Assembly (NCBI GenBank): GCA_005893305.1
Contig: VBOZ01000029.1
Span: 169,072-233,071 of the forward strand
Length of the DNA: 64,000 bases
Direction: 5' to 3'
DNA from: Candidatus Eiseniibacteriota bacterium
GTDB lineage: Bacteria; Eisenbacteria; RBG-16-71-46; SZUA-252
In this document: in pieces, positions 1 through 64,000 of the stretch
How positions within the stretch are numbered: position 1 is the stretch's first letter
Layout: each line of letters begins with the position of its first letter
Position numbers and translations under genes: made by a program
The notes under the pieces: generated by a model
Database searches by the model: none
Told to the model about the DNA's origin: nothing
The model's input: the letters and a program-made list of their open reading frames with translations, nothing else

Positions 1-207
1 CAGGAGGACAGAGACGCTGTTCGCGTGCGACGTGACGAGATCCAGCGTGCCGTCCCCATTGAGATCTCCCACCTCGACGTGGCTGGGTTGGGATCCCGTA
101 GCGTACTGCGCCGGCGCTCCAAACGGCTGCCCCAAGGCTCCGCTTGGAATGAGCCCGATCAGGGAAATGGAGATGAGTAGCACGGTGGGCAGAGGGGTGC
201 GATTCAT
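1..207 (-). CDS. N-terminal fragment (gene runs off the window start) of a third FG-GAP repeat surface-protein paralog
   Basis: Minus-strand ATG at about 205-207 is preceded by AGGAGG. The N-terminus MNRTPLPTVLLISISLIGLIPSGALGQPF...DLNGDGTLDLVT has a signal peptide and an FG-GAP repeat. Nucleotides 1-180 are about 90% identical to 4393-4600, the 5' end of the paralog at 2551-4638. Confidence 0.75.
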   Translation of the reverse strand, partial: MNRTPLPTVLLISISLIGLIPSGALGQPFGAPAQYATGSQPSHVEVGDLNGDGTLDLVTSHANSVSVLL

Positions 208-293
208 GGCGAGTCCTCCTAGTGAGTAAGACCCTCCTCGCCTCGAATGCGGTGAAGTGCAAGTCCTTCACCGGACAAACACAAGCGTTGGCC

Positions 294-2360
294 CTACTTC
301 GTAAGCGTCACCTTCAGCACCGCGGACTGCGCTCCGCCGGCGAGCACCTGATCCGTTCTCACGAAGTAGATTCCCGACGATGCCTGCTGGTTCTGGTCAT
401 TCGCGCCGTCCCAACGCACCTCATGGGTGCCCGCCGCCGTCATCTCACCCTGCTTCAGCGTCCGAACGAGGCGGCCGTCCATCGAGTAGACGCGGAGCGT
501 GACCGGCCCCTCGCTCTTCACGGTGTATGAGATCGCCGTCTCTGGGTTGAACGGATTCGGTGAGGCCGATGTCATGATCGGTGCCGAGCCTGTGCCGCCG
601 GTTCGGAGGGTGACCGACTTCACGCCTTGGAGCGGCGCGGTCCCCGACGTTGTCTGGACCTCCCCGGCGACGATGATGTTCACGGTGCTGTTATTCGGAG
701 CACCGCTGAGCAGGTCCCGGACACACGATGTGGCGAAGCTGATCTGGTAGTCGGGTACGCCGTTCAGATCCATGTCGCCGATGGTACCCGTGCCAACCCG
801 GGTGTCGGCGGCGCACTCGGTGACCGCGCCGGGGGTCGGGTAGTCGGTCTTCAGGCGGAGCGTAGCGGCGTGTATCGATGAGTACGGCATCATGGTCTCC
901 TCGATGGCAACCTTGGTGGATCCCCTTCCGGTCGAGACATCGAGGACGGTGCCGTTGTTCTTGAGGACGACCGCGACCGGGACATCGGATCGGACCGTTG
1001 CGGTCGTGGAGTCGTCATCGGAAAGGCCGCCCGCGTCGGCCACATGGAGCATCACCGGGAAGACCCCCTCGGCGGGGTATGCGTGCGCGGGGGTCGGGCC
1101 AGAGGCGGTCTTGCCGTCCCCGAAATCCCAAGTGAACGCAAGCGCATCGCCGTTCGGATCGGACGAGGCGGTACCGTTGAAGTCGATGGACTGAGTCGCG
1201 AGCCCTGCGTACGGTCCGCGGGCGTTTGCCTCCGGAGCGCGGTTTCCGACGTTCAGCAGTACCGCCACGGAATTGGATGACGGGAGCGTGACCACGAGGT
1301 CGAGCCGCGAGTCGCCGTTCAGATCCGCCGGCGCGATGAATCCCGGGGCACCTCCCGTCTCGTACACATACTGCGCGTCTCTCCGCCCGTCGCCGGCGCC
1401 GGTGAGGATTGCGACGCCGCCGCTGTCCGGCAACGTCGATAGATCCAACAGCCCGTCGCCGTTGAAGTCGCCCTTGCCGAGCACACCGGGCGCGAAGGGA
1501 GACCCCCAGTCGATCACATCTCCGAACGTTCCGTCGCCGTTGCCCAACAGCACCGACAGGATGTGGACGTCGAAAACGACCGTTGCAAGATCCGATTTTC
1601 GGTCCCCGTTCAAGTCGCCGACCGCGATGATGTCCGGATCCCCGCCGGAGGGCACGTGGTAGACGGGCGTATATCCGCCGTAGCCAAAGGTGCCGTCGCC
1701 GTTTCCAAACAGCACCGTGATCCCTCCACCCTTCGAAAACGCGATATCCGGCTTCGAGTCTCCGTTCAGGTCGGTCACGGCGACCGAATAAGCGACGCCC
1801 CAGCGATCGTCGTCCGTCCTTGGCGCGAAGGTGCCGTCCCCATTGCCGAGAAAGACGGACACGATGCCAAAACCCACCACGACGACGTCCGGCTTAGAGT
1901 CCGCGTTCAGATCGGCGATCGCGAAAAACGTGGATGGTCCCTGTGGATTTGCCGTGGGGAAGTCGGCCCTCTCGCGAAACGACCCGTCGCCGTTGCCGAG
2001 GAGAACCGAGACGGCGGCTTGACCCAAGGTCAGCACGTCCAAGATCCCGTCCTGGTTCATGTCACTGACGAGGACACGGAACGGCCCCGTCCCCGTTGCG
2101 TATTCCCTGTGCGGCTGGAAGGCCCCGGTCCCGTCGCCCAAGAGGACGGAGACGATGCCCGATCCCTCGTGTGCCGTGACGAGATCCAGAGCGCCGTCCC
2201 CGTTGAGGTCGCCTACCGCAGCGTCCCCGGGGCCGAGCGCCGTTTCGAACTGCGTCGGCGCTCCGAACGGCTGGCCCGAAGCTCCGCTCGGGGCGAGTTC
2301 GATCAGCGAAATGGAAAGGAGCAGAGCGGTGGGTAGAGAGGTCCGATAGATTCCATTCAT
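294..2360 (-). CDS. Secreted FG-GAP/VCBS-repeat protein with a PKD-like domain and a C-terminal FlgD-Ig-like/T9SS-type sorting domain
   Basis: 688-aa ORF with signal peptide MNGIYRTSLPTALLLSISLIELAPSGASG and at least seven DLNGD(G/S)xxDL FG-GAP repeats. The C-terminus reads NPFNPETAISYTV...LRVYSMDGRLVRTL...HEVRWDGANDQ...SGIYFVRTD. AGGAGG ribosome-binding site upstream. Confidence 0.85.
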   Translation of the reverse strand: MNGIYRTSLPTALLLSISLIELAPSGASGQPFGAPTQFETALGPGDAAVGDLNGDGALDLVTAHEGSGIVSVLLGDGTGAFQPHREYATGTGPFRVLVSDMNQDGILDVLTLGQAAVSVLLGNGDGSFRERADFPTANPQGPSTFFAIADLNADSKPDVVVVGFGIVSVFLGNGDGTFAPRTDDDRWGVAYSVAVTDLNGDSKPDIAFSKGGGITVLFGNGDGTFGYGGYTPVYHVPSGGDPDIIAVGDLNGDRKSDLATVVFDVHILSVLLGNGDGTFGDVIDWGSPFAPGVLGKGDFNGDGLLDLSTLPDSGGVAILTGAGDGRRDAQYVYETGGAPGFIAPADLNGDSRLDLVVTLPSSNSVAVLLNVGNRAPEANARGPYAGLATQSIDFNGTASSDPNGDALAFTWDFGDGKTASGPTPAHAYPAEGVFPVMLHVADAGGLSDDDSTTATVRSDVPVAVVLKNNGTVLDVSTGRGSTKVAIEETMMPYSSIHAATLRLKTDYPTPGAVTECAADTRVGTGTIGDMDLNGVPDYQISFATSCVRDLLSGAPNNSTVNIIVAGEVQTTSGTAPLQGVKSVTLRTGGTGSAPIMTSASPNPFNPETAISYTVKSEGPVTLRVYSMDGRLVRTLKQGEMTAAGTHEVRWDGANDQNQQASSGIYFVRTDQVLAGGAQSAVLKVTLTK

Positions 2361-2465
2361 CGCGTCCTCCTAGCAGCCGCCCCCCAGCCCTGAAGGTGGC
2401 CGCGGCTCAAGTCCCCGTCCCGGTAGGAGGGGACGCGACGGATCGTACGGGACGCGCGTGCGAAC

Positions 2466-2507
2466 CGGTATTCGCTGGATTCCAGATCCGGCGATGAAAA
2501 ACTACTG
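2466..2507 (-). promoter_or_regulatory. Copy (a) of a conserved ~45-nt intergenic element (plus strand ATTCG..GGAT..GGCGATGAAAAACTAC), about 110 nt upstream of the minus-strand FG-GAP gene start
   Basis: Aligns with the copies at 4755-4799, 7844-7882 and 11408-11447, all in the same orientation relative to the downstream minus-strand genes. Confidence 0.5.
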
Positions 2508-2550
2508 ATGAGCCGGGCCGGGCGGTTTGGCCGCCTCCCCGGGCAATTCG

Positions 2551-4638
2551 TTATTTCGTAAGCGTTAGCTTCAGCACCGCGGACAGCTCCCTGTCGCCGA
2601 GCACCTGATCCGTCCTCACGAAGTAGATGCCCGACGAGACCGGCTCGCTCCGGTCGTTCGCGCCGTTCCACCACACTTCATGCGTGCCCGCCGTCGTCAT
2701 CTCTCCATGCTTCAGCGTCCGAATCAGGCGGCCGTCGATCGAGAAGATTCGCAGCGTAACCGGCCCCGCGCTGTTCACCGTGTACGAGATCGCCGTCTCC
2801 GGGTTGAACGGGTTCGGCGAGGCGGATGCGTGGATCGGCGCCGAGCTGTGGGCCGTGCGAACGGTGACCGTCTTCACGCCGCGGAGCGGCGCGGTGCCCG
2901 ACGAGGTCTCGACCTCTCCGGTGACGATGATGTTCGCCGTGGTGTTGTTCGGAGCCCCATCGAAGAGATCCCTGACACACGATTCGGCGAAGCTGATCAT
3001 GTAATCAGGTACACCATTCAGATTCATGTCGCCGAGAGTACTCGTGCCGGCCTTGATCTCGGCCGCGCACTCGGTGACGGTGCCGGGGGTAGGGTAGTCG
3101 GTCGTCAGGCGGAGTGAGGTGGCGACAATGGACGAGTAGGGGACCATGGCCTGCTCGACGGCCACCTTCGTGTATCCCCTCACCTTCCTGGCATCGAGGA
3201 CGGTTCCGTTGTTCTTGGCGATGATCGCGACCGGGACGTCGGATCGGACCGTGGCCGTCGTGGGGTCGTCGTCGGAGAGGCCGCCCGTGTCGGTGACCTG
3301 GAGGATTACCGGGAAGACGCCCTCCGCCGCGTAGGCATGCATGGGGGTCGGGCCCGTGGCCGTCCTGCCGTCTCCGAAGTCCCAGGCGTACGCCAGCGCG
3401 TCGCCGTCCGGGTCGGACGAGCCGGTACCGATGAACTCGATGCTCTGATTGACGAGCCCGGCGTACGGCCCTCGCGCGTTCGCCACCGGATAGCGGTTCC
3501 GAATGTTGAGCATTACGGCCACGGAATCGGCTCCTCGCAGGTTGGTGACAAGATCGAGCCGCCCGTCGCCGTCTAGATCTGCCGGCGCGGTGAACCCAGG
3601 AGGACCTCCCGCCGCGCACGCAACCTGGCCGTTTGTTCGGCCATCACCGGCCCCGAGGAAGACTTCGATGGCGTTCGGATTGGTGACCACAAGATCCAAG
3701 TGCCCGTCGCCGTTGAAGTCCCCCTTGGCAATATCATCTGTAGAGGATGACCCCCACTGGATGGGCTGCCCGAAACTACCGTCGCCATTGCCTAAGAGGG
3801 TAGCCATGACATCGATGTCGAAAACTCTCGTCGCCAGGTCCGTCTTACCGTCCCCGTTCAAGTCCCCGACCGCGATGATGTACGGTTCGCCGCCGGGGCG
3901 CGCAAGGGAGATTGCCGCGCCCCCGCAGCCCCGAAAGCTGCCGTCGCCATTCCCACACAACACAGTGACTCCACCGCCCTTCGGATACGCGAGGTCCTGA
4001 TTCGAGTCTCCGTTGAAATCAGCGACGGCGAGCGAATAAACCGGCCATCCCATATCGTTGTCCATCCTCGCGCCGAACGTGCCGTCTCCGTTTCCTAGGA
4101 AAATAGACAGGATGCCCCAGCCGGCCACGATGGCGTCCAGTTTTGAGTCGCCGTTTAGATCGGCTACCGCTAAGAGGAATGGCGATTGGCCGTAAACGCC
4201 CGCTCTCGTGGCGTAGTCGGTCCTTGGGCCGAACGACCCGTCCCCGTTGCCGAGGAGGACAGAGAGGGCCGAGCCGCTCAGAATCAGCAAGTCGAGCTTC
4301 CCGTCCTGGTTTAGATCACCCATCCGGAGCGAGCCGGTGACGCCCGTTGGATAGTCCACGTGCGCCCCGAAAGCCCCGTTTCCGGTGCCCAGGAGGACAG
4401 AGACGCTGTTCGCGTGCGACGTGACGAGATCCAGCGTACCGTCCCCATTGAGATCTCCCACCTCGACGTGGCTGGGTTGGGACCCTGTTGCGTAGTGCGC
4501 CGGCGCTGCGAACGGCTGGCCCGGCGCTCGGCTTGGAGAGAGTCCGATCAGGGAGACGGAGAAGAGCAGGATGGCGGATAGCGTGTGGTTCCTCGGCTCG
4601 CCCCCCGCAGGGCGGCGCCGATTGGAGAAACCGATCAT
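2551..4638 (-). CDS. Secreted FG-GAP/VCBS-repeat protein with a PKD-like domain and a C-terminal FlgD-Ig-like/T9SS-type sorting domain (tandem paralog)
   Basis: Full-length paralog of 294-2360, co-linear with it. The internal Met (MIGFSNRRR...) matches the paralog N-termini; the track ORF runs to 4725. Confidence 0.8.
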   Translation of the reverse strand: MIGFSNRRRPAGGEPRNHTLSAILLFSVSLIGLSPSRAPGQPFAAPAHYATGSQPSHVEVGDLNGDGTLDLVTSHANSVSVLLGTGNGAFGAHVDYPTGVTGSLRMGDLNQDGKLDLLILSGSALSVLLGNGDGSFGPRTDYATRAGVYGQSPFLLAVADLNGDSKLDAIVAGWGILSIFLGNGDGTFGARMDNDMGWPVYSLAVADFNGDSNQDLAYPKGGGVTVLCGNGDGSFRGCGGAAISLARPGGEPYIIAVGDLNGDGKTDLATRVFDIDVMATLLGNGDGSFGQPIQWGSSSTDDIAKGDFNGDGHLDLVVTNPNAIEVFLGAGDGRTNGQVACAAGGPPGFTAPADLDGDGRLDLVTNLRGADSVAVMLNIRNRYPVANARGPYAGLVNQSIEFIGTGSSDPDGDALAYAWDFGDGRTATGPTPMHAYAAEGVFPVILQVTDTGGLSDDDPTTATVRSDVPVAIIAKNNGTVLDARKVRGYTKVAVEQAMVPYSSIVATSLRLTTDYPTPGTVTECAAEIKAGTSTLGDMNLNGVPDYMISFAESCVRDLFDGAPNNTTANIIVTGEVETSSGTAPLRGVKTVTVRTAHSSAPIHASASPNPFNPETAISYTVNSAGPVTLRIFSIDGRLIRTLKHGEMTTAGTHEVWWNGANDRSEPVSSGIYFVRTDQVLGDRELSAVLKLTLTK

Positions 4639-4754
4639 GTCAGCCCCCCAGGCCAATCGGGAGCGGCCGCCCGGCGGATCCCCCGACCCCCACGGCCGTT
4701 CCTCGACGTTGGTTTCCTTCGCCACTTGAGTGTAGGACGGGCCGCCGGGGAGGA

Positions 4755-4799
4755 CTATTCGGAAGAATACGGAATCGAGGTAGAAAATCTACGTAGCGG
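4755..4799 (-). promoter_or_regulatory. Copy (d), the most diverged, of the conserved intergenic element (CTATTCGGAAGAATACGGAATCGAGGTAGAAAATCTACG)
   Basis: About 120 nt upstream of the 2551-4638 gene start. Aligns to the other copies with the pattern ATTCG-N-GGA-N-CGGA-N-GAGGWWGAAAAWCTACG. Confidence 0.45.
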
Positions 4800-4905
4800 G
4801 GTGCCGCCGGGGTTGATAGCCAAAACAAGTTGCGACGGGGCACCGATGGGAGTAAGAAGTAGGTGGTAGGGCATTGGGGGACGTGCCGGTTTCTTACCTC
4901 GGAGG

Positions 4906-6105
4906 TTGGAGATCATGGTGAAGTGGATACTCTCAGCCCTGCTTACGGTTGTCGCGGTCGCAGGCCTCACGCAAGCGGCGGATGCGCAGTACATGTACAT
5001 GGACGCGAACGGGAACGGGGTTCATGACACGGGCGATCGGCTGAACGCGAACAACGACTCGACCTTCGTGGATATCTACTTGAGCACGACGCTGAACCGC
5101 AACGGGAGCGCGGTCACCTGCAATACCCTGCCCGCTGCCGCGATGGACATCAACTCGTACGCCTTCAGCATCGTGGCGACCGGCGGCACCGTGACGTATG
5201 GGACCTACGTCAACCGGCAGCCGGCTGCGTTCCCGAACCACGCAGAGGTGCTGAACCCGGGGGACGGGACGTACAAGGACGCGTTCTACTCGTTCTCCTA
5301 TACGCCGGGGGGCCTATTTAGGCTTGGGACGTTGACGATCACCGGCACGAGCGGGGCTCCCGCGATCACATTTGTGGATTTGATCACTGGGGCCCAGGAC
5401 TATACGTCGTTCGGGACGGAGTGTCCTGGGATAGGCGGCGACAACACGTACCGGCTGGACGGGCCGAACACGCAGGCCTTCTACGGCGTCCCTGGGGACT
5501 GGTTCGACACCGACGGCCTCGCCCGGAGCACGACCGCGGTCTCCGTCGCGCTCCAGGACGCGCAGGCCGAGGCAGGGCTTGTTCGCCTTCGCTGGATCGT
5601 CCCGGACGCGCGGAGCTCGGTCTCGATGGTGGAGCGGCGTACCGCGATCAGCGATTGGGCGACTCTGGGGCAGGCCGACGTGGAGAGCGGCGGCTATGTC
5701 CGTTACGAGGACCGGTCGGTGACCCCGGGCGAGCGCTACGCGTACCGGCTCTTCGTCCAGTCTCCGACGGACAATGGGTATTCGAACGAGGTATGGGTCT
5801 TGGTGCCCTCGGACGCGGCTGCTCCGCTCGCATTGCAGCTCGACCCCGTCTACCCGAATCCGTTCCAAACCGAGACCCGGTTCAACTTCGCGGTTCCTCG
5901 GTCCGGATCCGTCCGGCTGACCATATTCGACGTGCGCGGACGACGGGTCGCGACGGTTGTGGAGCGCGCGTTGCCCTCGGGTTGGCGCTCCGTGGCATGG
6001 AATGGCAGGGACCACTTGGGCAGGCCCGTTCCGTCGGGCACGTACTTCGCCAAGCTGGAACAGGCCGGAAAAGTCCAGATGCGGAAGATCGTCGTCGCGA
6101 GGTAA
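4906..6105 (+). CDS. Secreted hypothetical protein with a fibronectin-III-like segment and a C-terminal FlgD-Ig-like/T9SS-type sorting domain
   Basis: Signal peptide MEIMVKWILSALLTVVAVAGLTQAADA. C-terminus reads DPVYPNPFQTETRFNFAVP..VRLTIFDVRGRRVATV...WNGRDHLGRPVPSGTYFAKL. Confidence 0.75.
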   Translation: MEIMVKWILSALLTVVAVAGLTQAADAQYMYMDANGNGVHDTGDRLNANNDSTFVDIYLSTTLNRNGSAVTCNTLPAAAMDINSYAFSIVATGGTVTYGTYVNRQPAAFPNHAEVLNPGDGTYKDAFYSFSYTPGGLFRLGTLTITGTSGAPAITFVDLITGAQDYTSFGTECPGIGGDNTYRLDGPNTQAFYGVPGDWFDTDGLARSTTAVSVALQDAQAEAGLVRLRWIVPDARSSVSMVERRTAISDWATLGQADVESGGYVRYEDRSVTPGERYAYRLFVQSPTDNGYSNEVWVLVPSDAAAPLALQLDPVYPNPFQTETRFNFAVPRSGSVRLTIFDVRGRRVATVVERALPSGWRSVAWNGRDHLGRPVPSGTYFAKLEQAGKVQMRKIVVAR

Positions 6106-6135
6106 CGCCGGGGCCGCATCTCAGCGGCAGCGCCG

Positions 6136-6900
6136 CTAGGCGCCGTACAGCCCGTTCGAGCTGAACGGATACCCCTGGCCGTCGCGGAAGAGCATCCTTT
6201 GGAGCGAGACCTCCCGCGCGCTCGGCTCCACGAGCTGGTCGGGGAAGAGGATCGTCTGTCCGACCTCCACGGCGACGATATCCGTCTTCCCCACACCACA
6301 TAGGTGGCTGCCCCAAGCCTCGCCACCCTCGCCGAACATGCAGCGAATCAGGATTCCGCGGCCGAAGACGAGCTTCCCGCCGATGGTCGTGCACCGCGTG
6401 GAATATCTCCCGTCGGTCGTAATCTCCGCCACGAGCGTGGCGGGCACGCGGACGGATAGCCCGAATTCACGCGGCTCGCCGTCTTCCTGGCGCCCCAGGT
6501 TGCAGGCTTCGGCCAGCGGTGCACCCGAGGAATCGCGTATCTGAATCTGCAGAGGCGAGTGCCGGGTAATTCGAAGCGGCGGAGTCGACGATGCCGCCAC
6601 GAACCATTCACCCGGAGGGATGAGGATGGCCTCGGTCGCGATGCTCCCGCCATCTCGGTTGGCATGCTTCTTGGCAAACGTGAGCATCGCGCTGACCCCC
6701 GGCAGCACGATCGCCCCTTCGAGGGTCAACGTAGAGCCAAGCGGAGCGCCATGACCCGCCTCGCGGATCGAGGCCTGCACCTGAAGCGGCATCGAGACGT
6801 TCGCGGCGATCCGAACCGTCCGGTTGACATCCGGGTCCCGGTGGGGGATCCGGCGAAACGCGGGCGCTATCGACTGAGACATCACGTGGGTTGACATCAT
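6136..6900 (-). CDS. Hypothetical protein B of a duplicated two-gene cassette; paralog of 8043-9002; faint PilZ-like motif arrangement
   Basis: 254-aa ORF lying 9 nt downstream of A. Residues shared with B' include SMP.QVQ, TL.GA.VL, LIPPGEWF, TIGG.LVF.RGIL..CM and IGQT...PDQ. An RRIPHR motif is followed about 37 aa later by TLTLEGAIV. Confidence 0.65.
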   Translation of the reverse strand: MMSTHVMSQSIAPAFRRIPHRDPDVNRTVRIAANVSMPLQVQASIREAGHGAPLGSTLTLEGAIVLPGVSAMLTFAKKHANRDGGSIATEAILIPPGEWFVAASSTPPLRITRHSPLQIQIRDSSGAPLAEACNLGRQEDGEPREFGLSVRVPATLVAEITTDGRYSTRCTTIGGKLVFGRGILIRCMFGEGGEAWGSHLCGVGKTDIVAVEVGQTILFPDQLVEPSAREVSLQRMLFRDGQGYPFSSNGLYGA

Positions 6901-6909
6901 GACTGGCTC

Positions 6910-7752
6910 CTAATGAACGGGATACGCCGGCGCCACGGTGGAAGTGGAAGCCGTGACGCAACCGTTTTGCATCTCGGCGAGGCCCGGCTGCGCCCTTCCC
7001 AGGAGCGACTCGCCTCCCGTGATCTGCCCGATCCCATCCAGGAATGCGAGGTAGATCCAGGAGTCTCGGCCCAGTGGGGACCGAAGCGGCCGCGGGGGAA
7101 GATGAATGATGGTGTCGTCCGGGACGAGCGGCACTTCGACGGCCGCCTCCTGCTGGCCCGCGTCGACTCCCGATGAGTCGCTCGGCGACAGCGTGAGCCG
7201 GGCCCTGATGCCGGACCGGATGGAGACGTCGCCGGACATCGCGAGGTCGGAGATCGGATTCAGATCGAACACCTCGCCCCTGACGACCATCGCGTCGACG
7301 AAGAGGTTGAGTGGAAGAGACGGGTTCAGGTCGAACGGCCCCTGATCGCACCGGCCCAAGCGGGTCCGGGGGGCGAGCGGGGATCCGCCGCCGACGTACT
7401 GGATCCAGAGATCCGGTGGACGCCCCACTTCCGCCCAGTCGAGTGCCTGAGGCTGAATCGACAGGGATCGGTCGTGGAGGAGCGCGATCCGCTCGCTGGA
7501 TGTTTCCTCGAGCGGAAGGGAAGTGCCGCGCTCGACCCTGCGGTAAGTCAGCCGCGCGCCGAATCCACCGGCCTTGATCGTGCCTCCCACCGTCACGCGC
7601 CCGCCCGGTCCGCCGCGGAGCGCGCCCGGGCTCATCGTGGGCTCGATGTGCAGGGCCATGGGGATCGTGACCGGCACGAATCGCATGATCCGCAGTACAG
7701 CTGAACTCGTCACGTCCAAGGGTTGCTCGCGCTGCGTGATCACCCTTGCCAT
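6910..7752 (-). CDS. Hypothetical protein A of the duplicated two-gene cassette; paralog of 9018-9917
   Basis: Start MARVITQ is preceded by AAGGAG. Residues shared with A' include LRIMRF.PVTIP, VGGTI.A.GFGARLTY, SERIALLHDR, GRPPDLWIQ, TRLGRCDQGPFDL and PIGRDSWIY. The track ORF extends to 7995, probably as a read-through artefact. Confidence 0.7.
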   Translation of the reverse strand: MARVITQREQPLDVTSSAVLRIMRFVPVTIPMALHIEPTMSPGALRGGPGGRVTVGGTIKAGGFGARLTYRRVERGTSLPLEETSSERIALLHDRSLSIQPQALDWAEVGRPPDLWIQYVGGGSPLAPRTRLGRCDQGPFDLNPSLPLNLFVDAMVVRGEVFDLNPISDLAMSGDVSIRSGIRARLTLSPSDSSGVDAGQQEAAVEVPLVPDDTIIHLPPRPLRSPLGRDSWIYLAFLDGIGQITGGESLLGRAQPGLAEMQNGCVTASTSTVAPAYPVH

Positions 7753-7843
7753 TGTGTGTCTCCTTTCATCACCTGGCGATTCGGCCGCCAACCGCTCCTC
7801 GTCCCCATACGGAAGGAAGTATCGCCACGGGGAGAAGGAGCCG

Positions 7844-7882
7844 CCATTCGATGGATTGCGGACTTGAGGATGAAAAACTACG
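7844..7882 (-). promoter_or_regulatory. Copy (b) of the conserved intergenic element (CCATTCGATGGATTGCGGACTTGAGGATGAAAAACTACGG) between B' and A
   Basis: About 95-130 nt upstream of the A start codon. The downstream ATACTTCCTTCCGTATGG also matches the sequence around the TPR gene start codon (ATACTTCCTTACGTATGG). Confidence 0.5.
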
Positions 7883-8042
7883 GATGGTTCGGGTTGCGAT
7901 TTGCAAGGAGAACGCGGGCCGAGTTGGCGAATGCGATGAAGATCGCGCCCAAAAGGGGTGAGCGCCGGATGCTTGGTCGCCACTCCCGACGACATGGGTC
8001 ATCCGGCGCTCCGGAAGGCATCCATTTTTTGCGAGTTTCAGA

Positions 8043-9002
8043 TCAAATAGAACCACCTCCTCTCCAAGGTTTCCCGTTCCGAGCACCCGCGCGAGGGACG
8101 AATCGCCCCAGGGGGTGCCCGAGTCCGTCCAAGAAGGAGATCGCGCGCAACGGATGAGCGGGTGTCGTCCTCGACATCGGCTGATCGGGGATGCGAACAG
8201 TCTGGCCGATCGGAATCGCAACGGCTTCGGTGGCGGCGACCAGGGGCTCGTCGTCGTACCGATCCGGCTCGCGCCACGGATACATGCAGTGCGCGAGGAT
8301 GCCGCGGAGAAACACGAGGTTGCCGCCAATGGTGGACCGAGAGCTCGGCACGAGAGACAAGGTGTCTGTCGCGATCTCCACCGTCACCGCCACGGGGACG
8401 TGGAAGGAAAGCGCGAATCCATGCGGCTCTCGGTCACAAGGTCCGACCTCGCAGGTCTCGGAGATGCGGGTGCCGTCCCCGTCGTGGAATCGAATGCGGA
8501 TCGGCGCACCGGGATCGATCGGGGCGCGGCTGGCCGCCGCCGCGACCGTGAACCATTCGCCGGGCGGGATCAGCGTCATCGTGTTCTGTTTGAAGCGGTC
8601 CGCGTTGAAATGACTCTGGTGGGCGTCCCGTCCGAAGCTGAGTACCGCAGCCAGCCCCGCGAGGACGACGGCGCCATCCAGGGTCACCCGGAACCCATGG
8701 GGATCGTGGCATTCCGTGAGGCGGACCGATCCCTGTACCTGTACGGGCATCGAGAGAGCAGCGGAGAAGCGCAGCATCCGAGACCGGTCCGAGCCGGGGT
8801 GAATTCTCTGTCGGTTCGATTCAGGTACGAGTGGGTGCGCCGCGTGCATTCTCTCCATGAGTCCTCCCGTTCCTATCGCGAATGCGTGAGCTCCATCTCT
8901 CGCATCGATCAATCTTCCGTGGCGATGCAGCCGGCGGTTCCGGTCTCGTGGGCGCGTAGCCCCGCTGGGGACACTCGGAGAGCTATAGGTCGGGTCCGCC
9001 AC
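8043..9002 (-). CDS. Hypothetical protein B' (paralog of 6136-6900)
   Basis: Clear paralogy to B. The true start may be the internal MERMHAAHP (about 8858), which has a GGGAGG ribosome-binding site; the longer track ORF begins 15 nt after the A' stop. Confidence 0.6.
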   Translation of the reverse strand: MADPTYSSPSVPSGATRPRDRNRRLHRHGRLIDARDGAHAFAIGTGGLMERMHAAHPLVPESNRQRIHPGSDRSRMLRFSAALSMPVQVQGSVRLTECHDPHGFRVTLDGAVVLAGLAAVLSFGRDAHQSHFNADRFKQNTMTLIPPGEWFTVAAAASRAPIDPGAPIRIRFHDGDGTRISETCEVGPCDREPHGFALSFHVPVAVTVEIATDTLSLVPSSRSTIGGNLVFLRGILAHCMYPWREPDRYDDEPLVAATEAVAIPIGQTVRIPDQPMSRTTPAHPLRAISFLDGLGHPLGRFVPRAGARNGKPWRGGGSI

Positions 9003-9017
9003 ACGGGTTCCTGGACG

Positions 9018-9917
9018 CTAGCGACCGCCACGGTCCAAATGCGTCCTCCTCTCCAGCAGCCCGTCCGGGCTGACCAATGAGCTTTCCACGACGCCGGGCT
9101 CCGCTTTCCCGAGTAACGACTCTCCGCCCGTCGGCCGGCCCGCTCCGTCCAGAAACGTGACGTAGATCCAGGAATCGCGCCCGATCGGCCCGTGCAGCAT
9201 CCGCCGCGGCAGCTGGACCTCGGTGCCGCCTGGAAACAACGACACATCGGCAGGCGTGGTCGGATCGCCCGGCCTCGGGGCCGGACCGCCGTTCTCGGTG
9301 AGGGTGAATCGCGCGACGATTCCGGTCCGGATGCAGATCTCCCCGGCCAGGGCGAGCATCGGCATGGAATAGGGATCGGATCTCTCCGGTCTCAGGATGG
9401 CTGCGTCCACGGAGATTCCCAGGGTGAGGTTTGGGGTCAGGTCGAATGGACCTTGGTCGCAACGGCCCAGGCGGGTGAGGCCCGTGACCGGGGTGCCTCC
9501 GCCGTCGAGGAACTGGATCCAAAGATCCGGAGGACGGCCCGCGACGGGGCGGTCCACGGCTCGCGGCGGGAGCGTCAGGGTCCGGTCGTGAAGGAGAGCA
9601 ATTCGCTCGCTGGTGACCTCATCGGCCGGCGTGGTGCCGCTTCCACGTTGGCGATAGGTAAGCCGGGCGCCGAAGCCTTCGGCCGTGATTGTTCCCCCCA
9701 CCGCGACGCGCACGCCCGGTCGGACGACGAGAGTTCCGGAGTTGACCTTGGGTTCAATGCGCATCGGCACCGGAATCGTGACGGGCATGAATCGCATGAT
9801 CCGAAGGGCGACGACGCCCGAATCCCGCGGGGATCGTCCTCGATGCGTCGAAAATTCATCCATGATGGAACTCCCTTTCCCGGCTGGCGGGCCTCCCCGC
9901 CTATCTTGCGTTTTCAT
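9018..9917 (-). CDS. Hypothetical protein A' (paralog of 6910-7752)
   Basis: 299-aa ORF. Its start overlaps the 3' end of the upstream sugar-transferase gene by about 17 nt, suggesting translational coupling. Confidence 0.7.
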   Translation of the reverse strand: MKTQDRRGGPPAGKGSSIMDEFSTHRGRSPRDSGVVALRIMRFMPVTIPVPMRIEPKVNSGTLVVRPGVRVAVGGTITAEGFGARLTYRQRGSGTTPADEVTSERIALLHDRTLTLPPRAVDRPVAGRPPDLWIQFLDGGGTPVTGLTRLGRCDQGPFDLTPNLTLGISVDAAILRPERSDPYSMPMLALAGEICIRTGIVARFTLTENGGPAPRPGDPTTPADVSLFPGGTEVQLPRRMLHGPIGRDSWIYVTFLDGAGRPTGGESLLGKAEPGVVESSLVSPDGLLERRTHLDRGGR

Positions 9918-10644
9918 CGTTTGCCAGCACCTGAATCGTCCTGGCCATGATCTTCAGATCGAGAAGGAAGCAGTAGTTTCGGATGTAATGGATGTCGTAG
10001 CGCAACTTCCGCCGTGCCGCCCTCGTCGACTGCGTGTAGCCGTTGCTGACCTGCGCGAGGCCGGTGATGCCGGGCTTCACGGTGCAGCGACTCGAAAAGC
10101 CCGGGATCTCCTTGTCCAGCTTGGCCAGGAAGATCGGCCGCTCGGGGCGTGGACCGACGACGCTCATCTCGCCTCGAAGCACATTCCAGAACTGGGGCAG
10201 CTCGTCGAGGTGCGTGCGACGGAGAAACGCCCCGACGCGAGTCACTCTCGCGTCGTTCGTGGCCGCCCAGACCGGCCCCGTCTCCTGCTCCGCGTTCGCG
10301 ACCATGCTCCGGAACTTGAACATCAGAAACGGACGGCCGCGGAGCCCGGCCCGTTCCTGCCTGAAGAGGACCGGTGAGCCCGATTCCAGCCAGATCGCCA
10401 CGGCGACCACGACGTAGATCGGGAGGAGCGCCACGAGGCAAGTCACCGCGATCACGAGATCGACGGCTCGCTTCGCGAGATCCCTCTCCTTCGGGTGTGC
10501 AAGCCTCCACGGCCGTCCCGCGGCAGTCACCGCTGCATTGTTTGGCTCGGTTCCCATACTCTTGGAGACGATAGGAACGGGACGCCGGGCGAGCCATTCG
10601 GTGATACCCCGATTCGCCGAGGGGAAAATTACGGAGGCGGGCAT
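9901..10644 (-). CDS. Polyprenyl-phosphate sugar phosphotransferase (initiating bacterial sugar transferase, WbaP/EpsL-type C-terminal catalytic domain)
   Basis: Contains the family's core PVLFRQERAGLRGRPFLMFKFRSM...ELPQFWNVLRGEMSVVGPRP, with one transmembrane helix upstream. Its start ATG overlaps the TPR gene stop (TGATG). Confidence 0.85.
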   Translation of the reverse strand: MPASVIFPSANRGITEWLARRPVPIVSKSMGTEPNNAAVTAAGRPWRLAHPKERDLAKRAVDLVIAVTCLVALLPIYVVVAVAIWLESGSPVLFRQERAGLRGRPFLMFKFRSMVANAEQETGPVWAATNDARVTRVGAFLRRTHLDELPQFWNVLRGEMSVVGPRPERPIFLAKLDKEIPGFSSRCTVKPGITGLAQVSNGYTQSTRAARRKLRYDIHYIRNYCFLLDLKIMARTIQVLANDENAR

Positions 10645-11372
10645 CAGCGCACCTCCGATGCGCGGAGCGCGCGCAGAAGCGTCCGCTCCAACGCGGGGTT
10701 GCCCAATCGCTGCGCGAGCGAGATGCCCAACGCGAGCGTCCGCGTGTCATCAGGCCGGAGCTCCATGGCGAGCTGAAACGCTGAGTACGCTTCGCCGAGT
10801 CGGCCGTCCTCCAGCGCCATGCCCAGGATCCCCGTCGCGATCCACTCGAAGTCGGGCAGGAGCGATCCGGTGCGCTTGAGGTCGGCCAGGGCCGCTCCGT
10901 AGTTCCGATCCAGCTCATGGGCGAGCGCGCGCAACGCATAGAGCTCGGGCGCGGCTCCCGACCGTCGGAGCGGCGGCGTCAGCGCCGCCGCGGCGCGGGC
11001 CGGATCTCCAACCAAGCAGCTCACTCGACCCACCAGCATGGCCGCCTCGGAGTTCAAGCTGTCGACGGCGAGCGCCCGCTGCCCCCAGTCCAGCGCCGCC
11101 GAGTCGTCACCGAAGTTCTCGTACAGAGAGGCGACTCGAGACAACGCGTAGCTCGAGTGGGGATCCAGCGTGACGAGGGACACGGCCCAGGCGATCGCCT
11201 TCAAGCCATCGCCTTTCGCCGCCGCCAGCTCGGAGCGGACCTGACACTCGATCGGGGTCGGAGGATCTGCCGCCGACGAGGACGCGCCGGCGGCGATGGC
11301 CGTGGCCACGAGGGCCGGCACCATGGCCGCTTTCCATCCACCGTTGAAGCTTTGTTTGCGCCCGGTATCCAT
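10644..11372 (-). CDS. Secreted tetratricopeptide-repeat (TPR) protein
   Basis: Signal peptide AAMVPALVATAIAAGASSSAAD followed by TPR-like helical repeats (A..Y...G....A......AL). Confidence 0.7.
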   Translation of the reverse strand: MDTGRKQSFNGGWKAAMVPALVATAIAAGASSSAADPPTPIECQVRSELAAAKGDGLKAIAWAVSLVTLDPHSSYALSRVASLYENFGDDSAALDWGQRALAVDSLNSEAAMLVGRVSCLVGDPARAAAALTPPLRRSGAAPELYALRALAHELDRNYGAALADLKRTGSLLPDFEWIATGILGMALEDGRLGEAYSAFQLAMELRPDDTRTLALGISLAQRLGNPALERTLLRALRASEVR

Positions 11373-11407
11373 ACGTAAGGAAGTATTGCGGCAGATGCGT
11401 CGCGCCC

Positions 11408-11447
11408 ACCATTCGGTGGACTACGGCCCGGGATAGGAAAAACTACC
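11408..11447 (-). promoter_or_regulatory. Copy (c) of the conserved intergenic element (CCATTCGGTGGACTACGGCCCGGGATAGGAAAAACTACC) between the response-regulator stop and the TPR start
   Basis: About 40-75 nt upstream of the TPR ATG. Contains a CCACC-ATTC-GGTGG hairpin. Confidence 0.5.
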
Positions 11448-11509
11448 TAGTGGGGAAGAGGGGGAGGGAGGGACGAGGCTTGAGGGCAAAAAAACGGCCG
11501 TGCGGAGGG

Positions 11510-12142
11510 CTAGGGGATGATGAGGCCCCTTCGTATCGCGTAGCGGACCAACCCGGCGGTCTCGTGGATGTCGAGCTTCTCCATGATATGAGCCCGGTGT
11601 GCCTCGACGGTCCGCGCGCTGATATCGAGCGCTACGCCGATCTCCTTGGACGACCGGCCCTCCGTGATGAGCTGCAGCACCTCGCGCTCCCGCGGGGTCA
11701 AGGGGTCGTCCGGCAAATCGACCTTGGAGATGCAGGCCTCTACGACCGCCTTGGAAATGCCGGGGCTCAGATAGACCGAGCCCTGGGCGACCTCGCGGAT
11801 GGCCTGCACTAGGTGCGCGGTCGCCTGCGTCTTGAGGAGGTACCCGCGGGCGCCGGCCCGAAGCGCCTCGATGACGTAGGGGTCCTCCGTGTGCATCGTG
11901 AGGACGATCACGCGCGTCTCGGGCGAGCACTGAAGGACGCTTCGCGTCGTCTCGAGCCCGTTCAGCTGAGGCATGCCCAGGTCCAGCACCGCGATGTCGG
12001 GCTTCAACTCCTTGGCCAGGCGGACGGCCTCGCGGCCGTCCGGAGCGGATCCGACGACCTTGAAGCCTTCCGCGTTGAGAAGTGTGGCCAGGCCGTCCCG
12101 GATCACGGCGTGGTCATCGGCCAAAAGGACGCTCTCACGCAC
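11510..12142 (-). CDS. NarL/LuxR-family response regulator (REC + HTH_LuxR)
   Basis: Receiver motifs LLADDH...D (phospho-acceptor Asp in DIAVLDLGMP) and a C-terminal LTPREREVL.L...G.S.KEIG..L.IS..TVE.H LuxR helix-turn-helix. Start overlaps the histidine-kinase stop. Confidence 0.9.
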   Translation of the reverse strand: MRESVLLADDHAVIRDGLATLLNAEGFKVVGSAPDGREAVRLAKELKPDIAVLDLGMPQLNGLETTRSVLQCSPETRVIVLTMHTEDPYVIEALRAGARGYLLKTQATAHLVQAIREVAQGSVYLSPGISKAVVEACISKVDLPDDPLTPREREVLQLITEGRSSKEIGVALDISARTVEAHRAHIMEKLDIHETAGLVRYAIRRGLIIP

Positions 12143-13073
12143 GGATCGTCTCCAGCGGGATCGTCACCAGGAGCTCCGTTCCCTTGCGCTCGCCGGATTG
12201 GATCTCCAGTGTCCCCGAGAGCGGAGCGATCCGCTCGCGAATTCCAATCAATCCCAGACCGCGGCCCCCTTGACGCGTGCCCTTGGCCGCGGGGGGAAGC
12301 CCCACCCCGTCGTCGCGGATCGAGCATCGAACCAGGCCGTCCTCGTGCAGCAGCGTGATCGTGACGCGAGAGGCCTGGGCGTGCCGGGCCGCGTTGTTCA
12401 GCGCTTCCTGGACGATCCGATAGAGCGTCGTCTCGACGACCGGCGGCAGCCGTTCCTCGGTCGAGCCCTTGACGATGACGGCAATCCCCGCGCGCCGGGA
12501 AACTCCGTCCCCCAGGAACTGGATCGCGGGGACGAGGCCCAGGTCGTCGAGGATCAGCGGGCGGAGCTCGTGCGAAATCCGGCGGAGCTGCTCCTCGATC
12601 CGATCCAGAAGGCCGCGCACGTCTTTGAGCCGCTGCCTCGACGAAGGAGCGAGGTCGCGGCCGACCTCGTGGAGGGCGAGGTGAACCGAGGCCAGAAGCT
12701 GCCCGGCGTCGTCGTGGAGCTCGCGCGCGATCCGCTGCACCTGCTCCTCGAGGATCTCATTGATCCGTCGAAGCGCCGAGTTGGCGTCGCTTACCCCGCG
12801 ATGGGCCATCTCGAACGGCGAGAACGACTCCCGCGCGAAGCCCTCCGCGGCGCGGAGGATTGCCCCGAACTTCTCGGGAATGCCCGCCTCCTGGCAGACG
12901 GCGAGGAGCGCGGCGTGCTGGAGCGCGGCCATCTCGAGCGCGCCGACTCCGGAAGCGAGCGCCTCTCGGCCCAGCTCGTACGCCGCGTTGAGGGACGCTT
13001 CGCCTCCGCCGGCGACATGCCCGCGGAGTGCGGCCGCGTACCGCGATTCGAATGCAGGCGTGCCGTTATTCAT
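12135..13073 (-). CDS. Cytoplasmic sensor histidine kinase (HisKA_3 + HATPase_c) with an RsbU_N-like N-terminal domain
   Basis: H-box ELHDDAGQLL and an ATPase region with N, G1 and G2 boxes. The N-terminal ~100 aa (AAYELGREALASGVGALEMAALQHAALLAV) resembles the RsbT-binding N-domain of RsbU. ATGA overlap with the upstream phosphatase gene. Confidence 0.8.
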   Translation of the reverse strand: MNNGTPAFESRYAAALRGHVAGGGEASLNAAYELGREALASGVGALEMAALQHAALLAVCQEAGIPEKFGAILRAAEGFARESFSPFEMAHRGVSDANSALRRINEILEEQVQRIARELHDDAGQLLASVHLALHEVGRDLAPSSRQRLKDVRGLLDRIEEQLRRISHELRPLILDDLGLVPAIQFLGDGVSRRAGIAVIVKGSTEERLPPVVETTLYRIVQEALNNAARHAQASRVTITLLHEDGLVRCSIRDDGVGLPPAAKGTRQGGRGLGLIGIRERIAPLSGTLEIQSGERKGTELLVTIPLETIRA

Positions 13074-13687
13074 CGTCCGGGCTCCGTGAAGGATGCTACC
13101 ACCACGAGCGCGTCGTCCGACTTCTTACCGTGGCGGGCCAGGATGAGGTCGGCGATGTGCTTTGGCGGCGCGCCGGGCGAGATCAGCTTCGTGAATCCGT
13201 GGGAGATTCCGTCGGTGGTGAAGACCAGGGTGTCTCCTTGCCCGATCGGCAGCACGGTGCCGCTCAGCGCCGGCAGCCGGCTCCCGACCACGCCGGCGCG
13301 ATTCACCAGCCCCTCCGACCGGGGCCGGAAGGTCGGATCCCCGCGGAAGAGGGTGCCCTCCACGTTCCCGACGCCGGACCAGGACAGGAAGCCTTCCGAC
13401 GGTCGAATCGACGCGACGCTCACGGCCGCGCCCCGCGTGCTCCGGAGCGCGTCGTGGCACATGCGCAAGAGCGAGATCGGTCGCTCCCCGGCGTGCTTCG
13501 CCAAGAGCTTCGCTGCGACCGCCACGGCGGCGCCCGCCTCGCGTCCATGGCCGGCACCATCCAGAACCGCGATCATGATTCCGTCCGCGAACGGTTGGAC
13601 GACGCAAAGATCCCCCGACTCCGCGGCGTCGTTCAGCGGGCGGTGCGCGACGGCCCACTTCATTGAGAGCGCTGTCACGGTTTCCAT
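13070..13687 (-). CDS. PP2C/SpoIIE-family serine phosphatase (RsbX-like feedback phosphatase)
   Basis: Carries the SpoIIE/PP2C signature D.GHG (VLDGAGHG...VFTTDGI). At 205 aa it has only a catalytic domain, like RsbX. Confidence 0.8.
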   Translation of the reverse strand: METVTALSMKWAVAHRPLNDAAESGDLCVVQPFADGIMIAVLDGAGHGREAGAAVAVAAKLLAKHAGERPISLLRMCHDALRSTRGAAVSVASIRPSEGFLSWSGVGNVEGTLFRGDPTFRPRSEGLVNRAGVVGSRLPALSGTVLPIGQGDTLVFTTDGISHGFTKLISPGAPPKHIADLILARHGKKSDDALVVVASFTEPGR

Positions 13688-14121
13688 TTTTTTGCCGTTA
13701 CCGTGGTGCCGACGCCAAGCTGGGAGACGATCTCCATCTCGTCCATGAGCCGCTTGACTCCGGGCAACCCCAAGCCCAATCGCCCTGCGGTGGAATATCC
13801 GTCCTGGAGGGCCTGGCGGACGTCCGCAATTCCCGCTCCTTCGTCCTTGGCCACGACGGTCAGGCCGCGCTTCCCGTTCAGCTCGATCGGGATCAGCCGG
13901 ATCTCGCCCCGCTTCGCGTACGTCACGATGTTCCGGGCGAGCTCGGAAATGGCCGTGGCGATCAGGGTCGCGTCTCCGGGCGAGAAGCCGATCCCCAAGG
14001 CGAGCTCGCGACCCTTTTGGCGAGCGGCGACGATGTCAGCTTCGGTTACGAGCGGCACGCCCTGCTCCGGCGACCCCGATGGGGCGGATGAATTGTTGTC
14101 CGAACTCGCCGATGTGCTCAT
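13675..14121 (-). CDS. RsbT/RsbW-like serine kinase (GHKL ATPase, anti-sigma regulatory factor fold)
   Basis: Contains TAISELARNIV, DEGAGI and GLGLPGVKRLMDEM. ATGA overlap with the upstream STAS gene. Confidence 0.8.
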   Translation of the reverse strand: MSTSASSDNNSSAPSGSPEQGVPLVTEADIVAARQKGRELALGIGFSPGDATLIATAISELARNIVTYAKRGEIRLIPIELNGKRGLTVVAKDEGAGIADVRQALQDGYSTAGRLGLGLPGVKRLMDEMEIVSQLGVGTTVTAKKWKP

Positions 14122-14486
14122 CGCTTCGCCGGCGGCTTGGTGTTCGCGTCGAGATAGGCAAGACCTTCCTCCAGATCGAGCGTGGTCGCGACAGCTCCGA
14201 GGGTCAGGCCCATCTGGACCATCGCCATGGCGACCTCGGGTTGGATTCCGACGATGACCGTCTTGGCGCCCCGCAGGCTGATCATCCGGGAGATATCACC
14301 CAGCACGCGGGTGCCGAAGGAGTCCATGACGTCGAGTGCCGCGACGTCCACGATGACCCCCTGGGAGCGGTGCTGGCCGACGGACTTCATCAAGACGTCG
14401 CGGAAATGGAGCAGGTCCGTGTCCGAGAGCGCCGCCTGGATCGAGGCGATCAGGTAGGCGCCCTGCTTCAGAATCGGGACTTCCAC
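14118..14486 (-). CDS. STAS-domain protein (RsbS-like anti-sigma-factor antagonist)
   Basis: 122-aa STAS fold with the conserved phosphorylatable Ser/Thr region (VDVAALDVMDSFG). Confidence 0.8.
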   Translation of the reverse strand: MEVPILKQGAYLIASIQAALSDTDLLHFRDVLMKSVGQHRSQGVIVDVAALDVMDSFGTRVLGDISRMISLRGAKTVIVGIQPEVAMAMVQMGLTLGAVATTLDLEEGLAYLDANTKPPAKR

Positions 14487-14527
14487 AGATGCGATCCTTT
14501 GATTTAGGTCGAGTGGTGCCGCGTCCC

Positions 14528-15421
14528 CTAGGCGGCTTCGGATTCCCTCATGGGAAGGACCTTGTACCCGAGGAGACGCTCGGCCTCCTCGATGCCTCCC
14601 TGAAGATCTCCCACCGTCGTCATCTTGCCGAGATCCACGCCGATGTTGACGAGGGTCTGAGCGATCTCCGGCGAGAGACCGGTCACGATGACGGTCGCGC
14701 CGAGGAGTCGCGCCGACTCGACGGTCAGAACCAGGTGATTCGCGACGTTGGCGTCCATGGCCGCGACGCCGGTGATGTCGATCACGACGACCTTGGCTCG
14801 GTTCGTCCGGATGCCCCGCAGAAGCTGCTCGGTGAGCTGGCGCGCCCGCGCCGGATCGATGAGGCCGATGATCGGAAGAATCAGCAACCGCTCGCGGACC
14901 TGCAGAACGGGCGTGGACAGCTCTCGAATGGCCTCCTGCTGCTCGCGGATGACGCGCTCCCGCTCCTGCACGAAACCGACGGCCACCGTGATCGCGATGC
15001 GGTTCGCGGCCGGCTCATAGGCGTCGAGGATGCGATTCAGCGGGGCGAAGTCGGCGTGGTACTTGGCGAACAGCGATCGCGCCAAGACGTCGCGCAGGAG
15101 AAGCACGATGCCGACGACCTCGTGCGTTTCCACTCCTCGCGGGATGATCCGTTCCGAGAGGTTTCGCGCGTAAGCTTGAAGAGCTTCAAGGGTTCCCGTC
15201 TCCAGGGCGAGGACGTAGCTATCGTAGACGGAGGTCGCTTCCGCGAAGATCTCCTCTTTCGTCATCGCGGTCAGGAGCTCGGCGACGCTGATCCGCCGTA
15301 CCCATTCCTCGCGAAGCTTCGTGCGGTTCTGTCTCAAATGTGAGACGAGCTCGCGCAGGAGCGCGGGATTCTCGTCCTGAGTCGGGGGAGCGAAGGTGAC
15401 TTTGACAGCGCTGTCCGTCAT
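14528..15421 (-). CDS. RsbR-like stressosome sensor (N-terminal non-haem globin-like sensor domain + C-terminal STAS)
   Basis: 297 aa. The C-terminal STAS region (VVVIDITGVAAMDANVANHLV...ATVIVTGLSPEIAQTL) matches RsbR-family proteins. It is the first gene of the translationally coupled Rsb-like operon. Confidence 0.75.
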   Translation of the reverse strand: MTDSAVKVTFAPPTQDENPALLRELVSHLRQNRTKLREEWVRRISVAELLTAMTKEEIFAEATSVYDSYVLALETGTLEALQAYARNLSERIIPRGVETHEVVGIVLLLRDVLARSLFAKYHADFAPLNRILDAYEPAANRIAITVAVGFVQERERVIREQQEAIRELSTPVLQVRERLLILPIIGLIDPARARQLTEQLLRGIRTNRAKVVVIDITGVAAMDANVANHLVLTVESARLLGATVIVTGLSPEIAQTLVNIGVDLGKMTTVGDLQGGIEEAERLLGYKVLPMRESEAA

Positions 15422-15690
15422 GAGATCCTCCTCCTAATGTGTTGCACGATTCAGACGCACTCATGGCGACCGGAACGCCCCACGCGCATCCGCATGTATT
15501 ATTTTAATATGAGCATCGGCCGGGCCTGCAATTAGATAATCGTAAAAACACTGATACGTGATGGGACAGTTTCGGGGCCGCGAATCGCATCTCTCGACCC
15601 ACTCCGCAGATACGCGAAAATGTAGTTGTTTGGCCTACAAGCGCGAGGCGGAGATTTGCGCGGTGACGGACATTTCACGGAGGTGACACG

Positions 15691-16116
15691 ATGATTCGCA
15701 AGGGATCCGCCGAGTGGCAGGGGAGCCTCAAGGAGGGGAAGGGGACCGTTTCGACGGAGAGCGGCGTGCTCGCGAACGCGGCCTATTCGTTCGGGACTCG
15801 ATTCGAGAACGGGAAGGGGACGAACCCGGAGGAGATGATCGCGGCGGCGCACGCCAGCTGCTTCTCGATGGCGCTCTCGGCGCAGCTCGGCGCTGCCGGG
15901 ATCACCCCGGAAACCGTGCGCACCACGGCGGCGGTCACCCTCGAGAAGGTCGAGGGTGGATTTGCGGTGACCGCTTCCCACCTCGACGTGACCGCCAAGA
16001 TCCCGGGCGCGGATCGCGCGGCCTTCGAGAAGGCGGCCAACGAGGCGAAGACGGGCTGTCCGATCTCGAAGCTTCTCAACGCCAAGATTACGATGGACGC
16101 GAAGCTCGTGGCGTAG
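15691..16116 (+). CDS. OsmC/Ohr-family peroxiredoxin
   Basis: 141 aa with OsmC motifs (AAAHASCFSMAL ... TGCPISK) and the two conserved Cys. Confidence 0.85.
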   Translation: MIRKGSAEWQGSLKEGKGTVSTESGVLANAAYSFGTRFENGKGTNPEEMIAAAHASCFSMALSAQLGAAGITPETVRTTAAVTLEKVEGGFAVTASHLDVTAKIPGADRAAFEKAANEAKTGCPISKLLNAKITMDAKLVA

Positions 16117-16167
16117 GACTGTGATGGCGGCCTGCACGGATCGACCGACGGGAGCCAGAGGACGTCG

Positions 16168-18069
16168 ATGAACGCTCGCATTCGAGGAGCCGCCGGGATG
16201 GTCGTCGCTCTTGCGATGGCGTCATGCCTCGGGGCTCCCTCCGCCCGTGCTTCAGAGCCGGCCATCGCGCTCGCGGTCGACGCGACCGAAGCGCCGCGCC
16301 ACATCCTCCACGCGAAGCTCCGCATTCCCGCCGCGCCGGGTGAGCTCACGCTCTACTACCCGAAGTGGATTCCGGGGGAGCACGGACCGACCGGTCCGAT
16401 CCAGAACGTCGCCGGCATCACGCTCTCGGCGGGTGGACGCCAGATCGAGTGGAGCCGCGACGGAGAGGAAATGTACGCGATCAGCTGCGACGTGCCCGCG
16501 GGAGCCGGCGCGGTGGACCTATCGCTCGACTATCTCATCCCATCCGGCACCGACGGGTTGCGCGGCACGACGTCCGCGACCTCCAAGCTCGCGGTCCTGG
16601 ACTGGAATCAGGTTCTCTTCTATCCGAAGGGAACGCCGGCGGAGAGCCTCACGGTCAAGGCAACGCTCCGCGTGCCGGAAGGATGGAAGTGGGGAACGGC
16701 CCTCCCGGTGGAGCGTGCCGCCGGAAACGAGATCACGTTCCGGCCGGCGTCGCTCGTGACGCTGGTCGATTCTCCGGTCTTGACCGGCGCGTACTTCCGG
16801 GTCATCCGCCTAGCGCCGGAGATCACGCCGAAGCATGAGGTCGACCTGGCGGCCGACAGTCCCGGCGCGCTCGAGATCGAGCCGTCGCGGATCGCGAGCC
16901 TCGAGCGTCTCGTGCGGGAGGAGATCGCGACCTTCGGGGCGACGCACTACCGCGAGTATCACTTCCTCTTCTCGCTCAGCGATCAGATGAGCTACTCGGG
17001 GTTGGAGCACCACGAGTCGAGCGATAACCGGAGCCCGGAGGGGGCTCTCGTGGAGCCCGATCTCCAGATCCGGTCCGCGCAGCTCCTCCCGCACGAGTTT
17101 GCCCATTCCTGGAACGGAAAGCACCGCCGGCCCGCCGACATGACGCGGGGCGCCTTCCAGGCCCCGATGGAAACGGACCTGACCTGGGTCTACGAGGGCC
17201 TCACCGACTACCTGGCGTGGGTCTTCACGGCGAGGTCCGGTCTCCTTACGTTCGAGCAGTCCCTGGCCGACCTGGCGCAGACGGCGGCGACCGTCGCCAA
17301 CGAGTCGGGGCGATCGTGGCGGCCGCTCCGTGACGCGGCGATATCGGCGCCCATGACCGGCCGTGCCGGGCGGCCGTGGTCGAATTGGCGGCGGAGCTTT
17401 GGGGACGTCTACTCGGAGGGCGTCTTGATCTGGCTCGAGGTCGACTCGATCCTTCGCCGCGAGAGCGGCGGAGCCAAGTCGCTCGATGACTTCTGCCGCC
17501 TCTTCCACGGTGGGGAGAGCAGCGGCCCAGTGGTGAAGACCTACACTCTGGCCGACGTCGTGGCGGCGCTTCAGAAAATCGCGCCCTACGACTGGGATGG
17601 ATTCTTCGCCACGCGCGTCCGCCAAGCCTCGAAGCGGGCGCCGCTCGGGGGCATCGAGGGCAGCGGGTGGCGCCTCGCCTACTCGGACAGCCTCTCGGCG
17701 TACGCGCGCGCGATCGAGCGGGCGCGGCAGTGGACCTTTCTGACCTTCTCGCTTGGCCTGCTTCTGGGCTCCGACGGGGCGATCATCGACGTGAATCCGG
17801 ATCTTCCTGCGGCGAAGGCGGGGCTTGCCCCCGGGATGAAGCTCATCGCGGTGAACGGCCGCACGTGGACCGCCGATCGGGGCCGGAAAGCGATCGCCAC
17901 GGCGAGGAGCTCGGGCGGCCCGATCGAGCTTTTGGCCGAGTCGGGCGACTATCTCAAGACGTTCCGGATCGACTACCGGGGCGGCGAGCGGTATCCACGG
18001 CTCGTCCGCGACCCGTCGAAGCCGGACTACCTGACGCGGGTCCTGAGCCCGAGGACGAAACCCCGCTAG
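16168..18069 (+). CDS. Secreted M61-family glycyl aminopeptidase with a C-terminal PDZ domain
   Basis: Signal peptide, an HEFAHSWNGK zinc motif and a PDZ-like C-terminus (GMKLIAVNG). Confidence 0.8.
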   Translation: MNARIRGAAGMVVALAMASCLGAPSARASEPAIALAVDATEAPRHILHAKLRIPAAPGELTLYYPKWIPGEHGPTGPIQNVAGITLSAGGRQIEWSRDGEEMYAISCDVPAGAGAVDLSLDYLIPSGTDGLRGTTSATSKLAVLDWNQVLFYPKGTPAESLTVKATLRVPEGWKWGTALPVERAAGNEITFRPASLVTLVDSPVLTGAYFRVIRLAPEITPKHEVDLAADSPGALEIEPSRIASLERLVREEIATFGATHYREYHFLFSLSDQMSYSGLEHHESSDNRSPEGALVEPDLQIRSAQLLPHEFAHSWNGKHRRPADMTRGAFQAPMETDLTWVYEGLTDYLAWVFTARSGLLTFEQSLADLAQTAATVANESGRSWRPLRDAAISAPMTGRAGRPWSNWRRSFGDVYSEGVLIWLEVDSILRRESGGAKSLDDFCRLFHGGESSGPVVKTYTLADVVAALQKIAPYDWDGFFATRVRQASKRAPLGGIEGSGWRLAYSDSLSAYARAIERARQWTFLTFSLGLLLGSDGAIIDVNPDLPAAKAGLAPGMKLIAVNGRTWTADRGRKAIATARSSGGPIELLAESGDYLKTFRIDYRGGERYPRLVRDPSKPDYLTRVLSPRTKPR

Positions 18070-18094
18070 GCCGGGTCCTGGACGCGGCGGGTTC

Positions 18095-20119
18095 TCAATC
18101 CTTGCCCGCGAGCCAGGCGTCGAAGGCCTTGAAGTCGTAATCCCGCTTCAGGAAGCCCTTCACCAATTCCCTCGCCGGCATCGACCCGCCCGGGGCGAGC
18201 ACGGTGTCGCGGTACTGCGAAGCGACCGTCGGATCCAGCAGGTTTTCCCGGTCGAACCGGCTGAACATGTCCTTCGCGATGACCAGCGACCAGAGGTACG
18301 TGTAGTAGACGGCGGAGTAGCCGTCCAGGTGCCCGAACGACGTCTGCATGTGGGTGTTCTCCATGCGGGGCACCGGCGTGAACTTGGGCTCGAGGTCGGC
18401 GACGACCGCATCGGTGTTCACGTGGTCGGGCTTCGCGTTGTAGATGCCGAGGGAGATCGCCGAGTAGTAGGCCTGCGTGGCGGTGTTGAGGGCGCGGCCG
18501 AACTGGTCCGCCCTCCTCATCTTCTCCACCAGGGCCACCGGGATCGGCTGATCCGTTTGGTAGTGCCGGGCGAAGGTTTGAAGCACCTTCGGGTCCCAGG
18601 CCCACTCCTCGAGCATTTGAGACGGCGCCTCGACGAAGTCACGCTGCACCGCCGTCCCCGCGATCGGCTCCCACCGGCCCTGGCCGCCCAGGATCGCGTG
18701 CACGAGATGGCCGAATTCGTGGAGGAACGTCTCGACGTCCGAGTGCTCCATCAGTCCCGGATCGCCCGGCTTTCCGCCCGGGAAATTGCAGACGAGCGCG
18801 TGCTCCGGCACCTGGACGCCGGCTACGCCCTGGCGGATCGTGAATTTCGCCGCGTGGTTGAACTTTCCGGGGCGCGGGTGGAGGTCGAGAAAGAAGCGGC
18901 CGAGCAGCTTCGGGCCGTCGAACACCTCGTACGCCTCGACGCTCGAATCCCAGACGGCGGCGTTCTCCATCCGCTTGTACGTGAGGCCGAAGATCTTCGA
19001 GGTCACGTCGAGCACGCCCTGCTTCACCAGGTCGAAGCGGAAGTAGGCGCGCGCTTCCTGCGGATCGAAATCGTAGTCCCGCTTCCGGATCAGGCGGCCG
19101 TAGTAGGACATCTCCCACTTGTCCACCTGGGTCGCGGCGGGATTGTCCTCGCGCTTCCGCTTCAGGTAGAGCGCGTACTCCTCCTGGGCGCGGCGGAACG
19201 TCGTGCTCCGAAGCCGTTGGATGAAGTCGGACGCGTTCTTCGAGGACCCGATCATCTTGTCCACGGTCACGTAGTCCGCCCACGTCGGATAGCCCAGAAT
19301 CCGGGCCAGCCGGTAGCGCTTGGCGATCAGCGAGTCGAGCACCGCGATGTTCGCCGGATAGGCTCGGTTCAGGTCCTCGTACATGAGCCGGCGCCGGACG
19401 TCGCTGTTCTGCGCGTACCGGATGACGGGGAAGTAGTCGGGGTTCTCGATGCTCAGCGTGATCTTCCCGTCCGGCCCGGGGGGATGGGACCGGATGAAGT
19501 CCTCGGGGAGGCCCGCCAGATCCTCGACTCGGTCGACCTGGATCGTTCGGGAATCGGTCCGGATGTTCCGGCTGAAGTCCTGCCCGGTCTTGGTCAACTC
19601 TTCCAGAAGGGTCGAGATCGTCTTTCGGGTGGCCTCGTCCTTGTCCACGCCCGCGAGGCGGAAGTCCTGAAGCGTCCGGAAGAGGAAGTACCGCGTGGCG
19701 GCGTCCTCCTTCTTCGCGTCGACCTCGACCAAGGCGTCATAGACCGGCCGGTTCAGGCTGAGGTCGTCGATGAACTTGCTCGCGCGCTGGGTCAGCTCTT
19801 CGGACCGGGCGCGAAACGTCGAATCGGGATGGACCGATTCCATGAGGTGCGACCCGTACGCCGCGTTCTCCGCGTGGGTCATGACCGCGTTGTAGGGGAC
19901 GAGCGTGTTCTCGATCGTCCGCTTTCCCTGTACCGCCAGCATCGCGCTGAGCGCGTCCCGGGCGGCTTGGAGCTCGGCCTCCGCGCTCACCTGGAATGTC
20001 GCCACGTCGGGGGCGCCGGTGAAGAAGGGCGCGGGCGCCGCGGCCGGCATCTCTTCGGCGGCTACCGCGGCGCGGGCGGCGGGGGGCGACAGCGCGATCA
20101 GCAGCGCGAAGGCAAGCAT
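18095..20119 (-). CDS. Secreted M3-family oligopeptidase (Dcp/oligopeptidase A-like)
   Basis: HEFGHLVH zinc-binding motif with the M3 fold across about 670 aa. Signal peptide MLAFALLIALSPPAARAAVA; the track ORF starts 24 codons earlier. Confidence 0.85.
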   Translation of the reverse strand: MLAFALLIALSPPAARAAVAAEEMPAAAPAPFFTGAPDVATFQVSAEAELQAARDALSAMLAVQGKRTIENTLVPYNAVMTHAENAAYGSHLMESVHPDSTFRARSEELTQRASKFIDDLSLNRPVYDALVEVDAKKEDAATRYFLFRTLQDFRLAGVDKDEATRKTISTLLEELTKTGQDFSRNIRTDSRTIQVDRVEDLAGLPEDFIRSHPPGPDGKITLSIENPDYFPVIRYAQNSDVRRRLMYEDLNRAYPANIAVLDSLIAKRYRLARILGYPTWADYVTVDKMIGSSKNASDFIQRLRSTTFRRAQEEYALYLKRKREDNPAATQVDKWEMSYYGRLIRKRDYDFDPQEARAYFRFDLVKQGVLDVTSKIFGLTYKRMENAAVWDSSVEAYEVFDGPKLLGRFFLDLHPRPGKFNHAAKFTIRQGVAGVQVPEHALVCNFPGGKPGDPGLMEHSDVETFLHEFGHLVHAILGGQGRWEPIAGTAVQRDFVEAPSQMLEEWAWDPKVLQTFARHYQTDQPIPVALVEKMRRADQFGRALNTATQAYYSAISLGIYNAKPDHVNTDAVVADLEPKFTPVPRMENTHMQTSFGHLDGYSAVYYTYLWSLVIAKDMFSRFDRENLLDPTVASQYRDTVLAPGGSMPARELVKGFLKRDYDFKAFDAWLAGKD

Positions 20120-20207
20120 CGGATGGGCTTTGGCGACTCGGCACGAGTTCAGTAGGGTCACGATTCCTCCAGGCAGGATGGCGGGCTCCATGTAGTCGGC
20201 GGGGATT

Positions 20208-20624
20208 CTACACGAGCCTCTTCCCCAGCCTGTACTGCGACTTGACGACCTCGTATCCCCGAGACTTGTAGAACTCGTGGGCCTTGGTGCGGATGACGTT
20301 GGTTCGGACGCGCACGACCTCGTACCCGCGCTCTCTCGCCCATGCTTCCGCCGAGGCCATGAGCGCCGATCCGACGCCCCGTCCGCGGGCCGTTTCGTCC
20401 ACGACGAGGCCGCCGATCTCCGCGCCGGGGTCCGACTCGAGATGCCGGGTTCCGTAGACGTGGATCCACCCGAGAACCGTCCCGTCTCGACCCTCGGCGA
20501 TCAGAGCGCGCGCATCGGGAGATTCCTCCAGCGCGCGGAATCGGCGCTCGATCTGGGCGGCGGTCGACGGGTAGCCGAGCTGCGTCGCGAGGTGGGCGAC
20601 CGCGGCGGCGTCCTCGACCTTCAT
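20208..20624 (-). CDS. GNAT-family N-acetyltransferase
   Basis: 138-aa core with the acetyl-CoA binding motif (V.E..RGRGVGSALM) and the HEFYKSRGY tail. The long upstream extension in the track ORF is probably spurious. Confidence 0.8.
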   Translation of the reverse strand: MKVEDAAAVAHLATQLGYPSTAAQIERRFRALEESPDARALIAEGRDGTVLGWIHVYGTRHLESDPGAEIGGLVVDETARGRGVGSALMASAEAWARERGYEVVRVRTNVIRTKAHEFYKSRGYEVVKSQYRLGKRLV

Positions 20625-20722
20625 CGGTCGCACCGGAATTTGGGGCGGGCTCACGGGAAGACCGGGCGACGCGGAGCGCCGCGAACCGCCAGCGCCCCGC
20701 GCCGACACCGGAACGGCGCTCC

Positions 20723-21316
20723 CTAGAAGAAGATTCCGAACGTAACGGGGATGATCTGGGTCTTGAGGTCCTTCGTGACGGCCGTGCTGAACCCCTGATC
20801 GGTGTAGACATTCTCGATCTTGCCTTCCACGAACCCGTTCAACCCCATCAGCCCGAATTGCACGCCGGCGCCCGCGTCGATGCCGAACTTGGTCACGGAG
20901 CCCGGTTTCGGAGCGCCCGCCGCGTCGAACGTGGTCTTCATGTTGAACGCGCCGAGCCCGGCCGTGATGTAGGGCCTCACCGGCCCCGGGAACGGCAGCG
21001 TGTACGTGATGTTGCCGAGGCCCGAGATGATCTTGCTCGCGCCGTCGGAGCCGACCGTTGCGGGGTCGAGCTTGAAGTGCTTGTAGGAGCCGATCGCCCG
21101 GAGGTCGAACGGCAGGCCGGGAGGATTGAACTTGGCGATCACCGATCCGTGCCAACCGCTCTTCAGAGCGTCGCCCGCGTCTCCGACCGGGACGCTGACG
21201 CCGCCGCCCACGCCGATCTGGAACGGCTTCTGAATCGCCGACGCCGTGGCCGACCAACCCGCCACCGCAACGGCGATGGCAACGGCTGAGACCGTGGAGA
21301 TTCGAATCCGCCTCAT
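20723..21316 (-). CDS. Outer-membrane beta-barrel protein (OmpW/OmpA-like small porin family)
   Basis: Signal peptide, alternating beta-strand pattern and C-terminal Phe (VTFGIFF). AGGAGG ribosome-binding site before the MRRIRI start. Confidence 0.7.
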   Translation of the reverse strand: MRRIRISTVSAVAIAVAVAGWSATASAIQKPFQIGVGGGVSVPVGDAGDALKSGWHGSVIAKFNPPGLPFDLRAIGSYKHFKLDPATVGSDGASKIISGLGNITYTLPFPGPVRPYITAGLGAFNMKTTFDAAGAPKPGSVTKFGIDAGAGVQFGLMGLNGFVEGKIENVYTDQGFSTAVTKDLKTQIIPVTFGIFF

Positions 21317-21410
21317 GCGATTCCTCCTGTGTTCGAGTAAGTGGACACCTGGGAAGGGGCCGTGTTTCAATGCGGCCACCATGCTACCCCGGACTCGATA
21401 GCGTGCCAAA

Positions 21411-22655
21411 TTGAATCCTGCAAGCACCGCTCCCGGTCGCGATCGCCTCATCGTCTATACCGCGGCCTTCCTCCGCGCGCTCGCCACCGGGATGATCGCC
21501 GTCTTGATCGGCATCCATCTCGCCAAGCTCCGGTTCGACCCGGCTTCGATCGGGACGGTGGTGGCGGCCGGGCTGGCCGGCGCCACCGCGGCCGCGCTCC
21601 TCGTCACCGTCGCCGGCGATCGGATCGGACGGCGCCGTGCCCTTATAGGGCTGGGGATTCTAGGCGCGCTCGGCGGGCTGGCGGTCGCGCTCGCGGCGAA
21701 ACCGTACATCGTGGGGCTCGCCGCGTTCTTCGGGATGTTGAACGGCATGGGCCGAGACCGCGGCGCCTCGATGATTCTGGATCAGGTCGTGCTCCCGGCA
21801 ACGACCACCGACGACCGGCGAACCTATGCGTTCGCCTATTACAACATCGTGCAGGACATCGGGCACGCCCTCGGATCGCTGCTGGCGGGGCTACCGCTGC
21901 TCGTCCGGCGCTTCGTTCCCATGGCCGAGGGCGACTCGCTTCGCCTCGCGGTCGGCTTCTACGCGCTCCTCCTCCTCGCGACGGCGGTCCTGTACGCCGC
22001 GCTCTCGCCGCGCGTGGAGCCGGTGGCTCCGAAAGAAAAGGTGCGGATCTCGCCCGAGACCCGCCGGATCGTCACCCGGATCTCGGCCTTGTTCGCGCTC
22101 GACGGCCTGGGGGGCGGGTTCCTGACAACGGCGATGCTCTCGCTATTCTTCTACAGCCGGTTTCACGTGGACGAAGGCGTCGTGGGCGCGCTCTTCTTCG
22201 GGGCCAGGACGATGAACGCGCTTTCCCACATGGGCGCGGCGTGGCTCGCGCGCCGGATCGGCCTCGTGAACACGATGGTGTTCACGCACATCCCTTCGAG
22301 CCTCCTGCTCCTCACGGTTCCGCTCGCGCCGAGCTTTCTCGTGGCGGCGATCCTCTTCCTGATCCGGGAAGGGCTCGTGGAGATGGACGTTCCGACGCGA
22401 CAGTCCTACGTGATGGCGGTCGTTCGGCCCGAGGAGCGGACGTTCGCGTCCGGCGTGACGCACATCGTGCGGTTGGGATCGTGGGCGGCCGCGCCCGCAT
22501 TCGCGGGGCTCTTCATGCGGACCGCGTCACTCGCCGCGCCGCTCGTGATCGGCGCCGCGATGAAGATCACCTACGACGTGCTGCTCTTCTCCGCGTTCCG
22601 GTCGATCCGGCCTCCGGAGGAGGTCGCGGGATCCCCTTTGAGCGCGACGAAGTAA
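21411..22655 (+). CDS. MFS transporter
   Basis: 414 aa with 12 predicted transmembrane helices and an MFS-type loop motif (G.L.DRIGRRR). Confidence 0.85.
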   Translation: MNPASTAPGRDRLIVYTAAFLRALATGMIAVLIGIHLAKLRFDPASIGTVVAAGLAGATAAALLVTVAGDRIGRRRALIGLGILGALGGLAVALAAKPYIVGLAAFFGMLNGMGRDRGASMILDQVVLPATTTDDRRTYAFAYYNIVQDIGHALGSLLAGLPLLVRRFVPMAEGDSLRLAVGFYALLLLATAVLYAALSPRVEPVAPKEKVRISPETRRIVTRISALFALDGLGGGFLTTAMLSLFFYSRFHVDEGVVGALFFGARTMNALSHMGAAWLARRIGLVNTMVFTHIPSSLLLLTVPLAPSFLVAAILFLIREGLVEMDVPTRQSYVMAVVRPEERTFASGVTHIVRLGSWAAAPAFAGLFMRTASLAAPLVIGAAMKITYDVLLFSAFRSIRPPEEVAGSPLSATK

Positions 22656-23380
22656 TGGTTCTGGCACCAGGTCGAGAGGGGAACGGCGAGAACGGAGTCG
22701 AGCCCGTCCCACGCCTCGGCAAGCGCGCGCGACCGGCGCAGCGCGGCCGGCAGGCGGTGGCCGAAATTTCGAGGTAGAACCCCGTAGCGGCCGGCCTCGA
22801 GAAGGCGGAGCCCCGCGCCCGCGGTGAGCGACTCGATGTCGGACCGGGTAAACCGGAATTCGTGATGGTGCTTTCCTGGCACCCTCCGCGCCGCCCAGTC
22901 GATCCAGCTGGATCGGTTGGGGAAGTGGTAGCAGGCGAACACGCCGCCGGGCCGGAGCACGCGGGCGATCTCCGCCAGGCTCCCCGCCTCGCTCCCCCCG
23001 GTCTCGCGAACGTGCTCCAGGACCCCCACCGATGCGACCGCGTCGAACGAACCGTCGGCGTATGGGAGTTGGACCGGCTCGCGTTCGTCCCCGCGCAGGA
23101 ATGGGTAATCGCGGTCCGGAAGCCAGCGGAGAAACGACCCGTCGAGAAGCGAATAGCCCGACGCGCGGTACCCGGAACGCTGAAGGTAATATGAGAAGTG
23201 CCCGTTGCCGGCGCCCCAGTCGAGCACCCGGGCCCCCTCGGGCACGTAGTTCCGGAAGAGACGGTAGAGCGGCAGATATTGGTACGCGCCCAGAAGGCTG
23301 CCGAACTGGAGCAGGGAATCGCCGGGATGCGCTTCCGCGCGCGAGTACAGCTCGAGGGCGATCGTCTCCGCCGGCGGCCG
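22571..23380 (-). CDS. Class I SAM-dependent methyltransferase
   Basis: Motif I VLDWGAGNG and post-I acidic residues (SFDAVASVGVLEH ... LRPGGVF). No in-frame ATG after the kinase stop, so the start is probably GTG/TTG or overlaps the kinase. Confidence 0.65.
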   Translation of the reverse strand, partial: RPPAETIALELYSRAEAHPGDSLLQFGSLLGAYQYLPLYRLFRNYVPEGARVLDWGAGNGHFSYYLQRSGYRASGYSLLDGSFLRWLPDRDYPFLRGDEREPVQLPYADGSFDAVASVGVLEHVRETGGSEAGSLAEIARVLRPGGVFACYHFPNRSSWIDWAARRVPGKHHHEFRFTRSDIESLTAGAGLRLLEAGRYGVLPRNFGHRLPAALRRSRALAEAWDGLDSVLAVPLSTWCQNHYFVALKGDPATSSGGRIDRNAEKSSTS

Positions 23381-23382
23381 GT

Positions 23383-25635
<2,253 letters not shown>

Positions 25636-25687
25636 GGCGCGAGTATATCTCAACGCGGCGGCGGCCAGCCCGCCGCGGCCCTAAGCC

Positions 25688-26187
25688 CTATTTCAAAGGG
25701 TCGAACTTGAGCGCGGCGGAGTTCATGCAGTAGCGCAGACCCGTCGGTTTCGGCCCGTCGTCGAACACGTGTCCCAAGTGCGCGTCGCAGCGGGCGCAGC
25801 GGATTTCCGTCCGATCCATGAGAAGGCTCGCGTCGGAACGGTCGGCGATGTTCTCTTTGGCGATCGGGGCCGTGAAGCTGGGCCATCCGGTGCCCGACTC
25901 GAACTTGGCATCCGAGGAAAAGAGGTCGGTGCCGCAGCAGACGCACCCTTGGCGTGGTTGTTCCAGTACTTTCCGGTAAAGGCAACCTCGGTCCCGGCCT
26001 TGCGCGCCACTCGAAATTCCTCGGGAGTCAGGATCTTTTCCCACTCCGCATCGCTTTTCACGACCTTGTCCACGATGACGATTCCCCTCTTCTTAGCTGA
26101 GTAGATCTTGATCTTGGCGGGGGCTGCCGGCGCGGCGGCGATCGACGCCGCGGCCAAGAGCACCCAAACCCCATTCCACCACTTCAT
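25688..26187 (-). CDS. msrB: Peptide-methionine (R)-S-oxide reductase MsrB with an N-terminal signal peptide; the reading frame is interrupted by an apparent frameshift near 25950-25960
   Basis: The N-terminal half (signal peptide [21 protein letters not shown], then [26 protein letters not shown]) is in one frame. The [24 protein letters not shown]...[29 protein letters not shown] half is in another. The 25688-26187 span is 3n+2 nt long. Confidence 0.7.
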
Positions 26188-26323
26188 TCGCGCTCCTTCC
26201 TCCACCCCTTCATCCAACCAGCCGCGGTCCTTTCAGGACGATCTCGCGCAGATTGCCGCGCTCGGTTATGATGCCCCCGATTCCGCCACGAATCCACCAG
26301 ACGGTTTCAACGCAAGGAGCCCT

Positions 26324-27445
26324 ATGTCGACCAAGGAGGGGACCCGCGCCATCCTCGCACTCGAGGACGGCACCTTCTTTGAAGGCAAAGGGTTCGGGAG
26401 AAGCGCTGAGACATTCGGTGAAGTGGTCTTCAACACGACCCTCTGCGGATACCAGGAAGTCCTCACCGATCCATCCTACCGCGGCCAAGTCGTCGTCATG
26501 ACCTACCCGCACATCGGGAATTACGGGGTCAACCGGGAGGACGTCGAGTCCCTCCACCCTCAGGTGGCCGGGTTCGTGGTCCGCGAGATCTCCACCCGGG
26601 CCTCCTCCTGGCGGGCGTCCGGGGAGCTCCACCGGTATTTAGACGAGGCGGGCGTCGTGGGGATCAGCGAAATCGACACGCGCGCCCTGACGCGGCACAT
26701 CCGGACTCGAGGCGCGATGCGGGGGGTGATTTCGACCACCACGCTCGATGCCGACGTATTGATCCGGCGCGCGCGCGAGGCGCCCTCCATGGTCGGGCTC
26801 GACTTGGTCCGCGAGGTGACGTGCGACGCGGCCCACGCGTTCGAGGACCCGGACGTCGCCGGGACGCGCGGGCGGTTCCGCGTGGTGGCGTACGACTTCG
26901 GGATGAAGCGAAATATCCTTCGCATGCTCGCCGCCTCGGGCTGCGACGTGGCCATCGTGCCGGCGACGACCTCCGCCGAGGACGCCATGGCCGGCGATCC
27001 CGACGGGATCTTCTTTTCGAACGGCCCGGGTGACCCGGAGCCGTGCACCTACGCGATTCGCGCGGCGCGCGACCTCATCGGCCGCCGCCCGATCTTCGGC
27101 ATCTGCCTCGGACACCAGATCCTCGGCCTGGCGTGCGGCGGGAAGACGTTCAAGCTCAAGTTCGGGCACCGAGGAGCCAATCATCCGGTCAAGAATCTGC
27201 GCACCGGCCAGGTCGAGATCACGGCCCAGAACCACGGCTTCGCCGTCGATCCGGCGCTCTTCTCGAAGTCGGAATACGAGCTGACCCACGTCAACCTGAA
27301 CGACGGTACGGTCGAGGGATTCCGCCACCGGGAGCTTCCCGTTTTTTCAGTCCAGTACCACCCCGAGGCGAGCCCGGGCCCGCACGACAGCCACTACCTG
27401 TTCCGCGAGTTCATGGAGGAGATGGCCGCGCGCCGCGTGGCCTGA
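26324..27445 (+). CDS. carA: Carbamoyl-phosphate synthase small (glutaminase) subunit
   Basis: Contains the class-I glutamine amidotransferase triad region GICLGHQ and H..F.VQYHPE. AAGGAG ribosome-binding site; MSTKEG start. Confidence 0.95.
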
Positions 27446-27448
27446 CCG

Positions 27449-30676
<3,228 letters not shown>

Positions 30677-30683
30677 CCGCGCG

Positions 30684-31330
30684 CTACGCCTTGCCGGTCG
30701 GGTTGTCGATCGCTCTCCACAGATACCAGCTCGCCACCGTGCGAAACGGTCTCCATCGCTCCCCACGGCGGAGCACCTGCGCCGGCGTCGGGAGTCCCCG
30801 GGTGCGGAACGCGCGCTGGAATCCCTTCCGCACGCCGTAGTCGTGCGCCGGGAGCACGTCGGGGCGTCCGAGCCGTATCAGGAGCATCTCCACCGTCCAT
30901 CGGCCGATTCCGCGGACCGCGGTGAGCCGCTCCACGATTTCCTCGTCGTCGAGCCGGCGGATCGCGGCCAGGGTCGGCACCGTGCCGTCGATGGTCTTCC
31001 GCGAGAGGTCCTTCACCGCCGCCACCTTGGCGCGCGAGAGGCCCGCCGAACGGAGAGCCTCGTCGCGCGTGGCCAGGAAATCCTCCGGCGACGGGAAGCG
31101 CTTCGGGCGATAGAGCGCGAGGACGCGCGAGAAGATCGTGGCCGCGGCCTTCCCGGTGAGCTGCTGGTAGGCGATCGCCTCGGCCAGCGAGGCGAACGGG
31201 CTTCGCGAAGCGTCGGCCCTCAGGCGGAATGGACCGTGCCGCTCCATGAGCGGCGCCAGCTTTGGATCGGAGGCGCGGAGGAGTCGCTCGGCTTCCTGAA
31301 CGTCGAACGAGAGGGACACGCGTGGCGCCA
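30684..31330 (-). CDS. DNA-3-methyladenine glycosylase II-like (HhH-GPD superfamily, AlkA-like)
   Basis: HhH-GPD motif (VRGIGRWTVEMLLIRLGRPDVLPAHDYGVRKG) with the catalytic Asp. The start is uncertain because the track ORF is a 722-aa chimera with antisense sequence; a GTG start near 31320 is plausible. Confidence 0.7.
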
Positions 31331-31342
31331 AGGACCTTACGT

Positions 31343-32725
31343 CTAGAGGCGGCCCCGCCTGCGATCCGGACCGCGAACCGCCTTGGGACGCCGGCCGAAG
31401 CCGCCGCCGGCGGGTTGGCCGGAATGGGTCATGGGACGGCTGGGTCGCGACCCGCCGGAGCTCGAGCCGCCGCCGTGGTGGGCGCGGCCTCCGCTCGATC
31501 CGCGGGCGTTCCCGCCGGGTCTCCCGACAGCGTGCCCGCCGCCGTGGCGGCCGCCGTGGCCACCCTGGGTACGGACGCTGTCCGCGATCTCGCGGGGGCG
31601 CATCTTGTAGTCGAAATCCGGGAGGAGCACGCGCGGGACGGTGCGTCCGAGGAACCGCTCGATCGCGGTGACGTCCTTCTGCTCGTCGGGGCTCATCAAG
31701 GTGAACGCGTCCCCGATCGCGTCGACGCGGCCCGTCCTGCCGATGCGGTGGACGTAATCCTCGGGCGTGTGCGGCACGTCGTAGTTGACCACGTGCGTGA
31801 TCCCCTCGACGTCGATGCCGCGCGAGGCGATGTCGGTCGCGACGAGGATCTGGATCCTTCCGCGCTTCAGGTCGCTCAACGCCCGCTCCCGCTGGCTCTG
31901 GCTCCGATTCCCGTGGAGCGGCGCGACGGTGAAATTCCGGCGCGCCAGCTGGCGCGCGAGGCGGTCGGCGCCGTGCTTCGTCCGCGTGAAGACGATCACG
32001 CTCCGGACTTCCGTGCGCGAGAGGATCTCGTCCAGGAGCTCGGTCTTGAGATTGCGCGGCACCGGGTAGATCGCCTGCGTGATTCCCGCGGCCGGCCGGG
32101 AAGGCGGCGCCAGGTCGATCCGGACCGGATCCCGGAGCGCCTCTTTCGCGACCTTGTTCAGGTCGGGCGGCATCGTCGCGGAGAACATGAGCGTCTGCCG
32201 CTCGGTGGGCAGGAGTTTCAAGATGCGACGCAGATCCGGCGCGAAGCCCATGTCGACCATGCGGTCCGCTTCGTCCAGGACCAGGACCTCGACGTAGTCG
32301 AGCCGAAGCGCCAGGCGTCCGTGCAGGTCGAGAAGCCGGCCCGGGGTGGCGACGAGAAGCTCGACGCCGGGCGAGCGGAGCATCCGCTCCTGAGGCGGGA
32401 GGGGAACCCCGCCATAGACCACGCCGACGTTCACATTCGTGAAGCGCGCGTAATCCCGCGCGTTGGTCTCGACCTGCGCGGCAAGCTCCCGGGTCGGCGT
32501 CAGTACCAGGGCGCGAATCTTGCGCGGGCCGTCCATAAGCCGGGTCAGGATGGGGAGCACGAACGCCGCGGTCTTTCCGGTGCCGGTCTGCGCGGCGGCG
32601 ATCAAATCCCTCCCGGAGAGCACGACCGGGATGGCTTTTCGTTGTACGGGGAGAGGCTCGGTGTATCCGGCGGCGCGGACGCCTTTGACGATGGCGGCGG
32701 GCAGCCCAAGGGCGGCGAATGGCAG
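31343..32725 (-). CDS. DEAD-box ATP-dependent RNA helicase
   Basis: Motifs Q (GYTEPLPVQ), I (AQTGTGKT), DEAD, SAT, HRIGRTGR, and a Gly-Arg-rich C-terminal tail. There is no in-frame ATG or GTG upstream of the Q-motif before a TAA; an AAGGAG site 8 nt before a CTG (about 32723-32725) suggests a non-canonical start. Confidence 0.85.
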   Translation of the reverse strand: MPFAALGLPAAIVKGVRAAGYTEPLPVQRKAIPVVLSGRDLIAAAQTGTGKTAAFVLPILTRLMDGPRKIRALVLTPTRELAAQVETNARDYARFTNVNVGVVYGGVPLPPQERMLRSPGVELLVATPGRLLDLHGRLALRLDYVEVLVLDEADRMVDMGFAPDLRRILKLLPTERQTLMFSATMPPDLNKVAKEALRDPVRIDLAPPSRPAAGITQAIYPVPRNLKTELLDEILSRTEVRSVIVFTRTKHGADRLARQLARRNFTVAPLHGNRSQSQRERALSDLKRGRIQILVATDIASRGIDVEGITHVVNYDVPHTPEDYVHRIGRTGRVDAIGDAFTLMSPDEQKDVTAIERFLGRTVPRVLLPDFDYKMRPREIADSVRTQGGHGGRHGGGHAVGRPGGNARGSSGGRAHHGGGSSSGGSRPSRPMTHSGQPAGGGFGRRPKAVRGPDRRRGRL

Positions 32726-32767
32726 GGGGTTTTCTCCTTACGTTTGAGAGTGTTGTAGCATCAGGGA

Positions 32768-33535
32768 ATGGCACCATTGTGGCTGAAAGACTGGCCGAAA
32801 GATAGCGCGAAGCGCGCGGCCTACGTCGACGAGGTTTTTCTCCGCGTCGCACCCCAGTACGACCGCCTCACGCGCCTCCTCTCCTTCGGCCGGGACGAGA
32901 GGTGGAAAGAGGCGGTGATCGAGCTGCTTCCGCCCGGCGCGAGGCAAGCGCGGGTCCTGGATCTGGCGACCGGCACCGGTGCCTTCCCGGATCTCCTCCG
33001 CCGAGCCGGGTTCCAAGGGACGATCCTCGGGCTCGATCGCAGCCAGGCCATGCTCGCGCGAGCCCGGGCGAAGTGCGCCGCGCACGAGAGGGTCTACCTT
33101 GCCCGCGGCGACCTGAACGCCATCCCGGTCGCCGCGGGGACCTTCGATGCGATCCTGGTCGGGTACGGGCTCCGGTACATCGGCGATCTGCGCGGCGCGA
33201 TGGTCGCGGCTCACCGGGCGCTTCGTCCCGGCGGAGTCTTCATCTCGCTCGACTTCGGACTGCCTCCCTCTCGCTGGTATCGCCGCCTCTGCCTCGCGTA
33301 CCTCTTCCTCTTCGGCACCCTCTGGGGACTCGTGCTCCACGGAAAGCTGGACACCTATTGGCACATCGTGGAATCGCTCCGGGCCTATCCGGGGCAGCGG
33401 ACGCTCGAGAACGCCCTCGAGGAGGCCGGGTTCGCGCGGATCGCGATCGTGGAGCAGCTAGGCGGAATTTCGGTTCTCGCGCGCGCCGAGAAGCTGGCCG
33501 AGGCGCCGGCAGCCGCGGCATCGGCCGCGCGCTAG
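32768..33535 (+). CDS. UbiE/MenG-family SAM-dependent methyltransferase
   Basis: Motif I VLDLATGTG, plus YDRLTRLLSFGRDERW, which is typical of UbiE/MenG C-methyltransferases. Confidence 0.75.
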   Translation: MAPLWLKDWPKDSAKRAAYVDEVFLRVAPQYDRLTRLLSFGRDERWKEAVIELLPPGARQARVLDLATGTGAFPDLLRRAGFQGTILGLDRSQAMLARARAKCAAHERVYLARGDLNAIPVAAGTFDAILVGYGLRYIGDLRGAMVAAHRALRPGGVFISLDFGLPPSRWYRRLCLAYLFLFGTLWGLVLHGKLDTYWHIVESLRAYPGQRTLENALEEAGFARIAIVEQLGGISVLARAEKLAEAPAAAASAAR

Positions 33536-34782
33536 CGCAGGAAGTAGAGGGCGGCCCCCAGGGCGACCGCCATCACGGCGAGGCACGCCGGCACCAGGAC
33601 GCGCACCGCGCCTCGTCCCAGCACGATGGCGGCGGCCGACTTGAACAACGTGTTCGAGAGAATCCCGACCGCGATGGCCTGCGACGCGGCGGCCACCATG
33701 GCCGGCTCCGACGCGCTCTTGGCCATCGAGATCGTCAGCGCATCCATGTCGGTGAGGCCGACGATCGCGCCCGATACGACGAGCCCCGTGTCTCCCCACT
33801 GCTCGCGCGCGGCGTGCACCGCGAGCAACACGACCTGGAACATCAGGGCCATCTGAAGCGCAGCGCGGAGCTCGAGAGGGTTCGAGGGCGCCTCGACGTG
33901 ATCGCCGCCCCCATCCAGCCGTCTCCAGCCCAGAACCGTGATCACGATTCCAAGGACGAACGGAACGGCGATATAGGGCAGGAGGGCGGTCATGAGGTCC
34001 GGGTTCAATACCGCCGTGGCCACGAGGATGCGGAGGAACATCACCGTGCACGCCGCGATAATTCCGAAGGCGAGGGGCTTGCCGAGCGCCGGGTGCTCCG
34101 CGCTCTCGCGGGCGAAGGTGAACGTGACGCTCGTCGAGGAGACGATCCCGCCCAGAAGCCCGGCGAGCGGGTAGCCGTGGGTCACGCCGACGGCGCGCCG
34201 AGCGATGAATCCCGCGAAGCTGATGCCCGAAAAAAATAAGACGAGGAGCCAGAGCTCGCGCGGCCGGATCCCACCCCACGGCCCGTAGGGACCCTCGGGA
34301 AGAAGCGGCAGGACGACGACCGCCATGACCGCGAAGCGGATCGCCGCTCGGATCTCCGCGTCGTCCAGGCGGGCGATCGACGAGTGGAGGCGCGATTTCT
34401 CGACGAGGAGAAGGCAGGTCACCGCGATGATGCCGCTCGCGATCGCCAGGTAGCCGAGGCCCGCGAGGACGCCGGCCGCGAGCGTCACGAGGGCGGCCAC
34501 CTCCGTGGTGCCCTCCACGTCGCGGCGGCTGACCGCCACGTAGCCGGCCAGCACCAACCCGACGGCCCCCGCCAGGAGGACCGTCGCGACCGCGGGCAGC
34601 CCGATCGTCCAGAGCCACCCTGCGAGCCCCGCCAGCCCGCCGAGGAGGGTGAAGGTGCGGACGCCGCCGATCCGCCCGGTCGGGCCGCTCGCGTGGCCGG
34701 ACCACTGGCGCTCTACCCCGACCGCGGCTCCGCAGACGGCCGCCACCGCGATTCGAAGAACCCCGGTGGAATCGAAGTTCAC
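33532..34782 (-). CDS. MgtC/SapB-family membrane protein with a DUF4010-like C-terminal membrane domain
   Basis: N-terminal RIAVAAVCGAAVGVERQ is an MgtC hallmark; about 10 transmembrane helices. GTG start lies immediately after the acnA stop. Confidence 0.7.
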   Translation of the reverse strand: MNFDSTGVLRIAVAAVCGAAVGVERQWSGHASGPTGRIGGVRTFTLLGGLAGLAGWLWTIGLPAVATVLLAGAVGLVLAGYVAVSRRDVEGTTEVAALVTLAAGVLAGLGYLAIASGIIAVTCLLLVEKSRLHSSIARLDDAEIRAAIRFAVMAVVVLPLLPEGPYGPWGGIRPRELWLLVLFFSGISFAGFIARRAVGVTHGYPLAGLLGGIVSSTSVTFTFARESAEHPALGKPLAFGIIAACTVMFLRILVATAVLNPDLMTALLPYIAVPFVLGIVITVLGWRRLDGGGDHVEAPSNPLELRAALQMALMFQVVLLAVHAAREQWGDTGLVVSGAIVGLTDMDALTISMAKSASEPAMVAAASQAIAVGILSNTLFKSAAAIVLGRGAVRVLVPACLAVMAVALGAALYFLR

Positions 34783-34789
34783 GGGGTGC

Positions 34790-37555
34790 TCAGTGTTCGG
34801 TGGCGCCGAGGAGCTTGCGGAGCACGTAGGGAAGGATTCCGCCGTGCTCGTAGTATCGGGCTTCCTGGGGCGTATCGATCCGGACCAGGGCGCGGAACTC
34901 TCGCGCCGCGCCGGCTCCGTTCCGGACACGGACCAGGGCCTCGGCCCCGCGCTCGAGGCCGCGCCGGAGGAGGTCCGGAACTCCGAGGATGTCGTAGCGC
35001 TCGCGGCCGGTCAGCCCGAGGGAGTCGGCGGTCCGGCCGGCAGGGAATTGGAGCGGGAGGATTCCCATTCCGATCAGATTGCTCCGGTGGATCCGCTCGA
35101 AACCCTCCGCGATCACGGCGCGCACGCCCAGGAGCTTCGGACCCTTGGCCGCCCAGTCGCGGGAGGAGCCGGTCCCGTATTCCTTGCCCGCGATGACGAT
35201 GGTCGGCACGCGCTCGGACTCGTACTTCATCGCGGCGTCATAGATCGTCAGCTGCTCGCCGCTCGGCACATGCGCGGTGAAGCCGCCCTCCACGCCGGGC
35301 ACGAGGCGGTTTCGAATCCGGACGTTCGCGAACGTGCCGCGAACCATGACCTCGTGGTTTCCCCGCCGCGAGCCGTAGGAGTTGTAGTCGGCCGGCTTGA
35401 CGCCGTGCTGCTCGAGGTATTGGCCCGCGGGACTGCCGCGCTTGATCGACCCGGCCGGGGAGATGTGGTCGGTCGTCACGCTGTCTCCCAGGAGGGCCAG
35501 GACCCGCGCTTCGTGAATCTCCTCCACCGCGGCGGGCTCGAGCGACATCCCGTCGAAGTATGGCGGCCGCTTCACGTAGGTCGAGCTTGGCTCCCACGCG
35601 TAGCGGTCGCCCTCGGGAACGGGAAGGTTCTGCCACGTCTCGTTGCCCGCATAGACGTTCGCGTAGGCCCGGCGGAACGTATCCGACTGGACGGCGGCGC
35701 GGATCGTATCCTCGATCTCCCGCCTCGACGGCCAGAGATCGCGCAGGGAGACCGGCGTTCCGTCGCTCCCGACGCCGATAGGCTCCCGGCTCATGTCGAC
35801 GTCGATCCGTCCGGTGAGGGCGTACGCGACCACGAGCGGGGGAGAGGCGAGATAGTTCGCGCGAACCTCGGGGTGGATGCGCCCTTCGAAGTTCCGGTTT
35901 CCGCTCAACACGGAGGCGACCACGAGCCCGTTCGCCTCGACCGCCGCCGAGATCGGCTCGGGGAGCGGCCCGCTGTTCCCGATGCAGGTCGTGCATCCGT
36001 ATCCGACGGTGAAGAAGCCGAGCTTCTCGAGATAGGGAGTGAGCCCCGCCCTTTCCAGATATTCGGTCACCACCTTCGAGCCGGGGGCGAGGCTCGTCTT
36101 GACCCACGGCTGGGTCTTGAGCCCCCGCTCCACCGCGCGCTTCGCGAGGAGGCCGGCTCCCACCATGACGGACGGATTCGATGTGTTCGTGCAGCTCGTG
36201 ATCGCCGCGATCACGACCGAGCCGTCGTTCAAGGGAAACGTCTCCCCCGCCATGGTGACCTTGCCCACGGGCGGGGCCATGACCACGACGTTCCCGTCCC
36301 CACCCTCGCTCTCCCAGCGCCCGTCGGTGTCGGGGGTGGGCGGCGTCTTCGGCGCGACCTTCATCGTCGGGAGCGCCGTCTGGAAGTTCGACTTCACGTC
36401 GCGGAGCGGGACGCGATCCTGGGGACGGCGTGGGCCCGCGAGGCTCGGCTCGACGCGGCTCAGGTCGAGGTGGAGCTGGTCGGAGTATTGGGCCTCTGGA
36501 TGCCCGGGGCCGGCGAAGAGACCCTGCTCCTTCGCGTATGCCTCGATGAGCCGCAACTGTTCTTCGCCACGGCCGGTGAATTCCAGATACCGGAGGGTCT
36601 CGGCGTCGATCGGGAACATCCCGCACGTCGCGCCGTACTCGGGGGCCATGTTGGCGATCGTGGCGCGATCGGCGACCGGCAGCCCCTCGAGCCCCGGGCC
36701 GTAGAACTCGACGAACGACCCGACGACCCCCTTCTGCCGCAGCATCTCGGTGACCGTGAGGACCAGGTCTGTAGCCGTCGCGCCCTCCGGAAGCGCGCCA
36801 TCCACCCTGAAGCCGACCACGCGCGGCACCAGCATCGACACCGCCTGGCCGAGCATGGCGGCCTCCGCCTCGATGCCGCCGACGCCCCAGCCCAGCACGC
36901 CGAGGCCGTTGATCATGGTGGTGTGCGAATCGGTCCCGATCAGGGTGTCCGGGTACGCTTCAGGCTTCGGGCCGGGCGTCGCGAAGACCACGCGGGCCAG
37001 GTATTCGAGATTCACCTGGTGGACGATCCCGGTCGCGGGCGGGACCACCCGGAAATCGCGGAAGGCGCGCTGGCCCCATCGAAGGAAGAGGTACCGCTCG
37101 CGGTTCCGCTCGAACTCCTTCTCTGCGTTGATCAGGAGCGCGGCGCGCGACCCGTACTCGTCGACCTGGACCGAGTGGTCGATCACGAGCTCGGCGGGTT
37201 GAAGCGGATTGATCTTCTTGGGATCGCCCCCGAGCGTCGCCATGGCATCCCGCATCGCCGCGAGATCCACGACCGCCGGCACCCCGGTGAAGTCCTGGAG
37301 GAGGACGCGGCTCGGCGTGAACGCGATCTCCCGATCGGGCTCCGCGGCCGGATTCCACCGGGCGACCGCCTCCACGTCCTCGGCCCGAACGACGCGGCCG
37401 TCGAGCGTCCGAAGAAGGTTCTCGAGGAGGATCTTCAGCGAGTAGGGAAGGCGCTCGATCGGGAGCCCGGCGCGCGCGAGCGCGTCGAGCCGGTGGATCT
37501 CATACGAGCGGCCTCCGACCTTGAGCGTCGAGCGGGCGCCGAACGGATCGTTCAT
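34790..37555 (-). CDS. acnA: Aconitate hydratase A
   Basis: About 920 aa with the aconitase family's signature ([11 protein letters not shown], Fe-S Cys ligands CTNTSN / [10 protein letters not shown]). Confidence 0.95.
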
Positions 37556-37684
37556 GCCGCATAGAATAAACGAGGCGGCCGTCACGGCCTCAGGAGAAAT
37601 GTCGAAGCCCCGACGCGGCGGTCCGGTGTCGCGGAGGAAATTCCGGCTTCCGGGTCCCCGAGCGCTCGCGTAGAGTTCGCCCGA

Positions 37685-38311
37685 ATGATCCCAACCCCGC
37701 GGCAGGAATCCGGAACAGAACCCGCGGGCCCGGCGAGGGGCGGGCGGCGCGGTCCGAGCATCGGTCTGATTTTGGCCGCCGTCGCCATCTTAGGCGCGAT
37801 CACGGTGCTGGGATTCATGCTCGCGCCGTATTTCCAGCGGGAGCGGATCGAGGGTTGGGTTCGCGACGCCGGCGCGTGGGGCCCGTTCGTGCTGCTCGCC
37901 GTCCAGGCCCTGCAGATCCTGCTCGCGCCGATCCCAGGGTTCTTCGTGCCGGTGCTCGCGGGATTGTTCTACGGTCCGGTGATCGGCCCGCTCATCACCA
38001 TGGCGGGATCGGTCCTCGGCTCGGCGGCCGCCTTCTGGATCGGGCGGAGCGGCGGTCGGCCCGTCGCGGAGCGGCTCGTGGGGACGGAGGCTGTCCAGAA
38101 GGCCCAAAACCTCTTCGCCGGGAAGCGCTGGATCGCGCTCGTGCCCTTATTTCTCTTCCCGTTCTCGCCGGCCGACGCGCTCTGCTTCGTCGCGGGGATC
38201 ATCGGGATGGACGCGAAGCGATTTCTGCTCGCGGTCGCGCTGGGCCGGCTGCCGAAGGACGCGCTCGTGGCCGCCGGGACCGCCCTCGGCTGGAGCTTCC
38301 TCCGGCCCTAG
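37685..38311 (+). CDS. TVP38/TMEM64 (DedA-superfamily) membrane protein
   Basis: Contains [10 protein letters not shown]...AGLFYGP.IG...[20 protein letters not shown], the DedA/TVP38 signature. Confidence 0.8.
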
Positions 38312-39786
38312 CGGCCCTTACCTTTCGTCACGATCTTGATGGGAGTGCCGGCCTGGACCTCGGCGGTGGCGCGCATCCCATTCAGGATGGCCCCGTCTTC
38401 CACGCCGATCGCAAGCGGTCCGAAATCGGACCAGACCGTCGCGAAGGTCGCGGTGCGCTTCGCGGGCTGCACGGAGAGACGGTCCGGCGCAACGTTCAGC
38501 TTCGCCGGATCCCGGAGCGCCGCGATGCTTCGGATCGACTGGTAGATCTCGTCGTTGGCCAGGCCTGCCTTGGATTGTCCGATCACCTCCAGGAATTGCC
38601 CTGGGTGGATCCGGACGAAGCCCGCGGCGAACTCCGACTGCCCTCCTTGGCCCTGGAGGATGACGGTCCCGATCCACGCGGGGAAGTCCCGGAACTGCTC
38701 CGTCCGTCCGGTCGCGGTCGCGACCGACCCGCGGGCTCGCAGGGAATCCACGTACTCGGCGGGCGTCACCGACTGATCCTTCGTCGAGCCGAGGGTGACC
38801 TGCATCATCGCTCCCGACCCTTCATTGGCAGCCTGGAGCGCCGAAGGCAGATTCTGAGTCTTCCATCCGCTAGGAAGAATCATCTGAAACGCCAGGTCGG
38901 GATGGTAGAAGCGGTTGTCCTCGAAATAACCCGCCCGCGGATCGTCGCCGAACACCAGCCCCTCGATCCGCTTCCGGTATTCCGGGGCGCGGATGATGAG
39001 GTCGCCCTGCGTGCTCGAGACGGACGCGAGCGCGAGCTGGCGCGTGCGCACCTCGCGGTCGCCCGGGTCTGGGTGCGTCGACATGAAGCTGGGGATCGAC
39101 TGGCCCTGCCGCTCCCCGATCCGCTTCAGCGTCGCGTAGGTCGCCGGGATCTCCCGCGGGTCGTATTTCGCCTTCGTCGCATAGGCGATTCCCAGCTCAT
39201 CCGCCTGGGTCTCATGGTCGCGGCTGTACTTGAGGAAGAGGAGCCCCAGGCTTTGGGCCGCGATGCCGCCGAGCGGCCGGAACTGGGGCACGAAGATCGT
39301 GCCCGCGATCAAGCCCACCGAAGCGATCTGCTGCTGCGTCATCTGCTGCGCGGTGTGCCGCGCCGTGACGTGGCCGGTCTCGTGACCCAGCACGCCCGCC
39401 AGCTGGGCCTCCGAGTTCATGTACGCCAGGATTCCCCGCGTGATGTAGATGTAGCCGCCGGGGATCGCGAACGCGTTCACGACCGGCGAGTCGAGGAGGC
39501 GGTAATGCCACTCGAGGTCCGGCAGGTGCGAGGCCTTGCCGACGCGCTGGCCGACCCCGTCCACGTATTTGGCGAGCGAGGAGTCTCCGTAGAGGCCGTA
39601 CTCGGCGACGATCGCCGGGTCGGCGTCCTTGCCCATCTCGAGCTCTTTGTTCTGCGAGACGAAGGAGATCTGCCGCTTGCCGGTCGCGGGATTGGTGGCG
39701 CAGCCGGGGTGCGTCGTGAGGAGGACGGCGAGCAGGGCCAGCGCGAGTCCGCTGCCCCTTGTCGCGAACCGCTTTCCGTGGCTCAT
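38308..39786 (-). CDS. M48-family zinc metallopeptidase lipoprotein
   Basis: LGHETGHV HExxH motif and a lipobox LLTTHPGC. GGGAG ribosome-binding site before MSHGKRF. Confidence 0.8.
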   Translation of the reverse strand: MSHGKRFATRGSGLALALLAVLLTTHPGCATNPATGKRQISFVSQNKELEMGKDADPAIVAEYGLYGDSSLAKYVDGVGQRVGKASHLPDLEWHYRLLDSPVVNAFAIPGGYIYITRGILAYMNSEAQLAGVLGHETGHVTARHTAQQMTQQQIASVGLIAGTIFVPQFRPLGGIAAQSLGLLFLKYSRDHETQADELGIAYATKAKYDPREIPATYATLKRIGERQGQSIPSFMSTHPDPGDREVRTRQLALASVSSTQGDLIIRAPEYRKRIEGLVFGDDPRAGYFEDNRFYHPDLAFQMILPSGWKTQNLPSALQAANEGSGAMMQVTLGSTKDQSVTPAEYVDSLRARGSVATATGRTEQFRDFPAWIGTVILQGQGGQSEFAAGFVRIHPGQFLEVIGQSKAGLANDEIYQSIRSIAALRDPAKLNVAPDRLSVQPAKRTATFATVWSDFGPLAIGVEDGAILNGMRATAEVQAGTPIKIVTKGKGR

Positions 39787-39892
39787 TCGGGAGACTCCCT
39801 GTCCGTGGGAATGAATTGTGAATCCGATTATGATACACCGTTGGCTGGAATTCGCATCCCGCGAACGGCGCTTCGTCCCATCGGAGGAATGG

Positions 39893-41926
39893 ATGCCCGC
39901 CATTTCCGTGGACATCGAACAGCTTTGCGTCAACACCATCAAGTTTCTCTCGGTCGACGCCGTGGAGCGCGCGAAGTCGGGCCATCCGGGGGCGCCCATG
40001 GGCGCCGCCGACATGGCGTTCGTGCTCTGGGCCAAGTTCCTTCATTTCGATCCGTCCGACCCGGCGTGGGTCAACCGCGACCGGTTCGTCCTCTCGGCGG
40101 GCCACGCCTCGATGCTCCTCTATTCGCTCCTCCACCTCTTTGGATTTGACCTGCCCATGGAAGAGCTCCGGCGCTTCCGCCAGTGGGAATCCAGGACGCC
40201 GGGGCACCCGGAGCACGGGATCACGCCCGGCGTGGAAGCGACGACCGGCCCTCTGGGGCAGGGCTTCGGCAACGGCGTGGGCATGGCGCTGGCCCAGCGG
40301 ATGGTGCGGGCCCGGTTTCCGCGCCTCGGGCCGCTTCTCGACGGCCGGGTCTTCGGCATCGTGAGTGACGGCGATCTCATGGAGGGCGTGGCGTCGGAGG
40401 CGGCCTCGCTCGCGGGGCACTGGGGTCTTGGAAACCTCGTCTACCTCTATGACGACAATCACGTCTCGATCGAGGGACCCACGACGCTCGCGTTCAGCGA
40501 GGACGTGGGGCTTCGGTTTGAGGCGTATCGGTGGCACGTGCAGCGGATCGACGGTCAGGATCGCGGCCAGGTGGAGGTGGCCCTTCGCGCGGCGATCGCG
40601 GAGGAGGACCGCCCCTCGATCATCATAGCGAGGACCACGATCGGAAAGGGCGCGCCGACGAAGGAGGGAACCGCGAAGACGCACGGCGAGCCGCTCGGCC
40701 CCGACGAGACCAAGCGCGCCAAGGAGGCCGTGGGGTGGCCTCTCGAGCCGGCGTTCTTCGTCCCGGACGAGGCGCGCGACTATTTCAAGAAGGGCGCCGA
40801 GGAGAAGCGCCGCCATCGCGCCGCGTGGGAAGAGCGATGGGCCTCGCTCAGGGCCGAGGCGCCGGAGGAGGCGTCGCGCTGGGACGCGCTCTTCGGGCGC
40901 GCGATCCCGGACGATCTCGAGGCCCGCCTCGCGGCGGCGGTCGAGCCGGCCCTGGATCTCGCGACGCGCACCTGGTCCGGGAGAGTGATTCAGGCGGCGG
41001 CGGAGGCGGTGCCGTCCCTGGTCGGCGGATCGGCGGACCTCGCTCCCTCCACGATCACCGACATCGGGAAAGGGGGAAGCGTCGCTCCGGCGGGGCTCAA
41101 GCCCGGCGCCCCGATCGAGTTCGCCGGCCGCACCCTCCATTTCGGCGTGCGCGAGCACGGCATGGGCGCGATCGTGAACGGAATGGCGCTCCACGGCGCG
41201 TTCCTCCCGTTCGGCGCCACCTTCCTCATCTTCTCGGATTACATGCGCCCGGCGATCCGGCTCGCGGCCCTGACCGGGCTCCGGTCGATCTTCGTCTTCA
41301 CGCACGACAGCGTTTTCCTGGGCGAGGACGGCCCGACGCATCAGCCGGTCGAGCAGCTCGCGTCGCTCCGTCTCATTCCGAACATCGAGGTCTGGCGTCC
41401 CGCGGACGGCCCGGAGACGGCCGCCGCGTGGGCGTCGGCGCTCAGGCGCAGCCAGGGACCGAGCGCGCTCGCGCTCACGAGGCAGAAGCTCCATCCGCTC
41501 GCCCGCGCGGGCGGAGCCGGCCTCGAGCCGGTCCTCCGCGGCGGCTACGTGCTTCAGGAGGCGGCCGGGGCGCGCGCCCACGCGATCCTCGTCGCGTCCG
41601 GATCGGAGACCCCGCTTGCCCAGGACGCCGCCGCGATCCTCGCGAAGAGGGGAATCCCGGTCCGCGTCGTATCGATGCCCTGCGTCGAGCGGTTCCAGGG
41701 CCAGCCCGAAGCGTATCGCCGCTCCGTGTTGCCGGAAGGAGCGCGCTACGTCGTGATCGAGGCGGCACAGACCGACCTCTGGTGCGCCCTCGTGGGGTCG
41801 GAGGCGCTCCGCCTGGGGCTCAATCGTTTTGGCGCCTCCGCGCCGGGCGAGACAATCGCGGAGAAGCTCGGGTTCACGCCGGAGGCGGTGGCGCGCCGAA
41901 TCTCGCTCTGGCTCCGTCCCGAATGA
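39893..41926 (+). CDS. tkt: Transketolase
   Basis: TPP-binding GHPG and the conserved [28 protein letters not shown] region. GGAGG ribosome-binding site before MPAIS. Confidence 0.95.
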
Positions 41927-41933
41927 GCGGAGC

Positions 41934-43544
41934 GTGACCGCTCCGGAACCGCCATTGGCGCCGCGCCACCCCTGGCATCCGCGTCACACGGCAATCCTTG
42001 TCGCGATCCTTCTTCTCGGCCTCGGACACCTGACGCCGTTCCTCGGCTACCTCACCGACGACACCTTCATCCACCTTCAATTCGCGAAGAACCTGATCGG
42101 AGGGCGCGGCTTCGCCTTCAATGCCGGGGAGCCGACGTACGGATCGACGAGCCCGCTCTGGGTTCTCCTCCTGGCGGGCGTCGGCCGATTCGTGCCAGGC
42201 GCCGGTGCGACCCCGGCGGACGTCGCCCGGATGCCGGAGATCGCGTGGGTCGCGAAGGCGTGCGGGGCCGTCTTCCTCGCCCTCTCGCTCCTCCTGCTCG
42301 CGCGCTTGGGAAGGACGCTCGGGTGGCGTCCCGCGAGCGCGCTTGCCCTGCCCGCGCTCCTGGCGGCCCATGCCTGGTCCGCGCGGTGGGCGATCTCCGG
42401 CATGGAGACGCCGCTCGCCGTCTTCCTTGTCGTGCTCGCGCTGGGGGCCGTAGCACGGGCCGCGATCGAGGGAAGGGGAGGGTTCCTCGCCGGGCTTTTT
42501 CTCGGCCTGGCGACGCTGGCTCGGCCGGAGTGCTGGATCCTCGCCGCGCTCGGGGTGGGCGCGGTCGCGCTCGCGGCCGAGGAGGGGCGCGGCAAGCGGA
42601 CGCTCGCGGCGCTCGCGGGCGTCGCGGCCGGCGCCGGCCCATGGCTCGTGGACGCCTGGCTCCTGTTCCACCGGCTGCTCCCCAACACCAGCGCTGCGAA
42701 GGCGGGCGCACCGTTCGTGCCGGGCCTCATGATCTCGGCGCTCCGGGCCTCCCTCCGGATCCTGATCTCGACGGACGCGATTCCGATCGCGCTGGCCGTC
42801 GTGGCCATGGCGCTCGCGGGGCCGGGACTCCTACGCTCCCTGCCGCGGGGCCGGCGTGCGTTCTGGCTCATGGCCGGAGCGTGGCCGCTCCTCCTCGTGG
42901 CGGGGCTCGCCGCCGGCGGCGTTCAAGTGATCTCGAGATACCTCCTCCCCGCCGTTCCCTCGCTCCTCCTCCTGGGAGTCGCCTCGCTCCAATGGGCCTC
43001 CGGCCGGCTGGGGGCGCGGCGCCAGGTCCTGGCCGTCGTCCTCCTCGTCGCCCTCTACGCGGCGCCCAACGCGTACCTCACGCTGCGATATAGCGCGCCG
43101 CACGCGCGTCGCCATACGGCGGGACTCCGATCCTCGCTCGCGACGTTCGGGCTCTGGGCTCGCGGACACACGCCGCCGAAAACGGTGATCGCGACCCCCG
43201 ACATCGGCGCGTTCGGATATTACTCGGACCGGCCGGTGCTCGATCTGTTCGGCCTGGTCACGCCCGCCATGGCCCCGATCGCGGTCCGCGAGGGGTACGA
43301 CGCGATCGTCGACCGCCTCCTCTTCGAGAGGGTGGGCCGTCCGTCATACTTGATCGATCGCGCCCGTGAAGCCAACCGCCTCGCCCGGACCGACGATCCC
43401 GCCAACCCCTACGTCTTTACGGTAGCGCGCGAGATCTCCGACTTGGGGATCACGCGACCGGCTCCGTATGTCTACTCCCTCTACTCGATCCGGTGGGACG
43501 TGTATGACCGGATGCACCCCCGACTCGCCTTCCAAAACCGTTGA
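41934..43544 (+). CDS. Polytopic membrane protein, putative GT-C-fold glycosyltransferase (ArnT/PMT-like)
   Basis: About 12 transmembrane helices. A first-loop acidic motif YLTDDTFIHLQFAKNLIGGRGFAFNAGEPTYGSTSPLW is typical of GT-C enzymes. GTG start follows the tkt stop. Confidence 0.55.
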   Translation: MTAPEPPLAPRHPWHPRHTAILVAILLLGLGHLTPFLGYLTDDTFIHLQFAKNLIGGRGFAFNAGEPTYGSTSPLWVLLLAGVGRFVPGAGATPADVARMPEIAWVAKACGAVFLALSLLLLARLGRTLGWRPASALALPALLAAHAWSARWAISGMETPLAVFLVVLALGAVARAAIEGRGGFLAGLFLGLATLARPECWILAALGVGAVALAAEEGRGKRTLAALAGVAAGAGPWLVDAWLLFHRLLPNTSAAKAGAPFVPGLMISALRASLRILISTDAIPIALAVVAMALAGPGLLRSLPRGRRAFWLMAGAWPLLLVAGLAAGGVQVISRYLLPAVPSLLLLGVASLQWASGRLGARRQVLAVVLLVALYAAPNAYLTLRYSAPHARRHTAGLRSSLATFGLWARGHTPPKTVIATPDIGAFGYYSDRPVLDLFGLVTPAMAPIAVREGYDAIVDRLLFERVGRPSYLIDRAREANRLARTDDPANPYVFTVAREISDLGITRPAPYVYSLYSIRWDVYDRMHPRLAFQNR

Positions 43545-43677
43545 AATCCGGGCGCCGAAACGCTATCGTTTAGGGGTAGTAAGAGGGCCTACCTCTTGTC
43601 CTGGCGCCGCAGCTCTAACCTGATTAGATCCAGGGACTTCAATCCAAAACATTAACCTGAGCTCGAGGCGCCGCCGG

Positions 43678-46600
43678 ATGATCCGGGCAGCGCCGGTCGT
43701 CGTCGCGTCTTTCGCGGCCGTGATCGGGCTTTCGACGTCCGCCTGGGCGCTCCCGCCGCGGCCGGCGCGGCAGGCTCCCGACGCGGGCCGCGCGGCTCCG
43801 TTCGCCCCGTCGCTCCTCCCGTCCACTTCCGGCTCGCCCGTCGACTGCGTCATCGTGGCTCCCGACTCCATGGCCGACATCTACCAGCGGTTGGCCGACT
43901 ACCAGACTCGGACCGGTCGGGCCACCGTGGTCCGCGGTCTCTCGACGATCCGCGCGCTCGATCCCAGGTCGAACGATCTCGCGCAGGCGGTCCGGAGCTT
44001 CCTTCGATCCGCGTACGAGCTCTGGGGGATACGCTGGGCGATCCTGGCCGGGGATCACGAGGCGATTCCGCTCCGGGTCGTCCGGGTCCTGTCGCCCTCC
44101 CCGGAGGACATTCCGAGCGACGCGTACTACGCCGATCTCGACGGGACGTGGGACGGGAACGGGAACGGAGTCTACGGGGAAGTCGCGGACAGCCTCGACA
44201 TGGTCTCGGACATCGCGGTGGGGAGGCTGTCGGCCAACACGCGCGCCGAGGCCACCATCATGGTGAACCGCGCGCTGCGCTACGCCACCGGGGTCTCGAC
44301 GGCCTCCGTCGGCCAGAACCTTCTCCTGGCGGAGGTCCTCTTTCCCTCGGATTGGCAGCCGGGGCAGTTCATCTCGAGCGACGGCGCCCAGCAGGCGCAG
44401 ATGCTGCTCCCCCGCACGCCGGGCTGCGTCGCCTCGGACCGCTACTACGAGAACTACACCGCCTACCCTGGCTCCTTGCCCTTCACCAAGTCGAACGCGA
44501 TGAGCGCGATCGGCCAGGGCTACCACGTCGTGGCGCACTACGGTCACGGCTCCCGGTCCCAGCTTTCCTTCGGGAACGCGATCATCACCGCGCCGGAGCT
44601 CGCGTCGATCCCGACGGGGGAGTCGACCGCGCTCTGGATCGCGAACAACTGCGCGTCCGCGGCGGTCGACTTCGACTGTGTCGCGGAGCGGATGGTGCGG
44701 TCTCCGAACGGGGGAACCCTGGCGTACGTCGGTGCGACGAGGGATGCGTGGCCCGAGAACACGGCGCCGATCGCGAACGCGATTTTCGACCGGCTGTTCG
44801 GATCCTCCCCGATTCCTCTTGGGGACGCGATCGAAGGCGCGCGCGCGACGATGCTGCCGTCGGGCCGGTCCGAGACCCTTGCCCGCTGGGGCTACTTCGA
44901 GACCATCCTCCTCGGCGTCCCCTCGCTCGACATCTGGAAGTGCCCTCCCGTACCGCTCACGGTGACCCGGCCCAGCTCCGTTCCGATCGGCGCGGGCGGG
45001 TTCGCGGTGACGGTGCAGAAAAGCGGCGCCCCGGTCGAGTCGGCGCTCGTCGTCGCCTGGAAGGCGGGGGAGGACTACCGGGCGGTCTACACGAACGCTT
45101 CCGGGCAGGCGACCGTGCCGTTCCACCCCGCGTCGACCGGATCGTTTTCGCTCGCGGTGACGTCGAGAGGATGCGTTCCCTCCCTCGACTCGCTCACGGT
45201 GTCGGCTTCGGCCCCGGCGCTCTACGTCTTCCTGGGCGCGGCAGCGCGGGACGATCTGGGCGGGGACGCGGACGGAACCGTCGGCGCCGGCGAGCAGTTC
45301 GGGATCGGCGGCTCGATCCGGAACGCCGGCGGAAGCGCGGGGGCGGGGACCCTGCAGGTCACGATGCAGGCGCTCACGGCGGGAGTCGCCGTCAACGTTT
45401 CAAGCGGCGTCGCGCCGTCCCTGGCGGCCGGGGCCCAGACCGCGATTCCCTCGACCCTGAGAGCGCACGCGCTCGCCACGCCCCTGAGCGAGCGCTCCGA
45501 ACGGCTCCGCATCATCGTCGGGGACGGCGTCCGCTCCGATACCACGCAGATCGCGCTCGCCGTCGGAGCGCCCGCGCCGCTTCTCGCCGCGAATGTGTTC
45601 AGCGACGCCGGAGCGGGAGGCAACGGGAACGGCGTCCTCGATCCGGGGGAGACCGCATCGCTTGCGTACACCGTGGGAAACGACGGCGGCGCGCGCGCGC
45701 GGAGCGTGACGGTCCAGGTCTTGAACCCGGCTTCCGGGGTCACGCTCATCGACACGAACGCGACCCTGGGCGACGTGGCCGCGGGCGCCACCGCCACGAC
45801 GCCCGCGCTCCGATTCTCGGTCACCGCCGTTCCCTCAGGACGCCTCTACGACCTCAAGCTTCAAGATACGTACGGGCATTCGTGGACCTTCCCGATCGAG
45901 CGCTCGGCGCCGGGGCAGCCCGCCGCGCCGAACGTCGAAGCCTCGAGCATCAACCGGATCACGATCGGGTGGAGCCCGGTCGGGGCGACCGACCTTCTCG
46001 GGTATCGGGTCTATCGCGGTCCGAACGACGCCAGCACGCCGCAGCCGTTGATGTCGATTCCCGTGCGCCGGATTCCCAGCTACGAGGACGCGGGGCTTTT
46101 GACCTTGACCTCGTACCGCTACCAGGTGAGCGCGGTCGACTCGAGCGGCAACGAGGGGCCGCGCTCTCCCATCCTCCTCGCGAGCACGACCCCGCCGTCC
46201 CTCACCGGGTGGCCCGTCCCGATGGGACAATCGACCTCCTCGTCGGTCTGCCTCGCCGACCTGGACGGGGACCATCGGCCCGAGGTCATCGTCGGCGCGG
46301 AGTACCTCTACGTCCTGCGTCCCGACGGCACCGATTGGCTCGACGGAGATCAAAACGCGATCACGACCGGCATCTTCAGCACCGCGCTCCACTACATCCC
46401 GTCCTCTCCGACCGCCGCCGACCTCGATTTCGACGGAACTCCGGAGATCATCGCGGCGTCCTGGGACGACTCCACGGTCGGTGTGTGGAAGTCGAACGGA
46501 ACGATGATGCCCGGGTGGCCGCGGAAGGGAGCGGCGCCGTTCTGGTCGGTCCCCGCGGTCGGCGAAATCGACGGGGATCCAGGCATGGAAATCGTGGTCG

Positions 46601-47805
46601 GCTCCAACTCGTCCCGGCTCTACGCCTGGAACTCGGACGGCACCGAGGTTCTGGACGGCGACCAGAATCCGTCCACCCAAGGCGTCTACTACGTTCCGCT
46701 CGGAACCACGATCTCCTCGCCCGCGATCGCGGACATCGACAAGGACGGCGTGCGCGAGGTCGTCTTCGGGACCTCGGCGGGGCGGGTCTACGCGCTCCGC
46801 TACGGGGTCCCGCTCGCGGGATGGCCCTTTGTCGCGACGGGTCTCATGAGCTCCTCGCCGGCGATCGGGGACATCGTCCCCGGCGGCGGCCTCGAGATCG
46901 CGATGGCTTCCTCGAACGACAGCGTCTACGTCCTGACCTCATCGGGAACGCGCGCCCCAGGCTGGCCGCGCCCGCTGGAGCTGACGACCGGAAACGGCCG
47001 CACGCCGTCCCCCGCCCTGGCGCCGCTTCGAAAGCACCTCGGAGATCCCTCGCTCTGCGTGATCATCTGCGGGGCGGACGGAAAGCTGACCGCGTTCGAT
47101 CCGGCCGGGAACACGCTCCCCGGTTGGAGCTCGGTCCAGCTGGGCGCGAACGCCGCCACGGAGGCGTCGCCCGCCGTCGCCGATATCGACGGCGACGGCG
47201 CGCTCGAGGTGCTGATCGCAGCGGAGGACCGCCGCCTCTACGCCTTCCGATTCGACGGGACCCCGGTGAGCGGATTTCCGATCGAAACGGGAGCCGAGCT
47301 GCGCGGGACGCCAGCGGTTTGGGACCTGGACGGTGACGGCGCGTGCGATATCGTCGTCGCGGGCTGGGACCGAAACATTTACGCATGGCGCTATCCGGGC
47401 ACCTTCAACCAGGGCGGGATGGCGTGGCCGATGTTCCATCACGACAACTGGCGCACCGGCCTCGCGACGTTCCCGATTCTCACCGCGGTGGACACGGAGC
47501 CGGCCGCCGCGGCCCCTCCGGCCCGCCCGTCCCTCGCGCAGAATCGCCCCAACCCCTTCAATCCGGTGACGGTGATCGGCTATTCGGTCGCCGCGGCGGG
47601 ACCGGAGGAGGTCCGCCTGCGCGTCTTCACGATCGCCGGGCGCCTCGTGCGGACTCTGGTTTCGCGGCGCGTCGAACCCGGCTATCATGAGGCCCGCTGG
47701 GACGGCCGCGACGACCACGGCCTCCCGGCCGCATCGGGGGTCTATTTGTACCGGGCCGATATCGGCCGGACCGCGTTGACGCGGAAGATGACCCTGCTGC
47801 GATAG
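43678..47805 (+). CDS. Giant secreted multidomain protein: N-terminal C25 (gingipain-like) cysteine-peptidase domain, Ig-like/CARDB and FN3 domains, FG-GAP/VCBS repeats, and a C-terminal FlgD-Ig-like/T9SS-type sorting domain
   Basis: C25 hallmarks YYADLDGTWDGNGNGVYGE, HYGHGS (His) and ANNCASA (Cys). At least six FG-GAP repeats (ADLDGDHRPEVIVGA etc.). C-terminus reads NRPNPFNPVTVIGYSV...RLRVFTIAGRLVRTL...WDGRDDHGLPAASGVYLYRAD. Confidence 0.8.
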   Translation: MIRAAPVVVASFAAVIGLSTSAWALPPRPARQAPDAGRAAPFAPSLLPSTSGSPVDCVIVAPDSMADIYQRLADYQTRTGRATVVRGLSTIRALDPRSNDLAQAVRSFLRSAYELWGIRWAILAGDHEAIPLRVVRVLSPSPEDIPSDAYYADLDGTWDGNGNGVYGEVADSLDMVSDIAVGRLSANTRAEATIMVNRALRYATGVSTASVGQNLLLAEVLFPSDWQPGQFISSDGAQQAQMLLPRTPGCVASDRYYENYTAYPGSLPFTKSNAMSAIGQGYHVVAHYGHGSRSQLSFGNAIITAPELASIPTGESTALWIANNCASAAVDFDCVAERMVRSPNGGTLAYVGATRDAWPENTAPIANAIFDRLFGSSPIPLGDAIEGARATMLPSGRSETLARWGYFETILLGVPSLDIWKCPPVPLTVTRPSSVPIGAGGFAVTVQKSGAPVESALVVAWKAGEDYRAVYTNASGQATVPFHPASTGSFSLAVTSRGCVPSLDSLTVSASAPALYVFLGAAARDDLGGDADGTVGAGEQFGIGGSIRNAGGSAGAGTLQVTMQALTAGVAVNVSSGVAPSLAAGAQTAIPSTLRAHALATPLSERSERLRIIVGDGVRSDTTQIALAVGAPAPLLAANVFSDAGAGGNGNGVLDPGETASLAYTVGNDGGARARSVTVQVLNPASGVTLIDTNATLGDVAAGATATTPALRFSVTAVPSGRLYDLKLQDTYGHSWTFPIERSAPGQPAAPNVEASSINRITIGWSPVGATDLLGYRVYRGPNDASTPQPLMSIPVRRIPSYEDAGLLTLTSYRYQVSAVDSSGNEGPRSPILLASTTPPSLTGWPVPMGQSTSSSVCLADLDGDHRPEVIVGAEYLYVLRPDGTDWLDGDQNAITTGIFSTALHYIPSSPTAADLDFDGTPEIIAASWDDSTVGVWKSNGTMMPGWPRKGAAPFWSVPAVGEIDGDPGMEIVVGSNSSRLYAWNSDGTEVLDGDQNPSTQGVYYVPLGTTISSPAIADIDKDGVREVVFGTSAGRVYALRYGVPLAGWPFVATGLMSSSPAIGDIVPGGGLEIAMASSNDSVYVLTSSGTRAPGWPRPLELTTGNGRTPSPALAPLRKHLGDPSLCVIICGADGKLTAFDPAGNTLPGWSSVQLGANAATEASPAVADIDGDGALEVLIAAEDRRLYAFRFDGTPVSGFPIETGAELRGTPAVWDLDGDGACDIVVAGWDRNIYAWRYPGTFNQGGMAWPMFHHDNWRTGLATFPILTAVDTEPAAAAPPARPSLAQNRPNPFNPVTVIGYSVAAAGPEEVRLRVFTIAGRLVRTLVSRRVEPGYHEARWDGRDDHGLPAASGVYLYRADIGRTALTRKMTLLR

Positions 47806-47856
47806 CCGGAGGGCGGACGCCCGCCGGAACGGTCCCACTTCCACCGAGGAGAGATC

Positions 47857-49307
47857 ATGGCGGCGCCCGTGCGGGTGCGCTTCGCGCCGAGCCCATCCGG
47901 CTTCCTCCACGTCGGTGGAGCGCGCACCGCCCTTTTCAACTACCTCTTCGCGCGGCGCCACGGCGGCGCGTTCGTGCTGCGCATCGAGGACACGGACCGT
48001 GAGCGCTCGACGGACGAATCGATCGCCGCGATCTACGAAGCCCTGCGCTGGCTCGGGATGAGCTGGGACGAGGGGCCGGAGATCGGCGGATCGTTCGGAC
48101 CGTACCTCCAGAGCGAGCGCCTTCCGCGCTACGCCGAAGCGGGCAAGCGGCTGCTCGGAGATGGAAAGGCCTATCGCTGCTTCTGCGATCCGGAGGACCT
48201 GAAGCGCCGCCGCGACGAAGCCATGCGCCGGGGCGAGCCTCCGAAGTACGACCGCGCCTGCCTCAAGCTATCGCCCGAGGAGAGCGCGGCCCGCGCCGCG
48301 AAGGGGGAGCCGCACGCGATCCGATTCCGGATTCCGGATGGCGAGACGACGTGGAACGACCTCGTCCGGGGCGACGTGACGTTTCAGAACGCGGTGCTCG
48401 ACGACCTCGTGATTCTCCGGACCGACCGCCATCCGACCTACAATTTCGCCGCGGTGGTCGACGACCATGCGATGGAGATCACGCACGTGCTGCGCGGGGA
48501 CGACCACATTTCGAACACGCCCCGCCAGATTCAGATCTACCGCGCGCTCGGCCTCACGCCGCCGCAGTTTGCCCATATCCCGATGATCCTGGGCCCCGAC
48601 GGGACACGCCTCTCGAAGCGGCACGGCGCGACATCGGTGACATCCTTCCGGGACGAAGGGTTCCTTCCGGAAGCCATGGTCAATTTCCTCGCGCTCTTGG
48701 GGTGGGCCTACGACGGGGAGCGAGAGATCTTCACGATGGAGGAGCTGACGCAGTTCTTCTCGCTGGACCGCGTCTCCAAGAATCCCGCGATCTTCAACTA
48801 CGAGAAGCTGGAGTGGATGAACGGCGAGTATTTCCGCGCGCTCCCGCTCGGTCGCCGGACGGACCTCGTGATCGACCACCGTCGCGCGACCAAGGCGCTC
48901 CCGGAGTCGGCGCTCAAGGACCGCACGTTCCTCATGCGCGCCGTCGAGGCGGCCGGGGACCGGATCAAGCGGCCCCAGCACTTCATGGACTACCCGAGCC
49001 GGGTCCCTGGCAGGATCTTCAGGCGAAGCCCGGCGTCGCCGCCCGCCTGCGAAAGCTCGCCTCGACGCTCGAGCGGGTCACTCCGTTCGAGCACGATCCG
49101 CTGGAAGAGGCCACGCGCGCCGTGGCGAAGGAAGAGGGCGTGAAGGCGGGCGAGGTGATCATGCCGGCCCGGATCGCGCTGACCGGCAAGAAGGTCACGC
49201 CCGGCATCTTCGACGTCATGCTTCTTCTGGGGCGCGAGCGCACGGTGCGGCGGCTCGCCGACGCGGCCGATCGGCTGGAGGCGCCCTCCCCGGCGCCGGC
49301 CGGCTAG
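47857..49307 (+). CDS. gltX: Glutamate--tRNA ligase; reading frame interrupted by an apparent single-nucleotide frameshift near 49005-49015
   Basis: HIGH-type PSPSGFLHVGGARTA and the KMSKS-equivalent LSKRHG lie in the frame of the 47857-49143 ORF. The conserved C-terminal anticodon-binding region (...VIMPARIALTGKKVTPGIFDVMLLLGRERTVRRL) lies in the frame of the 48351-49307 ORF. The combined length is 3n+2 nt. Confidence 0.85.
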
Positions 49308-49310
49308 CGG

Positions 49311-50576
49311 ATGGCGCTCACGCTCCAGACGTTGCGCGTCGCCCTCGTCCACGACTGGCTGACCGGGATGCGCGGCGGAGAAAAGTGCCTCGAGGTCCTC
49401 TGCGAGCTCTTCCCGCACGCCGACCTGTACACGCTCGTTCACCGCCGCGGCAGCGTTTCCAAGACGATCGAGTCCCGAACCGTGCGCGAGTCGTGGATCG
49501 CCCGCCTCCCCGGAGGCCGTCGCCACTATCGCTGGTACGTGCCGCTCTATCCGCTGGCGATCGAGTCGTTCGATCTGACCGGCTACGACCTCGTGATCTC
49601 GACCAGCCACTGCGCCGCGAAGGGGGCGCTCACGCGCGCGGACACGCTCCACGTCTGCTACTGCTTTACTCCGGTCCGATACTTCTGGGATCTCTACCCG
49701 GACTACTTCGGCCCCGGGCGGGGAAGCGCGCTCGGACGGGCGCTGGCGCCCTGGATCGCCCACTACTTTCGAATCTGGGATCGCGTGAGCGCGGACAGGG
49801 TCGATCTCTTCGTTGCCGACTCGCGCCATGTCCGGGCCCGGATCGCGAAGCACTACCGCCGTCCCGCGCGCGTGATCTACCCGCCCGTCGACACCGCCTT
49901 CTTCACGCCCGCGACGATACCGGCGGGTCAACCCGATTCGGGGACCGCGGCGGCCGGCGCGGGTGGCGCCGCGGCCTCGCCCGGCGTGGAGAGCGCCGGA
50001 GGGGCGGCCGCGCCGTATCTCGTCGTGTCGGCGCTCGTTCCTTATAAGGGGGTCGAGCGGACGATCCGGGTCGCGAACCGGCGGCGATTTCCGCTGCGGA
50101 TCGTCGGGACCGGCCCCGAAGAGAACCGGCTGCGCTCCATCGCGGGCCCCACGGTCCGCTTCGACGAGTGGCTCTCGATGGAGGCGTTGCGCGACGCGTA
50201 TCGGGGCTCGAGGGCGCTGATCCAGGCCCACGAGGAAGACTTCGGTATCGCGCCGCTCGAGGCGATGGCGTGCGGCCGCCCCGTGATCGCGCTCCGGAAG
50301 GGCGGCGCCGCCGAGGTCGTCGCGGCGGGCACGGGGGTCCTGTTCGACGAGGCGACGGAGGGGGGCTTGGAGCGGGCCGTCGACGAATTCGAGTCGCGGC
50401 GATTCAATCCCGCCGAGGTCCGGCGCCACGCACTCGGGTTCGACCGGCAGGTCTATCGCGAGGCGATGGAGGCGCTCCTCCACGAGGCGGTTGAAGCGTT
50501 TCAGAGGCGGGAGGCGGATCCTCCCGGGCTCGACCGTCTGGCCGGAGCTTGCGCCGAGCAAGACACTGTGGTATAA
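49311..50576 (+). CDS. Glycosyltransferase family 4 (GT-B, group 1)
   Basis: C-terminal EDFGIAPLEAMACGRPVIA motif. Confidence 0.85.
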   Translation: MALTLQTLRVALVHDWLTGMRGGEKCLEVLCELFPHADLYTLVHRRGSVSKTIESRTVRESWIARLPGGRRHYRWYVPLYPLAIESFDLTGYDLVISTSHCAAKGALTRADTLHVCYCFTPVRYFWDLYPDYFGPGRGSALGRALAPWIAHYFRIWDRVSADRVDLFVADSRHVRARIAKHYRRPARVIYPPVDTAFFTPATIPAGQPDSGTAAAGAGGAAASPGVESAGGAAAPYLVVSALVPYKGVERTIRVANRRRFPLRIVGTGPEENRLRSIAGPTVRFDEWLSMEALRDAYRGSRALIQAHEEDFGIAPLEAMACGRPVIALRKGGAAEVVAAGTGVLFDEATEGGLERAVDEFESRRFNPAEVRRHALGFDRQVYREAMEALLHEAVEAFQRREADPPGLDRLAGACAEQDTVV

Positions 50577-50669
50577 TAGGTTGTAGGATCGCTTTCAACC
50601 GAGTCCCGGGAGACACGCTCCAGGAGGCTCCATGCCGGTTCTTCCGCTTCCGTCTCCCGCGTCGCCGTC

Positions 50670-53486
50670 ATGAGGCCGGCCCTCGCCGTGCTCGCGGCCG
50701 CCGGGGTCGCGACGATCGCGATCCTCCTCCTCCTCAGACCGTCGTCCCTCCGCTCCTCGACGACCGCGACCAGCGACTACGCGAACTTCGAGGCGCTCCA
50801 GGTCCATCCGCTGGCCATAACGCCCGACCGGACCCGGCTCCTCGCCGTGAACACGCCCGATGCCCGGCTCGAGGTGCTCACGATCGGTGCCCACACCCTG
50901 AGCCGGCTCGGCGAGATCCCGGTGGGATTGGAGCCCGTTTCGGTCTCGGCGTTCAACGACAGCATCGCCTGGGTGGTCGACAACGTCTCCGATGCGGTGA
51001 GCATCGTGAATCTACGGACCTTCAGCGTGGAGAACACGCTCACGGTCGGGGACGAGCCGACCGACGTGGTCTTCGCCGGGAGTCCAAAGCGGGCCTTCGT
51101 CTGCGTCAGCGGCGAGGACGCCGTGAAGCTCTACGATCTCGTGGATCCGCTCGCGCCGACGCTCGCCGCGAACCAGACGATCCAGGGCACGCACCCGCGC
51201 GCCCTGGCCGCGTGGGGCAACGAGGTCTACGTCGGCGTGCTGGACGCCGGGAACCGGACGAGTGTCGTGAGCGCGAGCCTCGTGCGGGCCGGCGGCGGCC
51301 CGCCGCCGCCGAGCCCGCCGCGCAAGCTGACCTCCTCCGCGCCCGACGTCGCCCTCATCGTGCAGCAGGTCGGAAGCGATTGGGTGGACGAGCGCGCCGC
51401 CTCCCAGAAGACCTGGAACTCGGTCATCCCCTACACCCTGCCCGACCGCGACGTGCAGGTCCTCGACGCGAGCTCGGGGGCGCCGGTCCGAACGGTCTCC
51501 GACGTAGGCACCAACCTCTTCAACCTCGCCGTGGCGCCCGGGAGCGGAAACGTCTACGTCACGAACACCGAGGCCTTCAACCGCACGCGCTTCGAGCCGA
51601 ACTTAAGGGGACGGTTCGCGCAGAATCGGATTTCGCGGATCCGACCCGGGCAGACACTCCCGTCCGACGTCTGGCACCTGAACAGCCACATCGTCTACGA
51701 CACGATTCCGGGCCCGTCGTTCGAGAGGGACCTGAGCCTCTCCCAGCCGATCGACATCGCGGTGAACGCTGCCGAGACGCGCGTCTACGTGGCCGCGCTC
51801 GGGTCGGACAGGGTGGGGGTCTTCGATCTCTCGCAGGGAACGGTGGTGAACCGGATTCCGTCCTCGCTCGCCCCGCTGCCGAAGCGCGGGGGCCCGACCG
51901 GATTGGCGCTGGACGAGGCCAGGGCGCAGCTTTTCGTGCTCAACCGATTCGCCAACTCGGTCTCGATCGTGGACCTCGGCACGGAGAACATCGTCGGGGA
52001 GACGTTCTTTCGTTTCTATCCGACTCCCCGGGAGGTGTTCGAGGGACGGCGGTTCCTCTACGACGCGACGCTCTCGGGCCACGGCGATCTCGCCTGCTCC
52101 TCCTGTCACATCGCGAGCAACTTCGACAACATCGCCTGGGATCTCGGTGACCCGCAGGGCGATCCCATCCCGGTGCCGCCGGGGCAGTCGCCGTTCCTAC
52201 CGCCGTTCGATCCGATGAAGGGCCCGATGACGACGCAGTCGCTGCGCGGGCTGAGCGGAACGGGGAACCTGCACTGGCGGGCCGACCGTGAGAACTTCCT
52301 CGCCTTCAACCCCGCCTTCGTGAAGCTGATGGGGAATGATGCTCAGCTCTCGACCACCGACATGCAGAGGTACAACGACTTCATCATGACGGTGGTCTAC
52401 CCCCCGAACCCGAATCAGAATCTGGACCGGACGTGGCCGGACCCGGCGGCGCCAACTCCGAGTCCGACGCGCGGGAAGATCGAGTTCGACACGAACAACC
52501 ACGACGGGGGCACCTGCGCCGCGTGCCACGCCTTCCCGGCCGGCACGAACGGGACGATCATCCCGGGGCCGCTGCTTCAAGAGAGCCAGGGGATGAAGGT
52601 GCCGCAGCTGCGGAACGCGTACGCCAAGACCGGCTTTACCAACGCGGCCGGCCCCCAGAAACGGGGCTTCGGCTACATTCACGACGGCTCGATCGACAAC
52701 CTGATCACGTTTCTGCACCTCCCGGTGTTCAATTTCCAGAACGAGCAGCAGCGGCGCGACCTCGCGTCGTTCATCCTCTCGTTCGACACCGGGATGGCCC
52801 CATCGGTCGGCCGGCAGCTCACGATCAGCGCCTCGACCAAGAATCTGGCCTCAACGACGTCGCTGCTCGACTCGCTCTACCTTGAGGCCGACATCGGCAA
52901 CTGCGACCTGGTGGCGCACGGGTACATCGACGGCCAGAATCGCGGCTACCGATACACCGGCGCCCGCAAGTTCGAGAGCGATTACAACCCGGAGGGCGTC
53001 CTTGACGCCGATCTCCTCCGCGGGCTCCCCGACGCTCCCGGCGAGGCGATCACCTATCTCGGCGTGCCGCCGGGCTCGGGCGTGCGGATGGGGATCGATC
53101 GCGACCGGGACGGGTACCGCGACCGCTACGAGATCGCGCTCGGGTCCGATCCCGCCGATGCGAGCTCGGTCCCGTCGGTGAGCGCGATCACGATGCCTCC
53201 GACCGCTCCGATCGCGCGGCTGTCGCAGAACGCGCCGAATCCGTTCAATCCATCGACGGTGATCGCCTATGATGTGGCCCACGCGGGCACGGTGAAGCTC
53301 CACGTGTTCGACGCGGCCGGGCGGCTCGTGCGAACCCTCGTCGACGCCAACGTGCCCGCGGGGCGGCATACCGTGCGCTGGGACGGCGCGGATGATCAAG
53401 GCCGACCGGCCGCGAGCGGGCGCTACTACTACCGGCTCCGCGTCGGGCCGAAGGTCCTGACGAGGGACATGACCCTCATCAAGTAG
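50670..53486 (+). CDS. Secreted fusion of a YVTN-type beta-propeller, a di-haem cytochrome c peroxidase/MauG-like domain, and a C-terminal FlgD-Ig-like/T9SS-type sorting domain
   Basis: Two CxxCH motifs (CSSCH, CAACH). CCP-family motifs VPQLRN and GYIHDGS. Propeller repeats in the N-terminal ~450 aa. C-terminus reads NAPNPFNPSTVIAYDV...LHVFDAAGRLVRTL...WDGADDQGRPAASGRYYYRL. Confidence 0.8.
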   Translation: MRPALAVLAAAGVATIAILLLLRPSSLRSSTTATSDYANFEALQVHPLAITPDRTRLLAVNTPDARLEVLTIGAHTLSRLGEIPVGLEPVSVSAFNDSIAWVVDNVSDAVSIVNLRTFSVENTLTVGDEPTDVVFAGSPKRAFVCVSGEDAVKLYDLVDPLAPTLAANQTIQGTHPRALAAWGNEVYVGVLDAGNRTSVVSASLVRAGGGPPPPSPPRKLTSSAPDVALIVQQVGSDWVDERAASQKTWNSVIPYTLPDRDVQVLDASSGAPVRTVSDVGTNLFNLAVAPGSGNVYVTNTEAFNRTRFEPNLRGRFAQNRISRIRPGQTLPSDVWHLNSHIVYDTIPGPSFERDLSLSQPIDIAVNAAETRVYVAALGSDRVGVFDLSQGTVVNRIPSSLAPLPKRGGPTGLALDEARAQLFVLNRFANSVSIVDLGTENIVGETFFRFYPTPREVFEGRRFLYDATLSGHGDLACSSCHIASNFDNIAWDLGDPQGDPIPVPPGQSPFLPPFDPMKGPMTTQSLRGLSGTGNLHWRADRENFLAFNPAFVKLMGNDAQLSTTDMQRYNDFIMTVVYPPNPNQNLDRTWPDPAAPTPSPTRGKIEFDTNNHDGGTCAACHAFPAGTNGTIIPGPLLQESQGMKVPQLRNAYAKTGFTNAAGPQKRGFGYIHDGSIDNLITFLHLPVFNFQNEQQRRDLASFILSFDTGMAPSVGRQLTISASTKNLASTTSLLDSLYLEADIGNCDLVAHGYIDGQNRGYRYTGARKFESDYNPEGVLDADLLRGLPDAPGEAITYLGVPPGSGVRMGIDRDRDGYRDRYEIALGSDPADASSVPSVSAITMPPTAPIARLSQNAPNPFNPSTVIAYDVAHAGTVKLHVFDAAGRLVRTLVDANVPAGRHTVRWDGADDQGRPAASGRYYYRLRVGPKVLTRDMTLIK

Positions 53487-53503
53487 CGGGAGTTGCCGGG
53501 GCG

Positions 53504-56290
53504 CTACTGCGGGATTGAATCGAGGTCGCCGGCGACGACCAGGTGGAGCTTCTCGGGGAGCAGGCGCGACCGGATGACCGCGTCCACCTGATCGCGGGTG
53601 ACCGCGCGGACCCGATCGGGGAATTCGTCCAGGTAGCGCGGCCCGAAACCATACTTATCGGCGAAGGCGAGCGCGGAGGCCACGCCGGCGTTGGTCCCCA
53701 GCTGCACGCGGAAGCTCCCGGCGAAATAGTTCTTCTGGGTCTCGACCTCCGCGTCGGTGATCCCCTCCTTGCAGTAGCGCTCGATCTCCTCCCGCGTCGA
53801 GTGCATCGCCTTCGCCAGATTCTTGGGCGCCACCGCGACGTTGACCATCCAGATTCCGTCCAGGTAGTCGGACCAGGCGAATCGCGACGCCAGGGTGTAG
53901 CTCAACCCTTCGCGGTCGCGCACGCGCTTCCCGATCCGCGACGTCAGCGAGCTCTGGCCGAGCGCGGCGTTCGCGACGATCGCGGCCTCCCACTCGGAAT
54001 CCGTGCGCTTCAACCCGCTGGCCTCTCCGAACGTGAAGTTCATGTTGGCCTTCCCGCGCATCGTCTCCACCGCGCGCTCCGCCGCGTTGGGCGCCGTGCG
54101 GGCGCGGTCGTAGTCGGGCCGGTCGCCCCTCGGGATCGGCGCGAAGAGCGAGTCCACGAGCGCGGCCACCATCGCCGTGTCGACGTCGCCCGCGACGGAG
54201 AGGATGAGCCCCGACCCGACGTAGTGTCCGCGGTGGAACGACCGGAGGTCCGCCACCGTCGCCGCGTCGAGGCTCGCGAGCATCTCCTCGCGGTCGGCGG
54301 CCCGGTACGGATGGCCCTTCGGGAAGATGAGCCGCGAGAGGCGGTCTCGAGCGCGGATGCCGGTGCTCTCGTAACTGCGGAGGAAATCGGCCCTGAGCTC
54401 GCTTTTGGCCTTCGCCAATTCGTCCGGCGCGAAGGCCGGATGCCGGACCTCGTCGGCGATCACGGAGAGCAGGAGCCGAACGTCGCGCGAGAGGGCGGAG
54501 CCCACGATCGTCGCCTCGCTCAGATCGGCGCCGATCGAGACGCTCGCTCCGACGTCGTCGAGGAGCGCCGCGATGGCGCGCTTGTCGCGCGTCGTGGTTC
54601 CGCGGGTCAGCATCATCGCGGCGAGCGACGGGATCGCCGGCTTCCCGGCCGGCGCCTCCTGGCGTCCCGCGAGCACGAGGCCGCTCACCGCGACGGTGGG
54701 GACCGCGGGGTTCGCGATCACGTCCAGGATCACCCCGTTCGGAAGGACGCGGTGGAGCGTGCGATCGGCGAACCTCTCGCCGCGCGCGGTCTCGGTCGCC
54801 CCGCCGGCGCCCGGCCGCTTCGATCGGGCGGGCCGCTTGCTCGGTGCCTGCGCGGGCTTCGCCGGCGCGGCGTCGCCCTGGACCGGCACGAACCAGCCGA
54901 CGGTGGCGTGCGCCGGAACGAGGTAGCTCTTGGCGACGCGCTGGACATCCTCGGCGGATACTCGCTTCATCGCGTCGATGTATCCCACGAACCACTTCCA
55001 ATCGGCGGAGGCGACCGCCTCGCCCAGCGAGGAAGCGAGCTGGTAGGTCCCGTCGCGGGAGCGGATGATCGAGACCTCGAGGCGGCTCTTCGCGCGAGCC
55101 AGCTCCACATCCGTCACGCCATGCTCCGCGACGCGGTACAGGGTTTCCTTGATGGCGGCTTCCACCTTGGCGGGCGTCGAGCCCGGAGACACGGTCGCGG
55201 TCGCCACGAGCGGGTAGGGATCCCGGAGGCCGTAGCTTTCGGCGTCCACGTCGGTGGCGAGACCGGTCTCCACGACGGCCTGATAGAGCCTCGAGTTCAC
55301 GCCGCCGGAGAGGATCGTGGCCAGCACATCGAGCGGGATGAAGTCGGGATGTAGGGCGCCGGGACGGAGGTAGGCGATCTCGACGAGTCCCACCTCACCG
55401 GGCCGGCTCACGATGACGCGCCGCTCTCCCTCCTGGGGCGGCTCGACCGTGATGATTTCCGGGATCGGGGTCGTGGAGCGCGGGAAGGTTCCGAACTCGC
55501 GATCGAAGCGCCGCAGAGCGTCGAGCGGGTCGAAATCGCCGACCAGGATCGCCTCGGCGTTGTTGGGCCAGAAGAAGTTCTTGTAGTGCTCCCGCAATTT
55601 CTCCGTCGTGACCCCTTCGATGTCGGAGCGATACCCGATCGTGGGCCAGTGGTAGGGGTGGGCGACGATGCAGGCCGCGATGACCGATTTGTCGAGCGCG
55701 CGCGCGGGATTGTTCTCCCCGATCTCGTACTCGTTCCTCACCACCGACATCTCGGGTTGCCGCTCCTGGTCGAGGATGAGCGCGCGGCCCATCCGGTCCG
55801 CTTCGATCCGTATCGCGAGGTCGAGCTTGTCGGACGGCAGCGTCGAGTACCCGGTCATCCGGTCGTACCAGGTGGTCATGTTGGTACTCGAGAAATCGGC
55901 GCCGGCCTCGTAGAGGACCTCCTGGAACGTCTGGTGGCCGTTCGCGCGACCGAAGTTCTTCGTGCTCTTGTTGAAGATCATGTGCTCGAGGAGATGCGCC
56001 GACCCGGTGTTTCCCGGAGCCTCGTTCCGGGATCCGACGTGATAGACGACGAGGAAGGTGATGACGGGGGCCGCGTGACTCGGGGAGAGCAGGATCTTCA
56101 TCCCGTTCGAGCGAAGCCGGTACTGCGTGATCCCGCCCATGGAGTCGAGCCGCTCGACGTTCGCAGGGAGCGCTAAGTCGCGCGAGGTCGACGACGGGCG
56201 AGGGGTTTCGCGGGGCTGCGCCGAGACCGGCGCGGACAACGCGCAGGCGCACAGGATCAGCGCGGCCGCAAGCGACCGCGCCGATCCGCG
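53504..56290 (-). CDS. Secreted tandem M16-family (pitrilysin/insulinase-like) zinc peptidase
   Basis: HLLEHM inverted zinc motif plus two M16 active/inactive domain pairs across about 900 aa. A signal-peptide-like segment (LAAALILCACALSAPVSAQP) is in frame upstream, but the track ORF start (56347) lies inside tRNA-Glu and there is no in-frame ATG or GTG between the tRNA and this segment. The start is unresolved (CTG/TTG or an indel). Confidence 0.8.
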   Translation of the reverse strand, partial: RGSARSLAAALILCACALSAPVSAQPRETPRPSSTSRDLALPANVERLDSMGGITQYRLRSNGMKILLSPSHAAPVITFLVVYHVGSRNEAPGNTGSAHLLEHMIFNKSTKNFGRANGHQTFQEVLYEAGADFSSTNMTTWYDRMTGYSTLPSDKLDLAIRIEADRMGRALILDQERQPEMSVVRNEYEIGENNPARALDKSVIAACIVAHPYHWPTIGYRSDIEGVTTEKLREHYKNFFWPNNAEAILVGDFDPLDALRRFDREFGTFPRSTTPIPEIITVEPPQEGERRVIVSRPGEVGLVEIAYLRPGALHPDFIPLDVLATILSGGVNSRLYQAVVETGLATDVDAESYGLRDPYPLVATATVSPGSTPAKVEAAIKETLYRVAEHGVTDVELARAKSRLEVSIIRSRDGTYQLASSLGEAVASADWKWFVGYIDAMKRVSAEDVQRVAKSYLVPAHATVGWFVPVQGDAAPAKPAQAPSKRPARSKRPGAGGATETARGERFADRTLHRVLPNGVILDVIANPAVPTVAVSGLVLAGRQEAPAGKPAIPSLAAMMLTRGTTTRDKRAIAALLDDVGASVSIGADLSEATIVGSALSRDVRLLLSVIADEVRHPAFAPDELAKAKSELRADFLRSYESTGIRARDRLSRLIFPKGHPYRAADREEMLASLDAATVADLRSFHRGHYVGSGLILSVAGDVDTAMVAALVDSLFAPIPRGDRPDYDRARTAPNAAERAVETMRGKANMNFTFGEASGLKRTDSEWEAAIVANAALGQSSLTSRIGKRVRDREGLSYTLASRFAWSDYLDGIWMVNVAVAPKNLAKAMHSTREEIERYCKEGITDAEVETQKNYFAGSFRVQLGTNAGVASALAFADKYGFGPRYLDEFPDRVRAVTRDQVDAVIRSRLLPEKLHLVVAGDLDSIPQ

Positions 56291-56299
56291 CGCGAAGAG

Positions 56300-56374
56300 T
56301 GGTAGCGCTACGGGGAATCGAACCCCGGTTTGATGGCTGAGAACCATCCGTCCTAACCCCTAGACGATAGCGCC
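56300..56374 (-). tRNA. tRNA-Glu (anticodon CUC)
   Basis: Cloverleaf read by hand: acceptor GGCGCTA/TAGCGCT (G1-U72), D-arm TCGTCTAGGGGTTAGGAC as in tRNA-Glu, anticodon stem GATGG/CCATC with loop TTCTCAG, T-arm CGGGG-TTCGATT-CCCCG, encoded CCA. Confidence 0.85.
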
Positions 56375-56410
56375 ACGACGCCGGCTCTATGAAGTGGCAC
56401 GCGATGAGCT

Positions 56411-56485
56411 TGGCTGGGGGAAGAGGATTCGAACCCCTGTACCGTGGTCCAGAGCCACGTGTCCTACCACTGGACGATCCCCCAA
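56411..56485 (-). tRNA. tRNA-Gln (anticodon CUG)
   Basis: Acceptor TGGGGGA/TCCCCCA (U1-A72, as in bacterial tRNA-Gln), D-arm GTCC-AGTGGTAG-GGAC, anticodon stem CGTGG/CCACG with loop CTCTGGA, T-loop GGTTCGAATCC, encoded CCA. Confidence 0.85.
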
Positions 56486-56521
56486 AAGGCGTCGGAGTTT
56501 AGCAAAGGCGCTCGGAGGGCG

Positions 56522-57178
56522 TCAACGCCGCGGGCCGCTCGAGTCAGGCGGCGCGGGATCGTGGCTCGACCGGAAATGACTGCGGAGCCAGAGGAGGAAG
56601 AGGAGGCCGAGCGCGGCGACGACGGCGAGGTCGAACCCGCGCCAGTACTCGCGAATTCGCTCCCAATGCTCGCGGAACATGACCCCGACCTGCGCGAGCA
56701 CGAGCGACCAGACCGCCGATCCCAGGAATGTGTAGAGCGAGAACCGCCAGAAGGGAACGCGCGCCGCGCCCGCGGGGAAGGAGATGAAGGTCCGCACGAT
56801 GGGAAGAAGCCGGGTCCAGAAGGCGACCTGAAGCCCGTGTCGCTTCAGCCAGCCGTCCGCTCGGTCGTACTCCTCCACCCGGATCAGGCGCCAGCGCGCG
56901 AGGCGCTCGGCGAGAGGGCGGCCGCCCTTCACCCCGAGCCAGTACGAGACCCACGATCCGAGCACGTTTCCAAAGGCGCCCGCGAGCACGACGCCCCAGA
57001 GCGTGAACCGCCCCGTGGTCACCAGGTAGCCCGAGAACGGCATGATGATCTCGCTGGGGAGGGGAATGCAGGCGCTCTCGATGGCCATGCAGAGCACGAT
57101 CCCGCCGTATCCGAGCGTCGAGATCACGGCGAGGATGAAGGCGGCGAGCGGGGCGACGATCCGATCCAGCAAATGCAC
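56522..57178 (-). CDS. DedA-family membrane protein
   Basis: DedA signature GYGGIVLCMAIESACIPLPSEIIMPFSGYL...G.W.SYWLG..GGRP. Confidence 0.85.
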   Translation of the reverse strand: MHLLDRIVAPLAAFILAVISTLGYGGIVLCMAIESACIPLPSEIIMPFSGYLVTTGRFTLWGVVLAGAFGNVLGSWVSYWLGVKGGRPLAERLARWRLIRVEEYDRADGWLKRHGLQVAFWTRLLPIVRTFISFPAGAARVPFWRFSLYTFLGSAVWSLVLAQVGVMFREHWERIREYWRGFDLAVVAALGLLFLLWLRSHFRSSHDPAPPDSSGPRR

Positions 57179-57269
57179 GCGCGAACCCTACGCGACGCGC
57201 TTCGCGGCAGACAAGCGGAAAGACTTCCGCCTTGAGGGGTTCCGCGTGCGCGTGATAGCGTCGAGGCGG

Positions 57270-59828
57270 ATGACATCCTCTTCGGTTCGACGGTCGCGCC
57301 CGCTCCGGCACGCGCTCCTTGCGGGGTGCCTCCTCGCCGCCACAGCCCCGGCCGCCGACGCCCTGCCCGAGGTCGTCGCGACGAGGGGTCTTCCGTCCTC
57401 GATCTCGTCCACCTACGGCACCGCCGTTCCGCTCGGGGATCCATCCACAGCGGGGCTCTTCGCGATCTCCACGCGATGGGGCGTCGAGATCCGCGATGCC
57501 GTGTCGGGCGCGGAGGCGCCGGTCGGCGCGTTCCGCACCTCGGGCGCCGTGAACGCGGTGGCCGCGGACGGGAACACGCTCTACCTCTTCGCGGGAACGC
57601 GGGGCATCGTGGCGGTGGACGTCACCGATCCCGCGAATCCAGCGGCGATCGGATCGCGCGGCGACCTGGGCGATCTGAAGCTCGGCGCGGCCTCTCCGAA
57701 CGGTTATGGGCTCGCGGCCGCGAACGCCTCCGAGCTCCACTTCCTCGGCCGCTCCTCGCCCGGCGCGCTCTCCTTGCTCGCGACGCTTCGATACGCGGAC
57801 GACCGTATCGTCCGCGCGATCGTCGCTCGGTCGGATTCCTTCCTCGTGGTGAGCGAGAGATCTACGCCGCTTCAGCGCCTCTTCCTCACGCTCTACCGGC
57901 TGCCGGCCGGCGCCGCGCAGCCCCAATTCGTGAGCGAGATCCCGGTTCCGAACCAGGCTCCGACGGGGATGGTCTGGCGCGGGGATCTCGCGTTCATCGG
58001 CGCGGGGAGTCTCGGCATACTCACGGCGAACGTGCGTACGGGCGTCGTGACCGGTCCGGCCGGCATCGGGAAATACGTCCGTGAAGTCGACGCGAACGAC
58101 TCGGTCGTCGTCGCCGCGGCGCAGGCCGGAACGTTCGTCCGCTTAAGGCGAAGCGGCTCCGGGGGCGCTACCCTCATCAACCCGACCTTCGAGTCGCTTC
58201 CGCTCGAGCCGATCCACATCGCGCTCTCGGGGAGCCGCGTCGCGATCTCGGTGCAGGACGTCGACTCGGCGCAGGACCCGGACGAGGTCGGACGCGGCGC
58301 GATCGAATTCCGGGATCTGGACCTGACGCTCGCGATCCCCGCGGTGGGTGGGACCGGGCGGACCCGCCGCGTCGCCTGGAGCGCCGGCCTCGCGTACGTC
58401 GCCGACTATACGGGCGGCCTCCGCATCTACCGCGCGGACGGATCCGACACCAGCCTCGTCGGGGTCCTCCCGCTCGGATCGAGCACCCGCGTCGTGGACA
58501 TCGCCCTCGATCCTCCGCGGCACCGGGCCTACCTGGCGGCCGGCAGCCAGGGGCTCCAGATCGTGGACACCACGGATCCGTCGGCACCCGCGCTCCTCTC
58601 CGCGCTCCCGCTCCCGGGCCTGGCGAGCGCGGTGGCGGTCGTCGATTCCGACCTCGTCGTGGTGGGCCGGCGCGGAACGGTCGGGGCCGGACTCACCTTC
58701 GTTGACGTCACCTCTCCGGCCTCTCCCGCGCCGCGCGGCCAGCTGGGAAGCGGCTCCATTCCCGATCCCCGCGCCATCGCGGTCAAGGACACGATCGCGT
58801 TCGTGGCGGACGAATCGCTCGGCTTGCTCGCGGTGCGTTTCGGCAACCCCGATGCTCCTGGCTTGGTCGGGACGCCCACCGGCACCGCCGCGCGCGACCT
58901 CGATCTCTCAGGCAACGTGCTCCTGGTCGCGACGGGCGCCGCCGGGCTCCAAGTGGTCAACGTTTCCAATCCCGTGATTCCGGTCCTCCAATCTCAGGTG
59001 GCGACACCCGCTCTCCTGGGGGTGGCGCGGTCGGCCAACTCCGCCGCTCTCTTCCTGGGAGACGAGGGGGCGCTTGTCGTCGACCTGAACAATCCTTCCG
59101 CCCCCGTGCTCCGCGGACCGATCGGAGTTCCGGGTGCGTCGCGCGACGGGATCTGGGTGGGCGACACGCTCCTGGTCGCGACCGGCTTCGCCCTGGAGCG
59201 TTTCCGCGTGAGCCCCGCGCCGACCGTGGTGCCCGCGCTCACGATCGAGTTCGATCGCGCGCTCCTCCTTCCTCGCGCCAGGATCCGATGGACGCCCGTG
59301 TCGCTCCCCGGCATGGTGGGGCTCAACGTCTATCGCGACCTGCTGCCGGGCCGGCAAGGCACGTCGCCCGCGGGGACGCTCGTGAACAAATCGCTGTTGA
59401 GCCCGGGCGCGACGGAGGCGGTCGACGACTCGCTCGTGGCGGGGACGACCTGCCGCTACAGGCTCGAGGCGTTCTTCGCGGACGGAAGCGCGATCAAAGT
59501 GGCCGAGGGCTCGATCTTCGTTCCGTCCAATTCCGCGGTGGGACGTCCGTTCCCGAATCCCTACCGGCCGAATGGCGGCGCCGCGCTCACGCTGCCGTTT
59601 CGGATCGCTCCGGGCTCACCCGCGGGGACCGTCGAGGTAACCATCCACGATGCTTCCGGCAGGCTCGTCCGCCGGTCGGTTCAGGCCGTCGGGGCGGGAG
59701 GCGGATTCGGGACTGCGGCGTGGGACGGCCGCGACGGGCGAGGCCGCAAGGCGCCGGACGGCGTCTACTTCGCGCGAGTGCGGGGACCGGGGATCGACGA
59801 TGCACGCCAGTTCGTCCTCTTACATTAA
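57270..59828 (+). CDS. Secreted LVIVD-repeat beta-propeller protein with a C-terminal FlgD-Ig-like/T9SS-type sorting domain
   Basis: Signal peptide after MTSSSVRRSRPLRHALLAGCLLAATAPAADA. Repeated (A)YVA...GL.IVD units. C-terminus reads FPNPYRP...VEVTIHDASGRLVRRS...WDGRDGRGRKAPDGVYFARV. Confidence 0.7.
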   Translation: MTSSSVRRSRPLRHALLAGCLLAATAPAADALPEVVATRGLPSSISSTYGTAVPLGDPSTAGLFAISTRWGVEIRDAVSGAEAPVGAFRTSGAVNAVAADGNTLYLFAGTRGIVAVDVTDPANPAAIGSRGDLGDLKLGAASPNGYGLAAANASELHFLGRSSPGALSLLATLRYADDRIVRAIVARSDSFLVVSERSTPLQRLFLTLYRLPAGAAQPQFVSEIPVPNQAPTGMVWRGDLAFIGAGSLGILTANVRTGVVTGPAGIGKYVREVDANDSVVVAAAQAGTFVRLRRSGSGGATLINPTFESLPLEPIHIALSGSRVAISVQDVDSAQDPDEVGRGAIEFRDLDLTLAIPAVGGTGRTRRVAWSAGLAYVADYTGGLRIYRADGSDTSLVGVLPLGSSTRVVDIALDPPRHRAYLAAGSQGLQIVDTTDPSAPALLSALPLPGLASAVAVVDSDLVVVGRRGTVGAGLTFVDVTSPASPAPRGQLGSGSIPDPRAIAVKDTIAFVADESLGLLAVRFGNPDAPGLVGTPTGTAARDLDLSGNVLLVATGAAGLQVVNVSNPVIPVLQSQVATPALLGVARSANSAALFLGDEGALVVDLNNPSAPVLRGPIGVPGASRDGIWVGDTLLVATGFALERFRVSPAPTVVPALTIEFDRALLLPRARIRWTPVSLPGMVGLNVYRDLLPGRQGTSPAGTLVNKSLLSPGATEAVDDSLVAGTTCRYRLEAFFADGSAIKVAEGSIFVPSNSAVGRPFPNPYRPNGGAALTLPFRIAPGSPAGTVEVTIHDASGRLVRRSVQAVGAGGGFGTAAWDGRDGRGRKAPDGVYFARVRGPGIDDARQFVLLH

Positions 59829-61167
59829 GAGGCTGATCTGCCTTCTGGCGGTGACGCTGGCCGCGGAGCCGGCGCCGCCTCTCGTGGGCCGCGCCTTGGC
59901 TCAGTATCCCAGCCCCGTTCCGGCTCCTCCGCCCGAGGTCCCAAGCCCCGGCATCAGCCTGGCTCGACCGAGATTCTCCGCCGACGCGACGGTCCAGCCC
60001 GGCGAGACCGGTGAGCCCGAGGTCCGCATCGACTACCGCCTCGCGCGCAGCGAGCTCCTCTTCGAGCGCACTTCGTCCGGTTACCACGCTGCGTACGAGC
60101 TCCGGGCCATTTTCGTGAGCGAGAAGGGGAAGAGGGAGGTCGCGGGGGATGCCCACACCCGCGAGCTCCGGGTGGCGCGGTATACCGAGACCCAGGCGAT
60201 CGGAGACGACATCGCCGATCACATCCCATTCCGGGTGCCACCGGGCAAGTACCGGATCGAGGTCTACCTCACGGATCTGAACGCGGAGCGCACCTCCTCC
60301 ACGACGATTCCCCTCGAGGTGCCGGGGGTCGCCGCGGGACAGCTCTGGCTCACCGACCTCTACCTGGGTACCGTGGACTCCACGGGTAGCGCGGGGCAGC
60401 ATGCGGGTCTGATTCCGAATCCATCGCGCACCTTCGGAGACGAGCTTCCGCGCTTCGCGGCGGCAGGCGAGATCGTGGACAACCGGCCGGCCGGCGCCCC
60501 GGATTCCGCCTTTCAGCTGAGCTACAAGGTCCTGAACGAGCTTCAGGTCGCCGTGGCCCACGGCGACACTTCGATCGCGCGACGGGGCCCGCGCACTCCG
60601 TTTCTGATCCGCCCCGCCTTCGGCCCCTTGGAGGCGGCCTCGTATCGCGTCGTCGTCGAGCTCGTGAGCCCGCTCGTCACGATCAAGGGTCAGAAGAAGC
60701 CGAGCCCCATCCGCCGGGAGAAGGCGTTCACAGTCGTGCCCAGCTCGGCGAGCGCGGTGACCGATATCAAGACCTCCCTGGAGGTGGTGCGCTTGATCGC
60801 GACCGACGCGGAGTTGCGCGAGATGGACCGGCAGCGGACCCCGGAGGAGCGCCAGGCGTTCTGGGATGCCTTCTGGAAGAGCCGCGATCCGACCCCCGAG
60901 ACGCCCCGCAACGAGGCGCTGGAGGAGTTCTACAGGCGCGTGCGTTACGCGGATCAGCGCTTCGGCGTGGGGGGGCCAGGCTGGAAGACCGACATGGGCG
61001 CTACCTACATCCAGTACGGCCCGCCCGACGAGATCGTGCGGAACCCGTTCCGGTTCGACGGCCCGCCCGAGGAGATTTGGTACTACTATCAATCGCGGAG
61101 GGTCTTCACCTTCGTCGATCGGGACGGTTTTGGTCGCTATGAGCTTGACCGCGAACGCTCCCGATAG
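59800..61167 (+). CDS. GWxTD-domain protein (secreted)
   Basis: C-terminal GWKTDMGATYIQYGPPDEI...EIWYY matches the GWxTD signature. Signal peptide IKRLICLLAVTLAA. Start overlaps the upstream gene by about 29 nt. Confidence 0.7.
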   Translation: MHASSSSYIKRLICLLAVTLAAEPAPPLVGRALAQYPSPVPAPPPEVPSPGISLARPRFSADATVQPGETGEPEVRIDYRLARSELLFERTSSGYHAAYELRAIFVSEKGKREVAGDAHTRELRVARYTETQAIGDDIADHIPFRVPPGKYRIEVYLTDLNAERTSSTTIPLEVPGVAAGQLWLTDLYLGTVDSTGSAGQHAGLIPNPSRTFGDELPRFAAAGEIVDNRPAGAPDSAFQLSYKVLNELQVAVAHGDTSIARRGPRTPFLIRPAFGPLEAASYRVVVELVSPLVTIKGQKKPSPIRREKAFTVVPSSASAVTDIKTSLEVVRLIATDAELREMDRQRTPEERQAFWDAFWKSRDPTPETPRNEALEEFYRRVRYADQRFGVGGPGWKTDMGATYIQYGPPDEIVRNPFRFDGPPEEIWYYYQSRRVFTFVDRDGFGRYELDRERSR

Positions 61168-61633
61168 CGCCGGATCGGCACTCCAGAGCTGGGCCGAGTT
61201 CCTTGCCGCCCATCATCTTCGTGTCACCGAGCCGCGCCGGCTCATCGCCCAGGCGATCGCCCAGTCGCCGGGGCACTTCGACGCGGAGACGCTTCGGCTC
61301 CGGCTGAGGGGCCAGGGGCGGCGCCTCTCCCGCGCCACGATCTACCGGACTCTCGCCCTGCTCCAGAGCTGTGGGATCCTGAGAAGGGTGCAGCTCGTGG
61401 AGGGTACGCTCCACTACGAGCTCTCCCGTCCGAACGATCCGCACCATCATCTTGTCTGCCGGCGCTGCGGCTCCGTCCAGGAGGTCACCGACGCGTCGCT
61501 GACGCGAGCGGTCCGCGAAGCGGCTCGCAGGGCGGCCTTTGCGCCGGAGGAGTTTGTCCTACGCATTCGGGGCCTCTGCTCCCGATGCCGCGGATCGCGC
61601 GCCTCAGGGGGTCGACCTGAGCCATCAACATAA
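61139..61633 (+). CDS. Fur-family metalloregulator (Fur/Zur/PerR-type)
   Basis: Fur fold with DNA-binding helix RATIYRTL, metal-site His cluster HHHLVC, and two CxxC pairs (CRRCGSV ... CSRCRG). Confidence 0.8.
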   Translation: MSLTANAPDSAGSALQSWAEFLAAHHLRVTEPRRLIAQAIAQSPGHFDAETLRLRLRGQGRRLSRATIYRTLALLQSCGILRRVQLVEGTLHYELSRPNDPHHHLVCRRCGSVQEVTDASLTRAVREAARRAAFAPEEFVLRIRGLCSRCRGSRASGGRPEPST

Positions 61634-61651
61634 CCACTTACCACAACACAA

Positions 61652-61671
61652 GTTATCCCATTATAGATAAA
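61652..61671 (+). promoter_or_regulatory. Candidate Fur-family operator: AT-rich inverted repeat GTTATC-N8-GATAAA, immediately upstream of a putative -35
   Basis: The only AT-rich palindromic site in the Fur/porin intergenic region, and it resembles Fur/Zur box half-sites (GATAAT/ATTATC). Inferred, not confirmed. Confidence 0.35.
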
Positions 61672-61678
61672 TATTCGT

Positions 61679-61708
61679 TTGACACACCCTGGGGGCGGTG
61701 CCTATGGT
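61679..61708 (+). promoter_or_regulatory. Putative sigma70-type promoter (TTGACA-N18-TATGGT) for the downstream porin-like gene
   Basis: Perfect -35 hexamer with a plausible -10; implies a ~230-nt leader. Confidence 0.4.
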
Positions 61709-61938
61709 CCCCCGAAAATTTAGAGCGACGCTGGGGCGCTGCAGCGAAATAGTTTGAGCGACTTGGTCTTGTGCGACCCAACCCAAATACCTAACCGAAA
61801 GGGGGTGGCGGCTAGGTCCTAACGAGCAGCAACTGCTCTCTCGGATCTCCCTGGGACGATATCCAACTTCACTGTGTGATCGGCCCGGGCGGTAGACCCT
61901 GGATGGTCTAGGGTCCTAAAACAAGGAGGCGAACTCAG

Positions 61939-63258
61939 ATGTTTCAGCGCAAGCTGATTGTCGTTTTGGTCGTGGCCCTCGTCGCTTTGACGGCGGGAGT
62001 GAGTCAGGCGTCGCTGTCGCGCGTGGAAGGCATGGGGCTCGGAACGCCTCAGCTCAGCCAGTTCACGGACGACTACGCGAACATCTACTACTACCCGACA
62101 TCGGTCGTCCGGCAGAACAACCTGGTGCTCGCAGAGCTCGGCAACAACCCGGGCGGCTTCGTGGACGCGGTTTCGCACATTGACCAGAGCCTCACGCTCA
62201 TCAGGAATTTCCCGCGCTTCGGCTCCATCGCATTCCAGATGAAGCAGAACGCGCTCAACTCCGCGTTCCCGGGCAACCTCAATAATGAGATTTTCGACGT
62301 GATCTGGGGAACCGGCCTGGCGAAGATGGACATCGCCGTTCGCGTCGATGTGACGAATTCTTCGTTCAACCAGGACTTGAGCGGCGGCCCGACGCACAAC
62401 GAGGCTCACGGCGACGGCTTCCTGCCGGGTGACCCGTATCCGTTCGGCGCCTTATTCGTCAACGATATCATTGTGGGCACGGGCGTCGAGCTCAACACGT
62501 GGGGCGTGGGCCCTGCGATCGCCCTGCATCTGGCGAATGACAACCGCATCGAGGGTACGGTTGATTTCCGTCGCTACACGCTCGACCGCAAGACCTCCAC
62601 GGCAGGCGTGGCCGGCGAGTCGTGGAAGGACGGAGGAAACATGTCCTACGCGGTTGCTGCCCGTGGAATCCTCCATCAGGGCGACCGGGCGACGTGGTAC
62701 CCGGCATTCTGGTACATCAACGACGACCTGAGCTATGAGGTCAGGAACAACCCGGCCACCGTCGGCCCGCGCTCTGCCGACGAGACGTACAAGCAGCTTG
62801 GGGCCGGGATCTCTCACAACATGAGAGTGAACGACAACAACCTCCTGATCTTCGGCGCGTCCGTGTCGCAGTCGAAGGCGACGTACGACCGGACGGACAA
62901 CAACGACGGCGTCGCGAACGGCAACCTCAAGCACCGCGAGTTCAAGACGACGCTCGCGCCGCGCTTCTTCGCCTCGCTCGAGACCGACCTCACCCGCTGG
63001 CTCAAGGGGCGCCTCGGCGCGTCGAAGTCCATGCAGTCGGAGAACACCGAGACGTCCGACTTCAACACGGTCCCGGTGACCTCGAAGCTCAAGGAGCGGT
63101 TCTCGGACTTCGCGTTCAGCCTCGGCACGGGCATCAAGTTCAACAATTTCGACGTCGACATGACCCTGAACCAGTCCTTCCCGCTGTCGGGCGGCTGGGT
63201 TCTTTCGGGCGATCCGGCGACGCCGTTCACCCGCGTCTCGGGGACGTACCACTTCTAG
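61939..63258 (+). CDS. Outer-membrane beta-barrel protein (porin-like)
   Basis: Signal peptide MFQRKLIVVLVVALVALTAGVSQA, amphipathic beta-strand pattern and C-terminal aromatic residue (YHF). AAGGAGG ribosome-binding site. Lower GC and different codon choice (ttt, att, aat common) than its neighbours. Confidence 0.7.
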   Translation: MFQRKLIVVLVVALVALTAGVSQASLSRVEGMGLGTPQLSQFTDDYANIYYYPTSVVRQNNLVLAELGNNPGGFVDAVSHIDQSLTLIRNFPRFGSIAFQMKQNALNSAFPGNLNNEIFDVIWGTGLAKMDIAVRVDVTNSSFNQDLSGGPTHNEAHGDGFLPGDPYPFGALFVNDIIVGTGVELNTWGVGPAIALHLANDNRIEGTVDFRRYTLDRKTSTAGVAGESWKDGGNMSYAVAARGILHQGDRATWYPAFWYINDDLSYEVRNNPATVGPRSADETYKQLGAGISHNMRVNDNNLLIFGASVSQSKATYDRTDNNDGVANGNLKHREFKTTLAPRFFASLETDLTRWLKGRLGASKSMQSENTETSDFNTVPVTSKLKERFSDFAFSLGTGIKFNNFDVDMTLNQSFPLSGGWVLSGDPATPFTRVSGTYHF

Positions 63259-63305
63259 AAGAAAGTCTGAATCAAGGGCCCGGCGACGGGTCCAAAAAAG
63301 CCTGG

Positions 63306-63342
63306 GGCCGCTCGGCGTCATCGCCGGGCGGCCTTACTTTTT
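63306..63342 (+). terminator. Rho-independent terminator for the porin-like gene
   Basis: GGCCGCTCGGCG-TCAT-CGCCGGGCGGCC forms a 12-bp stem with one G·U pair, followed by TTACTTTTT. Confidence 0.7.
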
Positions 63343-63355
63343 GCAACGAAAGTAG

Positions 63356-63384
63356 TTGACACGGTACGGGCCGGTTTCTAAGTT
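63356..63384 (+). promoter_or_regulatory. Putative sigma70-type promoter (TTGACA-N17-TAAGTT) for the TonB-dependent receptor gene
   Basis: Consensus -35 with a reasonable -10 at 17-nt spacing; about 260-nt leader to the ATG. Confidence 0.45.
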
Positions 63385-63644
63385 GGGTGGGAAGCAAATG
63401 GATGGCGGCTCCAAGCCGGAACGTGGCCGCGCTGAGTCAGTGGGGAAGGAAGGCAAGGGGGTAACCAAAGAAAAACGCCGGAACGAGTGGAGAACAGCCG
63501 ATAGAGGGACCCAATGGCGTGCTGGAATGGACCGGGGTCATCGCGGAGCCGGTCTTGGGGACTCATGGGACAAGGGAGAACATCACTCAAGGAATGAGTG
63601 ACCCTCGGATGGCGCTTCCACAGGAGTGCAGGGGAGGGAGAGTC

Positions 63645-64000
63645 ATGACGCGACCTCGGATGCGTCGGAGGCTGGGCGTCGTCACGTTCATCGTGGCGTG
63701 CGCCTTTTTTGTTTTTGGGAAATCGTGGGCGGGAACGACGGGCACGATCAGCGGCACCGTCACGGACTCCAAGACCGGCGAGCCGATCGGGCTTGCCACG
63801 GTCACGATTCCGGAGCTCAAGCGCGGGGCGACGAGCGACGCCCAGGGCCATTACTACGTCACCAATCTGCCGGCAGGTAAGTACTCCGTACGGGTCGCGC
63901 TCCTCGGCTACGTCCCGCAAGCGCGGGAGGGGATCGAGGTATTCCCCGACTTCACGACGAAGCTCGACATACCCATGGAGCCCACGGTTCTCAAGGACGT
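63645..64000 (+). CDS. TonB-dependent receptor, N-terminal part (signal peptide + carboxypeptidase-regulatory-like domain); continues beyond the window end
   Basis: GGGGAGGGAG ribosome-binding site. N-terminus MTRPRMRRRLGVVTFIVACAFFVFG...GTISGTVTDSKTGEPIGLATVTIPELKRGATSDAQGHYYVTNLPAGKYSVRV is the CarbopepD_reg-like extension of SusC/TonB-dependent receptors. Confidence 0.75.
   Translation, partial: MTRPRMRRRLGVVTFIVACAFFVFGKSWAGTTGTISGTVTDSKTGEPIGLATVTIPELKRGATSDAQGHYYVTNLPAGKYSVRVALLGYVPQAREGIEVFPDFTTKLDIPMEPTVLKD

What the first reader, a model, noticed from the sequence alone, without database searches (positions are those of the whole stretch)
1..4725. Tandem triplication of FG-GAP/PKD surface proteins with near-identical 5' ends (recent duplication or gene conversion)
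Three co-linear minus-strand paralogs. The first ~180 nt of the window (5' end of the truncated copy) are about 90% identical to 4393-4600, including a ~100-nt near-perfect identical stretch; the same block recurs at 2222-2360. All three share signal peptides and DLNGDGxLDLV repeats. The two complete copies end in the same C-terminal sorting domain. Such arrays suggest variable cell-surface adhesins, and they are a likely site of assembly collapse.
Basis: seen in the sequence. Interest (0 to 1): 0.5.

Follow-up and report, generated by a model that had tools for sequence, protein, structure and literature searches.

The report
Tandem secreted propeller genes trading segments
Three neighbouring, long-diverged genes for secreted propeller-type binding proteins in an uncultured soil bacterium (Candidatus Eisenbacteria) swap short stretches of sequence and vary in copy number between strains; this is a real but ordinary kind of gene-family evolution.

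Summary
Three co-linear minus-strand paralogs are present: copy C at 2551-4638, copy B at 294-2360, and copy A from 207 off the window start. Each has a signal peptide, a 7-blade FG-GAP propeller, a PKD domain, an unassigned ~140-aa domain and a T9SS type-A/FlgD-Ig C-terminal domain.

The three-gene array appears unchanged in five assemblies, so it is not a collapse artefact in this window.

The near-identical 5' block is a gene-conversion tract, not a recent duplication.
- A and C share a ~425-nt tract with dS 0.087, against 0.45 elsewhere.
- B is at its most divergent in that same stretch (dS 0.8-1.0).
- Trees for the propeller, middle and C-terminal segments disagree with each other.

Strains differ in two ways. 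Copy C has at least three mosaic alleles. One strain, 97% identical at this locus, lacks copy A. Its junction lies in a 42-nt stretch identical between the 3' ends of B and A, as expected from unequal homologous recombination.

More distant relatives carry one or two (or more) copies. Paralog dN/dS is about 0.4, so all three copies are probably functional.

One public assembly has an A-like tract in copy C that no other assembly shows. Another has a scaffold gap in the same region.

This is a new member of a known kind, of low to moderate interest.

The parts
1..207 (-). Copy A, first 69 codons only. The gene runs off the window start. The full gene is 686 aa (L001 12154-14214).
   Evidence: The ATG is at 207. 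The fragment has FG-GAP hits. The full copy was recovered from public contigs and is identical over the shared 207 nt.
1..93 (-). The part of the A/C conversion tract on the copy A side that lies inside the window. The tract continues off the window.
   Evidence: There is 1 mismatch in 93 nt against 4390-4482, then 21 mismatches in the next 95 nt. The tract spans alignment columns 157-592.
208..293 (-). B-A spacer of 86 nt, with the ribosome-binding site AGGAGG of copy A at 215-220.
   Evidence: Read directly from the sequence. CTAGGAGGAC is shared upstream of A and B.
294..2360 (-). Copy B, 688 aa. Layout: signal peptide, 7-blade FG-GAP propeller (about 30-370), PKD (373-457), unassigned domain (about 459-598), T9SS type-A/FlgD-Ig C-terminal domain (about 599-688).
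   Evidence: ORF and domain hits. The AlphaFold2 model has pLDDT around 90 for the propeller and around 85 for the C-terminal domain. Foldseek matches FG-GAP propellers (fungal GlcNAc lectins, ITFG2, integrin alpha-V). The PKD matches collagenase ColH PKD at E = 1.6e-21.
294..335 (-). A 42-nt 3' end (39 coding nt plus the stop codon) identical between copies B and A. It holds the crossover point of the two-copy haplotype found in a related strain.
   Evidence: The second gene of L086 is B-type up to 43 nt from its end, and the downstream 200 nt is 99% A-type.
2361..2550 (-). C-B spacer of 190 nt.
2551..4638 (-). Copy C, 695 aa from the ATG at 4638. An upstream in-frame GTG at 4725 would give 724 aa. 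Same architecture as B.
   Evidence: gene calls in three assemblies start at MIGFSN.
4059..4482 (-). The copy C side of the A/C conversion tract (C gene positions about 157-580, propeller blades 1-3).
   Evidence: A/C identity is 95.0% here and dS is 0.087, against 80.2% and 0.454 elsewhere. B against A or C has dS 0.82-0.96 in the same columns.
4178..4367 (-). 18 sites where the window's copy C differs from the copy C of assembly L001, which equals copy A at all 18. A third strain (L086/L093) is A-like at 10-11 of them.
4906..6105 (+). A divergently transcribed 396-aa neighbour carrying the same kind of C-terminal sorting domain. It is syntenic in related loci but is not a paralog of A, B or C outside that domain.
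   Evidence: TIGR04183 scores 37.5 bits and FlgD_ig 33.7 bits. Synteny is seen in L001, L086 and L088.

Best explanation
This is an old tandem family of three genes (order C-B-A on the minus strand) in a Candidatus Eisenbacteria soil bacterium.

Each gene encodes an exported protein. Its parts, in order, are a Sec signal peptide, a seven-bladed calcium-loop FG-GAP (integrin/fungal-lectin-like) beta-propeller, a PKD domain, an unassigned beta-rich domain, and a type IX secretion (type A, FlgD-Ig-like) C-terminal domain. The proteins are most likely exported and displayed or released at the cell surface as ligand- or glycan-binding proteins. That function is inferred.

Because the copies lie head to tail, homologous recombination acts on them in two ways, and both are shown here.

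1. Non-reciprocal patch transfer (gene conversion). It has homogenised about 425 nt of blades 1-3 between A and C, and the last ~130 nt between A and B. It has left different mosaic alleles of C in different strains.

2. Unequal crossing-over at short identical stretches, which changes copy number. A strain 97% identical over this locus has lost copy A through a crossover inside the 42-nt identical 3' end of B and A.

All three copies remain under purifying selection and are probably functional. The near-identical 5' ends are therefore a conversion tract, not a sign of recent duplication or of mis-assembly in this window.
For: Array and assemblies. The same C-B-A array occurs in the window and in four other assemblies: ENA ERZ28573540, ERZ27293280, ERZ27315254 and JGI 3300009137. 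B is identical in three of them. The window's copy C allele is present in the two k=141 assemblies, and in the JGI contig apart from one further mismatch. The longest run identical between A and C is only 62 nt, so 141-mers keep the copies apart.

Conversion.
- Overall nt identity is 83% for A/C, 76% for A/B and 74.5% for B/C.
- In alignment columns 157-591, A/C is 95% identical with dS 0.087 (99.3% and dS 0.009 in the L001 allele), against 80% and dS 0.454 elsewhere.
- A/B and B/C have dS 0.96 and 0.82 in the same block, so sequence constraint does not explain the identity.
- Fisher p = 1.3e-15. Site permutation gives p of about 1.5e-4, and below 5e-5 for the L001 allele.

Incongruent NJ trees by segment.
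- Propeller: A+C 100%, and A, B, C monophyletic 100%.
- Middle domain: A with L088_g1, 92%.
- C-terminal domain: A+B 94%, and L088_g1 with L088_g2, 88%.

Strain mosaics.
- The 18 window-versus-L001 differences over 12,360 nt all fall in copy C gene positions 272-461, and all equal A in L001.
- L086 and L093 carry a third pattern of A-like patches.
- They also carry clustered B-like patches.

Copy number.
- L086 is 96.97% identical to L001 over 12,091 nt and has C and B followed directly by EamA.
- Its junction lies in the 42-nt A/B identical stretch, and the downstream 200 nt is 99% A-type.
- L087 has one copy, L088 two and L089 at least two.

Selection. Paralog dN/dS is 0.38-0.42 overall and 0.11-0.32 in the C-terminal domain. 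All ORFs are intact.

Protein.
Against: - No read data were available, so the tract alleles rest on assemblies only.
- The L001 allele occurs in one assembly and could come from assembler read-correction or bubble merging.
- The samples behind the assemblies may not all be independent. Several appear to come from the same soil project.
- The direction of conversion (A to C or C to A) is not resolved. B matches the window's C at 7 of the 18 variable sites and matches A at 5.
- Surface display and ligand binding are inferred from domains only.
- No core T9SS machinery was identified in the window. There is only a C25-family protein with 85 bits to the PorU model, whose cut-off is 420.
- The PKD and middle domains were modelled poorly (pLDDT 22-60).
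- Copy A might exist elsewhere in the L086 genome.
Confidence: 0.85

Rival explanations
1. Recent duplication. A and C, or all three copies, arose recently, and the near-identical 5' block is leftover identity that has not yet diverged.
For: A and C are the closest pair overall at 83% nt. They group with 100% support in the propeller half.
Against: Outside the tract, A/C dS is 0.45 and identity 80%. Inside it dS is 0.087, a five-fold step within a single ORF. Orthologs of B and C in a 97%-identical strain are 98% and 96% identical to them, so the paralog split long predates the strain split. In the middle domain A groups with a copy from another lineage (92%), and in the C-terminal domain with B (94%).
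Confidence: 0.03
2. Assembly artefact. The apparent copies, or the near-identical block, come from a chimeric or collapsed short-read assembly of strain mixtures.
For: One assembly (L001) has a different, fully A-like tract in C, with a run of about 289 nt identical to A, and that allele is seen nowhere else. L088 has a 272-N scaffold gap in the same part of its second copy. Four contigs of the window-type strain all end at the same point about 850 nt beyond copy A.
Against: The window's array and its C allele recur in two k=141 MEGAHIT assemblies and, apart from one further mismatch in C, in a JGI assembly. A/C identical runs in that allele are at most 62 nt, shorter than k. The three copies differ by 17-25% over most of their length, have intact ORFs and have paralog dN/dS around 0.4. 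The two-copy junction in L086 also comes from a k=141 contig, and its 42-nt identical stretch is shorter than k.
Confidence: 0.05
3. Selective constraint. Blades 1-3 of A and C are kept identical because both must bind the same partner, with no DNA exchange between them.
For: The tract lies in the putative ligand-binding propeller.
Against: Synonymous sites are homogenised as well (dS 0.087 against 0.45-0.50). B is most divergent exactly there, with dN 0.32. Alleles of C differ among strains by patches that match A or B.
Confidence: 0.02
4. Programmed cassette-type variation. One copy is the expressed locus and the others serve as donors in a dedicated, frequent conversion system, as in pilE/pilS, vlsE or tprK.
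For: There are at least three mosaic alleles of C in closely related strains, while B and A are nearly invariant among the same assemblies. C against its L086 ortholog has dN/dS 0.81 in the propeller, and the differences are clustered.
Against: All three copies have a start codon and a signal peptide and are intact ORFs under purifying selection, and A and B are preceded by a ribosome-binding site. There are only two potential donors. No G-quadruplex motif, homopolymer or short-repeat tract occurs in 1-5200. No Rfam element occurs in 1-10000. The organism is a free-living soil bacterium with no obvious adaptive immune pressure.
Confidence: 0.08

Closest known systems
Tandem paralog clusters diversified by homologous recombination, such as the Staphylococcus aureus lpl lipoprotein-like cluster (Tsuru & Kobayashi 2008, PMC2568036)
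   Same: Both have same-orientation tandem paralogs for exported proteins. Both have short conserved stretches inside the ORFs that serve as recombination sites. Both show incongruent phylogenies for different parts of one ORF, and rearrangements among strains of one species (abstract of PMC2568036). Here, copy number also differs among strains.
   Different: The protein family and phylum are different. This array has only three copies. The crossover seen here lies at the extreme 3' end rather than in a central conserved region. The evidence comes from metagenome assemblies, not from finished isolate genomes.
Gene conversion and concerted evolution in bacterial multigene families (general phenomenon, from my own knowledge: tuf, rrn, Opa, Santoyo & Romero-type reviews)
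   Same: A tract of near-identity, including at synonymous sites, sits between otherwise diverged paralogs with sharp borders, and tree topology depends on the segment.
   Different: Nothing differs in mechanism. Only the genes and the lineage are new.
Type IX secretion cargo proteins with a type A C-terminal domain (TIGR04183 / PF18962, FlgD_ig-like)
   Same: The domain is C-terminal, about 70-90 aa long, and matches TIGR04183 at or near its cut-off. The proteins have an N-terminal Sec signal peptide. Several other proteins in the window have the same tail.
   Different: The scores are marginal (22.5-26.6 bits against a cut-off of 23). The secretion machinery was not seen. The lineage is Eisenbacteria, for which the full-text library held no paper mentioning type IX secretion.
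Seven-bladed FG-GAP propellers: integrin alpha head and the fungal GlcNAc lectins PVL, PAL and AAL2
   Same: There are seven FG-GAP blades with DxNxDGxxD calcium-type loops. Foldseek probability is 1.0 with 22-23% identity to PVL, PAL and AAL2. phmmer E-values to these lectins range from 2.7e-12 to 6.4e-6.
   Different: Sugar binding is not shown. The fusion to PKD, an unassigned domain and a T9SS tail is bacterial. In a 5.8-billion-protein collection, only seven 90%-identity clusters are more than 60% identical to B with this architecture.
Cassette-based antigenic variation (Neisseria pilE/pilS, Borrelia vlsE, Treponema tprK; from my own knowledge)
   Same: Segmental, non-reciprocal transfer between neighbouring paralogs produces mosaic alleles of a surface protein.
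   Different: There are no silent, promoter-less cassettes, no dedicated cis element was found, there are only two donors, and all copies are complete genes.

Membership tests
FG-GAP / integrin-like seven-bladed beta-propeller | Repeated FG-GAP units above the Pfam threshold | tested here: met
   PF13517 scores 149-150 bits (cut-off 26.9) with 6 stretches. PF01839 scores 75-102 bits.
FG-GAP / integrin-like seven-bladed beta-propeller | Seven blades forming a closed propeller with calcium-type DxNxDGxxD loops | tested here: met
   There are seven motifs per protein. The AlphaFold2 model has pLDDT around 90 over residues 30-370. Foldseek matches PVL, PAL, ITFG2 and integrin alpha-V with probability 1.0.
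PKD domain | A match above the Pfam gathering score, and a WDFGDG-type core | tested here: met
   PF18911 scores 75-77 bits (cut-off 27). WDFGDG is present in all copies. ColH PKD matches at E = 1.6e-21.
T9SS type A C-terminal sorting domain cargo | A C-terminal domain matching TIGR04183 or PF18962 at the curated cut-off | tested here: inconclusive
   TIGR04183 scores 26.6 (B) and 24.1 (A), both at or above 23, but 22.5 (C), which is below. PF18962 scores 17.5 for B, below 27. FlgD_ig PF13860 scores 37.1 (B, above 27) and 25.0 (C, below 27). The three tails are about 80-90% identical to one another at the nucleotide level, so they are one domain type.
T9SS type A C-terminal sorting domain cargo | An N-terminal Sec signal peptide | tested here: met
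   Each has a positively charged n-region, a hydrophobic core (11-aa hydropathy 2.25-2.84) and a small-residue site before QPF. No dedicated predictor was available.
T9SS type A C-terminal sorting domain cargo | The genome encodes the T9SS core (SprA/Sov, PorK/L/M/N, PorU, PorV) | not testable with these tools
   Only 64 kb was visible. A C25-family protein at 43678-47805 scores 85 bits against the PorU model (cut-off 420) and so does not qualify.
Gene conversion between paralogs | A tract of raised identity with diverged flanks, beyond chance | tested here: met
   21 of 423 sites differ inside the tract and 320 of 1620 outside (p = 1.3e-15). Permutation gives p of about 1.5e-4.
Gene conversion between paralogs | Homogenisation at synonymous sites that shared constraint does not explain | tested here: met
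   A/C dS is 0.087 in the tract against 0.454 outside. The third paralog has dS 0.82-0.96 in the tract.
Gene conversion between paralogs | Phylogenetic incongruence between segments | tested here: met
   A+C (100%) in the propeller, A+L088_g1 (92%) in the middle domain, A+B (94%) in the C-terminal domain.
Gene conversion between paralogs | Direct observation of the event, or read-level support for the alleles | not testable with these tools
   No reads were available. The alleles rest on assemblies.
Copy-number change by unequal homologous recombination | A related haplotype that differs by exactly one repeat unit, with the junction in a stretch identical between two copies | tested here: met
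   L086 lacks one 2,147-nt unit. Its gene is B-type up to 43 nt from the end and A-type downstream (99% over 200 nt). The junction lies in the 42-nt identical run.
Cassette-type programmed antigenic variation (pilE/pilS, vlsE) | One expression site plus silent, truncated donor cassettes | tested here: not met
   All three copies are complete ORFs with a start codon and signal peptide, A and B have a ribosome-binding site, and dN/dS is about 0.4.
Cassette-type programmed antigenic variation (pilE/pilS, vlsE) | A dedicated cis element (G4 motif) or phase-variable repeats | tested here: not met
   No G4 motif, homopolymer of 8 or more, or short tandem repeat occurs in 1-5200.

The most novel reading that the evidence does not exclude
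Copy C may be a preferred acceptor in a recurrent, fast segmental conversion process, with A and B as donors. This would diversify the ligand-binding blades of a surface lectin or adhesin within populations of a free-living soil Eisenbacterium. It would be functionally analogous to the antigenic-variation cassettes of pathogens, but driven by phage, predator or substrate pressure. The hints are at least three mosaic C alleles against nearly invariant A and B in the same assemblies. A second lineage (L088) also shows raised identity at the 5' ends of its two copies.
Probability: 0.1. Interest if true: 0.5.

Novelty: new member of a known kind. Interest (0 to 1): 0.25.

Why it matters
For genome annotation, the finding shows that the three-copy array in this window can be trusted. 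It also marks exactly where short-read assemblies of this locus go wrong: the A/C tract at 4059-4482 and the equivalent region in relatives.

For biology, it is a clean natural example from an uncultured soil phylum. Gene conversion and unequal crossing-over act together on a tandem family of exported binding proteins. A conversion tract, several mosaic alleles and a one-unit deletion with a mapped 42-nt crossover site are all visible among closely related strains.

It opens no new mechanism and settles no open question.

Tried and rejected
- The genome-contig scan with the A/B/C alignment chose generic FG-GAP and PKD peptide patterns. It returned only distant proteins (41% or less over the propeller, mixed phyla). 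It gave no close relative and no copy-number information.
- The one metagenome-contig scan, with a 34-nt tract sequence, found only two contigs. One was already known. The other, L093, was a second copy of the L086-type strain.
- Promoter and terminator scans gave nothing above shuffled expectation.
- Tandem-repeat, G4, short-repeat and Rfam scans found nothing relevant.
- The first Biopython bootstrap run timed out and was replaced by a numpy NJ bootstrap.
- L088's second copy first looked like a 5'-deleted pseudogene. It is in fact interrupted by a 272-N scaffold gap.
- A degenerate pattern for the 56-nt spacer similarity (repeat D12) was mis-specified and found nothing. That similarity is probably chance.
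- The structure model did not resolve the PKD or middle domains (pLDDT 22-60), so the ~140-aa middle domain stays unassigned.
- The literature search for Eisenbacteria plus type IX secretion returned no paper.
- Recent duplication, selective constraint and assembly artefact in the window were each considered and rejected (see rival explanations).
Full report
**1. What is in the window**

On the minus strand there are two complete ORFs. One is 294..2360 (688 aa, copy B). The other is 2551..4725, whose likely start is the ATG at 4638 (695 aa, copy C).

A third gene, copy A, starts at the ATG at 207. AGGAGG precedes it at 215-220, and it runs off the window start, so only 69 codons are visible.

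The repeat finder puts window 1-188 in register with 4390-4577 at 88% identity and with 2145-2332 at 70%. Base by base, 1-93 against 4390-4482 has a single mismatch, and 94-188 has 21.

The third occurrence, in B, is only ordinary paralog similarity.

**2. What the genes encode**

- Pfam finds FG-GAP_3 (149-150 bits, six stretches), FG-GAP, PKD_4 (75-77 bits) and FlgD_ig in B and C, and FG-GAP in the copy A fragment.
- NCBIfam TIGR04183 (T9SS type A sorting domain, cut-off 23 bits) scores 26.6 for B, 24.1 for the full copy A and 22.5 for C.
- Each protein has seven DxNxDGxxD motifs.
- Each has an N-terminal hydrophobic core (hydropathy 2.25-2.84) ahead of a small-residue site before QPF, consistent with a Sec signal peptide.
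- An AlphaFold2 model of B is confident for the propeller (residues about 30-370, pLDDT around 90) and the C-terminal domain (around 85). It is not confident for the PKD or the ~140-aa middle domain.
- Foldseek matches seven-bladed FG-GAP propellers: ITFG2, integrin alpha-V and the fungal GlcNAc lectins PVL, PAL and AAL2 (22-23% identity to the lectins).
- phmmer against PDB sequences finds collagenase ColH PKD (E = 1.6e-21) and a Psathyrella GlcNAc lectin (5mb4, E = 2.7e-12), with PVL itself at E = 5.7e-8.

The middle domain (B residues about 459-598) has no family assignment.

The window holds several other proteins with the same kind of tail: 4906-6105, 43678-47805 (C25 peptidase plus FG-GAP) and 50670-53486. 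This tail is therefore a common export tag in this organism. Surface display and ligand or glycan binding are inferred, not shown.

**3. Source organism and how widespread the family is**

A search of 5.8 billion proteins found only seven 90%-identity clusters more than 60% identical to B with this architecture. The next hits are 30-46% identical and, in most cases, cover only the propeller. One cluster (P0003, which is copy A) is named by NCBI as coming from a Candidatus Eisenbacteria MAG.

**4. Is the array real?**

Exact-protein look-ups recovered the locus from other assemblies:
- ENA ERZ28573540 scaffold_80 (L001),
- ERZ27293280 k141 (L002/L091),
- ERZ27315254 k141 (L085/L092),
- JGI 3300009137 (L003).

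All show C, B and a complete 686-aa copy A, followed by an EamA transporter gene.

B is identical in the window, L001 and L002, and has two mismatches in L003. A has at most one mismatch among L001, L002 and L003. The window's copy C allele equals that of the two k=141 assemblies, and equals L003 apart from one site.

In that allele the longest run identical between A and C is 62 nt. That is shorter than k=141, so the copies are separable in those graphs.

I find no sign of collapse in the window. I could not check reads, and some of these assemblies may derive from the same soil project.

**5. The near-identical 5' block is a conversion tract**

Codon alignments give overall nt identities of 83% (A/C), 76% (A/B) and 74.5% (B/C).

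| Comparison | Region | nt identity | dS |
|---|---|---|---|
| A/C (window allele) | columns 157-591 | 95.0% | 0.087 |
| A/C (window allele) | rest of gene | 80.2% | 0.454 |
| A/C (window allele) | rest of propeller | - | 0.502 |
| A/B | columns 157-591 | - | 0.96 |
| B/C | columns 157-591 | - | 0.82 |

The block is not a conserved part of the protein, because B is at its most divergent there.

The contrast between block and rest gives Fisher p = 1.3e-15. A GENECONV-style permutation of polymorphic sites gives p of about 1.5e-4 for A/C, about 0.004 for A/B, and is not significant for B/C.

Neighbour-joining trees by segment disagree with each other:
- propeller: A+C 100%, and A, B, C together 100% against L087 and L088 copies;
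- middle domain: A with L088_g1, 92%;
- C-terminal domain: A+B 94%, and L088_g1 with L088_g2, 88%.

The paralogs are thus old, and different segments have been homogenised between different partners. A recent duplication would give a uniform low dS, which is not what is seen.

**6. Variation between strains**

The window differs from L001 at 18 positions in 12,360 nt. All 18 lie in copy C gene positions 272-461 (window 4178-4367). At all 18, L001 carries the copy A base.

That leaves L001's C only 3 differences from A across the tract (dS 0.009). This allele occurs only in that one assembly. It may be a more recent conversion, or a product of assembler read-correction or bubble merging. I cannot decide which.

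Independent support for real patchiness comes from a third strain. L086 (ERZ27267855, k=141) is confirmed at 99.7% identity by JGI contig L093.
- Its C ortholog is A-like at 10-11 of the 18 sites.
- It also carries A's extra codon and further A-like bases beyond the tract.
- Its other differences from the window's C are clustered: 17 in alignment columns 781-840 and 13 in columns 901-960. They are partly B-like.
- Across the propeller, C against its L086 ortholog has dN/dS 0.81. B against its ortholog has 0.38.

**7. Copy-number variation**

L086 is 96.97% identical to L001 over 12,091 collinear nt. It has only the C and B orthologs, followed directly by EamA.

Its second gene is B-type up to 43 nt from its end. 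The downstream 200 nt is 99% identical to the sequence downstream of A, and only 29% identical to that downstream of B. A and B are identical over the last 42 nt including the stop codon (window 294-335).

This is what an unequal homologous crossover would leave after removing one 2,147-nt unit. A is far more diverged from B and C than the two strains are from each other, so loss in L086 is more likely than gain in the window's strain. That direction is inferred.

More distant relatives (about 72-82% nt identity):
- L087 has one copy.
- L088 has two. Their 5' 207 nt are 88% identical against 79% for the rest, and a 272-N scaffold gap sits in blades 1-3 of the second copy.
- L089 has at least two.

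**8. Selection and switches**

Paralog dN/dS is 0.38-0.42 overall, 0.40-0.51 in the propeller and 0.11-0.32 in the C-terminal domain. All ORFs are intact. All three copies are therefore probably functional.

No homopolymer, short repeat or G4 motif occurs in 1-5200, and no Rfam family matches in 1-10000. Promoter and terminator scans were uninformative. Nothing points to a dedicated switching device.

**9. Comparison with what is known**

The behaviour matches tandem paralog clusters shaped by homologous recombination. An example is the S. aureus lpl cluster, where conserved stretches inside the ORFs act as recombination sites and the 5' and 3' parts of one ORF give incongruent trees (PMC2568036). 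It also matches gene conversion and concerted evolution in bacterial multigene families in general (my own knowledge).

It does not meet the defining features of cassette-type antigenic variation. There are no silent cassettes and no cis element.

The protein is a new combination of known domains in a little-studied phylum. In a 5.8-billion-protein collection only seven 90%-identity clusters are more than 60% identical to B with this architecture.

**10. Verdict**

- The assembly caution applies to related assemblies, not to this window.
- This is a new member of a known kind, with interest about 0.25.
- The most novel reading still open is that C is a preferred acceptor in a recurrent diversification process. 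I give it a probability of about 0.1.

Noticed in passing
window 6136-9863 (-): Four tandem, highly diverged paralogs of 254, 280, 271 and 281 aa (19-36% identity). They have no Pfam or NCBIfam match and no evident signal peptide. Two homologs also lie directly upstream of the single FG-GAP/PKD gene in the distant relative L087, so the linkage is conserved. Their function is unknown.
   Followed up: partly
window 4906-6105 (+): A 396-aa protein with a clear T9SS type A C-terminal domain (TIGR04183, 37.5 bits) and an unassigned N-terminal part. It is transcribed divergently from copy C. It is syntenic in L001, L086 and L088 (86% nt identity in L088).
   Followed up: partly
window 43678-47805 (+): A 1375-aa protein combining Peptidase_C25, FG-GAP repeats and a FlgD_ig tail. 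It scores only 85 bits against the PorU sortase model (cut-off 420), so it is a C25-family cargo-like protein and not a demonstrated PorU.
   Followed up: partly
window 50670-53486 (+): A 938-aa beta-propeller-repeat protein that also ends in a FlgD-like domain. It is further evidence that this tail is a common export tag in this genome.
   Followed up: no
L001 about 15067, L002 about 15054, L003 8826, L085 about 12901 (outside the window, about 850 nt beyond copy A): Four contigs of the window-type strain from different assemblies all end within about 13 nt of each other inside the EamA transporter gene. In L086 the same gene is complete. The cause of this shared assembly break is unknown; it could be a strain-variable boundary or a repeat.
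   Followed up: partly
L088 3707-3978: A 272-N scaffold gap sits exactly in blades 1-3 of the second tandem copy in a different lineage. The two copies there are 88% identical over the 5' 207 nt and 79% over the rest. The same 5' region may therefore be homogenised, and hard to assemble, in another lineage too.
   Followed up: yes
window 2462-2517 and 7838-7893: A 56-nt direct similarity (73%) links the C-B spacer and the spacer upstream of one of the unknown paralogs. It is a two-copy match and probably chance. My follow-up pattern was mis-specified.
   Followed up: partly
window about 9901-12300; L086 1-4791: Upstream of the unknown paralogs lie a Bac_transf sugar transferase, a TPR protein and a LuxR-type response regulator with a HisKA_3 kinase. 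In L086 a STAS/SpoIIE/anti-sigma partner-switching module lies further upstream again. This neighbourhood is conserved between the two strains. Whether it is functionally linked to the array was not examined.
   Followed up: no
window 56300-56484 (-): tRNA-Glu(CTC) and tRNA-Gln(CTG) genes lie side by side. A glutamate--tRNA ligase gene is at 47857-49143.
   Followed up: no

What the first reader, a model, noticed from the sequence alone, without database searches (positions are those of the whole stretch)
294..59828. Six proteins in one window share a C-terminal FlgD-Ig-like/T9SS-type sorting domain, on very different passenger domains
The domain (consensus about NPFNP.T.I.Y.V...V.L.VFD..GRLVRTL......G.H.V.WDG.D..G...SG.YF.R) closes six proteins. 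These are the two complete FG-GAP paralogs (294-2360 and 2551-4638), the secreted hypothetical protein at 4906-6105, the giant C25 peptidase at 43678-47805, the beta-propeller/di-haem peroxidase at 50670-53486, and the LVIVD-repeat protein at 57270-59828. This points to a dedicated secretion or surface-anchoring pathway with a large substrate repertoire: T9SS-like, or the FlgD-like domain family abundant in Gemmatimonadota, Eisenbacteria and FCB-group bacteria. No secretion-machinery gene is visible in this window.
Basis: partly seen in the sequence, partly recalled or inferred. Interest (0 to 1): 0.5.

Follow-up and report, generated by a model that had tools for sequence, protein, structure and literature searches.

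The report
Six proteins share a T9SS-type tail
Six otherwise unrelated secreted proteins of an uncultured soil bacterium (Candidatus Eisenbacteria) all end in the same small beta-sandwich domain, a common and already catalogued domain that most likely serves as an export and surface-sorting tag, so the finding is real but ordinary.

Summary
Exactly six ORFs in the window end, right at the stop codon, in one homologous domain of about 93 aa. All six have N-terminal signal peptides. Their passenger parts fall into five unrelated architectures.

The domain lies in the overlap between Pfam FlgD_ig (five of six pass the cut-off) and the T9SS type A sorting domain TIGR04183 (two of six pass, two fall just below). 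Most of its nearest database relatives carry both Pfam labels. NCBI names them "T9SS type A sorting domain-containing protein" or "FlgD immunoglobulin-like domain containing protein".

The model is a seven-stranded Ig-like sandwich. Its best structural matches include the C-terminal domains (CTDs) of PorU, mirolase and PorZ, but the fold is generic.

The organism is Candidatus Eisenbacteria. The CTD is kept at the exact C-terminus in orthologues from about 20 Eisenbacteria genomes.

No T9SS machinery gene lies in the window. A separate Eisenbacteria protein family is a clear PorU (T9SS sortase) homologue. The core T9SS genes could not be searched for.

Verdict: a new member of a known kind. 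The T9SS-like sorting function is probable (about 0.6) but inferred. Interest is low to moderate.

The parts
294..2360 (-). Protein A: signal peptide, FG-GAP repeats, PKD domain, C-terminal sorting-type domain (CTD at 297-584)
   Evidence: Pfam FG-GAP_3 149 bits, PKD_4 77 bits, FlgD_ig 37.1 bits. TIGR04183 26.6 bits, above the cut-off of 23. The CTD ends at the stop codon.
2551..4638 (-). Protein B: paralogue of A (63-64% identity), same architecture (CTD at 2554-2841)
   Evidence: Pfam FG-GAP_3 150.5 bits, PKD_4 75.1 bits, FlgD_ig 25.0 bits, just below the gathering score of 27. TIGR04183 22.5 bits, just below 23. A-versus-B identity. Start at 4638 with a signal peptide.
4906..6105 (+). Protein C: secreted protein with an unknown passenger (about 300 aa) and a CTD at 5824-6102. 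The likely start is the ATG at 4915.
   Evidence: FlgD_ig 33.7 bits, Por_Secre_tail 26.3 bits over the full model 1-75. TIGR04183 37.5 bits over model positions 1-71 of 72.
43678..47805 (+). Protein D: signal peptide, C25 cysteine peptidase, fn3, FG-GAP beta-propeller region, CTD at 47521-47802. It is a conserved core gene of Eisenbacteria.
   Evidence: Peptidase_C25 172.8 bits, FlgD_ig 31.6 bits. The catalytic His (HYGHGS) and Cys (NNCAS) align with gingipain R. Full-length orthologues at 59-74% identity in about 20 MAGs, in conserved synteny. PorU model NF033707 scores only 84.8 bits against a cut-off of 420.
50670..53486 (+). Protein E: signal peptide, beta-propeller region, two CxxCH haem motifs, TSP3-like repeat, CTD at 53205-53483
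   Evidence: FlgD_ig 47.6 bits; weak YNCE and CCP_MauG hits. TIGR04183 19.6 bits. CxxCH at residues 476 and 616. Orthologues at 57-75% identity keep the CTD.
57270..59828 (+). Protein F: signal peptide, LVIVD-repeat protein, most divergent CTD at 59547-59825, with an insertion after the first strand
   Evidence: LVIVD 64.8 bits, FlgD_ig 39.4 bits. No TIGR04183 hit at E<=0.01. Leave-one-out profile 47.9 bits. Orthologues at 46-50% identity keep the CTD.
1..207 (-). N-terminus of a third FG-GAP paralogue in tandem with A and B. Its C-terminus lies outside the window.
   Evidence: The translation MNRTPLPTVLLISISLIGLIPSGALGQPFGAPAQYATGSQPSHVEVGDLNGDG... matches the N-termini of A and B.

Best explanation
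The six proteins are Sec-exported cargo that carry a folded, seven-stranded Ig-like C-terminal domain. This domain belongs to the FlgD_ig-like branch of the T9SS type A sorting-domain family.

Inferred mechanism:
1. Each protein crosses the inner membrane using its N-terminal signal peptide and folds in the periplasm.
2. A T9SS-like outer-membrane translocon recognises the CTD. The parts recognised are its last beta-strand at the free C-terminus and the [VI]-[FYH]-x-x-x-G-R-[LR]-[VI] loop between strands 3 and 4.
3. The protein is moved across the outer membrane.
4. A PorU-type C25 sortase cuts off the CTD in the Ala/Pro/Ser-rich linker upstream of the PNPF strand. The passenger is then released or attached to the cell surface.

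Shown here: the homology, the fold, the terminal position, the conservation, and the existence of a PorU homologue in the phylum.

Inferred: the translocon, the cleavage and the attachment.
For: 1. Position and signal peptides. The domain sits exactly at the C-terminus of six signal-peptide proteins with five unrelated passenger architectures.

2. T9SS models align from the first position.
- TIGR04183 covers C at model positions 1-71 of 72 with 37.5 bits, and A with 26.6 bits. Both are above the cut-off of 23. B (22.5) and E (19.6) fall just below.
- The tails of A, B, C and E also match the CTD part of the PorU model NF033707, around positions 1000-1078.

3. PDB sequence matches. The profile of the six matches:
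- the P. gingivalis PorU CTD over profile positions 12-93, at residues 1061-1152 of 1156 (E 1.7e-4);
- the PorZ CTD (E 2.3e-4);
- RgpB CTD entries (5hfs, E 9.3e-4).
FlgD matches only the core, positions 27-83.

4. Terminal versus internal copies. Among the proteins retrieved, terminal copies cover profile positions 4-96. Internal repeat copies cover 12-83, and only 2.8% of them reach position 92. Terminal copies therefore carry an extra last strand. PMC11285876 shows that the C-terminal motif and the beta3-beta4 loop with its conserved Gly are needed for T9SS function.

5. Loop motif. The loop is IYDFTGRLV in PorU. In the six tails it reads VFDAAGRLV, VYSMDGRLV, IFSIDGRLI, IFDVRGRRV, VFTIAGRLV and IHDASGRLV, and the GR pair is invariant.

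7. Database relatives. Of the 120 nearest, 84 carry both PF18962 and PF13860. NCBI names such proteins from Eisenbacteria, Krumholzibacteria, Zixibacteria and Bacteroidetes 'T9SS type A sorting domain-containing protein'.

8. Conservation. The CTD ends at the stop codon in every D, E and F orthologue in the Eisenbacteria loci held.

9. PorU homologue. Eisenbacteria encode a family of about 1400-aa proteins (P0107 and 73 further hits at E<=1e-8, the ~1400-aa members 41-71% identical to it).
- It matches the PorU model over positions 8-539 with 190 bits.
- Its best PDB match is PorU, for both the peptidase and the CTD, in the same order (E 2.7e-13).
Against: - Four of the six tails are below the TIGR04183 cut-off, and none passes PF18962.
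- The strongest sequence match in the PDB is flagellar FlgD, at E 8.5e-9.
- FlgD shares the same GR loop motif, so that motif does not separate the two families.
- The same profile matches internal tandem arrays of up to 23 copies.
- No T9SS core gene was seen in the window or in the roughly 460 kb of related loci held through, most of them from Eisenbacteria MAGs. L027 and L028, fetched afterwards, showed none either.
- The PorU-like family is below NCBIfam's PorU cut-off (190 against 420 bits), and I did not show it in the same genome as the window.
- A 2016 survey found T9SS only in Bacteroidetes (PMC4793230).
- No paper in the library links Eisenbacteria to T9SS.
Confidence: 0.6

Rival explanations
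1. The domain is only a structural Ig-like module of the FlgD_ig superfamily, such as a spacer, adhesion or glycan-binding domain. It happens to be the last domain of these proteins and has no role in sorting.
For: - PF13860 is the best-scoring curated model for five of the six tails.
- FlgD is the best PDB sequence match.
- The profile hits 413,240 cluster representatives, and the top hits have many internal copies.
Against: - The domain is never internal in the window. It ends exactly at the stop codon in six proteins and in all orthologues examined.
- It sits on five unrelated passengers.
- Terminal copies have a last strand that internal copies and FlgD lack.
- The PNPF first strand and the full length align with the T9SS models and with the PorU and PorZ CTDs.
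Confidence: 0.15
2. The domain is a sorting signal, but for a lineage-specific pathway that is not a canonical T9SS. Examples would be a reduced or different outer-membrane translocon, or surface attachment by a C25 sortase without the PorK/L/M/N motor and ring.
For: - Four of the six tails are below the T9SS CTD cut-offs.
- The Eisenbacteria PorU-like family is divergent: 190 against 420 bits, and its CTD-like domain is followed by a conserved GRLVKLR[KR]PR motif and a tail.
- Its neighbours are SurA-like and cyclophilin-type prolyl isomerases, not PorV.
- No T9SS core gene was seen in any held locus.
- The 2016 survey found T9SS only in Bacteroidetes.
Against: - T9SS genes are normally scattered, so their absence from about 0.5 Mb of selected loci says little.
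- A review states that T9SS may occur in other FCB phyla (PMC11285876).
- The CTD and the PorU homologue are both homologous to the canonical parts.
Confidence: 0.15
3. Protein D, the C25 peptidase in the window, is itself the enzyme that removes the CTD, acting as an analogue of PorU. On this reading the window does hold a machinery gene.
For: - D has an intact C25 His/Cys pair.
- It carries a CTD, as PorU does.
- It is about as conserved as transketolase across Eisenbacteria: 59-74% against 66-78% identity.
- It keeps a fixed position between a membrane glycosyltransferase and gltX plus a GT4 glycosyltransferase.
Against: - D matches the PorU model only over the C25 core (84.8 bits), with no PorU-specific N-terminal region.
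- Its best C25-domain match in the PDB is gingipain R, not PorU; three designed FG-GAP-like 'Cake' repeat proteins score better or similarly over the propeller region.
- A separate Eisenbacteria family, P0107, is a far better PorU homologue.
- Gingipain-like C25 peptidases are classic T9SS cargo (own knowledge).
Confidence: 0.08

Closest known systems
T9SS type A C-terminal sorting domain (TIGR04183 / Pfam PF18962 Por_Secre_tail), e.g. the CTDs of P. gingivalis RgpB, PorU and PorZ and of T. forsythia mirolase
   Same: - About 90 aa, at the extreme C-terminus of signal-peptide proteins with diverse passengers.
- Seven-stranded Ig-like sandwich.
- PNP-type first strand.
- Conserved Gly in the beta3-beta4 loop.
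- Terminal strand ending in a basic residue.
- Aligns with the models from the first position.
- NCBI gives close relatives this name.
   Different: - Only 2 of 6 tails pass the TIGR04183 cut-off, and 0 of 6 pass PF18962.
- The tails contain the FlgD-like stretch G-x-H-x-V-x-W-D-G-x-D-x-x-G.
- The host is Eisenbacteria, where no T9SS has been described.
- Secretion and cleavage are untested.
FlgD Ig-like domain (Pfam PF13860), the Ig insertion of the flagellar hook-cap protein FlgD
   Same: It is the best curated Pfam match (25-47.6 bits) and the best PDB sequence match (E 8.5e-9). The shared core motifs are DxxGRxVRTL, WDGxDxxG and GxY.
   Different: - FlgD matches only the core, profile positions 27-83.
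- It lacks the PNPF first strand and the terminal strand.
- In FlgD the domain is inserted inside a tudor-like domain (Pfam description, from my own knowledge). Here the domain is terminal, on non-flagellar passengers.
- No flagellar genes lie nearby.
PorU, the T9SS C-terminal signal peptidase/sortase (NF033707; PDB 6ZA2)
   Same: Protein D has a C25 peptidase domain with the catalytic pair and a CTD. The Eisenbacteria family P0107 matches PorU in the same domain order, in both the peptidase and the CTD.
   Different: - D scores 84.8 bits against a cut-off of 420 and lacks the PorU N-terminal region, so D is not a PorU.
- P0107 is not encoded in this window and is also below the cut-off (190 bits).
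C-terminal Ig/fn3-like domains of Gram-positive surface proteases (Bacillus Vpr, streptococcal C5a peptidase)
   Different: Sequence identity is about 10% for Vpr. These proteins come from organisms without an outer membrane, and their domains have no sorting role that I know of (own knowledge).

Membership tests
T9SS type A sorting domain (TIGR04183 / PF18962) | Scores at or above the curated cut-off of the family model | tested here: inconclusive
   TIGR04183 (cut-off 23): C 37.5 and A 26.6 pass. B 22.5 and E 19.6 fall just below. D and F give no hit at E<=0.01. PF18962 (gathering score 27): C 26.3 and A 17.5; none passes.
T9SS type A sorting domain (TIGR04183 / PF18962) | Located at the extreme C-terminus of a protein with an N-terminal Sec signal peptide | tested here: met
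   All six domains end at the stop codon. All six N-termini are hydrophobic and signal-like on reading. No signal-peptide predictor was available. The position is the same in all orthologues.
T9SS type A sorting domain (TIGR04183 / PF18962) | Compact seven-stranded Ig-like beta-sandwich resembling solved CTDs | tested here: met
T9SS type A sorting domain (TIGR04183 / PF18962) | Conserved beta3-beta4 loop with its Gly, and a C-terminal strand motif (PMC11285876) | tested here: met
   The GR pair is invariant in the six tails and aligns with PorU IYDFTGRLV. The terminal strand is present in terminal copies only. The loop motif is also present in FlgD, so it is not specific.
T9SS type A sorting domain (TIGR04183 / PF18962) | Host genome encodes the T9SS core (SprA/Sov, PorV, PorK/L/M/N, PorU) | not testable with these tools
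   There is no machinery gene in the window. A PorU homologue family exists in Eisenbacteria.
T9SS type A sorting domain (TIGR04183 / PF18962) | The CTD is required for secretion and is removed by PorU | not testable with these tools
   This needs experiments.
FlgD_ig (PF13860) | Scores at or above the Pfam gathering score of 27 | tested here: met
   E 47.6, F 39.4, A 37.1, C 33.7 and D 31.6 pass. B scores 25.0, just below.
Flagellar hook-cap protein FlgD | Full FlgD architecture (N-terminal FlgD region, tudor-like domain with the Ig insertion) and a flagellar gene context | tested here: not met
   NCBIfam FlgD equivalog models score 16-33 bits against cut-offs of 230-383, over the Ig part only. 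The passengers are FG-GAP, C25, LVIVD and similar domains. There are no flagellar genes in the window.
PorU sortase (NF033707), tested for protein D | Full-length match to the PorU model, including the PorU-specific N-terminal region | tested here: not met
   D scores 84.8 bits against a cut-off of 420. The best stretch is residues 147-398 against model positions 475-715, which is the C25 core only. Its best C25-domain match in the PDB is gingipain R, with no PorU hit.

The most novel reading that the evidence does not exclude
Eisenbacteria, and probably the related candidate phyla whose cargo carries the FlgD_ig-flavoured CTD, may run a divergent T9SS-like sorting pathway.

Its sortase would be the P0107-type PorU homologue. 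That protein has a non-terminal CTD followed by a conserved basic GRLVKLR[KR]PR tail, and it is encoded beside periplasmic prolyl isomerases.

Protein D would act as a second, lineage-specific processing or attachment enzyme. It is a universally conserved C25 plus FG-GAP protein wedged between glycosyltransferases.

This would be a variant of T9SS outside Bacteroidota with its own signal subtype.
Probability: 0.12. Interest if true: 0.6.

Novelty: new member of a known kind. Interest (0 to 1): 0.3.

Why it matters
These six proteins are probably surface or extracellular proteins of a soil phylum known only from metagenomes. They include a conserved C25 protease, a di-haem propeller protein, an LVIVD protein and FG-GAP/PKD proteins.

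The work also gives sequence-level evidence that Eisenbacteria have at least the cargo signal and a sortase homologue of a T9SS-like system. I found no paper in the searchable library that links the two. Reviews only say that T9SS "may" exist in other FCB phyla.

The practical point for annotation is that 'FlgD' labels on such proteins are misleading. JGI, for example, names them 'flagellar hook capping protein FlgD'.

Beyond that, the domain is extremely common (more than 400,000 cluster representatives) and already named by NCBI, so the finding itself is not surprising.

Tried and rejected
1. T9SS machinery in the window. Pfam and NCBIfam scans of about 45 ORFs gave only a sub-threshold PorG-like hit on a generic 8-strand barrel (E 0.0026) and the C25 core of D.

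2. D as PorU. Rejected: 84.8 against 420 bits and no PorU N-terminal region.

3. The outer-membrane protein at 61939-63258 as a PorV candidate.
- No PorV hit in Pfam or NCBIfam; only a weak PopA-family match.
- No PDB sequence hit.
- The single-sequence AlphaFold model was unusable, with pLDDT 30.8.
- Left undecided, but there is no support for it.

4. Neighbours of the Eisenbacteria PorU-like gene as T9SS parts.
- The HEAT-cyclophilin protein and the TPR protein hit only generic cyclophilins and TPR proteins, not the PPI or SprE of the F. johnsoniae translocon.
- No T9SS Pfam family appears in the flanks of L022, L025, L027 or L028.

5. Reaching Bacteroidota PorU and PorV from P0107. The word-indexed search returned only Eisenbacteria-type relatives.

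6. An exact-match look-up of the window's gltX, to find the source contig, returned nothing.

7. Literature.
- No paper holds Eisenbacteria together with T9SS or 'type IX'.
- No paper pairs 'FlgD Ig-like' with secretion.
- The one paper that cites PF13860 is an Ig-like-fold adhesin survey of Vibrio parahaemolyticus, unrelated by title and abstract.
- Papers that mention Eisenbacteria together with secretion systems do so in unrelated contexts.

8. Fold comparison as a discriminator between FlgD and the T9SS CTD. It does not discriminate, because both are among many Ig-like hits.
Full report
**Observation**

Each ends in a closely similar stretch: PNPFNP..T.I.Y.V, then V.L.VFD..GRLVRTL, then G.H.V.WDG.D..G...SG.YF.R, then K.TL.K.

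- An HMM of the six tails, run against every six-frame ORF of the window, finds these six and nothing else: 101-137 bits, against 6 bits for the next best. In every case the domain ends at the stop codon.
- Leave-one-out profiles still score each tail at 48-113 bits, against 7 bits or less for 200 shuffles.
- The independent Pfam model PF13860 hits all six.
- The passengers are FG-GAP plus PKD (A and B, 63% identical), unknown (C), C25 peptidase plus fn3 plus FG-GAP (D), a propeller with two CxxCH motifs (E) and LVIVD repeats (F). They are otherwise unrelated.
- The N-terminus of a third FG-GAP paralogue lies at 1-207 on the minus strand.

**What the domain is, by sequence**

- Pfam FlgD_ig (PF13860, gathering score 27): 25.0-47.6 bits; five of six pass.
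- Pfam Por_Secre_tail (PF18962, gathering score 27): 26.3 bits for C over the whole model and 17.5 for A; none passes.
- NCBIfam TIGR04183, the T9SS type A sorting domain (cut-off 23): C 37.5 (model positions 1-71 of 72) and A 26.6 pass. B 22.5 and E 19.6 fall just below. D and F give no hit.
- The tails of A, B, C and E also match the CTD end of the PorU model.

A profile of the six (alignment A1) was searched against PDB sequences. It hits FlgD best (E 8.5e-9), but only over the core, profile positions 27-83. It hits three T9SS CTD sets:

- PorU: E 1.7e-4, profile positions 12-93, at residues 1061-1152 of 1156.
- PorZ: E 2.3e-4.
- RgpB CTD entries: 5hfs at E 9.3e-4.

The PorU and PorZ matches are the ones that span nearly the whole domain; the RgpB match covers only profile positions 31-53.

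An alignment shows that the PNP strand, the GR loop and the WD/G-Y strand are in the same order as in the PorU CTD. FlgD lacks the first and last strands.

The nearest database relatives tell the same story. There are 4,986 hits at E<=1e-10 among the 8,000 candidates scored. Of the best 120, 84 carry both PF18962 and PF13860 on the same stretch. NCBI names such proteins 'T9SS type A sorting domain-containing protein' (Eisenbacteria, Krumholzibacteria, Zixibacteria, Bacteroidetes) or 'FlgD immunoglobulin-like domain containing protein' (Eisenbacteria). The domain therefore lies in the overlap of the two models and is already catalogued.

**What the domain is, by structure**

The AlphaFold model of the tail of E, built with the six-sequence alignment, has pLDDT 82.5. 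It shows a disordered linker followed by seven strands. This matches the 3+4 sandwich described for T9SS CTDs in PMC11285876.

- Foldseek finds FlgD, C5a peptidase, PorZ, PorU (the highest query TM-score, 0.66) and the NucA CTD bound to the translocon.

The fold is consistent with a T9SS CTD but does not discriminate.

**How common it is, and terminal versus internal copies**

The profile matches 413,240 of 1.84 billion cluster representatives at E<=0.001, and 237,176 at E<=1e-10. The top scorers hold up to 23 internal copies. At superfamily level, then, this is also a generic repeat module.

Among the retrieved proteins, copies that end within 5 residues of the C-terminus cover profile positions 4-96 (median), and 72% reach position 92. 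Internal copies cover 12-83, and only 2.8% reach position 92. Terminal copies are thus a distinct subtype with an extra last strand.

PMC11285876 reports that the C-terminal motif and the beta3-beta4 loop with its conserved Gly are what the P. gingivalis T9SS needs. The loop is IYDFTGRLV in PorU and [VI][FYH]xxxGR[LR][VI] in all six tails, with G and R invariant. FlgD has the same loop, so only the terminal strand and the PNPF strand argue specifically for the sorting-domain reading.

**Organism and conservation**

D has full-length orthologues (59-74% identity) in 20 genome loci, most of them labelled Candidatus Eisenbacteria; a twenty-first locus matched only weakly. A 99% identical JGI protein also exists.

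The gene order is conserved: aconitase, VTT, M48, transketolase, membrane glycosyltransferase, D, gltX, GT4, E (where present), M16, VTT, F, GWxTD. D is about as conserved as transketolase.

In all these loci the D, E and F orthologues keep the domain, full length, ending at the stop codon.

NCBI taxonomy lists the phylum among the candidate phyla. Its placement in the FCB group is from my own knowledge.

**Machinery**

No T9SS component was found in the window by Pfam or NCBIfam.

D is not PorU. It scores 84.8 against 420 bits, over the C25 core only, and its best C25-domain match in the PDB is gingipain R. It does keep the catalytic His and Cys.

A different Eisenbacteria family is a clear PorU homologue: P0107, about 1400 aa, with 73 further hits at E<=1e-8, the ~1400-aa members 41-71% identical to it.

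- It matches the PorU model over positions 8-539 with 190 bits.
- Its best PDB hit is P. gingivalis PorU (E 2.7e-13), for the peptidase and the CTD in the same order.
- Its CTD-like domain is followed by a conserved GRLVKLR[KR]PR motif and a short tail.
- Its neighbours are SurA-like and cyclophilin-type isomerases. No T9SS core family was seen there.

I could not scan a whole Eisenbacteria genome, so the presence of SprA, PorV and PorK/L/M/N is untested.

The literature gives mixed background. A 2016 survey found T9SS only in Bacteroidetes. A 2024 paper says it may exist in other FCB phyla. No paper in the library links it to Eisenbacteria.

**Conclusion**

The best-supported reading (about 0.6) is that these are Sec-exported cargo proteins. 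Their terminal Ig-like domain would be the recognition signal for a T9SS-like outer-membrane export and attachment route, and a PorU-type sortase would remove it.

The rivals are:

- a purely structural Ig module (about 0.15);
- a sorting signal for a non-canonical pathway (about 0.15);
- D itself as the sortase (about 0.08).

The finding is real. The domain is very common and already named, so this is a new member of a known kind, with low to moderate interest.

Noticed in passing
window 1-207 (-): N-terminus of a third FG-GAP paralogue in tandem with A and B. The family is therefore at least a triple tandem array that runs off the window.
   Followed up: partly
window 6136-9917 (-): Four consecutive ORFs (254, 361, 319 and 299 aa) with no Pfam or NCBIfam hit and no obvious signal peptide. 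They form two alternating paralogue pairs: 6136/8043 at 36% identity and 6910/9018 at 51% identity. They lie next to a Bac_transf sugar transferase at 9901-10644. Function unknown.
   Followed up: partly
window 41829-43544 (+), 47857-50576 (+): D is flanked by a multi-pass membrane glycosyltransferase-like protein (weak LA_3751/LA_3752-family hit) on one side and by gltX plus a GT4 glycosyltransferase on the other. This arrangement is conserved in about 20 Eisenbacteria loci. In L022, the PorU-like gene of another Eisenbacteria lineage also sits next to a PMT_2 membrane glycosyltransferase.
   Followed up: partly
window 59650-61167 (+) and 61939-63258 (+): A GWxTD-domain protein (TIGR04514, 111.8 bits) is followed by a 439-aa signal-peptide protein that ends in Phe. 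It looks like an outer-membrane beta-barrel, but its only hit is a weak PopA-family match. The single-sequence structure prediction failed.
   Followed up: partly
window 11510-15421 (-): A LuxR-type response regulator, a HisKA_3 histidine kinase, a SpoIIE-type phosphatase and a STAS-domain protein lie together. This looks like a partner-switching regulatory module.
   Followed up: no
L022 881-2424; L028 3271-6587: Tandem arrays of small secreted proteins (about 240 aa) with no family hit, all ending in a conserved TWGQ[VI]KSLYR C-terminus. They lie upstream of the PorU-like gene in two Eisenbacteria lineages. This may be another C-terminal signal.
   Followed up: no
L022-L025, L028 (P0107 family): The Eisenbacteria PorU-like proteins carry a CTD-like domain that is not terminal. 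It is followed by a conserved GRLVKLR[KR]PR motif and a variable tail of roughly 10-20 aa.
   Followed up: partly
and record titles: Several contigs with the same conserved gene order are labelled Bacteroidota, Binatia, Omnitrophota, Limnocylindrales or Hyphomicrobiales. These are probably mis-binned or mislabelled Eisenbacteria contigs.
   Followed up: no

What the first reader, a model, noticed from the sequence alone, without database searches (positions are those of the whole stretch)
2466..11447. Conserved ~45-nt intergenic element in four copies, each 50-150 nt upstream of a minus-strand gene or operon; a candidate regulon operator or leader-RNA motif
The copies at 2466-2507, 4755-4799, 7844-7882 and 11408-11447 align as ATTCG-N2-GGAY-N-CGGA-N3-GAGGWWGAAAAWCTACG, all in the same orientation. 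They precede FG-GAP paralog 1, FG-GAP paralog 2, cassette gene A, and the TPR/sugar-transferase/A'B' operon. Each copy carries a short hairpin around the ATTCG core (CCAT-TCG-ATGG; CCACC-ATTC-GGTGG; CTGG-ATT-CCAG), which suggests compensatory changes. Copy (c) lies directly between the LuxR-family response-regulator stop and the TPR start, so the element may be the binding site of that regulator (the stressosome-TCS output) or a shared promoter or leader. Two copies contain ATGAAAAACTAC (MKNY...) and the third has AGG instead of ATG, so conservation is at the nucleotide level, not the peptide level. A weaker possible fifth copy (GTAAAAACAC...GATGG...TTCGGGG) lies at about 15560-15600, upstream of the rsbR-like gene.
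Basis: seen in the sequence. Interest (0 to 1): 0.75.

Follow-up and report, generated by a model that had tools for sequence, protein, structure and literature searches.

The report
Shared activator site in five promoters
A roughly 39-base DNA element sits at the same distance upstream of five promoters in one cell-surface gene cluster of an uncultured soil bacterium, and it is most likely the docking site for the response regulator encoded next door, so it is an ordinary kind of gene switch but points to the first candidate target genes for a stress-sensing "stressosome" that signals through a two-component system.

Summary
The four copies are real, on the minus strand, in one ungapped register: T-NN-GTAG-N-TTTTC-N21-CGAAT. 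A 20-base pattern derived from these four copies matches 4 times against 0.01 expected. There is a true fifth copy at 10596-10635, between the TPR and sugar-transferase genes.

Every copy, and every orthologous copy in related Candidatus Eisenbacteria contigs, has a sigma-70-type -10-like hexamer (nAnnnT) 22 or 23 nt downstream of CGAAT, and no TTGACA-like -35. This places the element at about -73 to -35 of five activator-dependent promoters. The organism uses canonical sigma-70 promoters elsewhere.

In three further lineages the orthologous NarL/LuxR-type regulator gene (77-78% identity) is followed directly by the element, although the sensor differs: stressosome plus kinase, MASE1 kinase, or none adjacent. 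The element was found only in this gene cluster and only in this lineage.

Best reading: it is the operator through which the adjacent regulator activates a local regulon (TPR, EPS priming transferase, two novel all-beta protein pairs, FG-GAP/PKD proteins). Binding and start sites are inferred.

The parts
2470..2508 (-). Copy a of the element (T-NN-GTAGTTTTTC-N21-CGAAT), upstream of FG-GAP/PKD paralog 1 (294-2360)
   Evidence: conserved in L046, L082, L096
2442..2447 (-). -10-like hexamer TACGAT, 22 nt after CGAAT of copy a; inferred start site near 2435
   Evidence: the hexamer is kept in L082 while the spacer differs
4757..4795 (-). Copy b (GTAGATTTTC variant), upstream of FG-GAP/PKD paralog 2 (2551-4638), in a divergent intergenic region shared with the + strand T9SS-sorted protein 4915-6105
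   Evidence: L046 and L096
4729..4734 (-). -10-like hexamer TACACT, 22 nt after CGAAT of copy b; inferred start site near 4722
7846..7884 (-). Copy c, upstream of the A-B gene pair (A 6910-7752, B 6136-6900)
   Evidence: orthologous copies in L010, L012, L014, L016, L061, L100
7818..7823 (-). -10-like hexamer GATACT (GATAAT, TACCAT or TATTAT in orthologs), 22 nt after CGAAT of copy c; inferred start site near 7811
10596..10635 (-). Copy e, newly found here: GTAATTTTCC-N22-CGAAT between the TPR stop (10644) and the sugar-transferase start (ATG 10557)
   Evidence: conserved in L010 9234, L012 7108, L016 5645
10568..10573 (-). -10-like hexamer TATCGT, 22 nt after CGAAT of copy e; inferred start site near 10561, 3-4 nt before the ATG
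11411..11449 (-). Copy d, 61 nt after the response-regulator stop, upstream of the TPR / sugar transferase / A' / B' operon
   Evidence: orthologous copies in L010, L012, L016, L057, L062, L064, L072, L092, L109
11382..11387 (-). -10-like hexamer AATACT, 23 nt after CGAAT of copy d; inferred start site near 11375, about 3 nt before the conserved ATG at 11372
11510..12142 (-). NarL/FixJ-type response regulator (REC + GerE helix-turn-helix), the candidate binder
   Evidence: Pfam; NCBIfam
12135..13073 (-). Histidine kinase (weak RsbU_N + HisKA_3 + HATPase_c), the presumed RsbT-controlled partner of the regulator
   Evidence: RsbU_N is also flagged in orthologs
13070..15421 (-). Stressosome module: RsbR 14528-15421, RsbS 14118-14486, RsbT 13675-14121, RsbX-like PP2C 13070-13687
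   Evidence: gene calls
8043..11372 (-). Target operon d/e: TPR 10644-11372, EPS priming glycosylphosphotransferase 9901-10557, A' 9018-9863, B' 8043-8858
6136..7752 (-). Target operon c: A (280 aa) and B (254 aa), lineage-specific all-beta proteins
294..4638 (-). Targets a and b: two FG-GAP/PKD/FlgD_ig paralogs (64% identical). A third paralog starts at window 207 and runs off the window, with no element of its own

Best explanation
The element is a DNA-level cis-regulatory site, not an RNA. It occupies about -73 to -35 of five sigma-70-type promoters that have a recognisable -10 hexamer but no -35 hexamer. These look like activator-dependent promoters in which a bound activator replaces the -35 contact.

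The most likely activator is the NarL/FixJ-type response regulator encoded immediately upstream (11510-12142). The proposed pathway is:
1. The stressosome (RsbR/S/T/X) releases RsbT.
2. RsbT switches on the RsbU_N-HisKA_3 kinase.
3. The kinase phosphorylates the regulator.
4. The regulator binds the element. The element contains two 8-bp direct repeats, TCCGTAGT and TCCGnAnT, 22 bp apart (about two helical turns), plus an invariant CGAAT abutting the -35 position.
5. Binding recruits RNA polymerase to five promoters in the adjacent 11-kb cluster.

The cluster encodes a TPR protein, an exopolysaccharide priming sugar transferase, two A/B pairs of novel all-beta proteins, and secreted FG-GAP/PKD proteins.

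Shown: the copies, their fixed register, the -10 hexamer at a fixed offset, conservation in orthologs, absence of RNA structure, and restriction to this cluster and lineage.
Inferred: the start sites, activation rather than repression, the identity of the binding protein, and the stressosome-to-kinase link.
For: (1) Real and non-random. Four exact matches to a 20-base pattern read off these same four copies, against 0.01 expected. Orthologous copies are conserved in contigs whose proteins are 52-75% identical, while the flanks diverge.

(2) Promoter architecture. In 18 of 19 non-redundant sites a hexamer with A at position 2 and T at position 6 lies exactly 22 nt after CGAAT; in the 19th it is at 23 nt. 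All other offsets from 8 to 44 give 0-3 sites. The hexamers are TACGAT, TACACT, GATACT/GATAAT, AATACT and TATCGT/TATCCT/TATCAT. The stretch where a -35 would lie is not TTGACA-like.

(3) The organism uses canonical sigma-70 promoters: TTGACG-N18-TAAACT before the tRNA genes and TTGCAG-N16-TATTAA before rsbR.

(4) Not RNA. There is no Rfam hit, RNAalifold predicts 0 pairs, and the hairpins show no covariation.

(5) Link to the regulator. Copy d starts 61 nt after the regulator's stop codon. The element directly follows the regulator ortholog in each of these loci:
- L110: regulator 77% identical, same stressosome-kinase operon.
- L111: regulator 78% identical, but a MASE1-HisKA_3 kinase.
- L113: regulator 77% identical, no adjacent kinase.
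In all three the element has the same 21/22-nt spacing and a -10 hexamer at 22 nt.

(6) Local regulon. No further copies were found in the 64-kb window. All 12 or so true hits in a metagenome-wide pattern scan are of types a, c or d. Type b (GTAGATTTTC) and type e (22-nt spacer) cannot match that pattern and turned up only in the follow-up matrix scan of the hit loci. A scan of 185,579 species genomes gave only chance-level single hits in unrelated taxa.

(7) The strongest internal self-similarity of the element is a direct repeat of period 22: 5.17 of 8 positions identical, against a mean of 1.95 and sd of 0.71 over 2162 comparisons.

Against: - There is no experimental start site or binding data. 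Everything about position relative to +1 rests on the -10-like hexamer.
- NarL/LuxR-family proteins usually bind inverted repeats. Here the clearest symmetry is a direct repeat, and no consistent dyad is present.
- The target genes (A/B, sugar transferase) are also conserved next to the regulator in L110, L111 and L113. Synteny therefore cannot separate 'element belongs to the regulator' from 'element belongs to the target genes and is bound by something else'.
- A regulator ortholog at 66% identity with a stressosome operon (L112) has no such element.
- The RsbU_N match of the window's kinase is below Pfam's cut-off (E = 6.6e-4).
- There is no copy upstream of the rsbR operon, so there is no sign of autoregulation.
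Confidence: 0.55

Rival explanations
1. It is the operator of a different transcription factor, activator or repressor, encoded elsewhere in the genome. The adjacent response regulator acts on other targets.
For: Synteny links the element as tightly to the A/B and sugar-transferase genes as to the regulator. The element lacks the dyad symmetry typical of GerE-domain dimers. L112, with a 66% identical regulator, lacks the element.
Against: The regulator gene is the only DNA-binding protein gene found in the conserved cluster. The element begins within about 35-65 nt of its stop codon in five lineages (the window, L010, L110, L111 and L113), even though the upstream sensor changes. The absence of a -35 argues for an activator rather than a repressor.
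Confidence: 0.2
2. It is the promoter of an alternative sigma factor. For example, -35 = GTAGTT and -10 = G-A-TC with a 16-nt spacer, with transcription starting in or just after CGAAT.
For: There are two conserved blocks at fixed spacing, all in the direction of the downstream gene. GTAGTT to GnAnTC has a canonical 16-nt spacer. A stressosome is classically coupled to sigma B.
Against: - No sigma, RsbV or RsbW gene is in the operon; the output is a kinase-regulator pair.
- The blocks do not match the sigma-B consensus (GTTTaa-N12-15-GGGtAt), nor ECF (AAC/CGT), sigma-28 or sigma-54 consensus sequences. These consensus sequences are recalled from general knowledge.
- This model leaves unexplained both the invariant CGAAT downstream of its '-10' and the sigma-70-type -10 hexamer at a fixed 22 nt in 19 of 19 sites.
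- Conservation spans about 39 contiguous bp, including the 'spacer'.
Confidence: 0.12
3. It is a structured leader RNA (riboswitch, attenuator or sRNA-binding site) shared by the transcripts.
For: Small local palindromes occur around CGAAT in individual copies, such as CCACC-GAAT-GGTGG and TATTC-TTCC-GAATA. The distances to the start codons are broadly similar.
Against: No Rfam family matches. RNAalifold gives an empty consensus on 18 sequences. The two candidate stems pair in 68-72% of cells, no better than the shuffles (129-131 of 500 shuffles reach the observed value), and show almost no double changes. The palindromes are in different registers. The -10 hexamer lies downstream of the element.
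Confidence: 0.03
4. It is a relic of duplication or a mobile or repetitive element (REP/MITE end), without regulatory function.
For: Copies a and b precede tandem paralogs that are 64% identical. A/B and A'/B' are duplicated cassettes.
Against: - Sequence outside the element is not alignable between copies.
- Copies d and e precede non-paralogous genes, and A' has no copy of its own.
- All copies are intergenic, co-oriented with the downstream gene and at a fixed distance from a -10 hexamer.
- No inverted copies or target duplications were seen.
- The element is absent from the rest of the window and from unrelated genomes.
Confidence: 0.03

Closest known systems
Class II (-35-overlapping) activator-dependent promoters of LuxR/NarL/FixJ-family regulators, such as the lux box centred near -42.5 for LuxR and the UhpA sites from about -80 to -32 at uhpT (recalled from general knowledge, not tested here)
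   Same: There is a recognisable -10 and no -35. A conserved site abuts or overlaps the -35 position and extends upstream to about -73. The adjacent regulator has a REC + GerE architecture.
   Different: The sequence is unrelated to the lux box, the NarL heptamers (TACYYMT) or other published boxes as I recall them. The clearest internal symmetry is a 22-bp direct repeat rather than a dyad. Binding has not been shown.
Stressosome (RsbRST) modules with a two-component output, as predicted by Pane-Farre et al. 2005/2017 and studied in Vibrio vulnificus (PMC10014275, PMC9237108; RsbU_N-kinases noted in PMC12143880)
   Same: An RsbR-RsbS-RsbT-RsbX operon is followed by a kinase with an RsbU-like N-terminal domain and a response regulator. 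There is no sigma B, RsbV or RsbW.
   Different: In V. vulnificus the downstream two-component system is thought to act on c-di-GMP, and that paper describes no DNA operator for it (PMC10014275). Here the regulator is a DNA-binding NarL type with a candidate operator and a five-promoter local regulon. The organism is an uncultured Candidatus Eisenbacteria.
Sigma-B-dependent general stress promoters (GTTTaa-N12-15-GGGtAt), the classical stressosome output
   Same: They are controlled, by inference, by a stressosome. The upstream block contains GTTTTT.
   Different: There is no sigma B partner-switching module in the locus. The downstream blocks do not match GGGTAT. A sigma-70-type -10 lies 22 nt further downstream.

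Membership tests
Sigma-70 activator-dependent (class II-like) promoter | A -10 hexamer (TAnnnT-like, A2 and T6) at a fixed position in all members | tested here: met
   A2 and T6 are at offset 22 after CGAAT in 18 of 19 sites and at offset 23 in the other. Other offsets give 0-3 sites.
Sigma-70 activator-dependent (class II-like) promoter | No consensus -35 hexamer 16-18 nt upstream of the -10, although the organism uses TTGACA-type promoters elsewhere | tested here: met
   The region 17 nt upstream of the hexamers reads GGTGGG, GGCGGC, AGTCCT or ACCGGT. The consensus promoter scan finds nothing at these sites. The tRNA promoter is TTGACG-N18-TAAACT.
Sigma-70 activator-dependent (class II-like) promoter | Transcription starts 6-8 nt after the -10 and depends on the activator | not testable with these tools
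   Needs 5'-RACE or dRNA-seq and reporter assays.
NarL/FixJ/LuxR-family response-regulator operator | A cognate REC + GerE regulator encoded with the targets | tested here: met
   Pfam Response_reg 2.7e-30 and GerE 1.1e-20. The element follows the ortholog's stop codon in L010, L110, L111 and L113.
NarL/FixJ/LuxR-family response-regulator operator | Dyad-symmetric (inverted-repeat) half-sites of about 7-10 bp, as in the lux box, NarL 7-2-7 or DosR box | tested here: not met
   The best internal symmetry is a direct repeat of period 22. Inverted matches are weaker and in inconsistent registers.
NarL/FixJ/LuxR-family response-regulator operator | Sequence-specific binding by the regulator | not testable with these tools
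   Needs EMSA, footprinting or DAP-seq.
Structured cis-regulatory RNA (Rfam-type leader) | A conserved secondary structure supported by covariation, or a match to a curated family | tested here: not met
   No Rfam hit. RNAalifold predicts 0 pairs. The candidate stems are no better than the shuffles.
Sigma-B-type promoter | GTTTaa-N12-15-GGGtAt, plus a sigma B/RsbV/RsbW partner-switching module | tested here: not met
   The operon contains RsbR, S, T, X, a kinase and a regulator only. The candidate -10 reads GnAnTC, not GGGTAT. The consensus is recalled from general knowledge.
Stressosome module with two-component output | RsbR (N-terminal domain + STAS), RsbS (STAS), RsbT (kinase) and RsbX (PP2C) in one operon | tested here: met
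   Pfam hits. The same order is seen in L010, L012, L016, L110 and L112.
Stressosome module with two-component output | A histidine kinase carrying the RsbT-binding RsbU N-terminal domain | tested here: inconclusive
   RsbU_N scores E = 6.6e-4 at 20.2 bits, below the 25.5-bit cut-off in the window's kinase. The match is 'weak' in L110 and in the contig (no DNA held), and unmarked (stronger) in L112.

The most novel reading that the evidence does not exclude
This would be the first defined transcriptional output of a stressosome that signals through a two-component system instead of sigma B. A NarL-type regulator would bind an unusual direct-repeat operator (TCCGnAnT x2, 22 bp apart, plus CGAAT). 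It would switch on a compact, lineage-specific envelope and exopolysaccharide programme in the uncultured phylum Eisenbacteria. That programme includes two previously undescribed all-beta protein families and near-leaderless mRNAs.
Probability: 0.4. Interest if true: 0.55.

Novelty: new member of a known kind. Interest (0 to 1): 0.4.

Why it matters
Stressosomes are widespread outside Firmicutes, but what they control when no sigma B is present is largely unknown. In the one Gram-negative system that has been studied, the output is thought to be c-di-GMP turnover (PMC10014275).

This locus offers a concrete, testable wiring diagram: sensor complex, kinase, DNA-binding regulator, a 39-bp operator and five promoters, with a small and well-delimited target set. 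It is compact enough to rebuild in a heterologous host.

It also gives promoter architecture information for a phylum with no cultured member, and it flags two unannotated protein families as the main cargo of the response. As a kind of thing, an activator site shared by neighbouring promoters, it is ordinary.

Tried and rejected
- My first spaced pattern was off by one base and found nothing.
- Sigma-B, sigma-28, sigma-54, sigma-H, ECF and Bacteroidetes-type (-33 TTTG / -7 TAnnTTTG) promoter consensus sequences, all recalled from general knowledge, were compared by eye. None fits. The tRNA promoter shows the organism uses canonical sigma-70 elements.
- The simple sigma-70 and terminator scan found nothing at the copies and was at chance level overall.
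- The genome-contig scan with TNNGTAGTTTTN14GNANTN4CGAATR returned 29 single hits in unrelated taxa, which is chance level, and no Eisenbacteria. No whole-genome regulon could therefore be derived.
- In the metagenome scan, 64 loci were hit, but only about 12 are true and all come from the same gene contexts.
- L112, a regulator ortholog at 66% identity with a stressosome, has no element.
- L013 has an A-B pair without an element on the held contig.
- The recognition-helix comparison between regulators with and without the element shows only small differences (R/K, A/S/T, H/R) and is not decisive.
- A possible second conserved stretch (GGCGGCCGCTGGCC-CCAGG) near the A-B junctions is at chance level in the window.
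- The contig carrying regulator P0045 had no DNA available.

Full report
**1. The observation**

Read on the minus strand, which is the strand of the downstream genes, they align without gaps:
- a: CATCAGTAGTTTTTCATCGCCGGATCTGGAATCCAGCGAAT
- b: GCTACGTAGATTTTCTACCTCGATTCCGTATTCTTCCGAAT
- c: CATCCGTAGTTTTTCATCCTCAAGTCCGCAATCCATCGAAT
- d: ACTAGGTAGTTTTTCCTATCCCGGGCCGTAGTCCACCGAAT

The common pattern has 20 fixed bases and was read off these four copies. It matches these four places exactly and nothing else in the 64 kb, even with three mismatches. The chance expectation is 0.01. GTAGNTTTTC alone is found exactly only at these four places.

A real fifth copy (e) lies at 10596-10635 (-), between the TPR stop codon and the sugar-transferase start. 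It reads GTAATTTTCC-N22-CGAAT, with a spacer one base longer, and is conserved in three related contigs.

**2. Gene context**

Pfam and NCBIfam give the following order on the minus strand (gene calls in 17):
- RsbR, RsbS, RsbT and an RsbX-like PP2C.
- A histidine kinase (weak RsbU_N, HisKA_3, HATPase_c).
- A REC-GerE response regulator.
- Copy d, then a TPR protein.
- Copy e, then an EPS priming glycosylphosphotransferase (TIGR03025), A' and B'.
- Copy c, then A and B.
- A + strand T9SS-sorted protein.
- Copy b, then FG-GAP/PKD paralog 2.
- Copy a, then FG-GAP/PKD paralog 1, followed by a third paralog that has no copy of its own.

The contig comes from soil metagenomes. Protein A' is identical to a protein that NCBI lists from a Candidatus Eisenbacteria genome.

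**3. What the element is attached to**

I anchored all non-redundant copies on CGAAT. These came from the window, from orthologous loci obtained through homologs of protein A and of the regulator, and from true hits of a metagenome pattern scan. A hexamer with A at position 2 and T at position 6 sits exactly 22 nt downstream in 18 of 19 sites, and 23 nt downstream in the last. Every other offset from 8 to 44 has 0-3 such sites.

The hexamers are TACGAT (a), TACACT (b), GATACT/GATAAT/TACCAT/TATTAT (c), AATACT (d) and TATCGT/TATCCT/TATCAT (e). They are conserved while the 22-nt spacer is not. No TTGACA-like hexamer lies 16-18 nt upstream of them.

The organism does use canonical sigma-70 promoters: TTGACG-N18-TAAACT precedes the tRNA genes, and TTGCAG-N16-TATTAA precedes rsbR.

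Taking the hexamer as -12 to -7, the parts of the element fall as follows:
- CGAAT at -39 to -35.
- The G-A-T block at -48 to -44.
- GTAGTTTTTC at -70 to -61.
- The invariant T at -73.

This is the layout of an activator-dependent promoter in which a protein bound from about -73 to -35 substitutes for the missing -35 contact. The start sites this implies are inferences (minus strand): 2435, 4722, 7811, 10561 and 11375.

**4. Not an RNA**

- Rfam at gathering thresholds finds only two tRNAs in the window.
- RNAalifold on 18 distinct copies with flanks returns an empty structure.
This is no better than shuffled partners (129 and 131 of 500 shuffles reach the observed value), and there are only one or two double changes.
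- The small palindromes around CGAAT are in different registers in different copies.

**5. Internal anatomy**

Fifteen columns are invariant across the 18 distinct copies, and three more are at least 90% conserved.

The strongest self-similarity within the element is a direct repeat of period 22: T(C/A)CGTAGT against TC(C/G)GnAnT. On average 5.17 of 8 positions are identical within each sequence, against a mean of 1.95 and sd of 0.71 over all 2162 placements. Twenty-two bp is about two helical turns, so both repeats face the same side of the DNA. This is suggestive of two protein-binding units, but it does not prove them. No consistent dyad was found.

**6. Who binds it**

The only DNA-binding protein gene found in the conserved cluster is the NarL/FixJ-type regulator.
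- Copy d begins 61 nt after its stop codon.
- L110 has a regulator 77% identical in the same stressosome-kinase-regulator operon. The element (22-nt spacer, TATCCT at +22) follows its stop codon and precedes a sugar-transferase remnant, an A-like gene and a B-like gene.
- L111 has a regulator 78% identical whose kinase is MASE1-HisKA_3, with no stressosome. GTAGTTTCCT-N21-CTAAT-N22-CATCTT follows the regulator and precedes a B-like gene.
- L113 has a regulator 77% identical with no adjacent kinase. GTAATTTTTC-N21-CGAAT-N22-TACCGT follows the regulator and precedes a sugar transferase.

The sensor changes while the regulator-element-target unit persists.

L112 has a regulator 66% identical and a stressosome in another lineage. 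It has no element. Its recognition helix differs at a few positions, which is only weak evidence.

Because the targets are conserved together with the regulator, synteny alone cannot exclude a different binder.

**7. Extent of the regulon**

- No other copy lies in the window.
- A pattern scan of one genome for each of 185,579 species gave 29 single hits in unrelated taxa, which is about the number expected by chance.
- The metagenome scan gave 64 loci. About 12 are genuine (GC above 0.6 and high matrix scores), and all are of types a, c or d. Types b and e cannot match that pattern and appeared only in the follow-up matrix scan of the same loci.
- The A family has only 35 clusters among 5.8 billion proteins.

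The element is therefore confined to a narrow Eisenbacteria lineage and, as far as could be seen, to this one gene cluster.

**8. Comparison with known systems**

Functionally, the element resembles class II promoters served by LuxR/NarL-family activators. Membership in that operator class is only partly met: the regulator and the position fit, but the dyad symmetry does not, and binding is untested.

The upstream signalling genes match the described class of stressosome modules with a two-component output. [quoted passage not shown] In Vibrio vulnificus the downstream two-component system is thought to act on c-di-GMP (PMC10014275). That paper describes no DNA operator, and I know of none for such a system.

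The sigma-B promoter reading fails on both gene content and sequence.

**9. Verdict**

The operator/promoter interpretation is supported, and the leader-RNA interpretation is not. The thing is an ordinary kind of element, an activator site shared by neighbouring promoters, in an unusual and potentially useful setting.

Interest is 0.4. Confidence in the full mechanism is about 0.55. Confidence that it is a promoter-associated DNA site rather than an RNA or a repeat is about 0.9.

Noticed in passing
[not shown]
   Followed up: partly
window 11366-11376, 10551-10561 and 7802-7812 (-): In copies c, d and e a start codon in the conserved context (A)CGT-ATG-G(G/A)(G/A)-AC follows the -10 hexamer by only 9-10 nt. 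The TPR and sugar-transferase mRNAs would therefore have leaders of about 3-4 nt, which is near-leaderless. The ATG at 11372 gives the TPR protein a proper charged signal-peptide N-region, unlike the gene caller's start at 11324. A pyrimidine-rich CTTCCTT that resembles an anti-Shine-Dalgarno sequence precedes the ATG.
   Followed up: partly
window 7740-7808 (-): In copy c the same ATG opens a 22-codon upstream reading frame (MGTRSGWRPNRQVMKGDTQWQG) that overlaps the start of gene A. The ATG is replaced by AAG or GTG in orthologs (L012, L010, L014, L061), so it may not be translated. The 5' UTR stretch GGCGGCCGAATCGCC is conserved among orthologs.
   Followed up: partly
L016 (GCA_035635675.1, DASQAO010000253.1): A contig deposited as 'Candidatus Dormibacteraeota bacterium' carries this same locus with element copies identical or nearly identical to the window's (copy d is 46/46). 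This is probably a mis-binned Eisenbacteria contig.
   Followed up: no
L111 7019-9257 and L113 7551-8183: The orthologous regulator is paired with a MASE1-HisKA_3 kinase in one lineage and has no adjacent kinase in another. The same output module has been connected to different sensors.
   Followed up: partly
window 4638-4725 (-): The start of FG-GAP paralog 2 is ambiguous. The longest reading frame begins at GTG 4725, which lies about at the inferred start site. The gene caller's ATG at 4638 is more plausible and leaves a leader of about 84 nt.
   Followed up: no
window 15691-16116 (+): An OsmC-family gene is divergently transcribed from rsbR. It keeps that position in L010, L012 and L016, but not in L110 or L113.
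   Followed up: no
window 294-6105: The three FG-GAP/PKD proteins and the + strand protein end in FlgD_ig or Por_Secre_tail-like domains (T9SS-type sorting signals). This suggests the regulon's products are exported to the cell surface.
   Followed up: no

What the first reader, a model, noticed from the sequence alone, without database searches (positions are those of the whole stretch)
6136..11372. Tandemly duplicated two-gene cassette of unknown function (A-B, A'-B'), co-transcribed with a TPR protein and an initiating sugar transferase
Six co-oriented genes (TPR, sugar transferase, A', B', A, B) are linked by overlapping or near-overlapping junctions. Those junctions are TGATG between TPR and the transferase, a ~17-nt overlap between the transferase and A', and a 9-15 nt gap between each A and B. 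A/A' (~280-300 aa) and B/B' (~255-320 aa) are clear paralog pairs; I recognise no family for either. Both show only a faint PilZ-like arrangement: A has LRIMRF then xVTVGGTI about 30 aa later, and B has RRIPHR then TLTLEGAIV about 37 aa later. If these are degenerate PilZ-like folds, they could be c-di-GMP (or other ligand) receptors attached to a glycan-initiating enzyme. Exopolysaccharide systems such as Alg44 and BcsA use PilZ in this way. Strict pairing, duplication and coupling to a glycosyl-phosphotransferase make this the best candidate in the window for an undescribed module.
Basis: partly seen in the sequence, partly recalled or inferred. Interest (0 to 1): 0.8.

Follow-up and report, generated by a model that had tools for sequence, protein, structure and literature searches.

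The report
Stress-relay-linked quartet of unnamed β-sandwich proteins
Four related genes of an unnamed protein family sit directly behind a bacterial stress-sensing relay and next to a sugar-chain-starting enzyme in an uncultured soil bacterium; they are not the c-di-GMP (PilZ) receptors first suggested, but look like the relay's dedicated, still uncharacterised output.

Summary
The six minus-strand genes are real. A'/A (51% identity) and B'/B (36%) are paralogue pairs. A and B are also homologous to each other (24%, E 6e-8). Each protein is a tandem of two ~110-aa all-β domains.

All four belong to one unnamed family (264 clusters at 50% identity) with no Pfam, NCBIfam or PDB match. Typical members are signal-peptide or lipoprotein proteins of soil bacteria and archaea. 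The Eisenbacteria branch has lost the signal peptide and most cysteines.

The conserved feature is the wiring. In 7 of 8 lineages the signal-less genes lie directly downstream of a stressosome (RsbR-S-T-X), a HisKA_3 kinase and a NarL-type regulator. A shared promoter-like element precedes them, with two copies here: before TPR and before A. Polysaccharide genes accompany them in most lineages but not all (PGT+TPR here, Wza-Wzc-Wzy clusters elsewhere).

Best reading: non-enzymatic, probably cytoplasmic A:B adaptor proteins that are the dedicated output of a stress relay tied to envelope polysaccharide production. The molecular function is inferred, not shown.

The parts
14528..15421 (-). RsbR-like stressosome sensor (N-terminal domain + STAS), first gene of the upstream signalling operon
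   Evidence: PF01740 STAS E 1.4e-14. Same gene order in L001, L003, L004, L006 and L088.
14118..14486 (-). RsbS-like single STAS protein
   Evidence: PF01740 E 3e-13.
13675..14121 (-). RsbT-like serine kinase (HATPase_c_2)
   Evidence: PF13581 E 7e-13.
13070..13687 (-). RsbX-like PP2C/SpoIIE phosphatase
   Evidence: PF07228 E 2e-10.
12135..13073 (-). Histidine kinase: weak RsbU_N-like N-terminus + HisKA_3 + HATPase_c
   Evidence: PF07730 and PF02518 hits. RsbU_N scores 20.2 bits, below the 25.5 cut-off, and is flagged 'weak' in the orthologues of L004 and L006.
11510..12142 (-). NarL/GerE-type response regulator
   Evidence: PF00072 E 3e-30 and PF00196 E 1e-20. It lies directly upstream of the signal-less family genes in 7 of 8 lineages.
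11368..11446 (-). Promoter/operator-like element, copy 1: GTAGTTTTTC...CCACCGAATGG...ATACTTCCTTACGTATGG
   Evidence: The strict pattern occurs exactly twice in 64 kb, with 0 expected. Orthologous copies are in L001, L002, L003, L006 and L007. A core of the type CCSRATGG-N19-CTAnnnT is seen by eye in sister loci L089, L091, L094, L088 (two copies), L006 and, with a one-base variant, L090; L004 also deviates by one base (CCCAATAG), L092 carries only a distant variant, and none was found in L095. The window's own lineage has N21-22 and ATACTT instead.
10644..11372 (-). Exported TPR protein (signal-peptide-like N-terminus MVPALVATAIAAGASSSA)
   Evidence: TPR_2 E 1.9e-6. Weak partial match to PrsT TIGR02917, 30.6 bits against a 312 cut-off. 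N-terminus read from the sequence.
9901..10644 (-). Small polyprenyl-phosphate glycosyl-phosphotransferase (initiating sugar transferase)
   Evidence: PF02397 E 2e-67. TIGR03025 302.3 bits, cut-off 295.55.
9018..9863 (-). A' (281 aa): A-type two-domain β-sandwich protein, no signal peptide
   Evidence: Start set from the homologue length of 281 aa and a GGGAG Shine-Dalgarno sequence. Independent profile of secreted members gives E 5.6e-35. AF2 pLDDT 83, pTM 0.77.
8859..9017 (-). Conserved non-coding A'-B' spacer with predicted stem-loops
   Evidence: Conserved in L003, L001 and L006, with indels that break any reading frame. 35 predicted pairs, 7 of them with compensatory changes.
8043..8858 (-). 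B' (271 aa): B-type two-domain β-sandwich protein
   Evidence: Homologues are 271 aa and a GGGAGG Shine-Dalgarno sequence is present. Independent profile gives E 5.3e-22. AF2 pLDDT 77, pTM 0.72.
7951..8011 (-). Terminator-like hairpin after B' (12-bp outer stem GAGCGCCGGATG/CATCCGGCGCTC, then ACCCCTTTT)
   Evidence: -41.2 kcal/mol, z -2.46, 3 of 200 shuffles fold as well. Conserved in L003 and L001, with a U-A / U-G / C-G change at one pair. It fails the simple terminator scan because the loop is long.
7801..7906 (-). Palindrome TTGCAAATCGCAA (7894-7906) and promoter/operator-like element, copy 2 (7801-7881)
6910..7752 (-). A (280 aa): A-type paralogue
   Evidence: 51% identical to A'. AAGGAG Shine-Dalgarno sequence. 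Independent profile gives E 4.8e-29.
6136..6900 (-). B (254 aa): B-type paralogue, 9 nt after A
   Evidence: 36% identical to B'. AGGAG Shine-Dalgarno sequence. Independent profile gives E 1.4e-13. The stop-to-stop ORF leaves no room for a signal peptide.

Best explanation
A', B', A and B are four paralogues of one unnamed protein family. Each is a tandem of two homologous ~110-residue all-β (Ig/C2-like sandwich) domains.

Typical family members are Sec- or lipoprotein-exported, cysteine-paired proteins of soil bacteria and archaea. The Eisenbacteria branch lost the signal peptide and most cysteines, so it is probably cytoplasmic. It split into A-type and B-type proteins that occur as adjacent pairs, and the pair was duplicated here.

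These genes are the dedicated output of the relay encoded directly upstream. Stress releases the RsbT-like kinase from an RsbR/RsbS stressosome. RsbT acts on the HisKA_3 kinase, whose N-terminus weakly resembles RsbU_N. That kinase phosphorylates the NarL-type regulator. The regulator switches on two units that carry the same promoter/operator-like element: TPR-PGT-A'-B' and A-B.

The proteins keep no catalytic-type residues. I take them to be non-enzymatic A:B binding or scaffold proteins that act together with membrane-bound envelope-polysaccharide synthesis (the PGT here, Wzx/Wzy-type clusters in sister lineages).

Shown: homology, domain architecture, loss of the signal peptide, synteny, and the shared upstream element.
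Inferred: control by the regulator, cytoplasmic location, A:B pairing, and the link to polysaccharide function.
For: Family and architecture:
- One family: A' vs B' E 6e-8.
- A profile built only from secreted members hits all four proteins, E 1e-13 to 6e-35.
- Two-domain repeat.
- AF2 models are all-β and two-domain.
- In the A+B alignment the conserved columns are G, P and hydrophobic residues, together with R21, R24, C135 and one Asp in the FLDGxG turn. No catalytic-type set is evident.

Breadth:
- 264 representative clusters.
- 78 genomic loci in Gemmatimonadota, Verrucomicrobiota, Thaumarchaeota and others, nearly all with signal peptides.
- Signal-less members form one clade in a rough NJ tree without support values and have fewer cysteines, median 3 against 5.

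Wiring:
- The regulator lies directly upstream in window/L001-3, L004/5, L006/7, L088, L089, L091 and L095.
- The element occurs exactly twice in the window, before TPR and before A. A related core is seen before family genes in most sister lineages examined, including L090, which lacks an adjacent regulator.
- A terminator-like hairpin lies between B' and A.

Polysaccharide link:
- PGT+TPR here.
- Unnamed gene-Wza-Wzc-BY kinase-PGT-Wzy-GT clusters in L004 and L089. L096 shows the start of the same cluster (unnamed gene-Wza-Wzc) and L094 only its first gene.
- A PGT remnant in L006.

Precedent: stressosomes that feed two-component outputs instead of sigma-B are described for Vibrio vulnificus (PMC9237108, PMC4976288).
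Against: - No experiment or transcript data exist. The promoter/operator reading of the element and its control by the regulator are inference.
- The RsbU_N match on the kinase is below Pfam's cut-off.
- No hairpin terminator follows the regulator gene, so read-through from the signalling operon is possible.
- Polysaccharide genes are absent next to the family genes in L088, L093 and L090. The glycan link is therefore frequent but not obligatory.
- Some signal-less clades keep several cysteines and share a conserved N-terminal leader (xxAFxxPG) of unknown meaning. Export by an unknown route is not excluded.
- A:B complex formation was not testable here.
Confidence: 0.45

Rival explanations
1. 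Degenerate PilZ-like c-di-GMP (or other nucleotide) receptors that couple second-messenger levels to the initiating sugar transferase.
For: - EPS systems often use PilZ receptors (established knowledge: Alg44, BcsA).
- The genes sit next to a PGT.
- An RxxxR-like string occurs in B.
Against: - No PilZ HMM hit for the four proteins or for 69 relatives.
- The motifs are not conserved across A/A'/B/B' alignments.
- The family's ancestors are secreted proteins.
- In sister loci an MshEN-type c-di-GMP motif lies in the BY-kinase gene.
Confidence: 0.03
2. Accessory or feedback components of the signalling pathway itself, for example proteins that bind the kinase, the regulator or the stressosome and tune the relay. 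On this view they have no direct role in polysaccharide synthesis.
For: - The only near-invariant neighbour is the regulator gene (7 of 8 lineages).
- In L088 and L006 the family genes are the only genes that follow the relay.
- No catalytic-type set of residues is conserved.
- Paired paralogues suggest protein-protein interaction.
Against: - The genes have their own conserved promoter-like element. One case (L090) lies away from any regulator yet keeps a one-base variant of the element's core, which looks more like a target than a pathway component.
- Four copies in one locus is unusual for a stoichiometric signalling partner.
- The family's origin among secreted proteins does not suggest a signalling adaptor.
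Confidence: 0.2
3. Stress-induced surface or matrix proteins exported by a non-classical route. Together with the PGT-initiated glycan they would build a protective coat or biofilm matrix (Ig-fold matrix proteins in the manner of RbmA or Bap).
For: - Typical relatives are exported.
- The genes are adjacent to EPS export genes in sister loci.
- Signal-less clades I-III share a conserved N-terminal leader that could be a targeting signal.
Against: - None of the four has a signal peptide, lipobox, transmembrane segment or T9SS-type C-terminal domain, although neighbouring genes do carry such C-terminal domains.
- Loss of the family's cysteine pairs together with the signal peptide fits a move to the reducing cytoplasm.
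Confidence: 0.15
4. Decaying, functionless copies of a formerly secreted protein gene that happen to sit in this locus.
For: - The signal peptide and the conserved cysteines are lost.
- The B-type copies are the most divergent.
Against: - The ORFs are intact and have Shine-Dalgarno sequences.
- Third-position differences are 2-3 times second-position differences, at rates like the PGT and TPR genes.
- Both models are confident folds.
- Arrangement and upstream element are retained across several diverged lineages.
Confidence: 0.03

Closest known systems
Stressosome modules with non-sigma-B outputs (RsbR-RsbS-RsbT-RsbX followed by a two-component system, e.g. Vibrio vulnificus VvD1/VvD2; Pané-Farré 2005 as cited in PMC9237108)
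   Same: Same upstream gene set and order: RsbR-like STAS, RsbS, RsbT-like kinase and PP2C phosphatase, then a sensor kinase and a response regulator (PMC9237108, PMC4976288).
   Different: - The kinase here is HisKA_3 with only a sub-threshold RsbU_N-like N-terminus.
- The regulator is NarL/GerE-type.
- The genes that follow (TPR, PGT and four unnamed β-sandwich proteins) have no counterpart in the described systems.
- Nothing here has been tested experimentally.
PilZ-domain c-di-GMP receptors of exopolysaccharide machines (Alg44, BcsA)
   Same: Small β-rich proteins or domains encoded beside polysaccharide synthesis genes.
   Different: There is no sequence, motif or fold match. A and B are tandem 8-stranded sandwiches derived from a secreted family.
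The unnamed secreted two-domain family (motifs CxNxPGP ... NNxKGTH ... PKQPxxGGVGGNPxI ... LGRC) found in Gemmatimonadota, Verrucomicrobiota, Thaumarchaeota and other soil MAGs
   Same: Clear homology (profile E 1e-13 to 6e-35). Same length, and the same tandem of two homologous domains.
   Different: - The window proteins lack the signal peptide or lipobox, the cysteine pair in each domain, the KGTH histidine and the GGVGGNP loop.
- They are multiplied and tied to a stress relay. The secreted members stand alone without conserved neighbours.
- The secreted family itself has no known function.
Two-sandwich or Ig/C2-like binding proteins: bacterial arrestin-like Spo0M (5cl2), C2 domains, macroglobulin MG domains, PmoD/AmoB cupredoxin-like domains

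Membership tests
PilZ domain (PF07238) | Match to the PilZ profile HMM | tested here: not met
   No hit at E ≤ 1 for the four proteins. None among 69 family members at E ≤ 5.
PilZ domain (PF07238) | Conserved RxxxR and (D/N)xSxxG c-di-GMP-binding motifs | tested here: not met
   LRIMRF is RxxR. RIPHR occurs only in B and is not kept in B' or other B-type proteins. The downstream strings lack D/N-x-S-x-x-G.
PilZ domain (PF07238) | Six-stranded β-barrel fold similar to solved PilZ structures | tested here: not met
   [not shown]
PilZ domain (PF07238) | Binds c-di-GMP | not testable with these tools
   Needs DRaCALA or ITC on purified protein.
Unnamed secreted two-domain family (PKQP-GGVGGNP / LGRC proteins) | Full-length match to a profile built only from secreted members | tested here: met
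   A5 profile: A' 5.6e-35, A 4.8e-29, B' 5.3e-22, B 1.4e-13, each covering both domains.
Unnamed secreted two-domain family (PKQP-GGVGGNP / LGRC proteins) | Two tandem homologous ~110-aa all-β domains | tested here: met
   hhalign of domain 1 against domain 2: E 7e-10 in the A/B group, 2.4e-50 in typical members. DSSP of both models.
Unnamed secreted two-domain family (PKQP-GGVGGNP / LGRC proteins) | N-terminal signal peptide or lipobox | tested here: not met
   None of the four has a hydrophobic N-terminal segment. The stop-to-stop ORFs leave no room for one.
Unnamed secreted two-domain family (PKQP-GGVGGNP / LGRC proteins) | One conserved cysteine pair per domain | tested here: not met
   A-type proteins keep only the LGRC cysteine of domain 1. 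B' keeps it and B has lost it.
Stressosome + two-component output module | RsbR-like STAS, RsbS STAS, RsbT-like kinase and PP2C phosphatase in one operon | tested here: met
   Pfam hits for window ORFs 15421-13070, all on the minus strand and overlapping or abutting.
Stressosome + two-component output module | RsbT-docking RsbU_N-type domain on the downstream kinase | tested here: inconclusive
   PF08673 scores 20.2 bits against a 25.5 cut-off. It is flagged 'weak' in the orthologues of L004 and L006.
Stressosome + two-component output module | The downstream genes (TPR, PGT, A/B) are transcriptionally controlled by the response regulator | not testable with these tools
   Only indirect evidence: adjacency in 7 of 8 lineages and a shared upstream element.
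Polyprenyl-phosphate glycosyl-phosphotransferase (Bac_transf) | Match above the curated cut-off to PF02397 and TIGR03025 | tested here: met
   PF02397 226.6 bits (cut-off 27). TIGR03025 302.3 bits (cut-off 295.55).
Wzx/Wzy-type exopolysaccharide gene cluster | Wza/Wzc export proteins, a polymerase and further glycosyltransferases in the same locus | tested here: not met
   None within about 10 kb on either side, nor among 10 large ORFs sampled further along the window. They are present in sister loci L004 and L089, and partly in L096.

The most novel reading that the evidence does not exclude
A previously unrecognised domain family is widespread as a secreted protein in soil bacteria and archaea. 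One phylum has co-opted it as cytoplasmic A:B hetero-oligomers that are the physiological output of a stressosome-to-two-component relay. These proteins dock on, or scaffold, the membrane machinery that initiates and exports envelope polysaccharide. That would give a new class of stress-controlled EPS adaptor, and a defined target regulon for a stressosome that signals through a two-component system rather than sigma-B.
Probability: 0.25. Interest if true: 0.65.

Novelty: new variant of a known kind. Interest (0 to 1): 0.5.

Why it matters
What stressosomes control outside Firmicutes is largely unknown. Here a conserved, compact locus names concrete candidate targets: two promoter-like elements, a sugar-initiating transferase and four paralogues of one protein family. 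This makes the question directly testable.

The A/B family has no entry in Pfam, NCBIfam, PADLOC or PHROGs and no detectable relative in the PDB. It nevertheless comprises hundreds of sequence clusters across bacterial and archaeal soil lineages, including ammonia-oxidising Thaumarchaeota. Defining its fold and ligand would annotate many genes at once.

It also corrects a tempting but wrong PilZ annotation.

Tried and rejected
- PilZ reading: rejected.
- Anti-phage defence or phage origin: no PADLOC or PHROGs hits.
- Known RNA in the spacers: only one sub-threshold Rfam hit, outside the spacers, in 5800-15800 at E ≤ 1.
- Longest-ORF starts (A' 9917, B' 9002, A 7995): rejected on homologue lengths, Shine-Dalgarno sequences and frame-breaking indels.
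- A conserved uORF at the ATG inside the element: rejected, because the ATG is absent in L003 and L006.
- A conserved RNA hairpin at CCACCGAATGGTGG: rejected, because the pairing is not kept in the other copies.
- Hairpin terminator after the regulator gene: not found, only a T7 run.
- Sigma-70 consensus promoters in 5800-15800: none.
- Conserved neighbours of the secreted family members: none beyond lineage-specific synteny, with sporadic TetR, ECF sigma and CpxP-like genes.
- Sequence search of the family profile against PDB: nothing at E ≤ 10.
- The afdb50 fold library was not available.
With a tighter one it returned only 6 short metagenome loci.
- The third word-indexed protein search added few new proteins.

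Full report
**Observation**

The region 6136-11372 holds six co-oriented minus-strand ORFs.
- The first is a TPR protein (TPR_2 E 1.9e-6).
- The second is a small polyprenyl-phosphate glycosyl-phosphotransferase (PF02397 E 2e-67; TIGR03025 302 bits against a 295.6 cut-off).
- The two overlap by one base (TGATG).
- The other four are A', B', A and B.

A'/A are 51% identical (E 2e-84) and B'/B 36% (E 8e-42). None hits Pfam, NCBIfam, PADLOC, PHROGs or any PDB sequence. Comparison with orthologues in L003 and L001 shows third-position differences 2-3 times second-position ones, at about the rate of the PGT and TPR genes. These are therefore real genes under purifying selection.

**Corrections to the observation**

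A and B are not two families. A' and B' align over 238 residues at 24% identity (E 6e-8). Each protein is itself a tandem duplication of a ~110-residue domain (hhalign domain 1 against domain 2: E 7e-10).

Three lines of evidence move the starts:
- Homologues are uniformly 281 aa (A-type) and 271 aa (B'-type).
- Good Shine-Dalgarno sequences precede ATGs at 9863, 8858, 7752 and 6900.
- The A'-B' spacer differs in length by non-multiples of three between orthologues (159, 167 and 156 nt).

The real gaps are therefore +37 nt (PGT-A'), 159 nt (A'-B'), 290 nt (B'-A) and 9 nt (A-B).

**What the proteins are**

A profile of the A+B alignment, searched against 1.84 billion representative proteins, finds 264 clusters at E ≤ 1e-3 (130 at E ≤ 1e-10). 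Most are 250-290 aa full-length matches.

The more distant members have these features:
- Sec or lipoprotein signal peptides.
- Two repeats, each with the motifs CxNxPGP ... NNxKGTH ... PKQPxxGGVGGNPxI ... LGRC.

A DNA scan for the PKQPxxGGVGGNP motif in one genome per species found 78 loci. They lie in Gemmatimonadales (the majority), Verrucomicrobiota, Thaumarchaeota (Nitrosotalea, Nitrosopumilaceae), Bathyarchaeota, Thermoplasmata, Actinomycetota, Acidobacteriota, Polyangia and Betaproteobacteria. All are MAGs, and nearly all the genes have signal peptides.

A profile built only from 19 such secreted proteins hits A', A, B' and B at E 5.6e-35, 4.8e-29, 5.3e-22 and 1.4e-13. It hits nothing else in the window.

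The window proteins have no signal peptide; B's stop-to-stop ORF leaves no room for one. They have also lost most of the family's cysteines. In a rough NJ tree (no support values) the signal-less proteins form one clade. Within it, A-type and B-type are separate subclades. The single A-B pair of L006 branches outside the A/A' split in the A-type subclade, while branching within the B-type subclade is unresolved. This fits an A-B pair that is older than the duplication seen here.

**Fold**

AF2 models of A' (pLDDT 83, pTM 0.77) and B' (pLDDT 77, pTM 0.72) are two all-β domains of about eight strands each.

- Foldseek against PDB gives nothing (best E 1.8e-3, TM 0.1).
- The AFDB library was unavailable.

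In the A+B alignment the conserved columns are glycines, prolines and hydrophobic residues, together with two arginines (R21, R24), one cysteine (C135) and one aspartate in an FLDGxG turn. No catalytic-type set is evident. This argues for a binding or structural role, not an enzyme.

**PilZ**

PilZ is rejected.
- No PF07238 hit for the four proteins (E ≤ 1) or for 69 relatives (E ≤ 5).
- The fold is not a PilZ barrel.
- In sister loci an MshEN-type c-di-GMP-binding motif (NF053729, 43.6 bits, cut-off 38) sits in the tyrosine-kinase gene of the EPS cluster.

**Context**

Directly upstream, on the same strand, lie six signalling genes:
- an RsbR-like STAS protein
- an RsbS-like STAS protein
- an RsbT-like kinase
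- a PP2C phosphatase
- a HisKA_3 histidine kinase with a sub-threshold RsbU_N-like N-terminus
- a NarL/GerE-type response regulator

This is a stressosome with a two-component output, a type described for Vibrio vulnificus (PMC9237108, PMC4976288).

| Lineage | What follows the regulator |
|---|---|
| Window, L001, L002, L003 | TPR, PGT, then family genes as far as each contig reaches (all four in the window and L003) |
| L004/L005 | one family gene, an unnamed 389-aa protein, Wza, Wzz/GNVR, BY-kinase-like gene, then glycosyltransferases |
| L089 | same as L004, plus aminotransferase, PGT fusion, Wzy and GT4 |
| L006/L007 | a 52-aa remnant that looks like a PGT N-terminus, then an A-type and a B-type gene only |
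| L088 | two family paralogues only |
| L091, L095 | a family gene (short contigs) |
| L090 | exception: the family gene follows an RtcB gene, not a regulator |

Other short contigs:
- L096 shows the family gene followed by the unnamed gene, Wza and Wzc; L094 shows only the family gene and the start of the unnamed gene.
- L093 has no EPS genes downstream.

In total the regulator is the immediate upstream neighbour in 7 of 8 lineages. Polysaccharide genes accompany the family genes in most lineages but not all.

**Non-coding elements**

A strict pattern, GTAGTTT-N19-24-CAYCGAAT, occurs exactly twice in the 64-kb window, with 0 expected. The copies are at 11411-11446 (38 nt before the TPR start) and 7846-7881 (93 nt before the A start). 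It occupies the same positions in L001, L002, L003, L006 and L007.

By eye, a related core (CC[C/G][A/G]ATGG, 19 nt, CTAnnnT) lies in front of family genes in L089, L091, L094, L006 and, as two copies, in L088.
- L004 deviates by one base (CCCAATAG).
- L090 has a one-base variant (CCCCATGG) at the same 19-nt spacing, although it has no adjacent regulator.
- L092 carries only a more distant variant, and I found no copy in L095.
- In the window's own lineage the spacing is 21-22 nt to ATACTT.

The position of the core relative to a TAnnnT-like box is what one expects for an activator site overlapping the -35 region. That is inference.

After B' there is a 12-bp-stem hairpin followed by CCCCUUUU (-41 kcal/mol, z -2.5). 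It is conserved, with one pair varying U-A / U-G / C-G. The A'-B' spacer is conserved and predicted to be structured. I therefore read the cassette as two co-regulated units, TPR-PGT-A'-B' and A-B, rather than one six-gene operon.

**Most likely mechanism**

Confidence is about 0.45 for the whole chain. It is higher for the wiring and lower for the molecular role.
1. Stress perceived by the stressosome releases the RsbT-like kinase.
2. That kinase activates the HisKA_3 kinase.
3. The HisKA_3 kinase phosphorylates the NarL-type regulator.
4. The regulator activates both elements.
5. The cell then makes an exported TPR protein, a membrane PGT that starts a lipid-linked glycan, and four cytoplasmic, non-enzymatic β-sandwich proteins. 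These probably pair as A:B and act at or with the membrane polysaccharide machinery.

Rivals:
- Feedback components of the relay (0.2).
- Non-classically exported matrix proteins (0.15).
- PilZ-like receptors (0.03).
- Decaying genes (0.03).

**Novelty and verdict**

The signalling part is a variant of a known kind. The A/B family has no known relative of defined function in any library I could search.

The key partner, the stress relay, lay outside the reported coordinates. Interest is moderate (0.5): this is a well-defined, testable, unannotated module, but its function is not established.

Noticed in passing
L089 6632-7792; L004 14260-14916: The BY-kinase-like gene of the sister EPS clusters carries an MshEN-type c-di-GMP-binding motif (NF053729 43.6 bits, cut-off 38, in L089; 18.8 bits in L004). 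It is a better candidate for c-di-GMP input than the A/B family.
   Followed up: partly
L006 8838-8996: A 52-aa ORF between the promoter-like element and the A-type gene reads ...KRVMKRVMDIAIASFCLSAPLPLF... It looks like the N-terminal membrane helix of a Bac_transf PGT, so it is probably a remnant of a lost transferase.
   Followed up: partly
window 8859-9017: The 159-nt A'-B' spacer is conserved at nucleotide level in L003, L001 and L006 despite frame-breaking indels. It is predicted to form nested stem-loops, and 7 of 35 pairs have compensatory changes. No Rfam match.
   Followed up: partly
L004 10873-12042; L089 3062-4360; L096 563-1768; L094 1008-1247: An unnamed 389-432-aa protein always lies between the clade-I family gene and Wza. 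It has a signal-like N-terminus and no Pfam or NCBIfam match. It is a second uncharacterised family tied to these EPS clusters.
   Followed up: partly
[not shown]
   Followed up: no
P0092, P0099, P0101, P0104, P0210 etc.; L088 9099-9860 and 10001-10789: Signal-less clades I-III share a conserved ~30-aa N-terminal leader (e.g. GSLAFRLRG / SSLVFVPGT / AAFVPNG, then SE-x-R-V-S) ahead of the first sandwich domain. Its meaning is unknown.
   Followed up: no
window 294-2360, 2551-4725, 4906-6105, 43678-47805, 50670-53486: Several large FG-GAP/PKD or unannotated proteins end in FlgD_ig / T9SS-type C-terminal sorting domains. One of them (43678-47805) combines Peptidase_C25, FG-GAP and FlgD_ig. This fits an FCB-group organism that uses type IX-like secretion.
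   Followed up: no
window 11488-11494: A run of seven T lies 16 nt after the response-regulator stop codon in a 65% GC genome, without a preceding hairpin (fold z +1.4). It could be part of the promoter region or a non-canonical terminator.
   Followed up: partly
L090 2-1501 and 1650-2429: One clade-III family gene follows an intein-containing RtcB-like gene instead of a response regulator. It still has a one-base variant of the promoter-like core (CCCCATGG-N19-CTAAGCT) upstream.
   Followed up: partly
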